Counted from the first letter of the stretch, positions 1-64,000 are shown. The stretch is 64,000 nucleotides of DNA from Antedon mediterranea (GCF_964355755.1 NC_092677.1:16576101-16640100); one strand, 5' to 3'. The notes: generated by a model from the sequence alone, not told the origin. Program-made: numbers and translations.

Positions 1-336
1 ATTTTCGTTTTCTTTGCATTGTTTGGATATATAATTTTGTTATTCTGAAATAAAATGATCAATCAAGTGAATTTTTAAAACAATCAAACGTTGACTTGCT
101 TTTTTATAAAACAATTAAATACCCTTTTTTGTGATCTTTTATTTTTCTGTTTAATAGTGAAAGATGGGTTGTGCAATGTTTAGTTTCATTCATTTGCATA
201 ACATTTCTACATAAATGATGATATTTAATTTTGCTGACACTGGGGCTTATGAAGTGAATAAAGAAATCACACAATTTAGAAGATTTTTGTAAAATTAAGA
301 TTCATACATTTTTATTTATTATATCTTATCAATTAG

Positions 337-384
337 CCAAATCAAAGACATTTGTTGAAAAAAGATCAGAAGAATCAAAAGCAG
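337..384 (+). CDS. Gene A microexon, 48 nt (AKSKTFVEKRSEESKA)
   Basis: aattag|CC...GCAG|gtgagg; paralog of 21131-21178. Confidence 0.7.
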
Positions 385-2039
385 GTGAGGTATAATACTG
401 TAAACACCATAATTATTTCAAGTTGAAATCGCAAATGAATATGCAAATGGACTTGAATTCAATTTAGGTCCACAAACATATTTATTCTGCTACATCAATT
501 CTAATTCTCAATCTTGTATTCTAATGATTAAAACATTCAAGATGTCCGCAACCAATGACTTTCTTAATTTTACTGTACTAGTTGTTTAGTTACATTTTAC
601 AATAATGTTAACTAGGGGTGGCTGTGGCCTATCTTGTTCAAAGTGATACATCTGCCAATACAATTTAAAAATAAAGTGAATTTTGACCACTTTCCACCAT
701 TCCGGCTAAATTAACCTCCTGCAAAGCATATTACTGGGATGTATCTTTGTCTTGATATTAATAGAGAAATCACACGATGCATCGTATCAGCCACTGAAGA
801 AGGAATTACCATTCAGTTCTGAACCAAGTGAAATAGAGTTATTACCAGGTGAATTACAGTTATTTCAATTCAGACCAATTACAAATTGCTTTTATTGGAA
901 AGAGTGAAGCAAGCATAAAACTACCAGTTAAAAAGTAGTTTGTTTTATGATTTTTATTAATCATTCAAAGTTATCATTTATGTCTTTTAGAAGAATCTAC
1001 GTATTCAGTGCGTCCTAAATGGCCAAGCAGATATACTAAACCTAAAATAGGTAAAGTTTTATAGTATAAGTTTTTTTCGTTTCTGTTATGTTTACATATC
1101 ACTCAGTACTAGATTTTTTTATCTTTGTGAACGCATAGTTGTCGAGAAGATCTGGCCTCAATTCATGTAAGCTAGAAGTTCCCACAACAACCAGGAGAAC
1201 CTTTGCTGACAGATCTTTTGACGTCTAAGGTCCACGGTTATGGAACGATCTTCCAGTGACCATTCGGTCTGAAACTAATTTTGATAGCTTTAAGCGTAAA
1301 CTAAAATGTTTTTTTTCCAACAAGTTTATGGAACATAATTTTGATGTACAGCGCTTTTGATAATGGTTCATTCTAAGAGCGCTATATCAGATGTGTAATG
1401 TAATGTGATGTATACCAATAACTTTTTTTCTGCCACTACAGCATTGTATATATTACCTACATACACCATTTTGACAAATCTTTCCAAAACCATTTTCTAT
1501 ATAAAATATAATGAATCTATGAATGATTAAATCGGGTACTGTAGGTTGAACAATTTTATTGCAAACTGTTTCAATAGCAATTTACACTCGATTTGAACTT
1601 GTTGCTTTGGATGAGTTAGGTTATCCGGACAAACTCAACAAACTGTACAGTACGTTAAAATATAAACGTGAAACATGAAGGAACAACTTTGGAAGTTAAT
1701 TGTCTGGGCAACATAATATATATTAATATTTTGACATGAATTCATATCTACAATTCAGCAGCTTCTATGTTTTAATTTTCATTCTGAGGAGCTACAGTAT
1801 AACAGATTGGAATATACTATATAGATGAAATTAAGTAACCCACTTCATTAAAATGTTATAAAATCTACTTTATTATTTTTAATCTTAACAGCAAATTAAA
1901 ATTCATTTGAGTGATAATTATAAATTTGCCACTCAGTTCTAAAATAAAACAACATGAACCAAAACAAAGGTTCTGAATAAAGTGGCTTGAATCAAGTGAT
2001 AATTATGAATTTTGTGTTATTTTTGTATTTTTTTAAATG

Positions 2040-2071
<32 letters not shown>

Positions 2072-5000
2072 TGATAATTATAATTACAGTATTTTAATTG
2101 ACAACAATTACTGGTTAAATATTGCTTTTTCATCAATTATGAAATTAACCTCCTGTAAAATGATTATAAAATTTACCCGTTCTACCGTAATATTTTAATT
2201 CGATCAAGACTAATTAAAAGTGATAATTATAAAAGTGATTATCATTATAAATGTTTTAGTGATAAAAACTACTGGTTAGTTATTGCTTTTCATTGATAGG
2301 AAACTGGTGAGTTAATACTGAATTAACCTCCTGTAAAACAATACTATTGTATTTTTTTCTTTATTTCAATAGAGAAATCAGAAGTGCGATTTCATCGGTT
2401 AAGGAAGAAACTGGCACCCAGTTCTAAAATAAAGCGGCTTGAATCAAGTGAAACAAAGTTAGGTGAGTTATTATAGTTTTTATTTATTTTTTTTATAAAA
2501 TCTACCCTTTCCACCATAATATTTTAATTCAATCAAGACCAATTAAAAGTGATAAAAAACGGTTAATTATAAATTTTTAGTGCTAAAAACCACTGGTTAA
2601 ATCTTCTGAGATGCGCTTTATTTAATGTGCTGAGTGTACGTGTTGCGCCCAATTACGCACATGCTGAGCAAGTTTTGAAAAAAATGCCAGAAATGAAGAA
2701 ACTGAACAATCACAACGGTTATTCACAACTAAGTTGCAGCAGATAACAAAACAAAAAAGTTAAATAAACATTCATCTCTTGTTTCTCTGTCAATTTATAA
2801 ACAAATTTTTATTTTCTTTAGTATAATAATTTTTGTTTTGGTACCCAACAATTACACTTGCAGTCTACACCTTTTTCTATTTTTTTATGACCTCTGCAAA
2901 AACATTACAATATTGTTCCTGTACTCACAACTACTGTTACTGTTACAGTTGTACATATCACAGTACATTCATTTTCTGCTGTAAAATAAAATTATTGAAA
3001 TATACTATATAGATGAAATTAAGTAACCCACTTCATTAAAATGTTTTGACATGATGACATCATCAAAATTACAAATTTTATAAATCATGTGAAAGAAAAT
3101 TGATAGCGCAAGATAATAATTAAAAACTATGTTGCGGCGAATAACCACCTCTTGCTTCTGTCAATTTATTATGTTAAACGGGTAATAATTATAAGCTTTG
3201 TATAATAATTGTGTCATTACATTCAGAACCCAACAATTACACTTGCAGTCTACACCTTTTTCTATTTTTTTATGACCTCTGCAAAATCATTACAATATTG
3301 TTCCTGTACTCACAACTACTGTTACTGTTACAGTTGTACATGTAACAAAATAGTATAATCCCAAAATGTTATCGTCTTTATTATTTATAGAGGAATCAGA
3401 TATAGAGATTATAGAGGAATCAGATAGTTCAGACGGTTCTGAATCAAGTGACTCAGGTGAGCTTATTATATATTGTTACATTGTAATTGCAAGGAGAATC
3501 AGATGAATCTATTGAGTCAAAAACAGGTACTGTATGATATTAGTATACAGCATATTTAATATGTTATGACATCAACAATATGACCACTATTAATTATTTG
3601 TTAATTTCCCATATCTATATTACAAATAATTGTGGGCAAAGCCTTTTGTATGTTAAACTTTCCAGTACCAAAAATTAAAACAGTAAATTAGATTTTAACT
3701 TGTCACACATGCACACTAGCGCGCTGTTAAGCTAGGCCTAGGCTACACTAAAGTGCATGAACAGCTTATAGAGTACTGCTTTATCAGATTCTGTAAATAA
3801 ACATTATAACATTTTTTTTAATGTAAAAGGAAATACTAAACAAGAATCTAAACAGCCGATTTAGTAGATTTAAAATTTATTTATTTTAAAAGAATGTTAT
3901 TAAATAATAAATAAACAATATAAATATGGGGTTCATGCTCCTCTGTGTTTACTGTATAGTTAAATGTCGCAAATATTGTATACACTTAATTATCTATTGT
4001 AAGATTGTATAATATTGTAGTTTAAAAATATGAAGCATAACGTAGTTTAATAGGCAAAAAATTTAAGACAGAAATGTATTGATTTAAACAAAAGTTTTTT
4101 GTATTATTTTTTAGGTGATTTAAGTGAGTATGTAACGAGGAAACTCAAAGAAAAACATATTGATTTAAGAGGAAAAACTGAAGAATTATCTGAAGCAATG
4201 GAACATATGAAGATTACAAGTAAAGGTAGGTATAGAAAATACAAAATTGTGAAAACAAGCTTTTTATAACACGCTACCAGACTACTTCATTAAATCAGTA
4301 AATTTGGTCTTGTCGTGGTTGCGACTTAATAGATGAGATAATCGATTTAATATTTTAGATTATTTAGAGAATTGTTTCAGCTAAAATTTGGAAATAGGTC
4401 GGTAATCGTTAAGATAGGAAATAATTAATCTTTTCATGATTTCTGCCTCAGACATAATATTAATTCCCATAAAAATGTTATCCGATTCTGAGACAAATAT
4501 ATTATTCAATGTATAAACTCTAAGGCAATCAGTAAGATTGAATCAACTGAATGAACAAAATACCAAGCATTGTCACTGTTAGTTAGCATGTTGAGATATT
4601 ACAAAACACTCATTTACAGCTAAAGCTGTAATTTTTAAACAATTCATGAAATCATGATGCCCAGAATGTAGGTGGAAATCAAAGGTTTATATTTCTATTT
4701 CAAATTTTAAAGTGTTTTCTTCCGAACCTTTAGAAGTAATATTTTGTTATTTTGTGTACAGTACATTAATAATGGGTTTTTATTCATTAAAATACATATT
4801 GTTTATATGACTTAATATACAAAATTGGGTAAAAATATATAATTAAAAAAAAACAAATAATATACATAAATATGTTATTGAACAGGCACTTAATCAAATG
4901 TTGGCAAAAGCTCTGATTTGACCATCACAATTATAAAAATAAATTCAATTTGAAGCCCTTTTTAAAATTTTGATACAATATTGTCCGTTTTATTTATTGT

Positions 5001-8000
5001 CCAAAAACGTCATATTTCAATAAAAAATATAATTGTCACATTGATGATTTCTAAAAATAAATTGTATGAAATTGTTTTTGATCATAAATATACGCTTTTT
5101 ACCAATGTTTAATGTTAAATATTTTAAACAAAAATATTGTAATAATTTACCAAGGCAATGTACAAAATGCACTCTGTTAGGCTATGTCTAGGCTACATTA
5201 AAGTACATGAATATAAACTAGTGTTACTATGTTGCATGTACTGATATAATATCAATGTACAAAATGCACTCTGTTAGGCTATGCCTAGGCTACACTAAAG
5301 TACATGAATATGAACTAGTGTTACTATGTTGCATGTACTGATATAATATCAATGTACAAAATGCACTCTGTTAGGCTATGTCTAGGCTACATTAAAGTAC
5401 ATGAATATAAACTAGTGTTACTATGTTGCATGTACTGATATAATATCAATGTACAAAATGCACTCTGTTAGGCTATGCCTAGGCTACACTAAAGTACATG
5501 AATATAAACTAGTGTTACTATGTTGCATGTACTGATATAATATCAATGTACAAAATGCACTCTGTTAGGCTATGCCTAGGCTACATTAAAGTACATGAAT
5601 ATGAACTAGTGTTACTATGTTGCATGTACTGATATAATATCAATGTACAAAATGCACTCTGTTAGGCTATGCCTAGGCTACATTAAAGTACATGAATATG
5701 AACTAGTGTTACTATGTTGCATGTACTGATATAATATCAATGTACAAAATGCACTCTGTTAGGCTATGCCTAGGCTACATTAAAGTACATGAATATAAAC
5801 TAGTGTTACTATGTTGCATGTACTGATATCATATCAATGTACAAAATGCACTCTGTTAGGCTATGCCTAGGCTACATTAAAGTACATGAATATGAACTAG
5901 TGTTACTATGTTGCATGTACTGATATAATATCAATGTACAAAATGCACTCTGTTAGGCTATGCCTAGGCTACATTAAAGTACATGAATATGAACTAGTGT
6001 TACTATGTTGCATGTACTGATATAATATCAATGTACAAAATGCACTCTGTTAGGCTATGTCTAGGCTACACTAAAGTACATGAATATGAACTACTGTTAC
6101 TACTGTATGTTGCATGTACTGATATAATATCAATGTACACTAAATCAATCAATTGTGTGTGAAATGCTGAGTCAACATTCTACAGATAGTTATACCAAAT
6201 TTTTATCCTCTTTATTGCAATAGAAAAATCAGAGGATGTATTGTATAGGTCAAGAGATGTATTGTCAATTAGTTCTGAAATAAAGCAGCTTGAACCAAGT
6301 GAAACGAAGTTAGGTAAGTTTATTATAGTTGTTTATGATTATAAAATCTACCCGTACCATAATATTTTAATTCGATCAAGGCCAATAATTAAAAGTGATA
6401 GTTATAAAAAAATAATGGTTAAAAATATTGCTTTCCATTGATTAGAAAACTGTTGAGTTTATACTGAATTAACCTACTATTGGAAAGAGTGTAAACAAGT
6501 GGATTAATTAATTAACTCTTCTTCTTCTCTGTCAATTTATTGTGTTAAATTTGGTGTTACATAATATAAACACATTTTTATTTTCTTTAGTATAATACAT
6601 TTGTTTTGTCATTACATTCAGAACCCATCAATTACACTTACAGTCTACACCTTTTTCTGTTTTTTATATGACCTCTGCAAAAACATTACAATATTGTTCT
6701 CTGTACTCATAATTACTGTTACAGTTATACATGTAACATAATAGCAATCCCAAAATGTTATCGTCTTTATTTTAATAGAGGAATCAGATAATGTATTGTT
6801 TCGTTCAACAAAGGAATTTCCATATGGTTCTAAATCAAGTGAGTCAGGTTAAGGTCAAGTTATTATAGTTTGTGATAAATCTACTGTTATTTTAAATCAG
6901 AGCAAATAGAAATTCATTTGAGTGATAATTATAAAGTTGCCACTCAATTCTAAAATAAAACAGCATGCACCAACACAAAGTTCTGAATCAAGTGATAATT
7001 ATTTTAATTGACAACAATTACTGATTAAATGTTGCTTTTTAATCAATTATGAAACTGAGTAGTTAATACTTAATTAATCTCTGTAAAGCATACTAATGTG
7101 GTGTTATCTTGATTTAAATAAATAGTAAAATCCGAAGGGAAATTGTATAAGTCAATGGAGGAATTTACAATCGGTTCTGAACTAAAATGGGATAAAGCAA
7201 GTGAAACAAAGTTATTACAAGGTGAGTTAATAGTAGTTATAGTCTGTTATTATAAAATTTACTGTATAATTTTAATCCAGACCAATTAAAATGTATTATA
7301 ATTGGAAAGAGTGCAAAAAAGTGATCAAATCTACTGGTTAAATACTACTTTTTAATTTCTCATATAGTAATAATATTATTTGATTACTACATAATGGTTA
7401 TCATTATTATTTTTTAGGAGAATCTGTGCTGCATCCCAAATTGCCAATCAGATATGCTAAATCCAAAACAGGTAAGTTAGTACAGTTTATTTATCACAGT
7501 ACATTAATTTTCTGTTGTTAAATGTTTAATTTAATTTTGTTTATTTATTCAGGTATAAAAAAGATACAATTTAGCCAAAGGATAAAGGCATTGTATTACA
7601 AAGAAATCTTAGTATTATAAAAATATAAAAATGTTCACATTTAAACTTTACAATACACAATTATTAAAAGAAAAAACAAGAAAATACTGTACAAAATGGG
7701 CAATAACATTAAAATAAATCATCCAAATTATTACAATATAAAAAATATATTTATAAAATAATTAAATATAATTATAAATTAAACAAATCTAGTATTGACT
7801 TTGGTTAAACATACAGTTAATGATTGTATGTTACCATAGTCGGTAATAGATTTGTTTGTTTAAGTTATATATAGAGAACATAGTGTGGGTGTAAAGTTAT
7901 ACATTCTTGTTCCTTCACTCACTACTGTTATTATGTTGTATGTACTGATACAGTTGTATCCAGTTACAAAACAATAATAGGTATTTATATGATTTAATGA

Positions 8001-11000
8001 ATGAAGTAAGTAATTTACAATATAATGTTTTATTAATGATTACGATACGCTAATACCATGCTGAAAAAATAATAATCAAGAGTAGGCCTATTTAGAGAAT
8101 AAAATCAATCAACTACACAAGTGTTCCCAACACCTAAATTAAATATAATGGCAGAGTCAGATTAAGAAATCTATTTAGGTATAAAACAATACGTATAAAT
8201 AATAAAACTAAATAGTACTAAATATATCCTTTGAAGAACATTTAACATTCATGAATTTTGTGAATATTATTATGGTATACTAAGCTGCTCTAACAAAACA
8301 CTATATTTCATGTTATGTATAATTTATTTGTATTTTTCTTGTATATGGTTTTATCTTTAACTGATTGTATTGTATGGAGTGAGTGCAGAATCTGTTTGGG
8401 CTTTAGCCTATTCTCATTCCTGGTTATTTTTACATTGATGACCGAATAAATATTATTATTATAATTATTCACCATCTCCAAATCTGCCACTACGGCAATG
8501 AGAAAATGGGAAGTATGCGAAAAAGAGCACTCTGTATTTTAGATAATAATAATTCTTATTCGCATCCATAAAATACCATAAGCAAAATATAACGGTATAA
8601 TAAACAAAAAATAATTCAAGATTACAGGAGACTAAAAAGCTTTTTTATTTGGGTATTTCCCATTATTTCCTAACGTGTTCTCAGAACTCATCTTACTGCT
8701 TTATCAGATTCTGTAAATAAACATTATAACATTTTTAAAAGGAAATACTAAACAAGAATCTAAACAGCCCATTATATTATTTAGTAGATTTAAAATTTAT
8801 TTAAAATAGTATATTAAAGCATTATTGTAAGATTGTATAATATTGTAGTTTAAAATATGAAGCATAACAGTTTAATATGCAACAAATTAAGACAGAAATG
8901 TATAATTGATTTAAACAAAAGTTGTTTGTTTTAAGTAAAGGTGGCTATAGAAAATACAAAATTGTGAAAAAAAGTTGTTTATAGCATGCTACCAGACTAC
9001 TTCATTAAATAAGTAAATTTGGTCTTGTCGTGTTTGCAACTTAATAGTTGAGATAATCGATTTAATATTTTAGATTATTTAGAGAATTGTTTCAGCTAAA
9101 ATTTGGAAATAGGTTGGCTACCTTTAACATAGGAACTAATTAATCTTTTCATAATTTCTGCCTCAGACATAATAGTAATTCCCATAAAAATGTTGCTGAC
9201 CGGTTATCCGGTCGGATTCTGAGACAATATATTATTCAATGTATAAACTCTAAGGCATTGAATCAGTGAGATTGAATCAACTGTATAAACAAAATACCAA
9301 GCATTTCCACTGTTAGTTAGCATGTTGAGATATTACAAAACACTCATTTGCAGCTAAAGCTGTAATTTTTAAACAATTCATGAAATCATGAAGCCCAGAA
9401 TGTTTATATTTCAATTTCAGATTTTAAAGCATTTTTCTTCCGAAACTTTAGAAGTAATATTTTGTTATTTTGTGTACATTAATAATTTGTTGTTATTCAA
9501 TAAAATACGTATTGTTTATATGACTTATTATACACAATTGGGTAAAAATAAATAATTTTTATACGTAAACCATACATATTATACTTTGTACATAAATATG
9601 TTATTGAACAGAAACTAAATCAATGTTGGCAAAGCTCTCATTGTAAAAATAAATTCAATTTCAATCCCTTTTTAAATTTCTGATACAATACTGTCAGTCA
9701 GTTAGCAAAACGTCATTTGTTTTTCATCATATATATGTAATAACATTGGTAAATATTGTAAACTATATTGTAATAATTTATGTATTATGCTTAGTTTTCT
9801 ATTTCTATTAAAAGATACTGATGATGGCCAGCACTTAAGCTCACGTCCAAAGCTACCAAGTACAATGCAAGATGAAGATTACATAATAGAGGAAATATGC
9901 ACTTCTTTGAGGAGAGTTTGCAATTACATAATGCCTTATAAGGGTGAAGTCACTGATAGTGATATCATAAATATATTGACAATGGATAGGTATAAGAGGT
10001 TTACGAGGTTTAAGTGGTTTAGGTCAATGAGAGAAATGGAATACAAACATGAAAGATCAACAGAGGATTTTGGGAGAATGATTGCTCAATGTGTACTTGT
10101 TGCAGAAAATGAAAGTTACTTTTTATCACAAGTTGTTGAATTATGCACCGATGATGTAGTAAAAGGTCTGTCTAGTGAATTACAAAAATTCAAATTTAAA
10201 TATAATATTCAAGAATTTCATGGATATTATAGTTTTTCAGGATTTCATACAACATCATTTCTAATTCATCTACTAAGTAATGCACCAAGACTTCATAAGC
10301 TTGATTTAATGTCAGGTTTAACAAGTGATACTTTGATGAATACCGTTGATACTCTATCAACAATGAATGTTTGGTTGGAATTATATAGGTTTAAAATCAG
10401 GAAGAGTGATTTGAGTGATGTCAAGGGTACCTCATTAGCCATGCTACTGTCTATTTGCCCCAAACTGAGACACCTTGACATCTCTTCTTGCAGTTTATCA
10501 GGTGCTATTGTAGATTGTATGGCTACTGAGTGTGTTAGTAGGAAACTAGTGTTGGAACTAAATCGTCTTGATATCAGCAGCAATAATCTGACTGATATTC
10601 AAAGTACCTCACTAGCCATGTTACTGTCTATTTTCCCTAAACTGAGACACCTTGACATCTCTTTTTGCAGTTTATCAGGCGCTACTGTAGATTGTATGGC
10701 TAGTGAGTGTGTTAGTAGGAAACTAGTGTTGGCACTAGATTATCTGGATATCCGCAAGAATAATCTGAGTGATGTCAAAGGCTCCACACTAGCCATGCTG
10801 CTGTCTATTTCACGTAAACTGAGTACCCTTGGCATCTCTTCTTGTAGTTTATCAGGTGCTACTGTAGATTGTATGGTTATTGAGTGTGTTAGTAGGAAAC
10901 TAGTGTTGGAACTAAATCGTCTTTATATCCGCAATAATAATCTGACTGATATTCAAAGTACCTCACTAGCCATGCTACTGTCTATTTCCCCTAAACTGAG

Positions 11001-11802
11001 TAGCCTTGAAATATCTGATTGCCATTTATCAGGTGCTACTGTAGATTGTATGGCTAGTGAGTGTGTGAGTAAGAAACTAGTGTTGGAATTACATCATCTT
11101 GGTATCAACAAGAATAATCTGAGTGATATTCAAAGTACCTCACTAGCCATACTACTGTCTATTTCCCCTAAACTGAGTAGCCTTGAAATATCTGATTGCC
11201 ATTTATCAGGTGCTACTGTAGATTGTATGGCTAGCGAGTGTGTGAGTAAGAAACTAGTGTTGGAATTACATCATCTTGGTATCAACAAGAATAATCTGAG
11301 TGATGTCAAGGGTATCTCACTAGCCATGCTACTGTCTATTTCCCCCAAACTGGGAAATGTTAGAATTAATGATTGCAGTTTATCAGGTGCTACTGTAAAT
11401 TGTATGGCTATTGAGTGTGTGAGTAGAAAACTAGTGTTGGAACTAGATTATCTTGATATCAGCAAGAATAATCTGAGTGATGTCAAGGGCACCTCACTAG
11501 CCATGTTACTGTCTATTTCACCTAAACTGAGACACCTTGACATCTCTTCTTGCAGTTTATCAGGTGCTACTGTAGATAGTATTGCTAGTGAATGTGTTAG
11601 AAGGGAACTAGTGTTGGAACTAGATCATCTTGATATCAGCCGCAATAATCTGAGTGATGTCAAAGATACGACACTTGACTCATTACTGTCTATTGCCCCT
11701 AAATTAAAATACCTTTATATGAGAGAATGCAGACTACCCGGTGCTATAATTAATAATATGACCAAACACTTCAATAGTATACAAGGTCTATTTTTACATT
11801 AG
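337..11802 (+). CDS. Gene A, 5'-partial multi-exon NLR-like LRR gene: Ser/Glu-rich microexon linker plus terminal LRR exon
   Basis: AG/GT-bounded, stop-free phase-1 exons at 337-384, 765-848, 991-1050, 2373-2462, 3391-3456, 4115-4225, 6224-6313, 6779-6847, 7126-7221, 7418-7471, then 9815-11802. All internal exon lengths are multiples of 3. Homologous to gene B exons. Confidence 0.75.
765..848 (+). CDS. Gene A microexon, 84 nt (EKSHDASYQPLKKELPFSSEPSEIELLP)
   Basis: taatag|AG...CCAG|gtgaat; paralog of 24107-24190. Confidence 0.7.
991..1050 (+). CDS. Gene A microexon, 60 nt (EESTYSVRPKWPSRYTKPKI)
   Basis: cttttag|AA...ATAG|gtaaag; paralog at 27048 lacks its donor. Confidence 0.65.
   Translation, partial: KNLRIQCVLNGQADILNLK
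1140..1410 (+). mobile_element. 3' fragment of an L2/CR1-group LINE
   Basis: Degenerate ORF2 C-terminus (RRTFADRSFDV*GPRLWNDLPVTIRSETNFDSFKRKLK), then an agcgct...agcgct stem and a (tgtaa)n tail. Confidence 0.6.
2373..2462 (+). CDS. Gene A microexon, 90 nt (EKSEVRFHRLRKKLAPSSKIKRLESSETKL)
   Basis: caatag|AG...TTAG|gtgagt; homologous to 6224-6313. Confidence 0.7.
3391..3456 (+). CDS. Gene A microexon, 66 nt (EESDIEIIEESDSSDGSESSDS)
   Basis: ttatag|AG...TCAG|gtgagc; duplicated acceptor-like sequence ending at 3414. Confidence 0.65.
4115..4225 (+). CDS. Gene A 111-nt exon (GDLSEYVTRKLKEKHIDLRGKTEELSEAMEHMKITSK)
   Basis: ttttag|GT...AAAG|gtaggt; same length as, and homologous to, 54080-54190. 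Confidence 0.75.
5156..6139. repeat. 97-bp minisatellite, 10 near-identical copies
   Basis: tacaaaatgcactctgttaggctatg recurs at 5161, 5258, 5355 and so on to 6034, period 97. Confidence 0.95.
6224..6313 (+). CDS. Gene A microexon, 90 nt (EKSEDVLYRSRDVLSISSEIKQLEPSETKL)
   Basis: caatag|AA...TTAG|gtaagt; lies in the frame of ORF 6241..6441. Confidence 0.7.
6779..6847 (+). CDS. Gene A microexon, 69 nt (EESDNVLFRSTKEFPYGSKSSES)
   Basis: taatag|AG...TCAG|gttaag; homolog of 27183-27308. Confidence 0.6.
7126..7221 (+). CDS. Gene A microexon, 96 nt (VKSEGKLYKSMEEFTIGSELKWDKASETKLLQ)
   Basis: aaatag|TA...CAAG|gtgagt; paralog at 27599-27694. Confidence 0.6.
7418..7471 (+). CDS. Gene A microexon, 54 nt (GESVLHPKLPIRYAKSKT)
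   Basis: ttttag|GA...ACAG|gtaagt; paralog of 27886-27939. Confidence 0.7.
9815..11802 (+). CDS. Gene A terminal exon: helical region plus ribonuclease-inhibitor/NLR-type leucine-rich repeats
   Basis: 671-aa ORF with LxxLxIxxNxL and LxxLxISxCxL repeats alternating at 28+31 aa (177-nt period, 8 A-type repeats). Phase-1 acceptor ttaaaag|AT at 9814/9815, so the ORF-track ATG is probably intronic. Confidence 0.9.
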
Positions 11803-13559
11803 CTACCGTATATTAGAGTTAACCTGCACCACCTCTATTCGTATTTCTAACTTTGTTTTTATATTTTTTTAATTTTTGGTTTCTCAAAATTGTTTTTGTT
11901 TTATATTTACATATCCTTGGATTATAGTATTCAATATAAATTATTATTCCAATTAATATACAATTATATAATGCTATACATACAGTTATGACTCCAACCA
12001 TTACAATAGCAAATGTTATGAACACCAAATCCTCCAGACACAAATGAACGATTATTTTTGTAGCAGGATGCGTCATATTCAGGCTCTGCTATGCTACATG
12101 TTTTACATGATACATAACTTTGTTTAAATTGTTTTTAAGAAATGTAACAGAGACTTTTTGTATGTGCTCTCTCTGATATATGCTAATTAATAAACAAACC
12201 ACACATCGTTGAGTATAAACCTAAATCATAACCTTACACAGTATTGTAAACTGTTTAAAGCTTAGGTACAGGCATGAATTTTAAACATAATATTTGGTTA
12301 AATGTACATAAATCAAATATTTGTAACAGAAATCAAGACGAAAAAACATGAATTTCCCTTAATATGGTCAAATACAAAATTTGGCAAAATTCTTCCATAA
12401 AAACCAGGAAGACTTTTTTTCAGTATTTAGGTAGTTAACCTAATGTAATAACATGTCTGGTGACTCCCTAGATGGTGAAAAAAGATGGTGGATATACAGT
12501 GGATAATTTTTGCTATAGCATGAAAATAAAAATCTGAAGTTGAATAAAAATATCAGAAATGTAATATTTAAGTTATATTACCTATATTTAGTCATCTGAT
12601 AACATTTTTTACCCCACCGTTTATTTTTCATAGCTTTTTTAAATTCCTCTCTATTTACAAAATTTGTGTACAAAAGAATAGAGATTTTACTGTGTAATTT
12701 GAACTATCCCCCCACTGATAAGAAAGTGCTTATTTTCAAAAAGCTTGTGTAACACAAATAAAATCCCAAAAATTATGAAACATAGGGGAAACTATAGATC
12801 GATAATTATTGGAATGTATGATCAATAGACATTTTTTGCCCGATGAGTGTTTTGTCATGAATCTGACAGGATTTGAACCCTTAGTTGGGTAGCCGAGCAT
12901 CTCAACCACATGTTACAGATATTAACGAATTACTATTTGTTTACACTTAAAAATGCTGTAAGTTATGTTGGTAAAGTTCTTTTTATACTGTAGTTTCTGA
13001 TTTGTTGTCAATTTAATTTACCGGGTGGCACACGTAATAGGCTTGACTGCATACTCAATTTAGGAAGACAGACATTTTTCCTAGATTCTGTATTTTTTTT
13101 TTTTAACTGCATACTGGATGTCTCTGATAAACTTTTTTCCTTTCAATGGATCGTACAATCCATTATTGAAGTAAATGCATAACTTATGATTCATTTGAAT
13201 AGTTTGTATTATATATGTAATGCTGATTTATATAATAGGTTTAGATTGTTTTTATATGTCTTATATATCTCAATTCAGCCAGTCATTTAGATTTTTTACT
13301 TGTTTTGATGTTTTGCTCGTTTATTTTAATGTTTTTATATGATGTATTGTGTGGTTCTCAATTGTTTATGTTATTTTATGCTATCTTTTTAAAACATTTT
13401 AAATATTTTAAGTACCTTTTAATAATGTAAAAAATTTTCACAATTCAGTTTTTCTGTGAAGATGATTTTAATAAATATACCATTATGAATGAATGAATGA
13501 ATATATGTCTTTATGTCATAATTTTTTTTAAAGTTTATAAACTAATTAGAGATGGGTTT

Positions 13560-15330
13560 TTCGCTGTTATTTTTTTTAACAAATAAAATAAAACAGTCCA
13601 CTTAATATAACATTAACTATAATGTATTTTAAAATTGGAAAGAGACTGATTTGTATGTTGCCCCTTAACAACTGATAACACATGTTGAATATGATCATAC
13701 ATTTCTTTTTATTCATATACGTTTACATATGAATATGTTTTTTTTCTTGTTTAAAGTGCCTGAATATGCAAGTTGTTGCAAATATGTGTTTCAACATAAA
13801 AATCTGAAACATGCGAAAAATAGTTGTTTATATTTTGCACATTGTTGACTCATCAGAAGTGTCTATGTAATACATGCAGGTCTTAATGGCAAAATATGGT
13901 GTATTTATTGGTTTTAATAGGGATTGGTCTGTATGTATCTCTAAGTGTATGATGCGATGTGGTAGCAATGTAGAATAGCAGACGAGGGTTATAAAAGTGA
14001 ATGAAAAGATTTGTTTTTGTAATATAAAATCATGTCTTATGCAATAGCTAACAAAATGGTTTATATTTTTTAAAGAAGAACTGATGTATAATTTAGTATA
14101 AAACTACCTTGTCTTTGTTATGGTTGTACATTCCAGTCTATGAAATATGAAGTTGTTTCAATACAGTACTGTAAAGTTAAAAACTGAATACTGTAAATAA
14201 TGTGTATATCGACTGTATATTTATCTGACCTATTTTTGTATTAAAGTTGATTTGAGGAAACATTTTCCACATTGCCTAAATATTTAATTCACTTCAAGTT
14301 CACTATGTATACATAACATGTATTTATCTATACAAATTGTAAACAAACTGATTGGTATGTTACTGTTGATCACTATCATCACTAGTTGAATAATTATTAA
14401 TAGTATAAATGCGCTTATTTTCCTGCAATGTTGCTCAAACTTTCGTGAAAGTGTCTGTTGCATGACGTATGAACTGGTAACTGACCTGACCATAAAATGG
14501 ACATGCAAATGCCTTCATCGAACAGAATATATTGATACCGTAAAACCTCGAAAAGAAGCCCATGGGCTTAAACCTCGAAAAGAAGCCCATCTCAAAAAGA
14601 AGTCCCCCTCTACAGTTTGCAAAAGTACTCTCGAAAAGAAGCCCATCTCGAAATGAAGCCCCCTGGGCTTCTTTTCAAGATAGTATGGGCTTCATTTCGA
14701 GACAGACTACTCATACTGTATTGAGATGATGACGAAATTATTGTATTTGACGGTAAATCATAGGACTTTTTTTTTGCTTTTTATATTGTTTTTTAATTGG
14801 TATATTAAACATAATTTCATGGTTGAAAAAATGTCTCAAAAGTCACATTATTGTAGTAGAAATTCACAAAATTTACAGCATTCATTTCGAAAAGAAGCCC
14901 CCCTCTACACTTTGCAAAAGTACTTTTGAAAAGAAGCCCATCTCGAAAAGAAGCCCATCCAAGAGCACTAAAAAAAGAAGAAGCCCATGGGCTTCTTTTC
15001 GAGGTTTTACGGTATTGTTTATTGTGAAAAAATTTAAAGAATGATGCCAACGCCATAGATATCATGAATCTTTTAATTTCTCTTATAAGCCCATCAACAT
15101 ATTCTATAGCTCTTATTCAATAATTTCTAGATGTATTAACATATTTAAATGCCATTAAAAAAATATACTGTTTTTATTTAATTTTGTTTTTCATACGTTA
15201 ATAACATAACATTTCCATACACAAATCATAGACAAGTTGTTTTGTAAGTATACTATCCATGTTAATTGATTGAATGAAAATAGTGTCATTTCTATCTATA
15301 AGTTTACCCGACAACAAATATTTCTTAATG
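13560..15330 (+). repeat. 3' flank of gene A, paralogous to about 56680-58090 downstream of gene B
   Basis: Long colinear matches, e.g. gacctatttttgtattaaagttgatttgaggaaac at about 14227 and about 57378. Confidence 0.85.
14538..15012. mobile_element. 475-bp Tc1/mariner/pogo-type MITE with TA TSD
   Basis: TIR ccgtaaaacctcgaaaagaagcccatggg with its reverse complement at the right end; TA on both sides; empty site attgaTAttgttt at 57674 in the paralogous flank. Confidence 0.92.
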
Positions 15331-15529
15331 TTGATGCATTCCATACATTGTTGACATATTGTTAGCCGCTTTCTTGCAACTACCTCTAAATGTATAATTG
15401 TAGAGTAAATTAAAAAATGTAACTGTTCTTTATGAAAACGATTCCGAGTACCATGTAATTTAAAAATCGGCCATACGTGACGATTAATGAATGAATGGGT
15501 TATGGATGGCTGGTAGACAACAAAAACCA

Positions 15530-15590
15530 ACCCGGAAATTAAAAACTCGTCTGGTTAGCGTCGTTACGAGCAAACTTTGATATGAGTAGG
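15530..15590 (+). other. Candidate non-coding first exon of gene B
   Basis: Consensus donor agg|gtaagt at 15590/15591, just after a CCGGAA motif; start position uncertain. Confidence 0.35.
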
Positions 15591-16179
15591 GTAAGTAAAA
15601 TGATTGCTTTATATTGAGGAAAATCTATCTAAACAATCTAATTAATGAAACAAGGAGGAATTATGATCACCTATAAGAAATGTGTAGGGGTCTCGTACAG
15701 TCAATGGATCTAAATTAGATGTCCTAAAAGGACCCACAAGGAATGCCCTTCCAACCAATATAGACGAACTTAGGCTAGGGATTGGTTCTTCATAGATTTT
15801 TCTGTTGCCCTTGTGACTGAGACTAAAAAAGTCGATTATTGTGGTCGTCTTCTATTCTTAAGTTATTTAATTTTTTTAAATAATCAAAATGCCGCCTACG
15901 CGCCGCCTTATATCCGTCTTTACACAAAATGTTAGATAATGCCTGGTGTTTTGTCTGGGATGGTTCCAAAATATTTTAGCACATATGGCGTTTTTATACG
16001 TATACATCCGACTCGAAACTGTATTTCAGGCCCGATTTCAGGTTTAGACACAAAAACATCGAAAAGCCTCGAAATAAGTACAGACTTTGGGCAAGGGTAC
16101 CTGTTGTTGTGCATTCATTGTTTATGAATAGTCACGGTTTTCTTTTATATAGCCCCCTCTATCTAATGTTAGTGTTAGT

Positions 16180-16450
16180 ACAGTACAGTAGAACCACTTT
16201 GGGGACACCATTCAGGGGACACCTCTATTAAAGTACACTTTCCCGCGAAACGGGATATATGATTAAGTTAACTGCTGTTGAGTCCAGATCAATTGTTATT
16301 CATTTTTTATATAATATTGGTTTTCCCAAGAACACCCTATTAATGGGCAATGCTGTTTTTTCCTTAGTGTCTCCTGAATTAGGGTTCCCTGTTCAGGAAC
16401 ACTCCTATTAATTTTGGGTCCCGAGGGTGTCCCCTTAATAGGGATTTATG
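16180..16450. mobile_element. Degenerate MITE-like element
   Basis: Starts tacagtagaacc; ggggacacc repeats mirrored by ggtgtcccc. Confidence 0.4.
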
Positions 16451-16739
16451 CTTTATTTAAACGTTTAATGTTATTTGAACTTCAGTCTCTAGTCACACTT
16501 TTCAAACTTTGACTTTTGTATTTGTCTTGTCCTGTACAGTGAAACTATAATGCAACTGTTTACTAAATTTGCATAATGTAACGTTTTTCTATCTTTACGT
16601 CGATCATTTATAGTTGTTAAAATAACATCTTTTATCCCTCTGTTTATAATGTAGTAGCTGCTATGTCATAGCAATTGTTTCCTAATATAAAATATCAAGA
16701 TTATTTTCCAGAAGAATAGTCATACTGTTATTGGACAAG

Positions 16740-19700
16740 ATGGTTGAATCAGGTAAAGTATCTGCCTATATTACATATTCGAATAAACTTCATTGACTTT
16801 CATGATCTTCCATTTATCAAAGCTTTTTGATACCATTTTTACTGTATTTTATAACTTCTTGATATTGTTTGTGGGAGTATTTATTGATTATACATGTCTC
16901 ACTCGAATAGTAGCCCCGTTAAAACCTTCAAGAACAATAAACGCACATGGACGTGTATTCGAACAAATACGGTACCATATTTTGAAAACCCCAGATTTCA
17001 CATTCTCTCCTCTTCTCACGTGATGATGATGATGATGATGGTTAAAAAGATGATATGATAATGTAGGCCGAATGATGCCTCATTTAAACAAAAAAAAATT
17101 ATTTTGCCTTCTTCATTTTCTTTGCTCATATTTTTTTCCATTTTATTCAATTTAAGGACCTATGTTATGGTCTGCAAAATAGTGACTTTAAAAAGTGTCA
17201 TGAAAGCGCTTTATTTTTTTTATGTTTCTAGAAACATCTGACAAATCTTTTAAAGAGGCTTTAGTATGTTTCTCAACTTGGTATGATGACCGATCACTCA
17301 TCAAGAAACTGAAAGTTTTGTATCAAGGTTATATTGCGGAAGCTGACATACACATTGCCTCTAAAACTATGGACTTACTGAAACATTTGACTGATTCTGG
17401 AGACTTAAGTTCAAAAGACCACACACTTCTGTATGACACCATAAAGGCCACTAAACAGTTTGCGATTGTAGACAAACTTCGAATTCACATTCCATCTTTT
17501 CCGAACATTAAAGAACGAATTATTTCAAAATTCAGTCATCATCATCAAAAAATTATGAATTTAGGAAATGAACTAATAGAAGAGGATGTGATAAAAATTG
17601 ATAATGTGTATAATGATCCACCAAAGAATTTTAAAGATGGGTGGGATCTTATACTCCATCTACGACACAAAAAAATCATTGGGGATGAAAATGACAAAAT
17701 GGATAAATTTATTGAAACCTTGAAAAATGTTGAACTACCCGGAGCTGCAGAAACTCTTACTAAAGGTATAAAGAAAATGGTTTCTTTTTTTAATATTCCA
17801 GAAGTAGGCAGACACTGCTGAAAGTATGTTTTTAAAAAAATCAAGAAATTAAAATATTCACAACGAGAGAATATTATTTTTCTAAATCAATATTACAATG
17901 TGTATTATTCTTTTTATTATCACTGTCGACTAAAACTTATGATGGCTATTAGGCCTACTCAGTGATAATTAATGAATATAGCTTTTACAAAAGTAATACC
18001 AGGAAATTACATTCATTTTTCCCTGGTTATTATACAGATTTTTAAATGTATATTCGATATTTACAGATGTCCAGATACCTGTGAGTCTGAAGAAACGCAA
18101 GAGAAAAAATTCTGAGCCTGAAGATCAAGGACCTCAAAAAAGGATCCAGGGTGAAAGTTCTAGGTCAACTACTGAAGAAAGTCCATGTATACAAAGAAAT
18201 CTTGATGGAAAACTGCGATCCTTACAAAGAACCATTGACGAAATTCTTCAATCTTTACAAAACACTCTCTCTGAAGTTAGCCCATCAATACTAAAGGCTA
18301 TTGATGAACATCAACAATCTTTATCACTTCCTGCTCTTACAGACAATTTGCCATCTGTCCTAACAACTATTGATGAAAATCTGCAATCGTTACAAAGAAC
18401 TATAATCGAAAATCTGCAATCAGTACAGAGTACTCTTGCTGAATGTATGCCATCTGTACAAGAAGATATTGATGAAAATATACAGTCTTCCTCAAGTTCT
18501 GTCAATAGAGGTAGGCCATCAGAAATAAGAAGTATTAATACAAGTCTTCAATCATTACAACGTTTCTTTAATGGAAGTCAGCGATCTTTGTCAAATGTTA
18601 CACCAAGCGCGTGTGAATTAATATTTAAACTTTACAAGAATACGATTACCAAAGATGATGAGCAAATACTATTTGTCATATTACAAAAACTGAATGATTT
18701 CTACCAAGCGCGAGGCTTTGAATTAAACAAAACAGAACATAGTTGTATCATATTTCATTTGTCGGTGATGGATCCCATTGCTTTAGAAACTCTCTGGAAA
18801 ATGCACCGAAGTGGAATGCTCCTCATAAAATTATCAGAAATATTAGTGACAAAAGAGCATCAGCAGACATTTCAAGCAGAATGGATGACATACATTGACA
18901 AGAACAAATACACAGAAGCACTTCAAATGCTTAAAAGAGGTGAGAAATAAATTTCATTGATTCATTCTAAAGAAAAGTAAAGTTTAAGTAGCATTCATTC
19001 TTCGTTAAAAACAATTTATTATGTTTTATTGTTAATTTACTTCTGATGTGTTTACTATATTGCATCATCAAAGTAAATCAAAATAATAAGTTCAAGTAAT
19101 AATTTATAGTTGAAGAGAACATGAATTAAAATATTTCACCATAAAAACTGTAAAATGTAGATCATGCACAAGAAGCTATACTGTACTATACAATATGGAT
19201 TAACACTGAATTTTCATACCAAATTATTAAAGCGAAATGCGCTTTATTTAATGTGAGATTATGTTTTGCACCCAATTATATGCTCGTGTTGTGCACATAA
19301 ATGCGCGCAAAAAAGTTTTTAACAAAAAATGCCAGAAAGGAAAACGAAAAGCAAAGGAACTAAACAATCGGGTTATCCGCAACTAAGTTGCAGCGGATAA
19401 CAAAACAAAACATTAAAAAACATCCATCTCTTGCTTCTCTGTCAATTGAAATTTGTTGTTAGGCATAATTTAAACAAACTAGCAGGTACCCGTCCAATGG
19501 ACCATCTTATAATCAGATAGTACAGTAATAATAGACAATATGCAGTATACACAAATCTATGAATGGATGTATAGTGCCGAGATGTACATTATACACAGCA
19601 TTTATATTAGAAGGAAGATAAAGTTAATATGCATACTCTTTATGCATATTCTTCTTTATATTTAAGTGATATTTGCTTTTATTCTAAAAGCAAGCAATCG

Positions 19701-22700
19701 CAACCTAATATTAGTGCTACTGTAAAATGAATGTTTGAAATGCATGCAGTCACACATAAAAACAGAATCTCATAAATATATTCATTTTTACATCTGTATC
19801 TTTTTTTCTTGTAAATATATTAAAATAATAGACGTTTATTATTTTATTGATTAATATTATTATGTCAGTTAATTTCCGTCCTCATGTTTGGTATAGACAT
19901 AATACTGCATTTCATAGTCGTCTGGTAAATTATCATGTTTTTTATAAAAGCTTCCAAAGTATGTTAATACCATTTCCGAATAGAGAACAGTGACTTAGTT
20001 GAGTCTGGTCTTCTGTTGTTCAGTTGAATTTATGTTTTCTGGTGGTGTAAGCCTAATTAGAAAGAAGTAAATATGATTTTACCTAAACTTAGGGAGACTC
20101 AGTACAACCTTAGACGTAAATACCCTTGAGTTAAAACCGAACGTTCGAAAATATTTATAACTAATTTTGGTCTTTTCAAGTCTTGAATCAAGTAAGTCAG
20201 GGAGCTTATTATAGTTTATTATAAAATCTACTTTATTATTTTGAATCGGACAAAATAAAAATTCATTTTAATTATAAATGTGCCACTCAGGTTTAAAATA
20301 ACAGCATGAACCAAACCAAAGGTTCTGAATAAAGTGGCATGAATCAAGTGATAATTATAATTATTGTGTTTGTTTAACTTATATACCTGTATAGGGAACA
20401 AATAATTAGTGTGGGTGTAAAGTTATACATTCTTGTTCTTTCACTCACTACTGTTACTATGTTGCTATGTAGGCCTATCCAATAACACACAAAAAATAAT
20501 ATGCTTAAAATGAATTTACAATTATAATGTTTTATTAAGGATAAACGATACGCTAATACTATGCTGAAAATATTCAACATAATAATCAAGAGTATTTAGA
20601 GAATAAAATCAATCAACTATACAAGTGTTCCCAACACCTGAATTAATTATGATGGCAGAGTCGGATTAAGACATCTGTGTAGAAAAATATGTATAAATAA
20701 TAACACTAAATAATACTAAATATTAGTTGGGGAGCCAGAAAGGGTTTAACTGCACCCTCTAGTAAACTATGTTAACACCGTTTTTGCCACCTTATATCAA
20801 TACAAATCAATTAGAGAAAAAAATGAGAGAAAATACTGTTTTAGTGGGATGTTTGTTTTCTGTTATTCTGAAATAAAATGGTCAATCAAGTGAAATTTAA
20901 AACAATCATAAAAATTGACTTGCTCGTTTTATTTAAGAATTAATTTTTTTCGGAATTAATTTCTGTTTAATAGTTCTAAAAGTATGTTGTATACAATTTT
21001 ATTTTCATTCATTTGCACAACATTTTACCGGCACTGGGGCTTATGAAGTGAATAAAGAAGTCGCACAATTTAGAAGATAATTGTAAAGCTATGATTCATA
21101 CATTTTAATTTATTTTATCTTATAAATTAGCCAAATCAGAGACATTTGTTGAAGAAAGATCAGAAGAATCAAAAGCAGGTGAGGTATAAGACTGTAAACA
21201 CCATACTTATTAAGTCACAAATGCAAATGGACTTGAATTCAATTTAGGTCCATACATATTTATTCTTCTACCAGCTATCAATCATTGACCACATTTTAAT
21301 TCGTAAGACCAAAACTAACTGTCAAGATTCAAGATTCAAGATTCAAGATTCAAGAAATTTTATTTGTCCATAAAAATGGAAATTCAATTTGCTTGGTAGA
21401 TTAAAACAACAATAAACAAGGCCAACAGCCATTAAGTCGCGTGCTACAATGCATAGTGATACCGGACCTACAGACAAACAGACCGACAGACAGACAGACC
21501 GACAGACAGACGGACCGACCGACATAGTGAACTATACTGACCGAAATTACTGAACATGTTTAAAAATGTTGAAATGTTTAAAAACATTTATATTTTTTTA
21601 ATTTACACGTGCGTAGCCTGTCACTTTTGACGTGCTCGTATAACGTAATTTCGAGTTGAAAAGTAAGTCAAGAAAACAGAAATCGGGCAAAAAGAGTGCG
21701 CAATAACATTTAACGCGCAGTGCGCGCGCAAAAATCTGCGCACTCATGGCAATTTTGTAAACGCTTAAAATTGCCTGAAACGTACTCTTATTTCATCGAA
21801 AATAAATTTTGAAAATTTTAAGCGCGCTTACGCATGCGTTACATGCGCTACGCACGTAATTGTATTGCCATATGATGATTTATGCCCTGAAATTTATGAG
21901 TACCAAATTTTATTTAATTGTGATTCATGGTTGTTAAGATATGACTACAAACGTGATTTCGTTAAATCGTGCGTAGACCGCGTAATTTTTTATTGCGCAC
22001 CGTGAAAACATAACCACATCGATTCCTGGCCATAAGGAATATTCTGTGAAAAATTGATTTAGCTAGATTAAACTGATATCAAGATAAGGTCATAAAGCGA
22101 TAAAACGCATAGTGATACCGGACCGACAGACAGACAGACAGACCGACAGACAGACAGACAGACCGACCGACCGACATAGTGAACTATAGAGTCGCTTCCA
22201 CGCGACTAAAAACAAACATAAACAATGTTGCAACAATTTAAACGTGCAGTATTATAACAGATTAAAATACAAGATAAAAAGTTAAAAATAAAAAAAACTG
22301 TTAAAAATGTAAAACTATTTAAAATTTGCATTATCGTCTTACATTAGAATTAACAAGGCCATATAGATGGCTGCGGTCGCGTGCTCATTAGTGTTTACCG
22401 ACCGACCGACCAACCTACCAACTGACCGAAATTACTGAACATGTTTAAAAATGTTGAAATGTTTAAAAACATTTATATTTTTTTAATTTACACGTGCGTA
22501 GCCTGTCACTTTTGACGTGCTCGTATAACGTAATTTCGAGTTGAAAAGTAAGTCAAGAAAACAGAAATCAGGCAAAAAGAGTGCGCAATAACATTTAACG
22601 CGCAGTGCCCGCCCAAAAATCTGCGCACTCATGGCAATTTTGTAAACGTTTAAAATTGCCTGAAACGTACTCTTATTTCATCGAAAATAAATTTTGAAAA

Positions 22701-25700
22701 TTTTAAGCGCGCGTACGCATGCGTTACATGCGCTACGCACGTAATTGTATTGCCATATGATGGTTTATGCCCTGAAATTTATATTTAATTGTGATTCATG
22801 GTTGTGAAGATATGATTACAAACGTGATTTCGTTAAATCGTGCGTACACCACGTAATTTTTTATTGCGCACCATGAAAACATAACCTCATCGATTCCTGG
22901 CCATAAGGAATATACTGTGAAAAATTGATTAAACTGATATCAAGATAAGGTCAGAAAGCGATAAAACGCATAGTGATACCGGACCGACAGACAGACCGAC
23001 AGACCGACCGACATAGTGAACTATAAAGTCGCGTCCACGCGACTAAAAATATGAATGCTATTTACAACGAAGGATTTTCTAGTTCTACAAAGATTTGCTC
23101 TTGGAGGTCGTAGCCTAATACCTGATCTATTTAAGTTATGTAACGGATGAGTGGGGTCTTTCATAATATTGTTTACTTGTTTTAAAATACTCTTTTCATA
23201 GATAAATGAACAAGGCGTTAGGTCAGCTTTAATAATACGTTGTGCAATTTTACGTGGTCTCTCAATATTTTTCTTATCATTTTCAGTAAAGTTACCATAA
23301 AAACATCCAATGCTAAAAGATAAAATACTTTGAATAATACTTTGATAAAATAGAATTAAAATAGTGTTATCAACCCTAATTTGCTCGAGTTTTCTGAGAA
23401 AGTAAAGCCTTTGAGATGACTTCTTGGAAATCATGAGAGAGTTTGACTCCCATTTTAATTTGTTGTCAATTATAGTACCTAAGTATTTGTATTGGGTTAC
23501 TCTTTCAACCTCGGTTTCTTTAATAGTTATTATATTATGTTCAACTGCGGTTTTACGAAAATCAATACAATTAAAGTGAATTTGGACCACTTCACATCAT
23601 TTCGGTTTGAACAATGGCATATAACTGTAACGTAGCTAAACTGATCTTTAAATTGTCTCTTGTTTCATCACTGAGTCTCTGACATACGGAACTCTACCTC
23701 ATCAGTAGAATAAATGTTTTAGAAACAGAATCCTTCACAAATTCACAAACTCTGATTTCACTAAAGTTTAACCGATATATTTTACCATGCAGGTTAAAAT
23801 GATTACCGTATTTCTTTGTTACACATTTGTTTAGCACCCTCATTTTATTTTTTTAATACAGTTTAATACAGTCCAATACTGTTTCACACACACACATCAA
23901 TGTGTACTTCATCCATAAACCAGGAGGTACACCTTTACATAGTAGATCTTTTTGTGTTTCATGACCATTAAAATTACTTGCTCATGCTCATTCTATGGAC
24001 TAAATACAGTATACAGTTGTAAATGTAGAACAGAGGAAAATGGTGTAATGCTAAATTAACCTACTGTAAAGCCTATTACTGGAATGTATTTTTTTTTAAT
24101 TAATAGAGAAATCACACGATGCATCGTATCAGTCACTGAAGAAGGGATTACCATTCAGTTATGAACCAAGTGAAATAAAGTTATTACCAGGTGAATTACA
24201 GTTATTTCAATTCAGACCAATTACAAATTGCTTTTATTGGTAGGCATGTTTTAAGGTGCATATTTTAGCCAAATCCTTCAAATTGTGATAATATTTTGAA
24301 ACTTTGCACAGTTATTCATTAGGGTGTCAAAAACATGAAATGGAAGGGTTGCACAAAATTTGGTCAGGAGAAAGCTGCCATTTTGGATTTCAAAATGGCG
24401 GACCCCAAATTCTCACTTTTCAGGTATATCTCTGCTAAAAAGGCACCTACAGTTCTGATTTTAGGTGCAAATTATATGGTAATGGGGTCACCAAACATAT
24501 TGGTATAACTAACATTTTGATTGCATGGCGGCCTTGTTGGATTTCAAAATTGCGGACTTCAAATTTTCACTTTTCAGGTATATCTCTGCTAAAATGGCAC
24601 CCAGAGTTCTGATTTTAGGTGCAAATTATATGGTAATGGGTCATCACCAAACATATTTGGTATTTAACTAACATTTTGATTGCATGGCGGCCTTGTTGGA
24701 TTTCAAAATGGCGGACTTCAAATTTTCAAAATGTTTCAGTACGGTACCTACATTTATAATTTTAGGTACAAAGTATAATATGGTATTGAGCTCCAAACTG
24801 GACCAAATTTGTTGCCGTCCTTCCTCCATCCTCAGTTCGCTGGGTCCTGTTCACCTCTGAAGGCATCTAGACAGTTGTACCACTTCCTGTCTTGTAGAAC
24901 AGACTGTTTCACTTCTCTTAATGCCCCAAATGTTGGGGGGATATTTTCAATAGTCTTTCCCGTTGTTGTAAAAAGATATCGTCTTGCATTATTTACCTTC
25001 TTTCCATTAAATGTCTGCAGTACATAGTTACAACAAACTGTTCTAGATAATCTGTGTCTGTCTCACTAGCTAACATCCCCTACAGACAATGGAGTGTGGA
25101 GCACTGTGGCGCATTGGACTTGCAATCAAGAGGTTGCTGGTTCAAGCTCGGCCGGTCACTGCAGTGTTGAGTCCTTGAGCAAGATTCTTTATTATCCACA
25201 TTGTTCCTCCCCACCCAGGTGATAGAAATGGGTACCGGTATGTAAAAGTACTGGAAAGGTAAATCAGACTCATTTGTGAGGGAGGAGTGGCGTACCCCCC
25301 ACAAACATACACACTAGTGGAGTCTGGCCCAAACGCTAAAGAAATGGAGATGGCACCACGGCTATTAGCATTAGCTTAAGTTTCTACACTTTACATTACA
25401 GACAATGACATCCTATCGAAAACTGAAGTCATACATGGCATCTTTTTCCAAGTCTCGTTAAATGTAGCTTTACCCTTTCCTTGAACAGATGAAGTTGTAT
25501 CACAACCGCTAAAGAAATGAAAGAACAAGTAAGTGGCTGGTGCTTGTGGTCCAAGAGAAGAAGCAATCTCGTGTATTGGGATGTACCTACTTGAAGTGCT
25601 TCCCCTCTCCAAACTCGATCAAAAGCTCGTGGATGGCAGGTATTCTGTGGAAAGCTGACAATGCAATTTGAAATCCACCATTTTGAAATCCAAAAATTGC

Positions 25701-28700
25701 CGCCATGCATTCAAAATGTTAGTTAAATACCAATATGTTTAGTGACCCCATTACCATATAATTTGCACCTAAAATCAGAACTTTAGGTGCCTTTTTAGCA
25801 GATATACCTGAAAAGTGAAAATTTGAAGTCCGCCATTTTTAAATCCAACATGGCCGCCATGCAATCAAAATGTTAGTTATACCAATATGTTTGGTGACCC
25901 CATTACCATATAATTTGCACCTAAAATCAGAACACAATTGATTTGTATATATGTGTGTGTGTGTGTGTATGTATATAGCTCTGCTAACTTTTCTGGCTGT
26001 TTACTTTATCGTTTTGATTTAGTTTTTCGCTTTTTTTGTATCTCCATTGAGATCCAGCCACTGATACCCAGAGCATTGTCATTTTTTTTTCAGTTATTTG
26101 CCTTTGGATTTATATATATTTGTATATATATATTTATATATTCTTTGCCTGATTTGTTTATATATAAATATTGTATATTTATATATATATATATGTAACT
26201 GAAAATAGTCTATATAGGCTATATATTTATATTATATTTCCTCATCTTTATCGTTTCAAATTAATTAATTAACATTTCAGTATATCGCCGGGCTGTTTAG
26301 AATTAATGTTTATTGTCTGATGAGTTTGTGTGTATGTATGTATGTATATATGTATATATACATATATATAGGTGTGTGTGTACATATATGCATATATAAA
26401 CAAATAAATAAAATAATTAAATTAATGTTAATGTTCTTTGCCTGATTTGTTTATATATATAAATATGTGTATTTATATATGTGTCTAACTAAAAATAGTC
26501 TATATAGGCTATATATTTATATTATATTTCCTCATCTTTATCGTTTCAAATTAATTAATTAAAATTTCAGTATATCACCGGGCGGTTTAGAACTAATGTT
26601 TTTTGCCTGTCGTGTTTATATATTATATTAATGAAATGTATTATTTGTAACTCGTACTTACTTTTTTTAATACCTTATTCATTTGTTTATTATTGAATGA
26701 AAGAAAGAAAATAAATGTTTACGTTGAGTTGAGAACTCTAGCTAGGTGCCTTTTTAGCAGAGATATACCTGAAAAGTGAACATTTGGGGTCCGCCATTTT
26801 AAAAACCAAAATGGCGGCTTTCCCCTGACCAAATTTTGTGCAACCCTTCCATTTCATATTTTTGACACCATAATGAATAACTTTGCAAAGTTTCAGAATG
26901 TTATCACAATTTGAAGGATTGGTTCACTTAACAGGCCTACAATGAAAAGAGTGAAGCAAGCATAACATTACGGTACCAGTAAAAAAAAAACTTTGTTTTA
27001 TTTATGATGTTTACTAATCATTCAAAGTTATCATTTATGTCTTTTAGAAGAATCCAATTATTCGGTGCATCCTAAATGGCCAAGCAGATTGTATACTAAA
27101 TCCAAATTTATTTTTTGTTATGACTTTCACAAAAATATTGTTCCTGTGCTCATAACTACTGTTACTGTCTTTATTTCAATAGAGGAATCAGAAGGTGTAT
27201 CAGAAAGTGTATTGGAAGGTGTATCAGAAGATGTATCAGAAGGTGTATTGGATAGTTCCACAAAGGAATTTCCATACGGTTCTAAAATACAAGAATTAAG
27301 TGGGTCAGGTGAGCATATTATAGTTTGTGATTTTGAAATCTACTTTATTATTTTGAATCAGACCAAATAAAAATTCATTTGAGTGATAATTAAATTTGCC
27401 ACTCAGTTCTAATATAAAACAGCACGAACCAAAACAAAGGGTCTGAATAAAGTGGTATGAATCAAGTGATAATTTTAATCATTATAATTATTACTGATTA
27501 AATATTGCTTTTAATCAATTATGAAACTGATTAGTTAATAGTAATTAACCTCCTGTAAAGCATATTAAATTGTGGTGTTATCTTGATTTTAATAATAATA
27601 AAATCGGAAGGGAAATTATATAAGTCAATGGAGGAATTTCCAATCGGTTCTGAAATAAAATGGGATAAAGCAAGTGAAACAAAGTTATTACAAGGTGAGT
27701 TAATAATAGTTATAATCTGTTACTATAAAATCTACTGTATAATTTTAAATCAGACAAAATGTATTTTATTGGAAATAGAGTAAAAAAGTGGTCAAATCTA
27801 CTGGTTCAATATTACTTTTTAAGTTATGATACAACTAATAATATTATTTGATTACTATATAATGGTTATCATTATTATTTTTTAGGAGAATCTGTGCTGC
27901 ATCCCAAATTGCCCATCGGATATGATAAATCCAAAACAGGTAAGTTAATACAGTTTGTTTATCACATTACATTTATTTTCTGCTGTTTGTGTGTGTTTAT
28001 TCTGGTATAAAAAAGATAGAGAATTTAGCCAAAAGTTAAGCAAATCTAGTACCGACTATGGTAACATAAGTTAATTGTTGTGTGGGTGTAAAGTTATACA
28101 TTCAAATAATAATATACTTAAAATGAATTGACAATATAATGTTTTATTATGATTACTATATGCTAATACTCTGCTGAAAATATTCAACATAATAAATCAA
28201 GAGTATTTAGAGAATAAAATCATCAACTAACTACACACGTGTTCCAACACCTGAATTAAATATAATGGCAGAGTCGGATTAAGAAATATGTGTGGGTGTA
28301 AATAAAAAATATGTATAAATAATAACACTAAATAGTAATAAATATATATCCTATGAAGAACATTTAACATTCATGAATTTTGTGTATAATGTTGTGGTTG
28401 ACTAATTGCCACTACGGCAATGAGAAAATGGGAAGTATGCGAAAAAGAGTACTCTGTATTTTAGGTAATAATAATTCTTATTCAAATCAATATAATAAAC
28501 AAAACATAATTCAAGATTACAGGAGACTAAAAAGCTTTTTTATCCTGGCATTTCCCTTTATTTCTTCTCATATCTTATAGACCGGGCGCCCGGAAGATTT
28601 ATTCATGTGAAAAGATACAAAAGGTTTGATGATGTAGTTAGGTGCGTATTAGGGCGAGATGCAATATTCGAAATTGCTGCCGGGTCACAGCCTTTACATA

Positions 28701-31700
28701 GGGCCTGTGGGGATCATAACATAGGGGGGTAAAAATCCATTTATTTATGTGAAGCGATACAAGGATAAACTTTTTTGGATATCATTCGCAGTGGGCTACT
28801 AATGATTACATCACCAATGACAGCAACTTTATCCTGTACGGGGCGCCAAACAGCAACATTTTAGGGCCACCCCCTAATGGGTTTATTCATGTGAAGCGAT
28901 ACAAGGTTGAATCTTTTTTTAATGGCAGCAGTATATATTGGGGATGACAAAAACACCAATGACAGCAACTTTATCCTGTACATAAGCTCAGACAGCAGCC
29001 CTAAAGGTCCGCAGTTTCCCCCTATTCGGCTATATACTCGGCGCGTATGTCGTCTAATGGCGTTCAGCTGAGTTAGAAATACGTGATACGGACTCGGACT
29101 GACAATAAATACTGGTAAGGTATAGATTAGACTATCGATTGCACACTATTATTGTATTTTTAATTCAATTTAAATTAAAAAAAAGTAACCGTTTTCATGT
29201 GAATTAGACTGATAAAAACCAACAAATAACTTAATCTGCCAACATTTTAAACATCGTTACTTGTCCATAATGGATCGACTACTGTATCGATTACTGCACA
29301 TTGTTTTACTTTAACTGAAACAAAGTCAAATTTTTAATTGTTACTGTACTAATATTAGACAGTGATATCTGATAAAAGGCAACATTAATTAATATTAATA
29401 ATACTGAACCAAATTAAATATCGTTACTTATCCACAATGGATCGACTACTGTATTGGTTATTGCACATTATTTACTAACTAACATAAGAAAGTGATATCT
29501 GATAAAACGCAACAAACTGAATCGAATTAAATATCGTTACTTAGTATCCATAATGGATCGACTACTGTATTGATTACTGCACATTATTTTACTATAACTG
29601 CCCAAGTCAAATTTAAAATTGTTACTGTACTAACATTAGACAGTGATATCTGATAAGATGCAACATACTCAGGACCAAATTAAATATCGTTACTTATCCA
29701 TAATGGATCGACTACTGTATCGATTATTGCACATTATTTTACTATAACTGCCCGAGTCAATTTTAAAATTGTTACTGTACTAACATTATACAGTGATATC
29801 TGATAAAATGCAACATACTCAGGACCAAATTAAATATCGTTACTTATCCATAATGGATCGACTACTGTATCGATTATTGCACATTATTTTACTATAACTG
29901 CCGAAGTCAAATTTGAAATTGTTACTGTACTAACATTATACAGTGATATCTGATAAAAGGCAACATTAATAATACTGGACAAAATTAAATATCGTTACTT
30001 ATCCACAATGGATCGACTACTGTATTGATTATTGCACATTATTTTTCTCTAACTGAACCCAGGTCGAATATTTTAAATGCAGTGTAACTACCGACACACT
30101 GTAAAAGCACAATTGAGCAAAGACATCGAGGTTACTGGCTGTATGCATTAAATAACTGAATATTGTACATTCATCATATTCCATTGTTACTAGCTAAAAA
30201 GAATACACGATATAATAAAACCAATAGGGGCTATTGTATTTCTTTTTACATGATTTGTGACAGCGTCATTTATAAATTTGATTATATCACACTGTAATGA
30301 TACTGGATTCTGCTTGCCAACTATCTATGGATCAAATAGTTCAGTATTTACATTTGATATATTATACAATATTTACTTCAAAACTGTCAAATGTTTCATG
30401 TAAACGATTAAAAACTATTAAATCAGCCGTAATGCATAATCTTTTTAGTTTATCTATTCGTCATCATCACAGTCACTTTCACTGTCATCACTCCAAGGTT
30501 GGTCATCATCGATTTCAGCTTCAAAATCTATTATTTCAAGTTCTTCATCATCAGTTTGTTCCAATATTCCTGCATCAGTATCGTCAAGAACTTTGTTCCG
30601 AGTGTGGATCACTAGTCAACGGATCTGGTAGAGCATTTCCATCAAACCATTTCGGTACATACCTTCCATCACCATTATCAACCCATCCATAGTTTAATGG
30701 GCGTAGGTTTTGTGTTGGCTGAGGAGTATGAGCGTGTTTCCACATAATAGATACATAATTTGCCCTCAACAGATGCTGAGTGATTGTGATTTCACATGGT
30801 GGCAATGACGAACAGTTGATCTTCTTGACTTTCTTCTTTCCAGTTGTCATTTTGCGAAACGATTGGTACCTGGCCTCATTAATACTGTTCATGCTTTTAA
30901 ACCCATATATCTTGCATACATAGGCAGTGACTGCGGGTTTGTCCATCCTGTCACCACAAAGCGATCGCAATGACTTGCCTTTGCGGTAAAATCCAGTATC
31001 ATTACAGTGTGATTTTAATCAAATTTATAAATGACGCTGTCACAAATCATGTAAAATGAAATCCAATAGCCCCTATTGGTTTTATTATATCGTGTATTCT
31101 GTTCAGCTAGTAATAGAATATGAGGAATGTACAATATTTAGTTATTTAATGCATACAGCCAGTAAACTCGATGTCTTTGCTCGTTGTGCTTTTACAGTGT
31201 GTCGGTATGCAAAATATTCAACCTGGGTTTAGTTGGAGATAAGTAACGATATTTACGGTGGCCCACAACTGTCACGCACACTATAACACAGAATCACACA
31301 ATTAAAGAAGGAATTACACAATTAAAGAAGAAATCGCACAATTAAAGAAGAAATCGCATATAAAGAAAAGAAAGCATGAAAATATAAAACGAAATGCACA
31401 AATAAAAAAGAAACGCGCAATTAAAGAAGAGCTAAGCACAATTAAAGAAGTCCGCAACAAATTCGAAAGCTCCTCGCACAATTAAAGAAGTCCGCAACAA
31501 ATTCGAAAGCTCCTCGCACAATTAAAGAAGTCCGCAACAAATTCGAAAGCTCCTCGCACAATTAAAGAAGTCCGCAACAAATTCGAAAGTACCTCGCACA
31601 ATTAATAAAGTACAGTAGTCAGTATGGAACGCCATCGCTGCCTCCGGCTCTTTTACTATTACGTTCGGCTCTTTTAAGCATTCAGCGCATTTCTATTCGG

Positions 31701-34700
31701 CCCATTTACCATTACGTTTGCTCTTTCTTTCATCATTCGGCGCATTTCCATTTGGCCCATTTAACATTACGTTTGGCTCTTTCAGCATTCGGCTCTTTTT
31801 TATTCGGCCCATTTACCATTACGTTCGGCTCTTTCAGCATTCGGCTATATTTTATTCGGCCCATTTACCATTACGTTCGGCTCTTTTTAATTCGGCCCTT
31901 TTTTATTCGGCTCTTTCTGCATTACGTTCGGCTCTTTTTGATTTGGCCCTTTTTATACGGCGCAATTAAATTCTAACCTTTTACATGGGGTCAAATGGAA
32001 GAAAATCAACGGCTGGAAATGAGTCTATGAAAAGTTCATAAAACATATATAGATGCAGCATGTAGAGTGTTTGGTTGGTTGAATTAAATGAATTTGAAGG
32101 CTATTTCAATATGACTAATCATTTTATTGACATGATTAATGTGTTAGAGAACTTGCAATTGTCCCACCTTATTGACCATTTTGAGAGAGAAAGGTTTGAT
32201 TTATGGCCTAGCCTAGTGTCAGCCTAACATTTAATAATAATAATTTACCCTTTCTCTCTCACAATTTGTTAAAAGATGAATTAATTTTAGGTTATTCAAC
32301 ACATCTTTAATCGGTTGTTCGCTACTCATGGTTGGCGCCATGATGATGAAATGTTTGTAAACTTTTCATAGACTCATTTCCAGTCGTTGATTTTCTTCCA
32401 TTTGACCCCATGTCGAAGGTTAGATTTTAATTGCGCCATATAAAAAAATGCCGATTTAAAAGAGCCCAACGTAATGCAGAAAGAGCCGAATAAAAATGAA
32501 GTGCGCCGAATGCTGAAAGAGCCGAACGTAATGGTAAATGGGCCGAATAGAAATGCGCCGAATGGTAAAAGAGCCGAACGTAATGGTAAAAGAGCCGAAT
32601 AGAATTAAAGTTTGCTGCCGGAGGCAGCGATGGCGTTCCATACGGACTACTGTACTTTAATTGTGCGAGGAGCTTTCGAATTTGTTGCGGACTTCTTTAA
32701 TTGTGCGAGGAGCTTTCGAATTTGTTGCGGACTTCTTTAATTGTGCGAGGAGCTTTCGAATTTGTTGCGGACTTCTTTAATTGTGCTTAATAGCTCTTCT
32801 TTAATTGCGCGTTTCTTCTTTATTTGTGCATTTCGTTTTATATTTTCATGCTTTCTTTTGTTTATATGCGATTCCTTCTTTAATTGTGTGATTTCTTCTT
32901 TAATTGTGTGATTCCTTCTTTAATTGTGTGAATATGATTTATATAGTGTGCGTGACAGTTGTGGGCCACCGTAGATATTTAATTTGGTCCAGTGTTATTA
33001 ATGTAACAATTTTAAATTTGACTTGGGCAGTTGGGCAGTAAAATAATGTGCAATAATCGATACAGTAGTCGATCCATTATGGATAAGTAACGATATTTAA
33101 TTTGGTCCTGAGTATGTTGCAGATACCACTGTCTAATGTTAGTACAGTAACAATTTTAAATTTGACTTGGGCAGTTATAGTAAAATAATGTGCAGTAATC
33201 AATACAGTAGTCGATCCATTATGGTTAAGTAACGATATTTAATTCGATTCAGTTTGTTGCGTTTTATCAGATATCACTTTCTTATGTTAGTTAGTAAATA
33301 ATGTGCAATAACCAATACAGTAGTCGATCCATTGTGGATAAGTAACGATATTTAATTTGGTTCAGTATTATTAATATTAATTAATGTTGCCTTTTATCAG
33401 ATATCACTGTCTAATGTTAGTACAGTAACAATTAAAAATTTGACTTTGGTTCAGTTAAAGTAAAACAATGTACAGTAATCGATACAGTAGTCGATCCATT
33501 ATGGACAAGTAACGACGTTTAAAATGTTGGCAGATTAAGTTTTTTGTTGGTTTTTATTATCAGTCTAATTCACATGAAAACTGTTACTTTTTTTTAGTAA
33601 TAGTGTGCAATCGATAGTCTAATCTATACCTTACCAATTCTCTAAGTGATTATGTTGAATTCGAACTACCGTATTATTTACTTTACTATTATGTTATGTT
33701 ATGTTAAAAAATGTTGCAAATTTAGATTTCGTTGCCTTTTTTCATATAGACATATCACTAGTGTCTAGTGTGTAATTAAAACAATATTTAAATTGAGTTA
33801 TAATAATAATGTACACTAATAGGTACCGGTGTCAATCATTATGAGTGTAATTATTTAGTTTATCTGAAAAATATTCTTAAATTATATTATTTTGATCGAA
33901 ATAATGATTTTGATATAATATTGATTGTTTAAAATGTTATCCTAAAATACAAATCTGCTGTTGGTTTTTATTGGTGTTATTTATTATTCCAAAATAAAGA
34001 TATATTTCAATTATAAAATAAAAGTCACTCATTATCGTAAATGTGTTTGTATTATCGACATTGTTGATCACGAATGGAGCAAAAAAAAAAAAGAAAGAGA
34101 GAAAAAATGATTCATACTTCATGGATAAACCCATTTTGGGCGAGTTCCTAAGAGTTTGATGTTTGATGATTTGGTACAGCAAACAACTGCTCTCTTTATT
34201 TATTGTTTTATCATTCTGCTGTGTATTTATTGTCAGTCCGAGTCCGTATCACGTATTTCTAACTCAGCTGAACGCCATAAGACGACATACGCGCCGAGTA
34301 TATAGCCGAATAGGGGGAATCTGCGGACCTTTAGGGCTGCTGTCTGAGCTTATGTACAGGATAAAGTTGCTGTCAGTGTCATTGGTGTTTTTGTCATCCC
34401 CAATATGTACTGCTGCCATTAAAAAAAGATTCAACCTTGTATCGCTTCACATGAATAAACCCATTTGGGCGCACTGGCCCTAAAATGTTGCTGTTTGGCG
34501 CCCCGTACAGGATAAAGTTGCTGTCATTGGTGATGTAATCATTAGTAGCCCACTGCGAATGATATGCAAAAAATTTTATCCTTGTATCGCTTCACATGAA
34601 TAAATGCATTTTTAACCCCCTATGTTATGATCCCCACAGGCCCCATGTACAGGCTGTGACCCGGCAGCAATATCGAATATTGCATCTCGCCCTAATACGC

Positions 34701-37700
34701 ACCTAACTACATCATCAAACCTTTTGTATCTTTTCACATGAATAAATCTTCCGGGCGCCCGGTCTATTACTACTTTATCAGATTCTGTAAATAAACACTA
34801 CAACATTTTTTTTTATGTAAAAGGAAATACTAAACGATAATCTAAACAGCCTATATTATTTAGTAGATTTAAAATGTATTTAAAATATTATATTAAAGCA
34901 AAAGGCAATATATCGCCTCTTAAACAATAATAAATATTGGGTTCATGTGCCCTGACTACTCTGATAGTTCAATGTCGCAAATAATGTATATATTATCTAT
35001 TGTACGTTTGAATAATAGTTTAAAAATATGAATCATAAAATAGTTTAAAAGGCAACACATTGAGACAGAAATGCAAAGATTTAAACAAAAGTTTTTGTTT
35101 TATTTTTTAGGTAACCTTATTGAGTACGGTATGTAAAGATGAAACTTATTCTGTTTTATACATTTAAAAATATACATTTATAAAAATGAATAAGGAGTGT
35201 GTAATTTTAAGTTACAATTAATTTGCACAATGTTTCTACACAAAATAAGATTTTTTTTCCGAAGAACACATTCATAAATTGTTGTTTTATATCTTTTAGC
35301 TCAATCGGAGACATTTATTGAAGGAGAATCAGATGAATCTATTGAGTCAAAAACAGGTACTGTATGATATTAGTATACAGCATATTTAATATGTTATGAC
35401 ATCAACAATATTATATGACCACTATTAATTATTTGTTAATTTCACATATCAAAGCCAAGTCTTTTGTATGTTAAACTTTCCAGTACCAAAAGTTATAACA
35501 GTAAACTAGATTTTAACTTTTCACTAACGCAACGTACAACATGCACACTAGCTGTTAAGCTAGGCCTAGGCTACACTAAAGTGCATGAACAGCTTATAGA
35601 GTAGCTGTAGGCATTTCGGCAGTGTCTTGATCAGAAAGAAATAAACAAAGGAGTGGAGTTGTGGCCTGGTGGTTATGATGCTTGGCTGCCAATCCAAGGG
35701 TCCTGGGTCCTGTCCTGTCATATGTCAGGATTTTTTGTAATGACAATTTACAACTCCACTCCCAAAGACTTGTAATAAAGACTTTGTTTATGTAGAGCAT
35801 TGTGTGTATATGTTTGTCTCGTGAACGGATTGCCACCTTTAAGAAGGATAGTGATTGAATTTGCTTATGGTTATCCTTGGCAATTTGCCTAAATATATAA
35901 AATAAAAATAAAGTTGACAACGGATGAAAAACTTTGAGAAACAAAAAAGACATAAATCTGTGACTTTATTAGAAAGTGTCTTTAATCTATAAAAAGAAAG
36001 TAATTCTATTTGAGAGTGATGAAACAAAACATCTGATTATTAAATAATTCCCTGACACAAAGATGTACTCAGTAATACACTGAGTAGTTAAATTATCATA
36101 TATTCAAATTATTATTATTAGCTAGATCGCAAGATGGTCCCACTACTTATGTCAAATATTAGTGTATATTATAAACCTGATTTTAAATTCAATTATTTTT
36201 TTTCAAAATAAAATTAATGACTTTTTTAAGCCTTTTTTAAATATTATGAATACAGTTATGAAATCAGTGGATTTATCCTATACACCAAATGAAGTAATGG
36301 ATCTTGCAGACAAAAACGAGCTGTGTGGAGGTTTGTGAATATACCTTACTTGCTTCAACTTTAGAATTACACAAACTAACTATTTAGCTATGAACAATGA
36401 CCAGAATCTCTAACAAATGTTGGCAGTAATTAACGAAAGTGTTTCAATTCTTTATTAGAGAAATCAGATTATTTATCCGATTTACCAACTGAACTATTTT
36501 CAATCAGTATTAAAGAGAAACCTGAAGTTGAATCAGAAACATGTGAGTTTTTACATTTGTAATATAATATACCGTTATTTATTCAGAACATCCTAAAACC
36601 AGATTTTATGGTAAACAAAATGATACTGTACCGAGCGTTTGTTATAGTATCAACCCTTTTAATGGTTTCTATGATACTGTACTTATGACAATTTAATTTA
36701 ATTTCTACTTTGAAAACCATTATGTGAATTGGTAACATTGGGCACACTATTGTGTGTAAAGTAATTGTTATCACTTTTTCCCCGTTCATAGAAAAGTTTC
36801 AGAACTGAAGTATCATTACCAGAAAAAAGCAAATCGTTAGCTTGGTACCTTAGTTTTAGTTCAACTATTGGCGAGATTAAAAATGCCTTGAATGAGCAGG
36901 ATAAAACATATTTATACTTTTTTTTACATAATGTATTAATATATCGAGTCTTTAATTATTAGAGAATTTTAGATTTTCACGTATACCATATTAGTCCAGG
37001 AGTATTAGGCTTTGAGGTAGAAATAATTATGCTAAAGCTAAATTTTTCAGGATAGGTCCCTAATGTTGTCTAGAACAGCATACTAAAAGTCCTCGGATTT
37101 CACCGTGATCTCCAGAGGGAGGGCTTAGATACAACAATTTTAATTTAAGATGACCAAAATATCACAGAAAAATGTCATGATTGACAGAATCATATTATCA
37201 TTCATCAGTATGAGTATGAAGCCAGCCATGAGAGGTAAAATTCATTCAAATTTGCTCAGATGATAAATAAACAGAAAAACTAAGCCCCGAATTTGAACTA
37301 TAAATCTGAAGATATATTTTACTGTCTGTTTAGGCTTTATTCATCGGTAATCAAGCAAATTTATTATTTATTTATTTATTAAATATTAATATTATAAATT
37401 AATCCTACGAGAAATGCCACGCCTTCTCTATATGGCTAATGTCCATGTTTAAACTTTGAAGCTATACCAATTCTGAAATGTTTCCTCTTCTCCAGTGCCA
37501 TTTAATCTATAGCTTCTACTGATTGATTTGGCACATACTAATTGGTCAATTTTTGTTTTTATTGAGCCGGACTATTATACTTCTTGTGTATATAGGTCTT
37601 GAATACATAATTCATCTTATAACATCTATATATAAATTTACTTAAGGGCAAAATTCGGTAAATCGCGCGTTACTTCTAGAATGTTTACCCGAAGGTATAT

Positions 37701-40700
37701 AAAGTTGGTTTGTACTTTCGATTCTGATTTTAACCACCTGATGTAACCGTGAAATTGTGTTGGATAATTAGCTATTGACAATTAAAACGAATTTATGTTC
37801 AACGATTTGCCGCAAATAGGGTATTTTCCAATCGTGGTAAACACTGTCTAATGGATGTCCATCTTGAAAATTACCAGCACACAATAATACGAGGATGCTT
37901 CGCATTTCCCTATCTCCTCCTACGATATTTTTCTTTAATAACTGAAAACCGATTGAACAGCTCGAGTACAGCATCATGTTAAAGAAAGGCCGACTTTCTT
38001 CAAAAAAATACTTTTTTGATATATTTAATATACGTTTATACAGATGTATTGATTTGCGATGAATGGAACATTCTAATATGTCAGTCTCAGTATAATTATT
38101 TGGTTTAACACAACATTTATGGTTCCTTAGAGATAAACTTAAAATCTTTAGATATAGTATTGCAATACTTTGACAATAGTGTTAATACGTATTTACCATT
38201 TTTGATCGCCATTCGAACCGCAAATTTCGTACTGTGAGTGTAGGTACGGTTAGCTATATAAACACATATACAAATAAACTTTATCACTGTGAGTGTGGGT
38301 AGGCCCTACTGTTACATTTACCGATCTCCTTCTACGATAATTGTTTAACCTGTTTGAACAGCTCGAGAGTACAGCATCATGGGTAGGCCTTACTGTTAGA
38401 TATATAATCACATAATATACAAATAAACTGTAGGCCTATAACTGACAGCTGTTTCTCAACGTTTGTATTAATTAATAATTACAAACAAAATAAAAACGTC
38501 GTAGTGGTGTATCGTTACGTACTTTACTATTTCAATCAACTACAGCAGTGACAGTTTTAACACAAAGTACTAAATTGCAAATGTTCTACTGTATAGTGGT
38601 ATATTATTTATAGGCCTATAAAACATGAATAAATATTTCGTTACTAAGTGTATAAAGAATATTTAAAAATTGTTCCTCTTTGTACCCATCCTCTTCCCCA
38701 TCCCTCAACCCCAACGTTACATTCAAAACACACATTGGATTTGTTTAAATGAGTCCAAATAAAAATGTGGACTTTTTCTCTCTTTCTAATGTAGGCCACT
38801 ATGTAATTTCGTGTCATTTTTTTTGTTAAAAGCAAAATTCCAGCTGAGTTAGTGTCTTTAGTAATAACAAAAATATGTTGCCATTTTTTTTAAAAGGGTG
38901 TCAAATCCAACATGGCCGCCGATACGTAAAATATCCAATAAATGTACCATATTGGACAAAGTAACACTCATTAGGAATAATATTTTAATTTAAAATTAAT
39001 GCCATGTGTGTTCTCTGCTATAAGAATTATTATAAACCTATATTCATCAGTATTCTGACATTTTAAATTTCAAAATGGCGGTCATTTAAAAAAAAGGAAT
39101 TATTAAAACATGTGCAAGTTAAGGCGTTGATTGAAATCACATAAAATGATAGGCATATGACAACAACATGGTGATTAACACAAAATGGCGGCCATTTTGA
39201 AAATCAAAATGGCGGCCATTTTTTAAAATGGGTTAAATTTCTTATTAAAAGGTATGTAAGTTAAATAAAATTAGATTGAAATGCCACAAAATGATATGCC
39301 TATGACAACAACATAGAGATTAACATTTTGACCATCAGGAGGTCTACAGTACAGTACACGTCTTCATATTAGACATAAAATAAACTTCTTCAGTTAAATG
39401 ACAACTAACTCTGCCAAAGTCCAGGCCAAAGTCCTTCAATTAAATATTTCTAATCAGTCTTGAATGCGATACAGTAAGTTGACCTTCCTTCGTTCTCTAG
39501 TACTGCGATCCCACCAAGCTTGTTCAGAAACAAATCAATAAAAGCATTGTAATACCTCATTTTACCGCCAATACTCATACTTTTCTATATACAGTACTGT
39601 ACCTGCTGACTATGTGATACGATAAAGAATCTCTACAGGAGTCCTATTTTACTGTCATATATTTTGAACGAATGTTATCAGTAGTATCAACAATGTGCTC
39701 AATCAACGACGGTGGATAATAAATAGCTCCAATATAAAAGTGACTACCTTAATTTGACTTGCCTGAAAGAGTTGTTTTTATCCAAAAGTTTTTGAAGTTA
39801 CAGCTACCATGTTCATTGCAAGATTCACAGGTAAAATCATCACCAACAAAAATTGCAACACCACCACCTCTCTTGTTGCATCTATTCTTCGTGAACTTTT
39901 TAAAACCGGAACAATTTACAAAATCAATAGTAGCATCATTCAGCCAAGTTTCTGTTAACACAGCTATACTTTGTAGATAGTACGCGAGCTAAACGAGCGT
40001 ACCATCTAGTTTTTTAAATTGTCTTAAACTGCATATTCTACAAAGTCAATTACCCTCCCAACCATATTTTAGCAAGGTCTCAGTCTAAGTCTGATTTTAG
40101 GCTCTAGTCATACCTCCAATTCTTATCTGATATGATGTAATTTAATTTAGAAAGAATTATTGCATTTATCTTGTAGATGTGGAAGTTTTCACTGTTTTTT
40201 TCTAATCAAAATTCTCTAAAAATCGAAAATAAGGGCATGAAAATCTGTCGAATACCGAACAACTTTACGGTAACATTTTCTTTATAATCCATCAAGTAAG
40301 AGTTCAAAGGTCAGAATATGTGGTTTCTAAAGGCATTTGGTATTTTTCTTTCACTACAGTGATAACAGGTTGGACACTAATTTAGGACAATTTTGAAGTC
40401 TCTACGGCCAGCAATTGATATTGAGATAACCCAAATGTAGGGTCAAAATTTCAAAACATGCATTTCTAGTTATACAGTACTTGTTGTTACTTTTCCATTA
40501 CAACAAATATAAATTTGGGTCTTCTGAGTATTTTGATACAAATTTCGCTTATGTAATCCTATCGATCACCACTCAAAAACCTCAGTCACAGTCAGCCACA
40601 TCTTCTGGAAAGAAATGCCAAGCAAATGATAGAGACTTTTACTTCGCCTAAACCAACCCACACTAACAAATCAAATCAAAACTCTCCTACTATTACTTGC

Positions 40701-43700
40701 AAATATTGTAAAAAAGATGTCTATAAAATTAAAATATGCCTAGGTCAAATGTTCAATAGTCAAATTAGAGGGTTGGTGTTTTGTATTCTCTTTCATTAGA
40801 GTAAATAGGGCATTCTGAATAACTTGGGACAACTTTAAAGTCTAGAGATAATCCAAATTTATGGTCAACGGTCAAACAGGCATTTCCTGTCATTTTTGTT
40901 AATCTTTGTTATTAGAGTGAATATAAATATGGATCTTTTGAGTATTTTGACACAAAATTGTTTACTTACGTACACCCAGTGGTTGTCAAAATAGAGTAAA
41001 TATTGTTAAGATGGCAGCCATTTTGAAAAATAGCCTAATCGGTTTATAATATGTTGTTCCAGACAACCTTAAAAATTTAGCTTTAGCATTTTTATATTTG
41101 TTTCTCCATTTGGCCCTTTTGTTGTCTAAACTCTTGAAATAATATGACGTAATTTTTATGATACGCGCATGTGCTAGGCGACTGGCACGTAAAATTGCAA
41201 ATTTGAGCACTTGTTTAGTGCGCTCTCTAACGTACGATTGGACGTATGACGTCATAACACTGCAGATGTTTACCAAAATCATGGCGGAGAATGACATCGC
41301 GATAATTTTCTGAGAATGTATAAATGTGAATTTCAGCCAAATTATATTTGATTTTTATTGGTTATTTTTAATTACATTTTTAATAAAACAGTCACTAGGA
41401 CGCCAGTATTCGTTCAGAAGATTATATAGACTGGGCCTGAGCTACACAAGCCGCGTGAAAACGGAAAATTGACGTTCTATTTTTGATTTGACGGCGCCGG
41501 ACCGGAACCGTACCGGAACAGGTGTGAAATAACTTATTAAGCCCGTGGTACTTCCACTGAACCAGCGTGGTAGAATAGCTCCACGGATTAGTCCCGGTTG
41601 CGATTTTTTTTTTCGTACATAAGTTGGGGACCCCCTCATGAAACGTCACAAAATATACATGAATAATTCATCAGTTAAATTTTCTTGTTCCGTGTGCACC
41701 CAAGCGTATCGCAACAAGAAGTGATTACACAAGTGCGGTACGATTCTAGGCCTAATCTCCGCTGTGGTTGCCGCGTGGGATTTCATAAAAGAATAGCGGC
41801 ATTTTGTGTGGATTGTCGAAATAATCAGCCTTTAGTTTATGGTGTTTTTAATATAATTTATTACTAAAGAATTACGTGTTAAAATTATAGTTTCTATTAA
41901 TACTATTAGGCCTAATTATTAGTCTCTAAACCCATGTCTATTCTAGTAGTAGCTGTGTGTGTGACTGACGTGTGTGTGTTAGGTATGACACAGTCCGAGT
42001 AATAAAGTCAGCAAAATTAAACAATAAACATTACACAAAAATACATTTTTTATTCTCATGGGTCTAATCTTCCCATCTCATGTGTTCATATACGCGCATT
42101 TTTAAAGTTCCTTTGAGTAGCCTACATGCATATTGTTTGATAATAAAATAGCAGAATTAAAAAATTACAGTACACAAATTATACACATTTGTTATTCTTG
42201 TGGGTCTAAGCTTTCTTTGGGCTATGTCCAATTACTACTTAGTTTAATGTCTTGCCTAGCTGTCGATTAGCCTCGACACATTTTGCATAGTGGTAGTGTG
42301 TGTGTGAAGAAGAGTGCGCGAAGGCAATCACGTGAATTGACCTAGAATCCTAGGCCTACTGTAGAAAGAATCGTATCGCAGTTTAGTTGTGCCATGGATT
42401 AAAAAAATATTCTATTCTTTAATCCATGGTTGATGTGCGTGTAATCACTTCTTGTTGCTTTACACTTGGGTGCACACGGAACAACAAATTTAACTGATGA
42501 ATTATTCATGTTTATTTTGTGACGTTTCATGAGGGGGTCCCCAACTTATGTACGAAAAAAAAAATCGCGTCCCGGTTCTATTGTTGACCGAAATTAGTAA
42601 CAAATATTTTGGCGCATATGGCATGTCATACGTATAATAAATGAGCGCGGCTTGTGACAAAAATCGAAACGCCGAGTGGTGAACTAACATAAAAAAGACA
42701 ATAACTACTAATACTACTACTCCACGGACGAGCGGTACTAGAGATTACTCTGGCATGTCAACGTAAATGTCCATTTAATCTAAATTATAAATCGAGTAAC
42801 AGCTAGAGTACGATTTGAGTGAAACTTAAAAGTCCATCCATATTGTGAAATATGTTGTTTAACAAATCGTGGACTGAGTTTCAATAAAAGTTATTTTGGT
42901 TATCCGCACTTGGCGGATAACCCCTTGTTATTGTCAGGATCTTTTTTTGGTTATCCGCTCTTGGCGGATAACCTCTTGTTATTGTCAGGATCTTTTTTTG
43001 GTTATCCGCACTTGGCGGATAACCCCTTGTTATTGTCAGGATCTTTTTTTTATTTTTCTTTTTCTCTTTTTTTTTGGTTATCCGCACTTTGGCGGATAAC
43101 CTCTTGTTATTGTCAGGATCTTTTTTTTTTTTTTCTTTTTTTTCTTTTTTCTTCTTTCTTTCCCAGAATTTTGTTGCGCGTGTATCTCAAAATCTTCTTA
43201 ACATAACATTGTATAACTTTATCAGAAGATTTACCTCTATCTGAAGATGTCGTAATAAGGTTTTCGGTCCAGTCCGAGTTGCGCAGCGTAACTTACGCGC
43301 GATTTTATGAATTTCAATGATTGATCATAGATTAAAAACCAAAAGTAATTTTGTTTTGAAACTTGGTGAAAATTTAAGTCATATTAATCGGAAACTTTCT
43401 ATGGATTAAAAATTGCATGCTTCACAAAAAGTTACGCGCGCACGCGCGTTTGAAATTTCAAAATTCGAAAAATCAATTTCTAATCAACTTTCTACACGTT
43501 TCATGTCATTTTGAGCATTTCAAAAATTCCCACGCGTGCGCAATTTTTTTACGCGCGCGTGCGCACGTAGCGCAAAAACATCATTTTTTTGCTTGATTTT
43601 TGTTTTTCCTGTCTTTTTTAGTAAATTTACCAACTTTCAAACAATTTCAACTTAAAATCACGTTATACGAGCACGTAGAATTAAACAATTTACGCGCATT

Positions 43701-46700
43701 TTTGATGAAAAAGTTCAAAAATTTGTCAAAATTATGCCTTTTTTTAAACAGTCATAGATTCTAAACTACGTGGTGAACTTTTTTTAAATTTCAAATTCTG
43801 AATGTAGATGAGTTGTAGATATCGAATCATGCATCGATTTGGCTAACCGGACATTGTGACGTCATCGTATGGCCACACGAATATCAAATATAGGATTTTT
43901 GTCTCTTTCGTCATAGCTCATCACATTTAATAGAGCACATCTCCACTTATCCGTATTCCATTTTCCCCCATTTTTATATATTGTCTAGGTCAATCAATTA
44001 TCTTTCGATTGATTCACCATTTTTAAAATTGTTATGACGTCATCATGTCCAAAAGCGTCAATAACTTTGGTCACTTATTTTCACCTATTCTACACTGTAT
44101 GTAGTACGTATACAGTATATAGTGTATACCGTATATACTTAGACGTGACACAAAATAGAGGGCGCACTAACATTTTTTTCAGTGGCATAATCGTTTTTCT
44201 GCACGCAATATTCTAACATATGACGTGCACGTGGCTTTTGCGCTGCGGATAACCTAACTCGTCCGTAGTGACGAGTTCAAATCTAGTTCTATTTTCTTCT
44301 TTCTTTCCACAAATTTTGTTGCTAGTGTATCTCTAAATCTTCTTAACATAACATTGTATAACTTTATCAGAAGATTGACCTCTATCTGAAGATGTCGTAA
44401 TAAGGTTTTCAGTCGTGTCCGAGTTGCGCAGCGTAAGTTACGCGCGATTTTATGAATTTCAATGATTGATCATAGAATAAAACCTAAAAGTTTGTTTGTA
44501 TTGAAACTTGGTGAAAATTTAAGTCATATAATGCGCAAACTTTCTATGGATTAAAAATTGCATGCTTCACAAAAAGTTACGCGCGCACGCGCGTTTGAAA
44601 TTTCAAAATGCGAAAAATCAATTTCTAATCAACTTTCTACGCGTTTCATGTCATTTTGAGCATTTCAAAAATTCCCACGCGTGCGCAATTTTTTTACGCG
44701 CGCGTGCGCACGTAGCGCAAAAACATCATTTTTTTGCTTGATTTTTGTTTTTCCTGTCTTTTTTAGTAAATTTACCAACTTTCAAACAATTTCAACTTAA
44801 AATCACGTCATACGAGCACGTAGAATTAAACAATTTACGCGCATTTTTTATGAAAAAGTTCAAAAATTTGTCAAAATTATGCCTTTTTTTAAACAGTCAT
44901 AGATTCTAAACTACGTGGTGAACTTTTTTAAAATTACATATTCTGAATGTAGATGAGTTGTAGATATCGAATCATGCATCGATTTGGCTAACCGGACATT
45001 GTGACGTCATCGTATGGCCACACGAATATCAAAGATAGGATTTTTGTCTCTTTCGTCATTGCTCATCACATTTAATAGAGCGCATCTCCACTTATCCGTA
45101 TTCCATTTTCCCCCATTTTTATAATTGTCTAGGTCAATCAATTATCTTTCGATTGATTTACCATTTTTAAAATTGTTATGACGTCATCATGTCCAAAAGC
45201 GTCAATAACTTTGGTCACTTATTTTCACCTATTCTACACTGTATGTAGTACGTATACAGTATAATAGTGTATACCGTATATACTTAAACGTGACACAAAA
45301 TAGAGGGCGCACTAACATTTTTTTCAGTGGCATAATCGTTTTTCTGCACGCAATATTCTAACGTATGACGTGCACGTGGCTTTTGCGCTGCGGATAACCT
45401 AACTCGTCCGTAGTGACGAGTTCAAATCTAGTTTTCTTTTTGGTTATCCGCACTTGGCGGATAACCCCTTGTTATTGTCAGGATCTTTTTGGTTATCCGC
45501 TCTTGGCGGATAACCCCTTGTTATTGTCAGGATCTTTTTTTTTTTTTTCTTTTTTGGTTATCCGCACTTGGCGGATAACCTCTTGTTATTGTCAGGATCT
45601 TTTTTTTTCTCTTTCTCTTTGGTTATCCGCACTTGGCGGATAACCCCTTGTTATTGTCAGGATCTTTTTTTTTTTTTTTTTTTTTTTTTTTCTATGTTCT
45701 TCTTTCTTTCCACGAATTTTGTTGGTCGCATATCTCTAATTCTGGCCAACATAAGATTGTATAACTTTGTCATAAGATTGACCTATAGCTGTAGATGTGC
45801 AGCCAAGCTTTTGGACGATTTCGGAGTTGCGCAGCGTAAGTTACGCGCGATTTTATGAATTTCAATGATTGATCATAGATTAAAAACCAAAAGTCATTTT
45901 GTATTGAAACTTGGTGAAAATTTAAATCATATCATGCGCAAACTTTCTATGGATTAAAAATGGCATGTTTTACAAAAAGTTACGCGTGCACGCGCGTTTA
46001 AAATTTCAAAATGCGAAAAATCAATTTCTAATCAACTTTCTACGCGTTTCATGTCATTTTGAGCATTTCAAAAATTCCCACGCGTGCGCAGTTTTTTTAC
46101 GCGCGCGTGCGCACGTAGCGCAAAAACATCTTTTTTTTGCTTGATTTTTGTTTTTTCAGCCTTTTATAGTAAATTTACCAATTTTCAATCAATTTAGACT
46201 TAAAATCACGTCATACGAGCACGTAGAATTGAACAATTTGCGCGCGTTTTTGATGAAAAAGTTAAAAAATTTGTTAAAATTATGCCTTTTTTAAAACAGT
46301 CATAGATTGTAAACTACGTGGTTTACTTTTTTAAAATTACACATTCTGGTAGTAGATGAGTTGCAGATATCAAATCATGCATCAATATGGCTAACCGGAC
46401 ATTATGACGTCATCGTATGGCCACTCGAATATGAAATATAGGATTTTTTACTCTTTCCTCATAGCTCGTCACATTTAATAGACCGCATCTCCTTTATCCG
46501 TATTCCAATTCCCTCAATTTTTTTATTATTGTCTAGGTCAATCAATTATCTTTCGCATGATTCACCATTTTTAAAATTATGATGACGTCATCATGTTCAA
46601 AAGACGTCATTAGCTTTGGTCACTTATTTTCACCTATTCTGCACTGTATGTAGTACGTATACAATATATAGTGTTATACCGTATATACTCAGACGTGACG

Positions 46701-49700
46701 CAAAATAGAGAGCGCACTAACATTTTTTCAATGCCATAATCGTTTTTCTGCGCGCAATATTCTAACGTATGACGTGCGCTGCGGATAACCTAACTCGTCC
46801 GTAGTGACGAGTTCAAATCTAGTTGGTTATCCGCACTTGGCGGATAACCTCTTGTTATTGTCAGGATCTTTTTTTTTTTCTTTTTTTTTTTTTTCTATGT
46901 TCTTCTTTCTTTCCACGAATTTTGTTCGCAGCGTATCTCTAACTCTGGCCAACATATGATTGTATAACTTTGTCAAAAGATTGCCCTCTTGCTGTAGATG
47001 TGCAAGAAACTTTTTTTTATGAATTTTGAGTTGCGCAGCGTAAGTTACGCGCGACTTTATGAATTTAAATGATTGATCATAGATTAAAAACCGAAAGTTA
47101 TTTTGTATTGAAACTTTGTGAAAATTTAAGTCATATCAAGCGCAAACTTTCTATGGATTAAAAATTGCATGTTTCACAGAAAGTTACGCGCGCACGCGCG
47201 TTTAAAATTTCAAAATGCAAAAAATCAACTTCTAATCAATTTTCTACGCGTTTCATATCATTTTGAGCATTTCAAAAATTCCCAGGCTTGCGCAATTTTT
47301 TTACGCGCGCGTGCGCACGTAGCGCAAAAACATCTTTTTTTTGCTTGATTTTTGTTTTTTCTGTCTTTTATAATATATTTACCCATTTTCAATCAATTTT
47401 GCCTTAAAATCTCGTCATACGAGCACGTAGAATTAAACAATTTGCGCGCAATTTTGATGAAAAAGTCCAAAAATTTGTCAAAATTATGCCTTTTTTTAAA
47501 CAGTCATAGATTCTAAACTACGTGGTAAACTTTTTTATAATTACATATTCTGGTAGTAGATGAGTTGTAGATATCGAATCATGTATCAATATGGCTATCA
47601 GGACATTGTGACGTCATCGTATGGCCACTCGAATATAAAATATAGGATTTTTTTCTCTTTCCTATAGCTCATCACATTTAATAGAGCGCATCTCCACTTA
47701 TCCGTATTCCATTGCCCTCAATTTCTTTATATTGTCTATGTCAATCAATTATCTTTCGCATGATTCACCATTTTAAAAATTGTTATGACGTCATCATGTG
47801 CAAAAGCGTCAATAACTTTGGTCACTTATTTTCACCTATTCTGAACTGTATGTAGTACGTATACGGTATATAGTGTATACCGTATACACTTGACGTGACA
47901 CAAAATAGAGAGCGCACTCACATTTTTTCAATGGCATAATCGTTTTTCTGCGCGCAATATTCCAACGTATGACGTGCACGTGGCTATAGGACTGCGGATA
48001 ACCTAACTCGTCCGTAGTGACGAGTTCAAATCTAGTTTTTCTTCTATTTTCTTCTTTCTTTCCACGATTTTTGTTCGCAGCGTATCTCTAATTCTGGCCA
48101 ACATATGATTGTATAACTTTGTCAAAAGATAGCCCTGTAGCTGTAGATGTGCAAGAAACTTTTTTTTTCGAATTTCGAGTTGCGCAGCGTAAGTTACGCG
48201 CAATTTTATGAATTTCAATGATTGATCATAGAATAAAAACTAAAAGTCATTTTGTATTGAAACTTGGTGAAAATTTAAGTCATAACATGCTCAAACTTTC
48301 TATGGATTAAAAATGGCATGTTTGACAGAAAGTTACGCGCGCACGCGCGTTTAAAATTTCAAAATGCGAAAATTCAATTTCTAATCAACTTTCTACGCGT
48401 TTCATGTCATTTTGAGCATTTCAAAAATTCCCACGCGTTCGCAATTTTTTTACGCGCGCGTGCGCACGTAGCACAAAAACGTATTTTTTTTGCTTGATTT
48501 TTGTTATTTCAGCCTTTTCTAGTAAATTTATCAATTTTCAATCAATTTCGACTTAAAATCACGTCATACGAGCACGTAGAATTGAACAATTTATGCACGT
48601 TTTTGAAGAAAAACTTCAAAAATTCGTCAAAATTAGACATTTTTTTAAACAGTCATAAATTCTAAACTACGTGGTGAACTTTTTTAAAATTACATATTCT
48701 GGAATTTGATGAGTTGTAGATATAGAATCATGCATCGATATGGCTAACCGGACATTGTGACGTCATCGTTTGGCCACTCGAATATAAAAATAGGATTTTG
48801 TTCTCTTTCGTCATAGCTCGTCAAATTTAATAGAGCGCATCTCTACTTATCCGTATTCCATTTCACTCAATTTTTTTATATTGTCTAGGTCAATCAATTA
48901 TCTTTCGCATGAGTTAAAAATATTTAAATTGTTATGACGTCATCATGTCCAAAAGCGTCAATAACTTATTTTCACCTATTCTGCACTGTCTTTAGTACGT
49001 ATACAATATATAGTGTATACCGTATATACTCAGACGTGACGTAAAATAGAGAGCGCACTAACATTTTTTCAATGGCATAATCGTTTTTCTGCGCGCAATA
49101 TTCGAACGTATGACGTGCACGTGGCTTTTGGGCTGCGGATAACCTAACTCGTCCGTAGTGACGAGTTCAAATCTAGTTTTTTTTTCTTTTTTGGTTATCC
49201 GCACTTGGCGGATAACCCCTTGTTATTGTCAGGATCTTTTTTTTTTTTTTTTTTTTCTTTTTTTTCTTTTTTCTTCTTTCTTTCCCAGAATTTTGTTGCG
49301 CGTGTATCTCAAAATCTTCTTAACATAACATTGTATAACTTTATCAGAAGATTGACCTCTATCTGAAGATGTCGTAATAAGGTTTTCGGTCCAGTCTGAG
49401 TTGCGCAGCGTAAGTTACGCGCGATTTTATGAATTTCAATGATTGATCGTAGATTAAAAACCAAAAGTAATTTTGTATTGAAACTTGGTGAAAATTTAAG
49501 TCATATTAAGCGCAAACTTTCTATGGATTAAAAATGGCATGTTGCGCAGAAAGTTACGCGCGCACGCGCGTTTAAAATTTCAAAATGCGAAAAATCAACT
49601 TCTAATCAACTTTCTACGCGTTTCATGTCATTTTGAGCATTTCAAAAATTACCACACGTGCGCAATTTTTTTACGCGCGCGTGCGCACGTAGCGCAAAAA

Positions 49701-52700
49701 CATCATTTTTTGGCTTGATTTTTGTTTTTCCTGTCTTTTTTTAGTAGATTTACCAACTTTCAAACAATTTCGACTTAAAATCACGTCATACGAGCACGTA
49801 GAATTGAAAAATTTGCGCGCGTTTTTGATGAAAAAGTTCAAAAATTCGTGAAAATTATGCCTTTTTTTAAAATGTCATAGATTCTAAACTACGTGGTGAA
49901 CTTTTTTAAAATTACAGATTCTGAAAGTAGATGAGTTGTAGATATCGAATCATGCATCAATATAGCTAACCGGACATTGTGACGTCATCGTATGGCCACT
50001 CAAATATAAAATATAGGATTTTTTTCACTTTCGTCTTAGCTCATCACATTTAATAGAGCGCATCTCCACTTATCCGTATTCCATTGCCCTCCATTTCTTT
50101 ATATTGTCTAGGTCAATCAATTATCTTTCGCATGATTCACCATTTTAAAATTTTTTATGACGTCATCATGTGCAAAAGCGTCATTAACTTTGGTCACTTA
50201 TTTTCACCTATTCTGAACTGTATGTAGTACGTATACAGAATATAGTGTTATACTGTATATATTTAGACGTGACACAAAATAGAGAGCGCACTAACATTTT
50301 TTCATTGGCATAATCGTTTTTCTGTGCGCAATATTCTAACGTTTGATGTGCACGTGGCGTTTGCGAGGCGGATAACCTAACTCGTCCGTAGTGACGAGTT
50401 CAAATCTAGTTTTCTATTTTCTTCTTTCTTTCCACGAATTTTGTTGCTAGTGTATCTCTAAATCTTCTTAACATAACATTGTATAACTTTATCAGAAGAT
50501 TGATCTCTATCTGAAGATGTCGTAATAAGGTTTTCGGTCACGTCCGAGTTGCGCAGCGTAAGTTACGCACGATTTTATGAATTTCAATTATTGATCATAG
50601 AATAAAAACTAAAAGTCGTTTTGTATTGAAACTTGGTGAACATTTAAGTCATATAATGCGCAAACTTTCTATGGATTAAAAATGGCAAGTTTCACAAAAA
50701 CTTAAGCGCGCACGCGCGTTTAAAATTTCAAAATGCGAAAAATCAATATCTAATCAACTTTCTACGCGTTTCATGTCATTTCGAGCATTTCAAAAATTCC
50801 CACGCGTGCGCAATTTTTTTACGCGCACGTGCGCACGTAGCGCAAAAATATCATTTTTTTGCTTGATTTTTGTTTTTCCTGTCTTTTTTAGAAAATTTAC
50901 CAACTTTCAAACAATTTCGACTTAAAATCACGTCATACGAGCACGTAGAATTAAACAATTTACGCGCATTTTTGATGAAAAAGTTCAAAAATTTGTCAAA
51001 ATTATGCCTTTTTTTAAACAGTCATAGATTCTAAACTACTTGGTGAACTTTTTTATAATTACATATTCTGGTAATAGATGAGTTGCAGATATCAAATCAT
51101 GCATCAATATGGCTAACCGGACATTGTAACGTCATCGTATGGCCACTCGAATATAAAATATAGGATTTTTGTCTCTTTCCTTGTAGCTCGTCACATTTAA
51201 TATAGCGCATCTCCACTTATTTGTATTCCATTTCCCCCCATTTTTTTATGTTGTCTAGGTCTATCAATTATCTTTCGCACGATTCACCATTTCAAAATTG
51301 TGATGACGTCATCATGTTCAAAAGCGTCAATAACTTTGGTCACTTATTTTCACCTATTCTGCACTGTATGTAGTACGTATACAGTATATAGTGTATACCG
51401 TATATACTCAGACGTGACGAAAAATAGAGAGCACACTGAAATTGTTTTCAATGGCATAATCGTTTTTCTGCGCGCAATATTCCAACGTATGACGTGCACG
51501 TGGCTTTTGCGCTGCGGATAACCTAACTCGTCCGTAGTGACGAGTTCAAATCTAGTTTTTTGGTTATCCGCACTTGGCGGATAACCCCTTGTTATTGTCA
51601 GGATCTTTTTTTTTTTTTTTTTTTTTTTTCTTTCTTATTCTTCTTTCTTTCCCAGAATTTTGTTGCGCGTGTATCTCTAAATCTTCTCAACATAACATTT
51701 TGTAACTTTATCAGAAGATTGATCTCTATCTGAATATGTCGTAATAAGGTTTTCGGTACCGTCCGAGTTGCGCAGCGTAAGTTACGCGCGATTTTATGAA
51801 TTTTGCGTATTTAATTTAGATCGAAAACTATTAAACCATTTAAATTGGAACTTGGCAAAAGTTTAATTTATATCATGCGCTAACTTTCTATGGAGAGAAA
51901 ATGGCATGTTTTACAGAAAATTACGCGCGCACGCGCGTTTAAAATTTCAAAATGCGAAAAATCAATTTTTAATCAACTTTCTACGCGTTTCATGACATTT
52001 TGAGCATTTCAAAAATTCCCACGCGTGCGCACTTTTCTTACGCGCGCGTGCGCACGTAGCGCAAAAACATCTATTTTTTCCTTGATTTTTGTTTTTCCAG
52101 CCTTTTCTAGTAAATTTACCAGTTTTCAATCAATTTCGACTTTAAATCACGTCATACGAGCACGTAGAATTGAACAATTTGCGCGCGTTTTTGATGAAAA
52201 AGTTAAAAAATTCGTGAAAATTATGCCTTTTTTTAAAAAGTCATAGATTCTAAAGTCCGTGGTGAAAATTTTGAAAATTTCAGATTCTGGAAGTAGATGA
52301 GTTGTAGATATCATATCATGCATCGATATGGCTAACCGGACATTGTGACGTCAACGTATGGCCACTCGAATATAAAATATAGGATTTTTGTCTCTTTCTC
52401 ATAGCTCATCACATTTAATAGAGCGCATCTCCACTTATCCGTATTCCATTTCCCCCATTTTGTTATATTGTCTAGGCCAATCAATTATCTTTCGCATAAT
52501 CTACAATTTTTTAAATTGTGATGACGTCATCATGTCCAAAAGCGTCAATAACTTGGGTCCCTTATTTTCACCTATTCTGCACTGTATGTTGTACGTATAC
52601 AGAATATAGTGTATACCGTATATACTTTGACGTGACACAAAATAGAGAGCGCACTAACATTTTTTCAATGGCATAATCGTTTTTCTGCGCGCAATATTCT

Positions 52701-55700
52701 AACGTATGACGTGCACGTGGCCTTTGCGCTGCGGATAACCTAACTCGTCCGAAGTGACGAGTTCAAATCTAGTTATTTTTCTTTTTCTCTTTTTTTTTCT
52801 ATTTTCTTCTTTCTTTCCACAAATTTTGTTGCTAGTGTATTTCTAAATCTTCTTAACATAACATTGTATAACTTTATCAGAAGATTGACCTCTATCTGAA
52901 GATGTCGTAATAAGGTTTTCAGTCGCGTCCGAGTTGCGCAGCGTAAGTTACGCGCGATTTTATGTATTTCAATGATTGATCATAGAATAAAAACTAAAAG
53001 TTTTTTTGTATTGAAACTTGGTGAAAATTGAAGTCATATAATGCGCAAACATTCTATGGATTAAAAATTGCATGTTTCACAAAAGTTACGCGCGCACGCG
53101 CGTTTAAAATTTTAAAATGCGAAAAATCAATTTCTAATCAACTTTCTACGCGTTTCATGTCATTTTGAGCATTTCAAAAATTCCCACGCGTGCGCAATTT
53201 TTTTACGCGCGCGTGCGCACGTAACGCAAAAACATCATTTTTTTGCTTGATTTTTGTTTTTCCTGTCTTTTTTAGTAAATTTACCAACTTTCAAACAATT
53301 TCAACTTAAAATCACGTCATACGAGCACGTAGAATTAAACAATTTACGCGCATTTTTGTTGAAAAAGTTCAAAAATTTGTCAAAATTATGCCTTTTTTTA
53401 AACAGTCATAGATTCTAAACTACGTGGTGAACTTTTTTTAAATTACATATTCTGAATGTAGATGAGTTGTAGATATCGAATCAATCATCGATTTGGCTAA
53501 TCGGACATTGTGACGTCATTGTATGGCCACACGAATATCAAATATAGGATTTTTGTCTCTTTCGTCATAGCTCATCACATTTAATAGAGCGCATCTCCAC
53601 TTATCCGTATTCCATTTCCCCCCATTTTTATATATTGTCTAGGTCAATCAATTATCTTTCGATTTATTCACCATTTTTAAAATTGTTATGACGTCATCAT
53701 GTCCAAAAGCGTCAATAACTTTGGTCACTTATTTTCACCTATTCTGCACTGTATGTAGTACGTATACAGTATATAGTGTATACCGTATATACTTAGACGT
53801 GACACAAAATAGAGGGCGCACTAACATTTTTTTCAGTGGCATAATCGTTTTTCTGCACGCAATATTCTAACGTATGACGTGCACGTGGCTTTTGCGCTGC
53901 GGATAACCTAACTCGTCCGTAGTGACGAGTTCAAATCTAGTTACCAGTTCGTATTATACTGCACCTCCTGAAGAAGAAACATGTTTAATAGCTAGCCGAG
54001 TGACCGAGCGGTTGAGGCAGGTGGTAATGTAATAAGAAAGTATTGATATAAACATCCCAGTAACTTTTTTATTTTTTAGCTGACCTGAGTGATTTTGTAA
54101 AAATGAAATTTGAACAAAAACAAATTTCTGTCAAAAGAGAAAGTGAAGAATTATCAAGAGCAATGGAAGATATGCAAATTACAAGTAAAGGTTGGTATAG
54201 AAATAAAATAAAATTGTAAAACAAAAAAAATATTTTCAATTTAAGTAGAATGGGTCTTGTCCTGGCTATCTGTTTCAACAAAATTGCTTAGTTTCTAAAC
54301 TTTAAAAAAATACTAATGACACAACCTGCTTATCATGCAATCAATGACATTTGCATAAGCACTCATTTTGTAGGTACGTCAATGTTGAATTAATGAAATC
54401 TAGTAACTCAGAAATTAGGATAAAATCAAAGGTTACCATGATTTATATTCTAGTAAAGGTTTTGGTTTTTAATTGGTGTGTCTTACTGTACTAGTAATAA
54501 ATCTAAATATATGACGATGAAGATGACAACGACTACGACTATGTAAATGTCAACAACAATTCAACACGTCAGAGGTTTTGGAGATTAGGTTGGCAAACAT
54601 TGAAGTCTAACCTAAATGTTGTATTTTTTTTTTAAGGGACTTATGACAGTCAACACTTTATATCACATCCAATTTCAGTGCCAGATGAAGCTGTCATAGA
54701 AGAAATATGTACTTCTTTGAGTATTTTCTACATATGTGTATTAATGCCCCATGAGAGTGCAATCACAGATACAAACATCATAAGTTCATTGGAAAGAATA
54801 GAAGTCAAGTCCCCATTTTTTAGCTGGATTAAAACTCAATCACAACGTTGTCTAACAGAGGATATTGGGAGAATGATTGCTCATTGTATACTTGTTTTAG
54901 AGAATGAAAGTAACTTTTTATCACAAGTTGCAGAATTATGTACTGATGATGTTGTAAAGGGTCTATCTAATGAATTACATAAATTTAATTTTGAATACAA
55001 TATTCACAAATTCACGCTTAGATTTGATAACAGTGTAAGCGCATCATTTTTAATTCATCTATTAAGTAATGCACCCAGACTTCATGAGCTTAGTTTAAGA
55101 TATGGGGGAAAACAAGTAAGTAATACTTTAATGAACACTGTTGATATTCTATCTAGAGACATGTTTGTGTTTGAACTCCGTCATCTTGATATCAGCAAGA
55201 ATAACCTAAGTGATGTCAAAGGTACTTCACTAGCTATGTTACTGTCTATTTCCCCTAAGCTTAGAGAACTTGACATCTCTTCTTGCAGTTTATCAGGTGC
55301 TATTGTTGATTGTATGGCTAGTGAGTGTGTTAGTAGGAAACTAGTGTTGGAGTTGGATCATTTTGATATCAGCTGGAATAATCTAAGTGATGTCAAAGGT
55401 ACCTCACTAGCTATGTTACTGTCTAATTCCTGTAAACTGAGTACCCTTAACATCTCTAATTGCAGTTTATCCGGGGATATTGTTAATTGTATGGTCAGTG
55501 AGTGTGTTAGTAGGAAATTAGTGTTAGAATTAGATTATCTTGATATCGGCTTGAATAATCTGAGTGATGTCAAAGGTACCTCTCTTGCCTTACTACTGTC
55601 TATTTCCCCTAAACTGAGTGACCTCCACATGTTCAATTGCAGTTTATCGGGTCCTGTAGTTGATTGTATGGTCAATGAGTGTGTAAGTAGAAAGCTAGTG

Positions 55701-56411
55701 TTGGCTATGTGTAATCTACTTATCAGCTGCAATAATCTGAGAGATATCAAAGGTACCTCACTAGCCATGCTACTGTCTATTTCCCCAAAACTAGGATCGT
55801 TTCACATCTTTGATTGCAGTTTATCAAGTACAATTGTTGATTGTATGGTGAGTGAGTGTGTAAGTAGAACATTAGTGTTACCGTTATGTAATCTACTTAT
55901 CAACCGCAATAATCTGAGTGATATATCACTTGTTATGCTACTATCTGTTTTTCCAAATCTGAGATACCTTGATTTTTCTAATTGTAGTGTACCGATTGCT
56001 ATTGTAAATTGTTTGATCAGGGAATGTGTCGAAAAGAAACTTGTGTTGCAGATAGATTACCTCAATATCGGCTACAATAACCTTTGTGATATCAAAGGTA
56101 CATCACTATGTATGCTACTGTCTATTTCTCCTAAACTGAGAAACTTTAACATATCTTCTTGCAGTTTATCAGGTGCTATTTTTGATTGCATGGTCAGTGA
56201 GTGTGTTAGTAGGAAACTAGTGTTGGAATTAATTTCTCTTAATATCAGCCATAATAATCTGAGTGATATTGAAGATACCTCACTAACCCTGCTGCTGTCT
56301 ATTGCCCCTAAACTGAAATACCTTTACATGACCGAATGTAGACTACCTGATGCTATAGTTAATAATATGAACAAACAATTTACTAGTATAAAAGGTACAT
56401 TTACGCATTAG
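16740..56411 (+). CDS. Gene B: tandem-DED / TRADD-N-like / microexon linker / LRR protein (NACHT-less NLR-like), about 1,258 aa if all exons are used
   Basis: Exons 16740-16752 (ATG), 17232-17765, 18067-18939, 21131-21178, 24107-24190, 27183-27308, 27886-27939, 35111-35128 (tentative), 35300-35356, 36459-36542, 54080-54190, 54637-56411. All junctions are phase-1 GT-AG; sum 3777 nt, open frame. Confidence 0.75.
17232..17765 (+). CDS. Gene B exon encoding two tandem death-fold (DED-like) domains
   Basis: FKEALVCFS...IKKLKVLY...MDLLKHLTDSGDLS..DHTLLYDTIK and a second HQKIMNLGNELIEEDV...WDLILHLRHKKII...FIETLKNVEL fit the DED helix pattern; ctag|AA...AAAG|gtataa. Confidence 0.75.
18067..18939 (+). 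CDS. Gene B exon: KKRKRK NLS-like patch, amphipathic LQSLQRTIDE repeats, C-terminal TRADD-N-like domain
   Basis: 289-aa ORF; SCIIFHL...ALETLWKMHRSGML...LSEILVT resembles the invertebrate TRADD-like N domain; tacag|AT...AGAG|gtgaga. Confidence 0.75.
19236..19410 (-). mobile_element. Internally deleted relative of the Helentron-like family in the 42.9-53.9 kb array; paralogous remnant at about 2608-2758
   Basis: ggttatccgc...gcggataac hairpin, plus atgcgctttatttaatgtg matching the array core in reverse. Confidence 0.5.
21131..21178 (+). CDS. Gene B microexon, 48 nt (AKSETFVEERSEESKA)
   Basis: aattag|CC...GCAG|gtgagg. Confidence 0.7.
21414..22211 (-). mobile_element. DINE-1/HINE-like non-autonomous Helentron, copy 1
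   Basis: Minus-strand 5' ttttagtcgcgtggaagcgact hairpin, (GTCK)n microsatellite, subterminal cacgcgact repeat and 3' stem ending ggccttgtt. Confidence 0.75.
22352..23049 (-). mobile_element. DINE-1/HINE-like non-autonomous Helentron, copy 2
   Basis: Near-identical body to copy 1, same terminal structure. Confidence 0.75.
24107..24190 (+). CDS. Gene B microexon, 84 nt (EKSHDASYQSLKKGLPFSYEPSEIKLLP)
   Basis: taatag|AG...CCAG|gtgaat. Confidence 0.7.
24241..26939 (-). mobile_element. Non-autonomous Academ(X)-like DNA transposon
   Basis: TAG...CTA termini, long TIRs with about 160-bp subterminal repeats, XPG-like remnant FHFFSGCDTTSSVQGKGK (25391..25612). Absent from the paralogous intron at about 898. 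No TSD discernible. Confidence 0.75.
25090..25380 (+). mobile_element. tRNA-derived SINE inside the Academ-like element
   Basis: A/B-box-like head (tggacttgcaatcaagaggttgctggttcaagc), then a conserved-domain-like body gtccttgagcaag...ccacccaggtg...aaatgggtacc. Confidence 0.65.
27183..27308 (+). CDS. Gene B microexon, 126 nt, with internal 12-nt (EGVS) repeats
   Basis: caatag|AG...TCAG|gtgagc; EESEGVSESVLEGVSEDVSEGVLDSSTKEFPYGSKIQELSGS. Confidence 0.7.
27599..27694 (+). pseudogene. Microexon copy with a mutated acceptor (AG to AA)
   Basis: Near-identical to 7126-7221 with an intact gtgagt donor, but preceded by aataa instead of aatag. Confidence 0.65.
27886..27939 (+). CDS. Gene B microexon, 54 nt (GESVLHPKLPIGYDKSKT)
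   Basis: ttttag|GA...ACAG|gtaagt. Confidence 0.7.
28578..34766 (-). mobile_element. Foldback-like non-autonomous Academ(X) transposon with 3-bp TSD TTA
   Basis: TIR tagaccgggcgcccggaagatttattcatgtg at both ends; TTA at 28575-77 and 34767-69; empty site tcTTActgctttatcag at about 8691. Transposase C-terminal remnant INEARY...LPPC...HLLRANY..IMW...YGW (30584..30970). Confidence 0.88.
31254..32973. mobile_element. IS3EU-like non-autonomous foldback element nested in the Academ element
   Basis: TACGG...CCGTA termini; 6-bp TSD GATATT (31248-53, 32974-79); arms of about 0.6-0.8 kb with 40-bp and 20-bp tandem repeats. Confidence 0.82.
35300..35356 (+). CDS. Gene B microexon, 57 nt (AQSETFIEGESDESIESKT)
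   Basis: cttttag|CT...ACAG|gtactg; same family as the 48-nt exon. Confidence 0.7.
36459..36542 (+). CDS. Gene B microexon, 84 nt (EKSDYLSDLPTELFSISIKEKPEVESET)
   Basis: tattag|AG...ACAT|gtgagt; same EKS start as the other microexons. Confidence 0.65.
39700..39972 (-). mobile_element. APE-endonuclease fragment of a CR1/L2-type LINE
   Basis: LTETWL...RCNKRGGGVAIFV motifs in ORF 39749..39961. Confidence 0.8.
41600..42568. mobile_element. 969-bp MITE with about 130-bp TIRs and a 9-bp TSD (Mutator-like)
   Basis: gcgattttttttttcgtacataagttgggg mirrored at the right end; TSD gtcccggtt at 41591-99 and 42569-77. Confidence 0.88.
42898..53940 (+). mobile_element. 11-kb stacked array of Helentron/HINE-like elements: 9 bodies of about 1.15 kb and 11 5' head modules
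   Basis: Head is the ggttatccgc-acttg-gcggataacc hairpin plus a T-tract. Each body ends gcggataacc, stem-loop aactcgtc-cgtagt-gacgagtt, CTAG, at 44286, 45431, 46822, 48035, 49176, 50409, 51555, 52772 and 53940. Confidence 0.85.
54080..54190 (+). CDS. Gene B penultimate exon, 111 nt (DLSDFVKMKFEQKQISVKRESEELSRAMEDMQITSK)
   Basis: ttttag|CT...AAAG|gttggt; homolog of 4115-4225. Confidence 0.75.
54637..56411 (+). CDS. Gene B terminal exon: helical region plus RI/NLR-type LRRs (7 A-type repeats)
   Basis: 577-aa ORF paralogous to 9787..11802; in-frame phase-1 acceptor tttttaag|GG. Confidence 0.9.
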
Positions 56412-58203
56412 CTATAATATTATAATTAACCTGTACCTCTATTTCCTATTTATAATGTTTACTGCAGCTGCTGTACTTTTTGTTTAAGACTTCCATTTCA
56501 ATAGATATTCATTATCAAATTGTTATTACAATGCGTGTGTTTTAATGACCATGCTAACCATTCTTGAAGAAATTTCAGAACTCATAATTGATTTAAGTAG
56601 TTTATATTATTATGTGATGATGCTTTATATAGGTGACTTTATATCATATTTTGTCTGTTTATCAAACCGGTTAGTGTTTCATCGCTGTTATTATTTAAAA
56701 AGTATTTAAAAAAAAATACAGTAGTTCAATTTTAACTACTATACTGTATTTTAAAAGTGTAAACATACTGATTATGTTACTAGCCTCTTGACCACTATCA
56801 CATGTTGAATATATCATACATTTATTTTATTCACATACGTTTATATATGTATAATTTTTTTTTCTTTTTGCAAGTGCCTGATTATACAAGTTTTGCCAAC
56901 AAAATATGTTTAACTTCATCTTTCAACATAAATTCCCAAACATACAATGCGTAGATTCTTTTATTTTGCACCTTGTTGAATTATCAGAAGTTGTTATGTT
57001 AACGCAATAAATGTCCAGGCTATGGCAAAAATGTTTTTTTGTTGGGGTTTAAAATCATCTCTATAATGAAGTATATGCCTCGATGTGATAGAAATGTTTG
57101 ACGTTGTGCAATATTACCAAATATCAGAATAGAGCTTTAAATGAATGAATAATTTTTAATTTGTAGTTTAAATTCCTGTTTTGTGCAATAGTTTATAATG
57201 GTAAACAATGGTTTATATTTTATAAAGAAGAAATTAAATATATTTTAGTATAAAACTACCTTGTGATTTTTAGGCCTATAGTTGTACATTTTAGTCTATG
57301 AAATGTTTTATCAATACAGTATTGTAAATTAAAAAACTGAATACTGTAAATAATGTATATCGACTGTATTTTTATTTGACCTATTTTTGTATTAAAGTTG
57401 ATTTGAGGAAACAGTTTTCACATTGTATAAATATATAATTCACTTCAAGTTCACTATGTATTCATAACATGTATTTATCTATACAAATTGTAAACAAACT
57501 GATTGGTATGTTGCTGTTGATCACTATCATCACCAGTTGAATAATTATTGATACTGTATAAATGCGCTTATTTTTCCACAATGTTGCTCAAACTTTTTAT
57601 GAAAGTGTCCTTTTGCATGATTTATGAATTAGTAACTGACATGCAAATGCCTTCATCGAACAGAATATATTGATATTGTTTAATTGTGAGAAAATTTAAA
57701 GAATGATGTAAACGCCATAGATATATGATAACGTGACTCTTGTAAGTTCTCTTATAAGCCCATCAAAATATTCTATAGTTCTTATTAAATTATTTCTTGA
57801 TGTATTAACATATATAAATGCCATTAAAAAATATACTGTATTTATTTATTTTTTTTGCACCGTGTGCTTTTCATACGTTAATAACATAACATTTCCATAC
57901 ACAAATCATAGACATTGTTTTGTAAGTATACTATCCATGTTGATTGATTAATTATTTTTATATCACGCATCTTTATATCGCATGTGAGTAGTAATTGTAA
58001 TATTATTTTAAATATCTATAATTTTCATGAAAGTGTCATTTTTATCTATAAGTTTACCCGACATTAATTATTTCTTATTTCCATATATCCATAGTATAAT
58101 TTTCAATATTAAATGTATTTCAATTGCACTTTTAAAAGCATTAACACTATACTATATACATACATATTTGGCTTTAACCACAAATGTTATGAACACCACA
58201 ATC

Positions 58204-58855
58204 TGTAGTGAAAACCCCCTTATATAATAATGGGTCGGCCCAAGGTGTGACCCGAGGTCACGTGCGTTACTGACCGGTGCCGGAGCGGGCTCTTTGAACG
58301 CATTAGACGGAACGGACGTAAATCGTGACTAGGCCTAAGCCTATGCTGTATCAGTATCAGCCATTACGCACGTTCCCTGGTGTTTGATATACACTAGCCT
58401 ATAGCCAGCAGGGTTTCCTGTGTAAGCTTCCCAGCCTAGACTGAGCGGTATATAAGCCAGTTCTACGGTAATATTGGTGGAACAACAGGTATTCACTGTG
58501 ATTGAATAGGTTATAGGCCTATATTATAGTTTAAGCCTCATTGCTACTATTACGAGGTACGAGCCACAAGGGGTCAAGCTCAACCCTACTAGCTGAGCTA
58601 GTACTGAGGGATTGCTCACTGGGTAGCCACACACATACACAGCAACGGAATAAAGGTACGTTTAGTCCTCCTAGGCTGGCCTGTGTGTTTATCACTACCA
58701 GCAGCCACACATCGGAGTGGGCTGTTCGTACTCTTCTGTGTATCACACTTCATCTGGGCCACCAGGGGGCAAGAGACCAGTCCCGCCTAACAGGTAAGCT
58801 AGTACGCCTTGTGTAATAATTGTAGTAGCTTCGCACTCTCGGCCGTTTTACAACA
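58204..58855 (+). mobile_element. 5' LTR of an older LTR retrotransposon; internal region continues past the nested Gypsy element
   Basis: TGTAGTG...CAACA ends, TATATAA at about 58449, AATAAA at about 58649, then PBS-like TGGCGCTGCGAG (tRNA-Ser-like) at 58857. Confidence 0.7.
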
Positions 58856-59420
58856 TTGGCGCTGCGAGTGAATTCGGGACGCCAAGTTACTTAGTTTGTT
58901 AGCGAAGAGGTCGTCTGGAGACGACATAACGGATCAAATCTCCCGCTGTACTTTTAACAATTCCGCACGGTGTGGGTTCACCGCGATTAGTTGATATTTA
59001 ATAAAGTGCAAGGATTTTTTGTATCGATTCTATAGGCGCCATTATTGATAGTGGACGTTAATGCTTTTGTAACAAAACTTCATCAGGTAGTACCCATTGA
59101 GAAGTTAAACTTACATAGCAATAAGAGCTTCAATTATTTTCATTATTATAAAATTATTTCAATTGTATTTTTGCATTGCTGAAGTTGAGTTACGGAGCGT
59201 ATCCTCCATTGTGTGGTCTTCTGAATTCCTAAGACACTTGTGGGCGGACTTCGCCTGTTTCTTTGACTTCGTTTGCATATCATCTTAAGCAACTGTGATT
59301 TCTATTGAGCAGGTGTAATTGGTTTTTCTTTAATATTGCCTTTTAGAGAAAGTTGTTTGTACTTCTATTATATATATTTTTATAGTTGTAGTGTATAAGA
59401 AGTACAATCCTCAGTTATAC

Positions 59421-62400
59421 TGTAATAAATTACCATTCCCTAACATATAGAGTAACATAGTATTTACATGAACATTCTAGAATAAGATGTTTTGATTTAA
59501 TAAACCATGTATAATTAATAAGAACAATCAAGAACATTCCAGAAGTGCTATTAATAGAAACTGTAATCATGTAATAATGAGAAGTATAAAGAATGATCTA
59601 GAAGGATAGGAGCATCTTGTATATAAAGGGTTGTAAACTATTGTAAGGTTGTTGGATTAGAGGTTGGATTAGAGGTTGGATGTTATATTGTAAAGTCATT
59701 GTGAAGCTGTTGTTTAAAGTGCTTACTGGATTGTTAAAAGTTGAAGTTGATTGAAATTAAAGCTTTGTTTTTGAGTTATTTTACAACTTTGTGGATTTTG
59801 TGTGTATACTTTTATGTCACAAGGGAGTTCCTAAAGTATTTTCAACCGCTCGGAAACATACGTACGAGGAGTTCGTGACATAATTTGGTGGCAGCGGTTA
59901 TTTCGATCTACTGTTCGACTTAACTGTGTATTTATCTACGGTTGTGATATTTTGTGGTAGCAGTTTGATCTACTGTATTTTGCCATAGATTGGTGGCTGT
60001 TTTAGGATCAACTGTACTTTATTGATATTTTGTGAAAGCGGTACTTACGATACTGTGATATTTTACGGAAGCCGCAGTGCTACGTTTTGTTTAATCGTAA
60101 GTACACAAACATTGTTTTAAGAACAGTACATTATTTATTTGGAACAGTAGACTTGTGAACGTCTCGGTAACTACGATTAACTAGTAACAAGACCCTCATC
60201 CAGATTTAAAATATGGCTGATAAACAATCAACAACAAGATCCGGTAGAGAATACAGCGGTGGCGATGAAACTGATTCGGATGTAGAATCAGTTCAATCAG
60301 TACAACCTGAACAACAGGCAGAAGAGTCTGGACCAACCAGTGGACATAACCCTACAGGGGCTGACTCATCTTCAAAAGATGTTTTGTTGTTGATGCAGCA
60401 GCAAATGCAGCAGTAAATGCAGCAGCAAATGCAGCAGCAAATGCAACAACAGAATCTTATGATGCAGCAGATGATGGAACAACAAGAACGTTTACGCAAA
60501 GAAGATATGGAAAAACAAGAACGTTTACGCAAAGAAGATATGGAAACACAAGAACGTTTACGCAAAGAAGATATGGAAAGACAAGAACGTTTACGTAGGG
60601 AAGATATGGAGAAACAGCAAGCGTTAGTAATGGCGTTAATGGATAAGCAAAAGGACAGTGAGGAGAAACGATTAAAAGACATGATGAGATTGAAGGAAGT
60701 TCAGATTGCAAAACTTTCTGATAGTGATAATATTGAAAATTATCTCACTACGTTTGAACGAATTGCTAACACCTATGAGTGGCGAAAAGAACACTGGGTA
60801 GTAAAACTAATACCTCATTTGACAGGCAAAGCAAGAGCAGCCTATGCATCACTACCAGTGACAGAGAGTAACCAGTACGACATAGTGAAGAAAGCAATAT
60901 TACAAAGGTATGACATAACTGAAGAGACATATAGGCAAAGGTTTAGGTCAATTAAAAAGAAAAGTGAAGAAAGTTATAGAGAAATGTATGTTAGGTTAAA
61001 AGATTTATTTACTAAGTGGGCTAGGCCTGCTGATAAAAGCAAAGATGATTTAGCTGAAATTGTTATTTTAGAGCAATTAATAGATATTATGCCCACAGGG
61101 GTACAAATTTGGGTTAAAGAACATAAACCAGATTCTGGATTAAATGCTGCAGAATTAGCAGATAATTATTTTCAAGCTAGAAAAGGTATCGATTTTGAGA
61201 AAAAGTTTCAAAATAGAAAACACGAAAATAGAAACAACCAGGAGAAAACAGTGAAAGGCACTCCTGAAGTTGACAGTAAGGGTAATAATAATCCCCCTGA
61301 TAACTTTCATAAATCACAATCTGACGCTAGACAACCTCTCGTTTGTAGACGGTGCAAAAAAGTAGGCCACATAGAACGATTTTGTCGAAGTAAGGATGGC
61401 TTTTTGTCGACAAAGACAGATACTGTTTCAAAACCATGTACACCTTACATTTGTAGAGGCCTAGTTGAAGGGTGTGATTGTGAAATTTTGATAGACTCTG
61501 GATGTGATATGACACTTGTTCATTCTGATTTAGTAGCGGCTAAGAAAATTAATCGCGCGGAGCAAGCTAAAATTACATGCAGGTGCGTCCATGACCATGT
61601 CCAAGCCTATCCTACTGCATTCGTCAATATTAAGATTAATAACGAAGACCATAATTTGTTGGTTGGCGTTTGCAGCGATTTACCAAGAGATGTAATTCTT
61701 GGTAGGGACTTTCCTAAATTTGGAGACTTATTAGGGAAGAGGGATAAGAATCATGATAGGCATAGTTTTGTTGCCACTAGAGATCATGCTAGAAAAGAAA
61801 AACTAAGAGAGGAAAACGAATTAAATTCGGAAAAAGCTTCTGGGGTTATTTCACATCAGTTAGATGATGTGGTTAATTTTCAAGAAGAATTTGGACATTT
61901 AGATGGCCAACTACTCAGTAACAACCCTCCCAAGGAAAAAGTTCATAAAACCAGAAGTGAGAAACGAAAAGTTAGGAAAGAGTTTGCAAAAACAAAGGAA
62001 GTTCAATCTAGCCAAGATAGTGAATTAGACATTTTAGATATTGGCAGAGATAAAATTAAGGATTATCAGGTTAAGGATAGAACTTTAATTTCACTTCGAG
62101 AACAGATGTTAGTACAGAAAGATGATGACACTATAAAGATAGTCTGTAAGGATGGAATTTTATTTAGGCTGGTTTTCACTAAACACCAGACAGAACCAAT
62201 AGAGCAATTAGTGGTTCCATACCCTTGCCGTAATAGTGTATTGAAAGTCTCACATGATAATCCTTTGGCAGGTCATTTAGGTAGGAAAAAGACATTAGAT
62301 AGGATAAAGCAGAGATTCTTTTGGCCTGGTATTAGAAAGGATGTGACCGAATATTGCAACACTTGTGAAAATTGCCAGAAAACTTCAAAGTATAAAACTA

Positions 62401-63085
62401 AATTTAAGGACTTTATGATTCCTATGTCATTAATTAGTGAACCATTCGGACAAATTTACATGAATATTGTTTGTTCATTATTAGTAATTATTAATAATTA
62501 TGTTGTATGTTATTATGGCGTATTTAAGTTTTATAGACTAGGAGTGGGTTAAATTTTGCCACGTCCGTGTATACTTGCCCCTCAAAACTCCAAGAAAGAG
62601 TTTTGAGCTCAGAAAGAGGGGGGAGTGTAATAAATTACCATTCCCTAACATATAGAGTAACATAGTATTTACATGAACATTCTAGAATAAGATGTTTTGA
62701 TTTAATAAACCATGTATAATTAATAAGAACAATCAAGAACATTCCAGAAGTGCTATTAATAGAAACTGTAATCATGTAATAATGAGAAGTATAAAGAATG
62801 ATCTAGAAGGATAGGAGCATCTTGTATATAAAGGGTTGTAAACTATTGTAAGGTTGTTGGATTAGAGGTTGGATTAGAGGTTGGATGTTATATTGTAAAG
62901 TCATTGTGAAGCTGTTGTTTAAAGGGCTTACTGGATTGTTAAAAGTTGAAGTTGATTGAAATTAAAGCTTTGTTTTTGAGTTATTTTACAACTTTGTGGA
63001 TTTTGTGTGTATACTTTTATGTCACAAGGGAGTTCCTAAAGTATTTTCAACCGCTCGGAAACATACGTACGAGGAGTTCGTGACA
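59421..63085 (+). mobile_element. Gmr1-type Ty3/Gypsy LTR retrotransposon, internally deleted and very recent
   Basis: 460-bp LTRs at 59421-59880 and 62626-63085 (TG..CA, one visible mismatch); TSD TATAC; PBS TGGTGGCAGCGGT (tRNA-Leu) at 59886; PPT at 62611-62625. Confidence 0.95.
60213..62552 (+). pseudogene. gag-pro-(partial integrase) polyprotein with a premature stop at 60414-60416; RT/RNaseH missing
   Basis: SCAN-like capsid C-terminus (EQLIDIMP...WVKEHKP...AAELADNY), CCHC knuckle CRRCKKVGHIERFC, protease LIDSG, then integrase H2C2 (HDNPLAGHLG...CENCQK) directly after the protease. Confidence 0.9.
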
Positions 63086-63691
63086 TATACACAAGTCGAT
63101 TTTTTATTGTATTGGTATAGCATTGTTGGGTCTACTTCAATTCTATACGTTTTAGTAGTAATTAGATAATTTAGCATGCCTCCAAAATCCCGATTCGTTT
63201 CTATTAATTTTTGCGACATGTTAGATCTTAACCTTTTGCCTGGCATACAGTAGGTGCCTCACGTGCTCAAAAACTTATAGAATGGAGGGAGGGGTACGGC
63301 AACATCACCCCGAACAACATAGGGAAGATAATAAGAGGCTCAGGAAAAGGCAAGTTTATGAAATGGTTGGATTTCACTCCAAACCCGAGATGGGGAGGGA
63401 GAGACGGAGACTCAACGATTTACCGTGAGCTCCGGGATACCAGCACACCACTTGAGGTTGCTTATCCACCCGACCATTCTGGGTTAGGAATAGAGTCAAG
63501 ATATTCTTCTCTACATCCTAAAACAGAGGCAAATCAGAATTACGATACAAGAGTCTCTGATATACTGTCTGATTCACCAGTAGATACTTTATCGTGCAAT
63601 TCTGGGAGGGTTCCTAAATCAAGCGCCAACAGTCCAATTGCGTATCACGATACCTGGACAACGCTTGTACGTCAGGACACTACTCCAATAT

Positions 63692-64000
63692 CAGGCCCGT
63701 AGCCAGGGGGGGTTTTTATGGTTCGGGCGAACCCCCCCCCCCCCCCCCCTTTACAGCGAACCCCCCTTAACCGACTGCGAACCCCCATCCCCGACATGCC
63801 CAATACCTCACCCTCATCTCCGAAAATCGTCCAAATACGTGCCCCACAGTACAAAAAGTTGTTCGTAAATTAAAAAATTTGTAAACTCGTTCGGAATAAC
63901 TCATACAGTACCTTCTTCCCTGTATGAGCGTACTTCGAGCGATATAGTCTGTAAATTTCTAAGAGTTGCAAATGAATTGCCGATTTTATCAACATGATAT
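63692..64000. mobile_element. Left end of a probable hAT-like non-autonomous element
   Basis: caggcccgtagccaggggggg start and a G/C-run hairpin; it truncates ORF 63358..63702; no second terminus seen. Confidence 0.4.

What the first reader, a model, noticed from the sequence alone, without database searches (positions are those of the whole stretch)
16740..56411. Tandem NACHT-less NLR-like receptors: DED-DED + TRADD-N-like + modular linker + variable LRR
Seen: one open phase-1 exon chain joins a tandem death-fold exon, a TRADD-N-like exon, microexons and an NLR-type LRR exon. No exon or ORF with a Walker A/NACHT region lies between them, or upstream of the gene A LRR exon. Known: animal NLRs place a NACHT between effector and LRR, and tandem DEDs are typical of caspase-8/cFLIP. 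Inference: this is a duplicated family of NTPase-independent sensors, adaptors or decoys linking LRR recognition directly to DED signalling. The helical stretch before the LRRs (RMIAQCVLVAENES) may be a leftover of the post-NACHT helical domain.
Basis: partly seen in the sequence, partly recalled or inferred. Interest (0 to 1): 0.85.

Follow-up and report, generated by a model that had tools for sequence, protein, structure and literature searches.

The report
Feather-star immune receptors lacking their ATPase
A feather-star gene is predicted to splice cell-death signalling domains to the binding half of an NLR immune receptor whose ATP-driven switch is absent, and because its predicted binding face changes fast it likely senses foreign molecules by a simpler, still untested route.

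Summary
This feather-star window has a 13-exon, all-phase-1, stop-free chain (1283 aa): tandem DED (caspase-8 fold, Z 17.6), TRADD-like_N domain, Ser/Glu-rich microexons, then an NLR-type helical cap with LRRs. A crinoid NACHT profile finds nothing in six frames.

An Antedon mediterranea gene model (XP_071948676.1) has the same order without NACHT, so the architecture is not peculiar to this locus. All 15 NACHT-less cap+LRR sequences from two genera plus this window form one branch among 20 NACHT-bearing crinoid NLRs. Concave LRR positions show dN/dS about 1.8 against 0.3 elsewhere.

Two corrections. Tandem DEDs are the normal effector of crinoid NLRs (16 of 21). Death-fold+TRADD-N+LRR proteins without NACHT are already tabulated for a sponge (PMC8195603 supplement).

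No transcript was available, so splicing and function are inferred. Verdict: a new variant of a known kind, likely an NTPase-free sensor scaffold.

The parts
16740..16752 (+). Gene B exon 1 (candidate start, MVES, phase 1)
   Evidence: ATG plus GT donor; start not proven by RNA
17232..17765 (+). Gene B exon 2: tandem death effector domain (177 aa)
   Evidence: Pfam DED E 3.3e-5; AF2 pLDDT 94.6; caspase-8 tDED Z 17.6; 57-73% identity to Antedon proteins
18067..18939 (+). Gene B exon 3: TRADD-like_N domain; a predicted first strand (residues 2-9) lies about 180 aa before the rest, across a mostly helical insert
   Evidence: ESM Atlas 0.93 to PF20694 clusters; AF2 secondary structure; best match P0016
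21131..21178 (+). Linker microexon (48 nt), 96% identical to gene A 337-384
24107..24190 (+). Linker microexon (84 nt), 95% identical to gene A 765-848
27183..27308 (+). Linker microexon (126 nt; an open 261-nt form from 27048 is also possible)
27886..27939 (+). Linker microexon (54 nt), 94% identical to gene A 7418-7471
35111..35128 (+). 18-nt candidate microexon; likely a decayed copy of the 54080 exon
   Evidence: the block 34768-35146 matches gene A 3774-4145
35300..35356 (+). Linker microexon (57 nt)
36256..36330 (+). Linker microexon (75 nt)
36459..36542 (+). Linker microexon (84 nt)
   Evidence: weak match to the P0016 linker, 4 of 500 shuffles as high
54080..54190 (+). Conserved helical linker exon (111 nt), seen in many NACHT-less relatives
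   Evidence: matches P0016 551-580, 0 of 500 shuffles as high; motif found in 7 of 12 relatives examined
54637..56411 (+). Gene B last exon: short linker, NLR-derived helical cap (about 145 aa), 6.5 two-LRR units of 59 aa, stop
337..7471 (+). Gene A linker microexons (337-384, 765-848, 991-1050, 2373-2462, 3391-3456, 4115-4225, 6224-6313, 6779-6838, 7418-7471)
   Evidence: all AG/GT, open, phase 1
9815..11802 (+). Gene A last exon: helical cap and 7.4 two-LRR units; tandem paralog of gene B
   Evidence: 56% identity in the cap region; 3' flanks homologous

Best explanation
Gene B is predicted to encode an intracellular receptor in which tandem death effector domains and a TRADD-N domain are spliced, through a flexible microexon linker, to the helical cap and LRRs of an NLR that likely lost its NACHT ATPase once in feather-star ancestry, and it likely works as an ATP-independent sensor scaffold. 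Shown: the domains, the absence of NACHT, the kinship of cap+LRR with crinoid NLRs, and excess amino-acid change at the concave LRR positions. Inferred: (1) the concave face binds a changing foreign ligand; (2) with no nucleotide switch, clustering by a multivalent ligand or partner brings the tandem DEDs together; (3) these would nucleate DED assemblies with FADD- or caspase-8-like proteins, while TRADD-N would recruit a TRAF, giving cell death or NF-kB-type signalling; (4) the phase-1 exons would let effector modules and linker length be swapped.
For: Colinear NACHT-free gene model in Antedon mediterranea: P0016 residues 1-134, 141-411, 551-580 and 595-892 map in order to exons 17232, 18067, 54080 and 54637. 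Four further NACHT-less loci join DED and/or TRADD-N to the same cap+LRR (P0009, P0019, P0035, P0021). Two of these have NCBI isoforms that differ by 13-51-aa blocks outside the domains; such isoforms usually rest on transcripts (my recall of the pipeline). Tree of cap+first LRR: 14 of 14 NACHT-less rows on one side of a 99/99 branch against 20 NACHT-bearing rows; 15 of 15 with gene A, SH-aLRT 100; both genera are inside. A profile of the first ~26 residues of the LRR exon ranks the stretch just before the first NACHT-module helix in the top 10 sites in 11 of 15 scorable NLRs (rank 1 in 3), against 0 of 9 for the stretch before the cap, which suggests an internal deletion. Among 10 full 59-aa units, the 10 concave x positions give dN/dS 1.84 (column bootstrap 1.29-2.67) against 0.29 for the other 49, and 0 of 20000 random column sets were as variable. 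The cap core is under purifying selection between A and B (dN 0.20, dS 0.42). Roles of tDED in DED assemblies and of TRADD-N in binding TRAF2: PMC11874512 passages and PMC8195603 passages.
Against: No transcript joins the exons; the DED and LRR exons are 37 kb apart with a 17.5-kb repeat-filled intron between them. The window's tDED groups with P0001/P0002/P0003, which carry no LRR, rather than with P0016 (unstarred branches), so the N-terminal module moves between genes. 8 of 13 NACHT-less loci are modelled without DED or TRADD-N. Within gene B alone the concave dN/dS is only 1.12 (6 pairs), and repeat units are not independent. Microexons A versus B show no clear purifying selection (dN 0.13, dS 0.16; flanking introns about as similar). 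The tree has no non-crinoid outgroup and no AU test was run, so 'nested' depends on the root. The junction signal is weak and may reflect linker composition. P0014 shows that NACHT-free models can also come from broken or mis-modelled NLRs. No ligand, partner or activity is known.
Confidence: 0.45

Rival explanations
1. The protein is a sensor partner of NACHT-bearing tandem-DED NLRs: its variable LRR binds the ligand, and a canonical NLR supplies the ATP-driven ring through DED-DED or cap contacts (sensor-helper logic).
For: It shares the tDED and cap with canonical crinoid NLRs. NACHT-less and NACHT-bearing Antedon models (P0040, P0041) lie on a contig of the same length, 36,192,472 bp. It would explain how signalling survives loss of the switch.
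Against: No interaction was tested. The P0040/P0041 NLRs are the most distant relatives in the tree. The protein keeps, and has added, effector domains of its own.
Confidence: 0.2
2. The protein is a decoy or brake: its tDED caps DED filaments like cFLIP-short, or its LRR soaks up pathogen inhibitors aimed at true NLRs, without signalling.
For: No oligomerising ATPase. cFLIP/vFLIP tDEDs are among the structural matches (Z 13-15). A bait would also show a fast-changing concave face.
Against: A brake on host adaptors would not need a variable LRR. Caspase-8 tDED scores above the FLIPs (Z 17.6 against 13.3-15.1), although fold does not give function. The family gains extra effector modules (TIR pairs, several tDEDs).
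Confidence: 0.2
3. The DED/TRADD-N exons and the LRR exon are separate transcription units, or gene B is a decaying copy; the chain is open only because all exons are phase 1.
For: The DED-TRADD-N module sits on other C-termini in relatives (B-box, ZU5, Roc, TIR, coiled coil). 8 of 13 NACHT-less loci are LRR-only models. Two gene-B microexons have lost splice sites. Large transposon insertions interrupt the locus.
Against: P0016 is colinear over all four conserved exons. P0002's B-box half has no match in the window. The three large exons are stop-free. Gene A has the same microexons upstream of its LRR exon.
Confidence: 0.12
4. The cap+LRR has taken a non-immune role, such as a PRAME-like ubiquitin-ligase substrate adaptor.
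For: The top ESM Atlas look-alikes of the cap region are PRAME clusters, at 0.81-0.82.
Against: Those scores are in the range that shuffled proteins reach a third of the time. Sequence homology to NLR caps is direct. Death-fold effectors are attached.
Confidence: 0.03

Closest known systems
Invertebrate DED/Death + TRADD-N constant unit with variable C-terminus (Kaur et al. 2021, PMC8195603; passages, section 11, supplement file 4 in part)
   Same: Death-fold + TRADD-N N-terminal unit fused to many C-termini in marine invertebrates, echinoderms included (DED+DED+TRADDN in Apostichopus). Amphimedon rows such as Death+CARD+DED+TRADDN+LRRs and Death+CARD+Death+Death+TRADDN+coiled-coil+LRRs have no NACHT, beside a CARD+DED+TRADDN+coiled-coil+NACHT+LRRs row.
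   Different: No crinoid rows were found ('Anneissia' occurs only in an alignment file). No LRR architecture appears in the echinoderm rows read (part 65 of 109). In the parts read, the paper does not derive those LRRs from NLRs by NACHT loss or test selection.
Crinoid tandem-DED NLRs (e.g. XP_033104364.1, XP_033103043.1, XP_071965210.1; database models)
   Same: Same tDED family, same helical cap, same two-LRR repeat type.
   Different: They keep NACHT, winged helix and most of HD2 (about 450-500 aa) that this clade lacks; none of the 21 had a TRADD-N hit.
Caspase-8 / cFLIP / viral FLIP tandem DED
   Same: Fold and relative orientation of the two DEDs (TM 0.70-0.75; Z 17.6).
   Different: 11-19% identity; no caspase domain; fused to TRADD-N and LRRs.
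PIDD1, ribonuclease inhibitor, and plant truncated NLRs (recalled, not tested here)
   Same: LRR plus death-fold signalling without a STAND ATPase (PIDD1); a stand-alone NLR-type LRR horseshoe (RNH1; RI chains top the PDB sequence hits of a profile containing relatives' LRRs); NLR fragments acting as regulators.
   Different: PIDD1 uses ZU5-UPA autoproteolysis, RNH1 has no effector domain, and plant TN/TX forms lose the LRR end rather than the central ATPase.

Membership tests
NLR (animal) | NACHT NTPase with Walker A/B | tested here: not met
   Own crinoid NACHT HMM best E 0.55 in six frames; no plus-strand Walker A motif; exon junction contiguous in contigs
NLR (animal) | N-terminal death-fold effector | tested here: met
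   tandem DED
NLR (animal) | C-terminal LRRs homologous to NLR LRRs | tested here: met
NLR (animal) | Post-NACHT helical region before the LRRs | tested here: met
   last part only; aligns with 20 NACHT-bearing crinoid proteins; no Pfam HD2 hit
NLR (animal) | ATP-dependent oligomerisation on ligand binding | not testable with these tools
   no NTPase domain to drive it; needs biochemistry
Invertebrate DED-TRADD-N expansions (PMC8195603) | Death-like domain followed by TRADD-N | tested here: met
   weak Pfam PF20694 hits in two of eight homologs (E 0.015, 0.007)
Invertebrate DED-TRADD-N expansions (PMC8195603) | TRADD-N (RRM/ACT-like) fold confirmed structurally | tested here: inconclusive
   AF2 gives strand-helix-strand-strand-helices-strand order, but fold searches were filled by the helical insert
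Invertebrate DED-TRADD-N expansions (PMC8195603) | Lineage-specific expansion with variable C-termini | tested here: met
   B-box, ZU5, Roc, TIR, coiled-coil and LRR C-termini in Antedon and Anneissia
Invertebrate DED-TRADD-N expansions (PMC8195603) | Assignment to the DEDD2 or NCOA6 clade | not tested
   no reference sequences of these clades were held
cFLIP / caspase-8 | Caspase or pseudo-caspase domain, or short tDED-only form | tested here: not met
   no caspase hit in the four exon ORFs scanned or in the colinear homolog P0016

The most novel reading that the evidence does not exclude
Feather stars maintain an expanded, fast-diversifying class of NLR-derived pathogen sensors that signal to DED assemblies with no nucleotide switch at all. 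They arose by one in-exon deletion of the NACHT module before Antedon and Anneissia split and were then re-armed by phase-1 exon shuffling (tDED, TRADD-N, TIR). This would be a natural demonstration that NLR recognition and death-fold signalling can run without the STAND ATPase.
Probability: 0.35. Interest if true: 0.78.

Novelty: new variant of a known kind. Interest (0 to 1): 0.55.

Why it matters
The NACHT domain is held to be what switches NLRs on and builds their signalling ring (PMC2858798, passage). A conserved, selected clade that lacks it but keeps effector and LRR, with close NACHT-bearing relatives for comparison, makes it testable what the ATPase is needed for, and whether ligand clustering, a helper NLR or a decoy role replaces it. 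It also shows that NACHT-based NLR censuses would miss a part of the echinoderm receptor repertoire. The impact is limited by the published sponge analogues and by the lack of any functional data.

Tried and rejected
No whole genome was held, so copy number and gene A's 5' end could not be checked.

RNA: no RNA holder listed. Run X1, guessed to be RNA, covers introns and repeats and crosses the 36331-36458 intron unspliced, so it behaves as DNA, and no exon-exon joint was among the 15 joints shown of 216. This is no evidence on expression either way.

Homodimer prediction for the exon-3 product gave no verdict (0.15 and 0.20, mark 0.32).

The idea that the 54080 exon is the pre-NACHT helix was tested and not supported: no positive-scoring hit in 22 NLR-type proteins.

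Fold searches of the exon-3 model found only generic helical bundles; its profile had no PDB sequence hit. Sequence search of the tDED against PDB found no DED, so DED surface motifs were not compared.

Microexon matches to the P0016 linker are mostly not above shuffles: 2 of 17 at 0/500, 4 more at 10/500 or fewer.

The 1.2-kb intronic array was checked for hidden LRR cassette exons: none convincing.

Rows left out of the trees: isoform duplicates (P0031, P0051, P0052, P0053); P0014, P0039 and six distant ENA proteins, where the cap was not matched; gene A (frame error, fixed).

Literature: eight searches listed no paper on a crinoid NACHT-less NLR clade; most hits were seen as listings only. 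Supplement file 4 of PMC8195603 is cut in storage, and I saw 30 of 1337 'LRR' places plus part 65 of 109, so an echinoderm or other DED+TRADD-N+LRR row may have been missed. Subscription papers on sea-urchin and amphioxus NLR repertoires were not read.
Full report
Origin. The window is AT-rich animal DNA. All eight longer homologs of the death-fold exon come from the feather stars Antedon mediterranea (45-71% identity) and Anneissia japonica (35-45%), so this is a crinoid, closer to Antedon. No genome was held.

Observation. Thirteen exons from 16740 to 56411 have AG/GT ends, are all phase 1 and give 1283 aa without a stop. Exon 17232-17765 folds with pLDDT 94.6. Its best matches are caspase-8 and FLIP tandem DEDs (TM 0.70-0.75; Z 17.6, rmsd 2.6 over 165 residues, with single death domains and pyrin domains at 8.5 or less). 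Exon 18067-18939 ends in a TRADD-like_N domain. AlphaFold predicts a strand at residues 2-9, about 180 residues before the rest of the domain, across a low-confidence helical insert that among relatives only P0016 and P0002 share. That this strand completes the domain is my inference from the strand order. The linker (219 aa) is 17% Ser and 17% Glu. The last exon holds a helical cap and 6.5 two-LRR units; gene A's holds 7.4. A and B are tandem duplicates sharing microexons, intron blocks and 3' flank.

No NACHT. A profile from eight crinoid NACHT-to-HD2 regions scored best E 0.55 on the window. Full-length NLRs such as P0027 match the window only by their tDED (residues 2-174) and cap+LRR (from about 694-705), with nothing between. 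Contigs from three runs of one sample cross 53941-55298 unbroken; that sample may be the window's source, so this guards against misassembly only.

Is it one gene? No RNA run was listed, so this is inferred. The strongest support is P0016 (XP_071948676.1), whose tDED, TRADD-N exon, linker helix and cap+LRR map in order on the window's exons, with no NACHT. Of 13 NACHT-less loci found, five carry DED and/or TRADD-N upstream (P0009, P0016, P0019, P0035, P0021, the last with two TIRs) and eight are LRR-only models. One of the eight, P0020, shares a contig length and neighbouring locus number with a DED-TRADD-N-TIR model, P0006, and may be a split model (inference). Against: the same N-terminal module sits on B-box, ZU5, Roc, TIR or coiled-coil C-termini in other genes, and the window's tDED is nearer to those than to P0016. 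P0002's B-box half is absent from the window. I put the single-gene model at about 0.85.

Descent. An unfiltered search with the cap region found 17 proteins: 8 NACHT-less and 9 NACHT-bearing; those looked up are all crinoid. In a tree of cap plus first LRR, 14 NACHT-less rows (Antedon, Anneissia, gene B) lie on one side of a 99/99 branch against 20 NACHT-bearing rows; with gene A it is 15 rows at SH-aLRT 100. The root is a midpoint or six distant crinoid NLRs, so loss rather than gain rests on that root and on NACHT-LRR being the general animal state. The start of the LRR exon resembles the linker just before the first helix of the NACHT module: top-10 site in 11 of 15 scorable NLRs of 18 tried, rank 1 in 3 (two of these near-identical), against 0 of 9 before the cap. 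This suggests a deletion inside one large exon, but low-complexity composition may contribute. A parallel idea for the 54080 exon failed. Sixteen of 21 NACHT-bearing relatives have tandem DEDs and none has TRADD-N, so the tDED type is shared with NLRs, and TRADD-N came with the shuffled module.

Selection. In 10 full 59-aa units from A and B, variation piles up at the x positions of LxxLxIxxN and LxxLxIxxC. These positions face the concave side by established LRR structure; I had seen the column entropies before fixing the set. dN/dS there is 1.84 (bootstrap 1.29-2.67) against 0.29 elsewhere; within A 2.87, within B 1.12. Units exchange sequence, so this is indicative, not a formal test. The cap core is conserved (dN 0.20, dS 0.42); the microexons show no clear constraint (dN 0.13, dS 0.16).

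Mechanism. The best reading is an ATP-independent sensor scaffold (0.45): a variable LRR binds a foreign ligand, clustering replaces the NACHT ring, the tDEDs nucleate FADD/caspase-8-type assemblies and TRADD-N recruits a TRAF. Only the parts list and the selection pattern are shown; each signalling step is inferred from vertebrate homologs (PMC11874512 passages; PMC8195603 passages). Rivals are a sensor that borrows a canonical NLR's ring (0.2), a decoy or brake (0.2), separate or decaying genes (0.12) and a non-immune adaptor (0.03).

Known context. Kaur et al. 2021 (PMC8195603; passages, section 11, supplement in part) describe death-fold + TRADD-N constant units with variable C-termini in marine invertebrates, and tabulate many Amphimedon proteins with LRRs and no NACHT. 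The architecture is therefore known in kind. PMC2575513, PMC11508797 and PMC2858798 (passages) discuss DED-NACHT fusions and loss of N-termini or LRRs; the passages seen do not mention loss of NACHT. Eight searches listed nothing on this crinoid clade. What is new here is the evidence that such a protein derives from an NLR by NACHT loss, is kept in two genera, and varies at its binding face. It fails NLR membership but descends from NLRs and may work like one at the recognition end.

Verdict.

Noticed in passing
window:42900-53940: Nine tandem units of about 1.15-1.4 kb inside the 17.5-kb intron, each ending in a short hairpin followed by CTAG and a T run; this looks like an array of non-autonomous Helitron/Helentron-type elements (label recalled). 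No LRR cassette exon found in it.
   Followed up: partly
window:28577-34767: A 6.2-kb stack of nested inverted-repeat elements (outer arms 293 nt, 97% complementary) with a transposase-like fragment at 30587-31018 on the minus strand.
   Followed up: no
window:58200-64000: SCAN-domain gypsy-type LTR retrotransposon region (SCAN, aspartyl protease, integrase zinc finger), with a 100% identical direct repeat at 59421 and 62626 and an in-frame stop just upstream of the long gag ORF.
   Followed up: no
window:54679-55548 (loose ends in laid contigs): Both samples hold a third paralog whose loose-end letters translate to peptides resembling P0016's cap more than gene A or B does (read by eye), so the family has at least three members in this species.
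   Followed up: no
window:17473-18938 (run X1, record 1): A 92%-identical contig skips 17661-17928 (the end of the DED exon with its donor) and its match stops at the exon-3 donor: a paralog or allele with a deletion, and possibly, but unshown, a spliced product.
   Followed up: no
window:18069-18938: The TRADD-N domain appears split by an insert of about 180 aa with repeated LQSLQRT-like heptads, found only in P0016 and P0002 among relatives.
   Followed up: partly
P0014 (Anneissia XP_033121416.1): A second NACHT-free DED-LRR model with a different break (it keeps the pre-NACHT start and loses the cap), with three isoforms: either an independent loss or a broken NLR.
   Followed up: no
window:5156-6139 and 23021-23596: A 97-bp minisatellite (10 copies) in a gene A intron and a LINE 3' fragment on the minus strand in gene B.
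   Followed up: no
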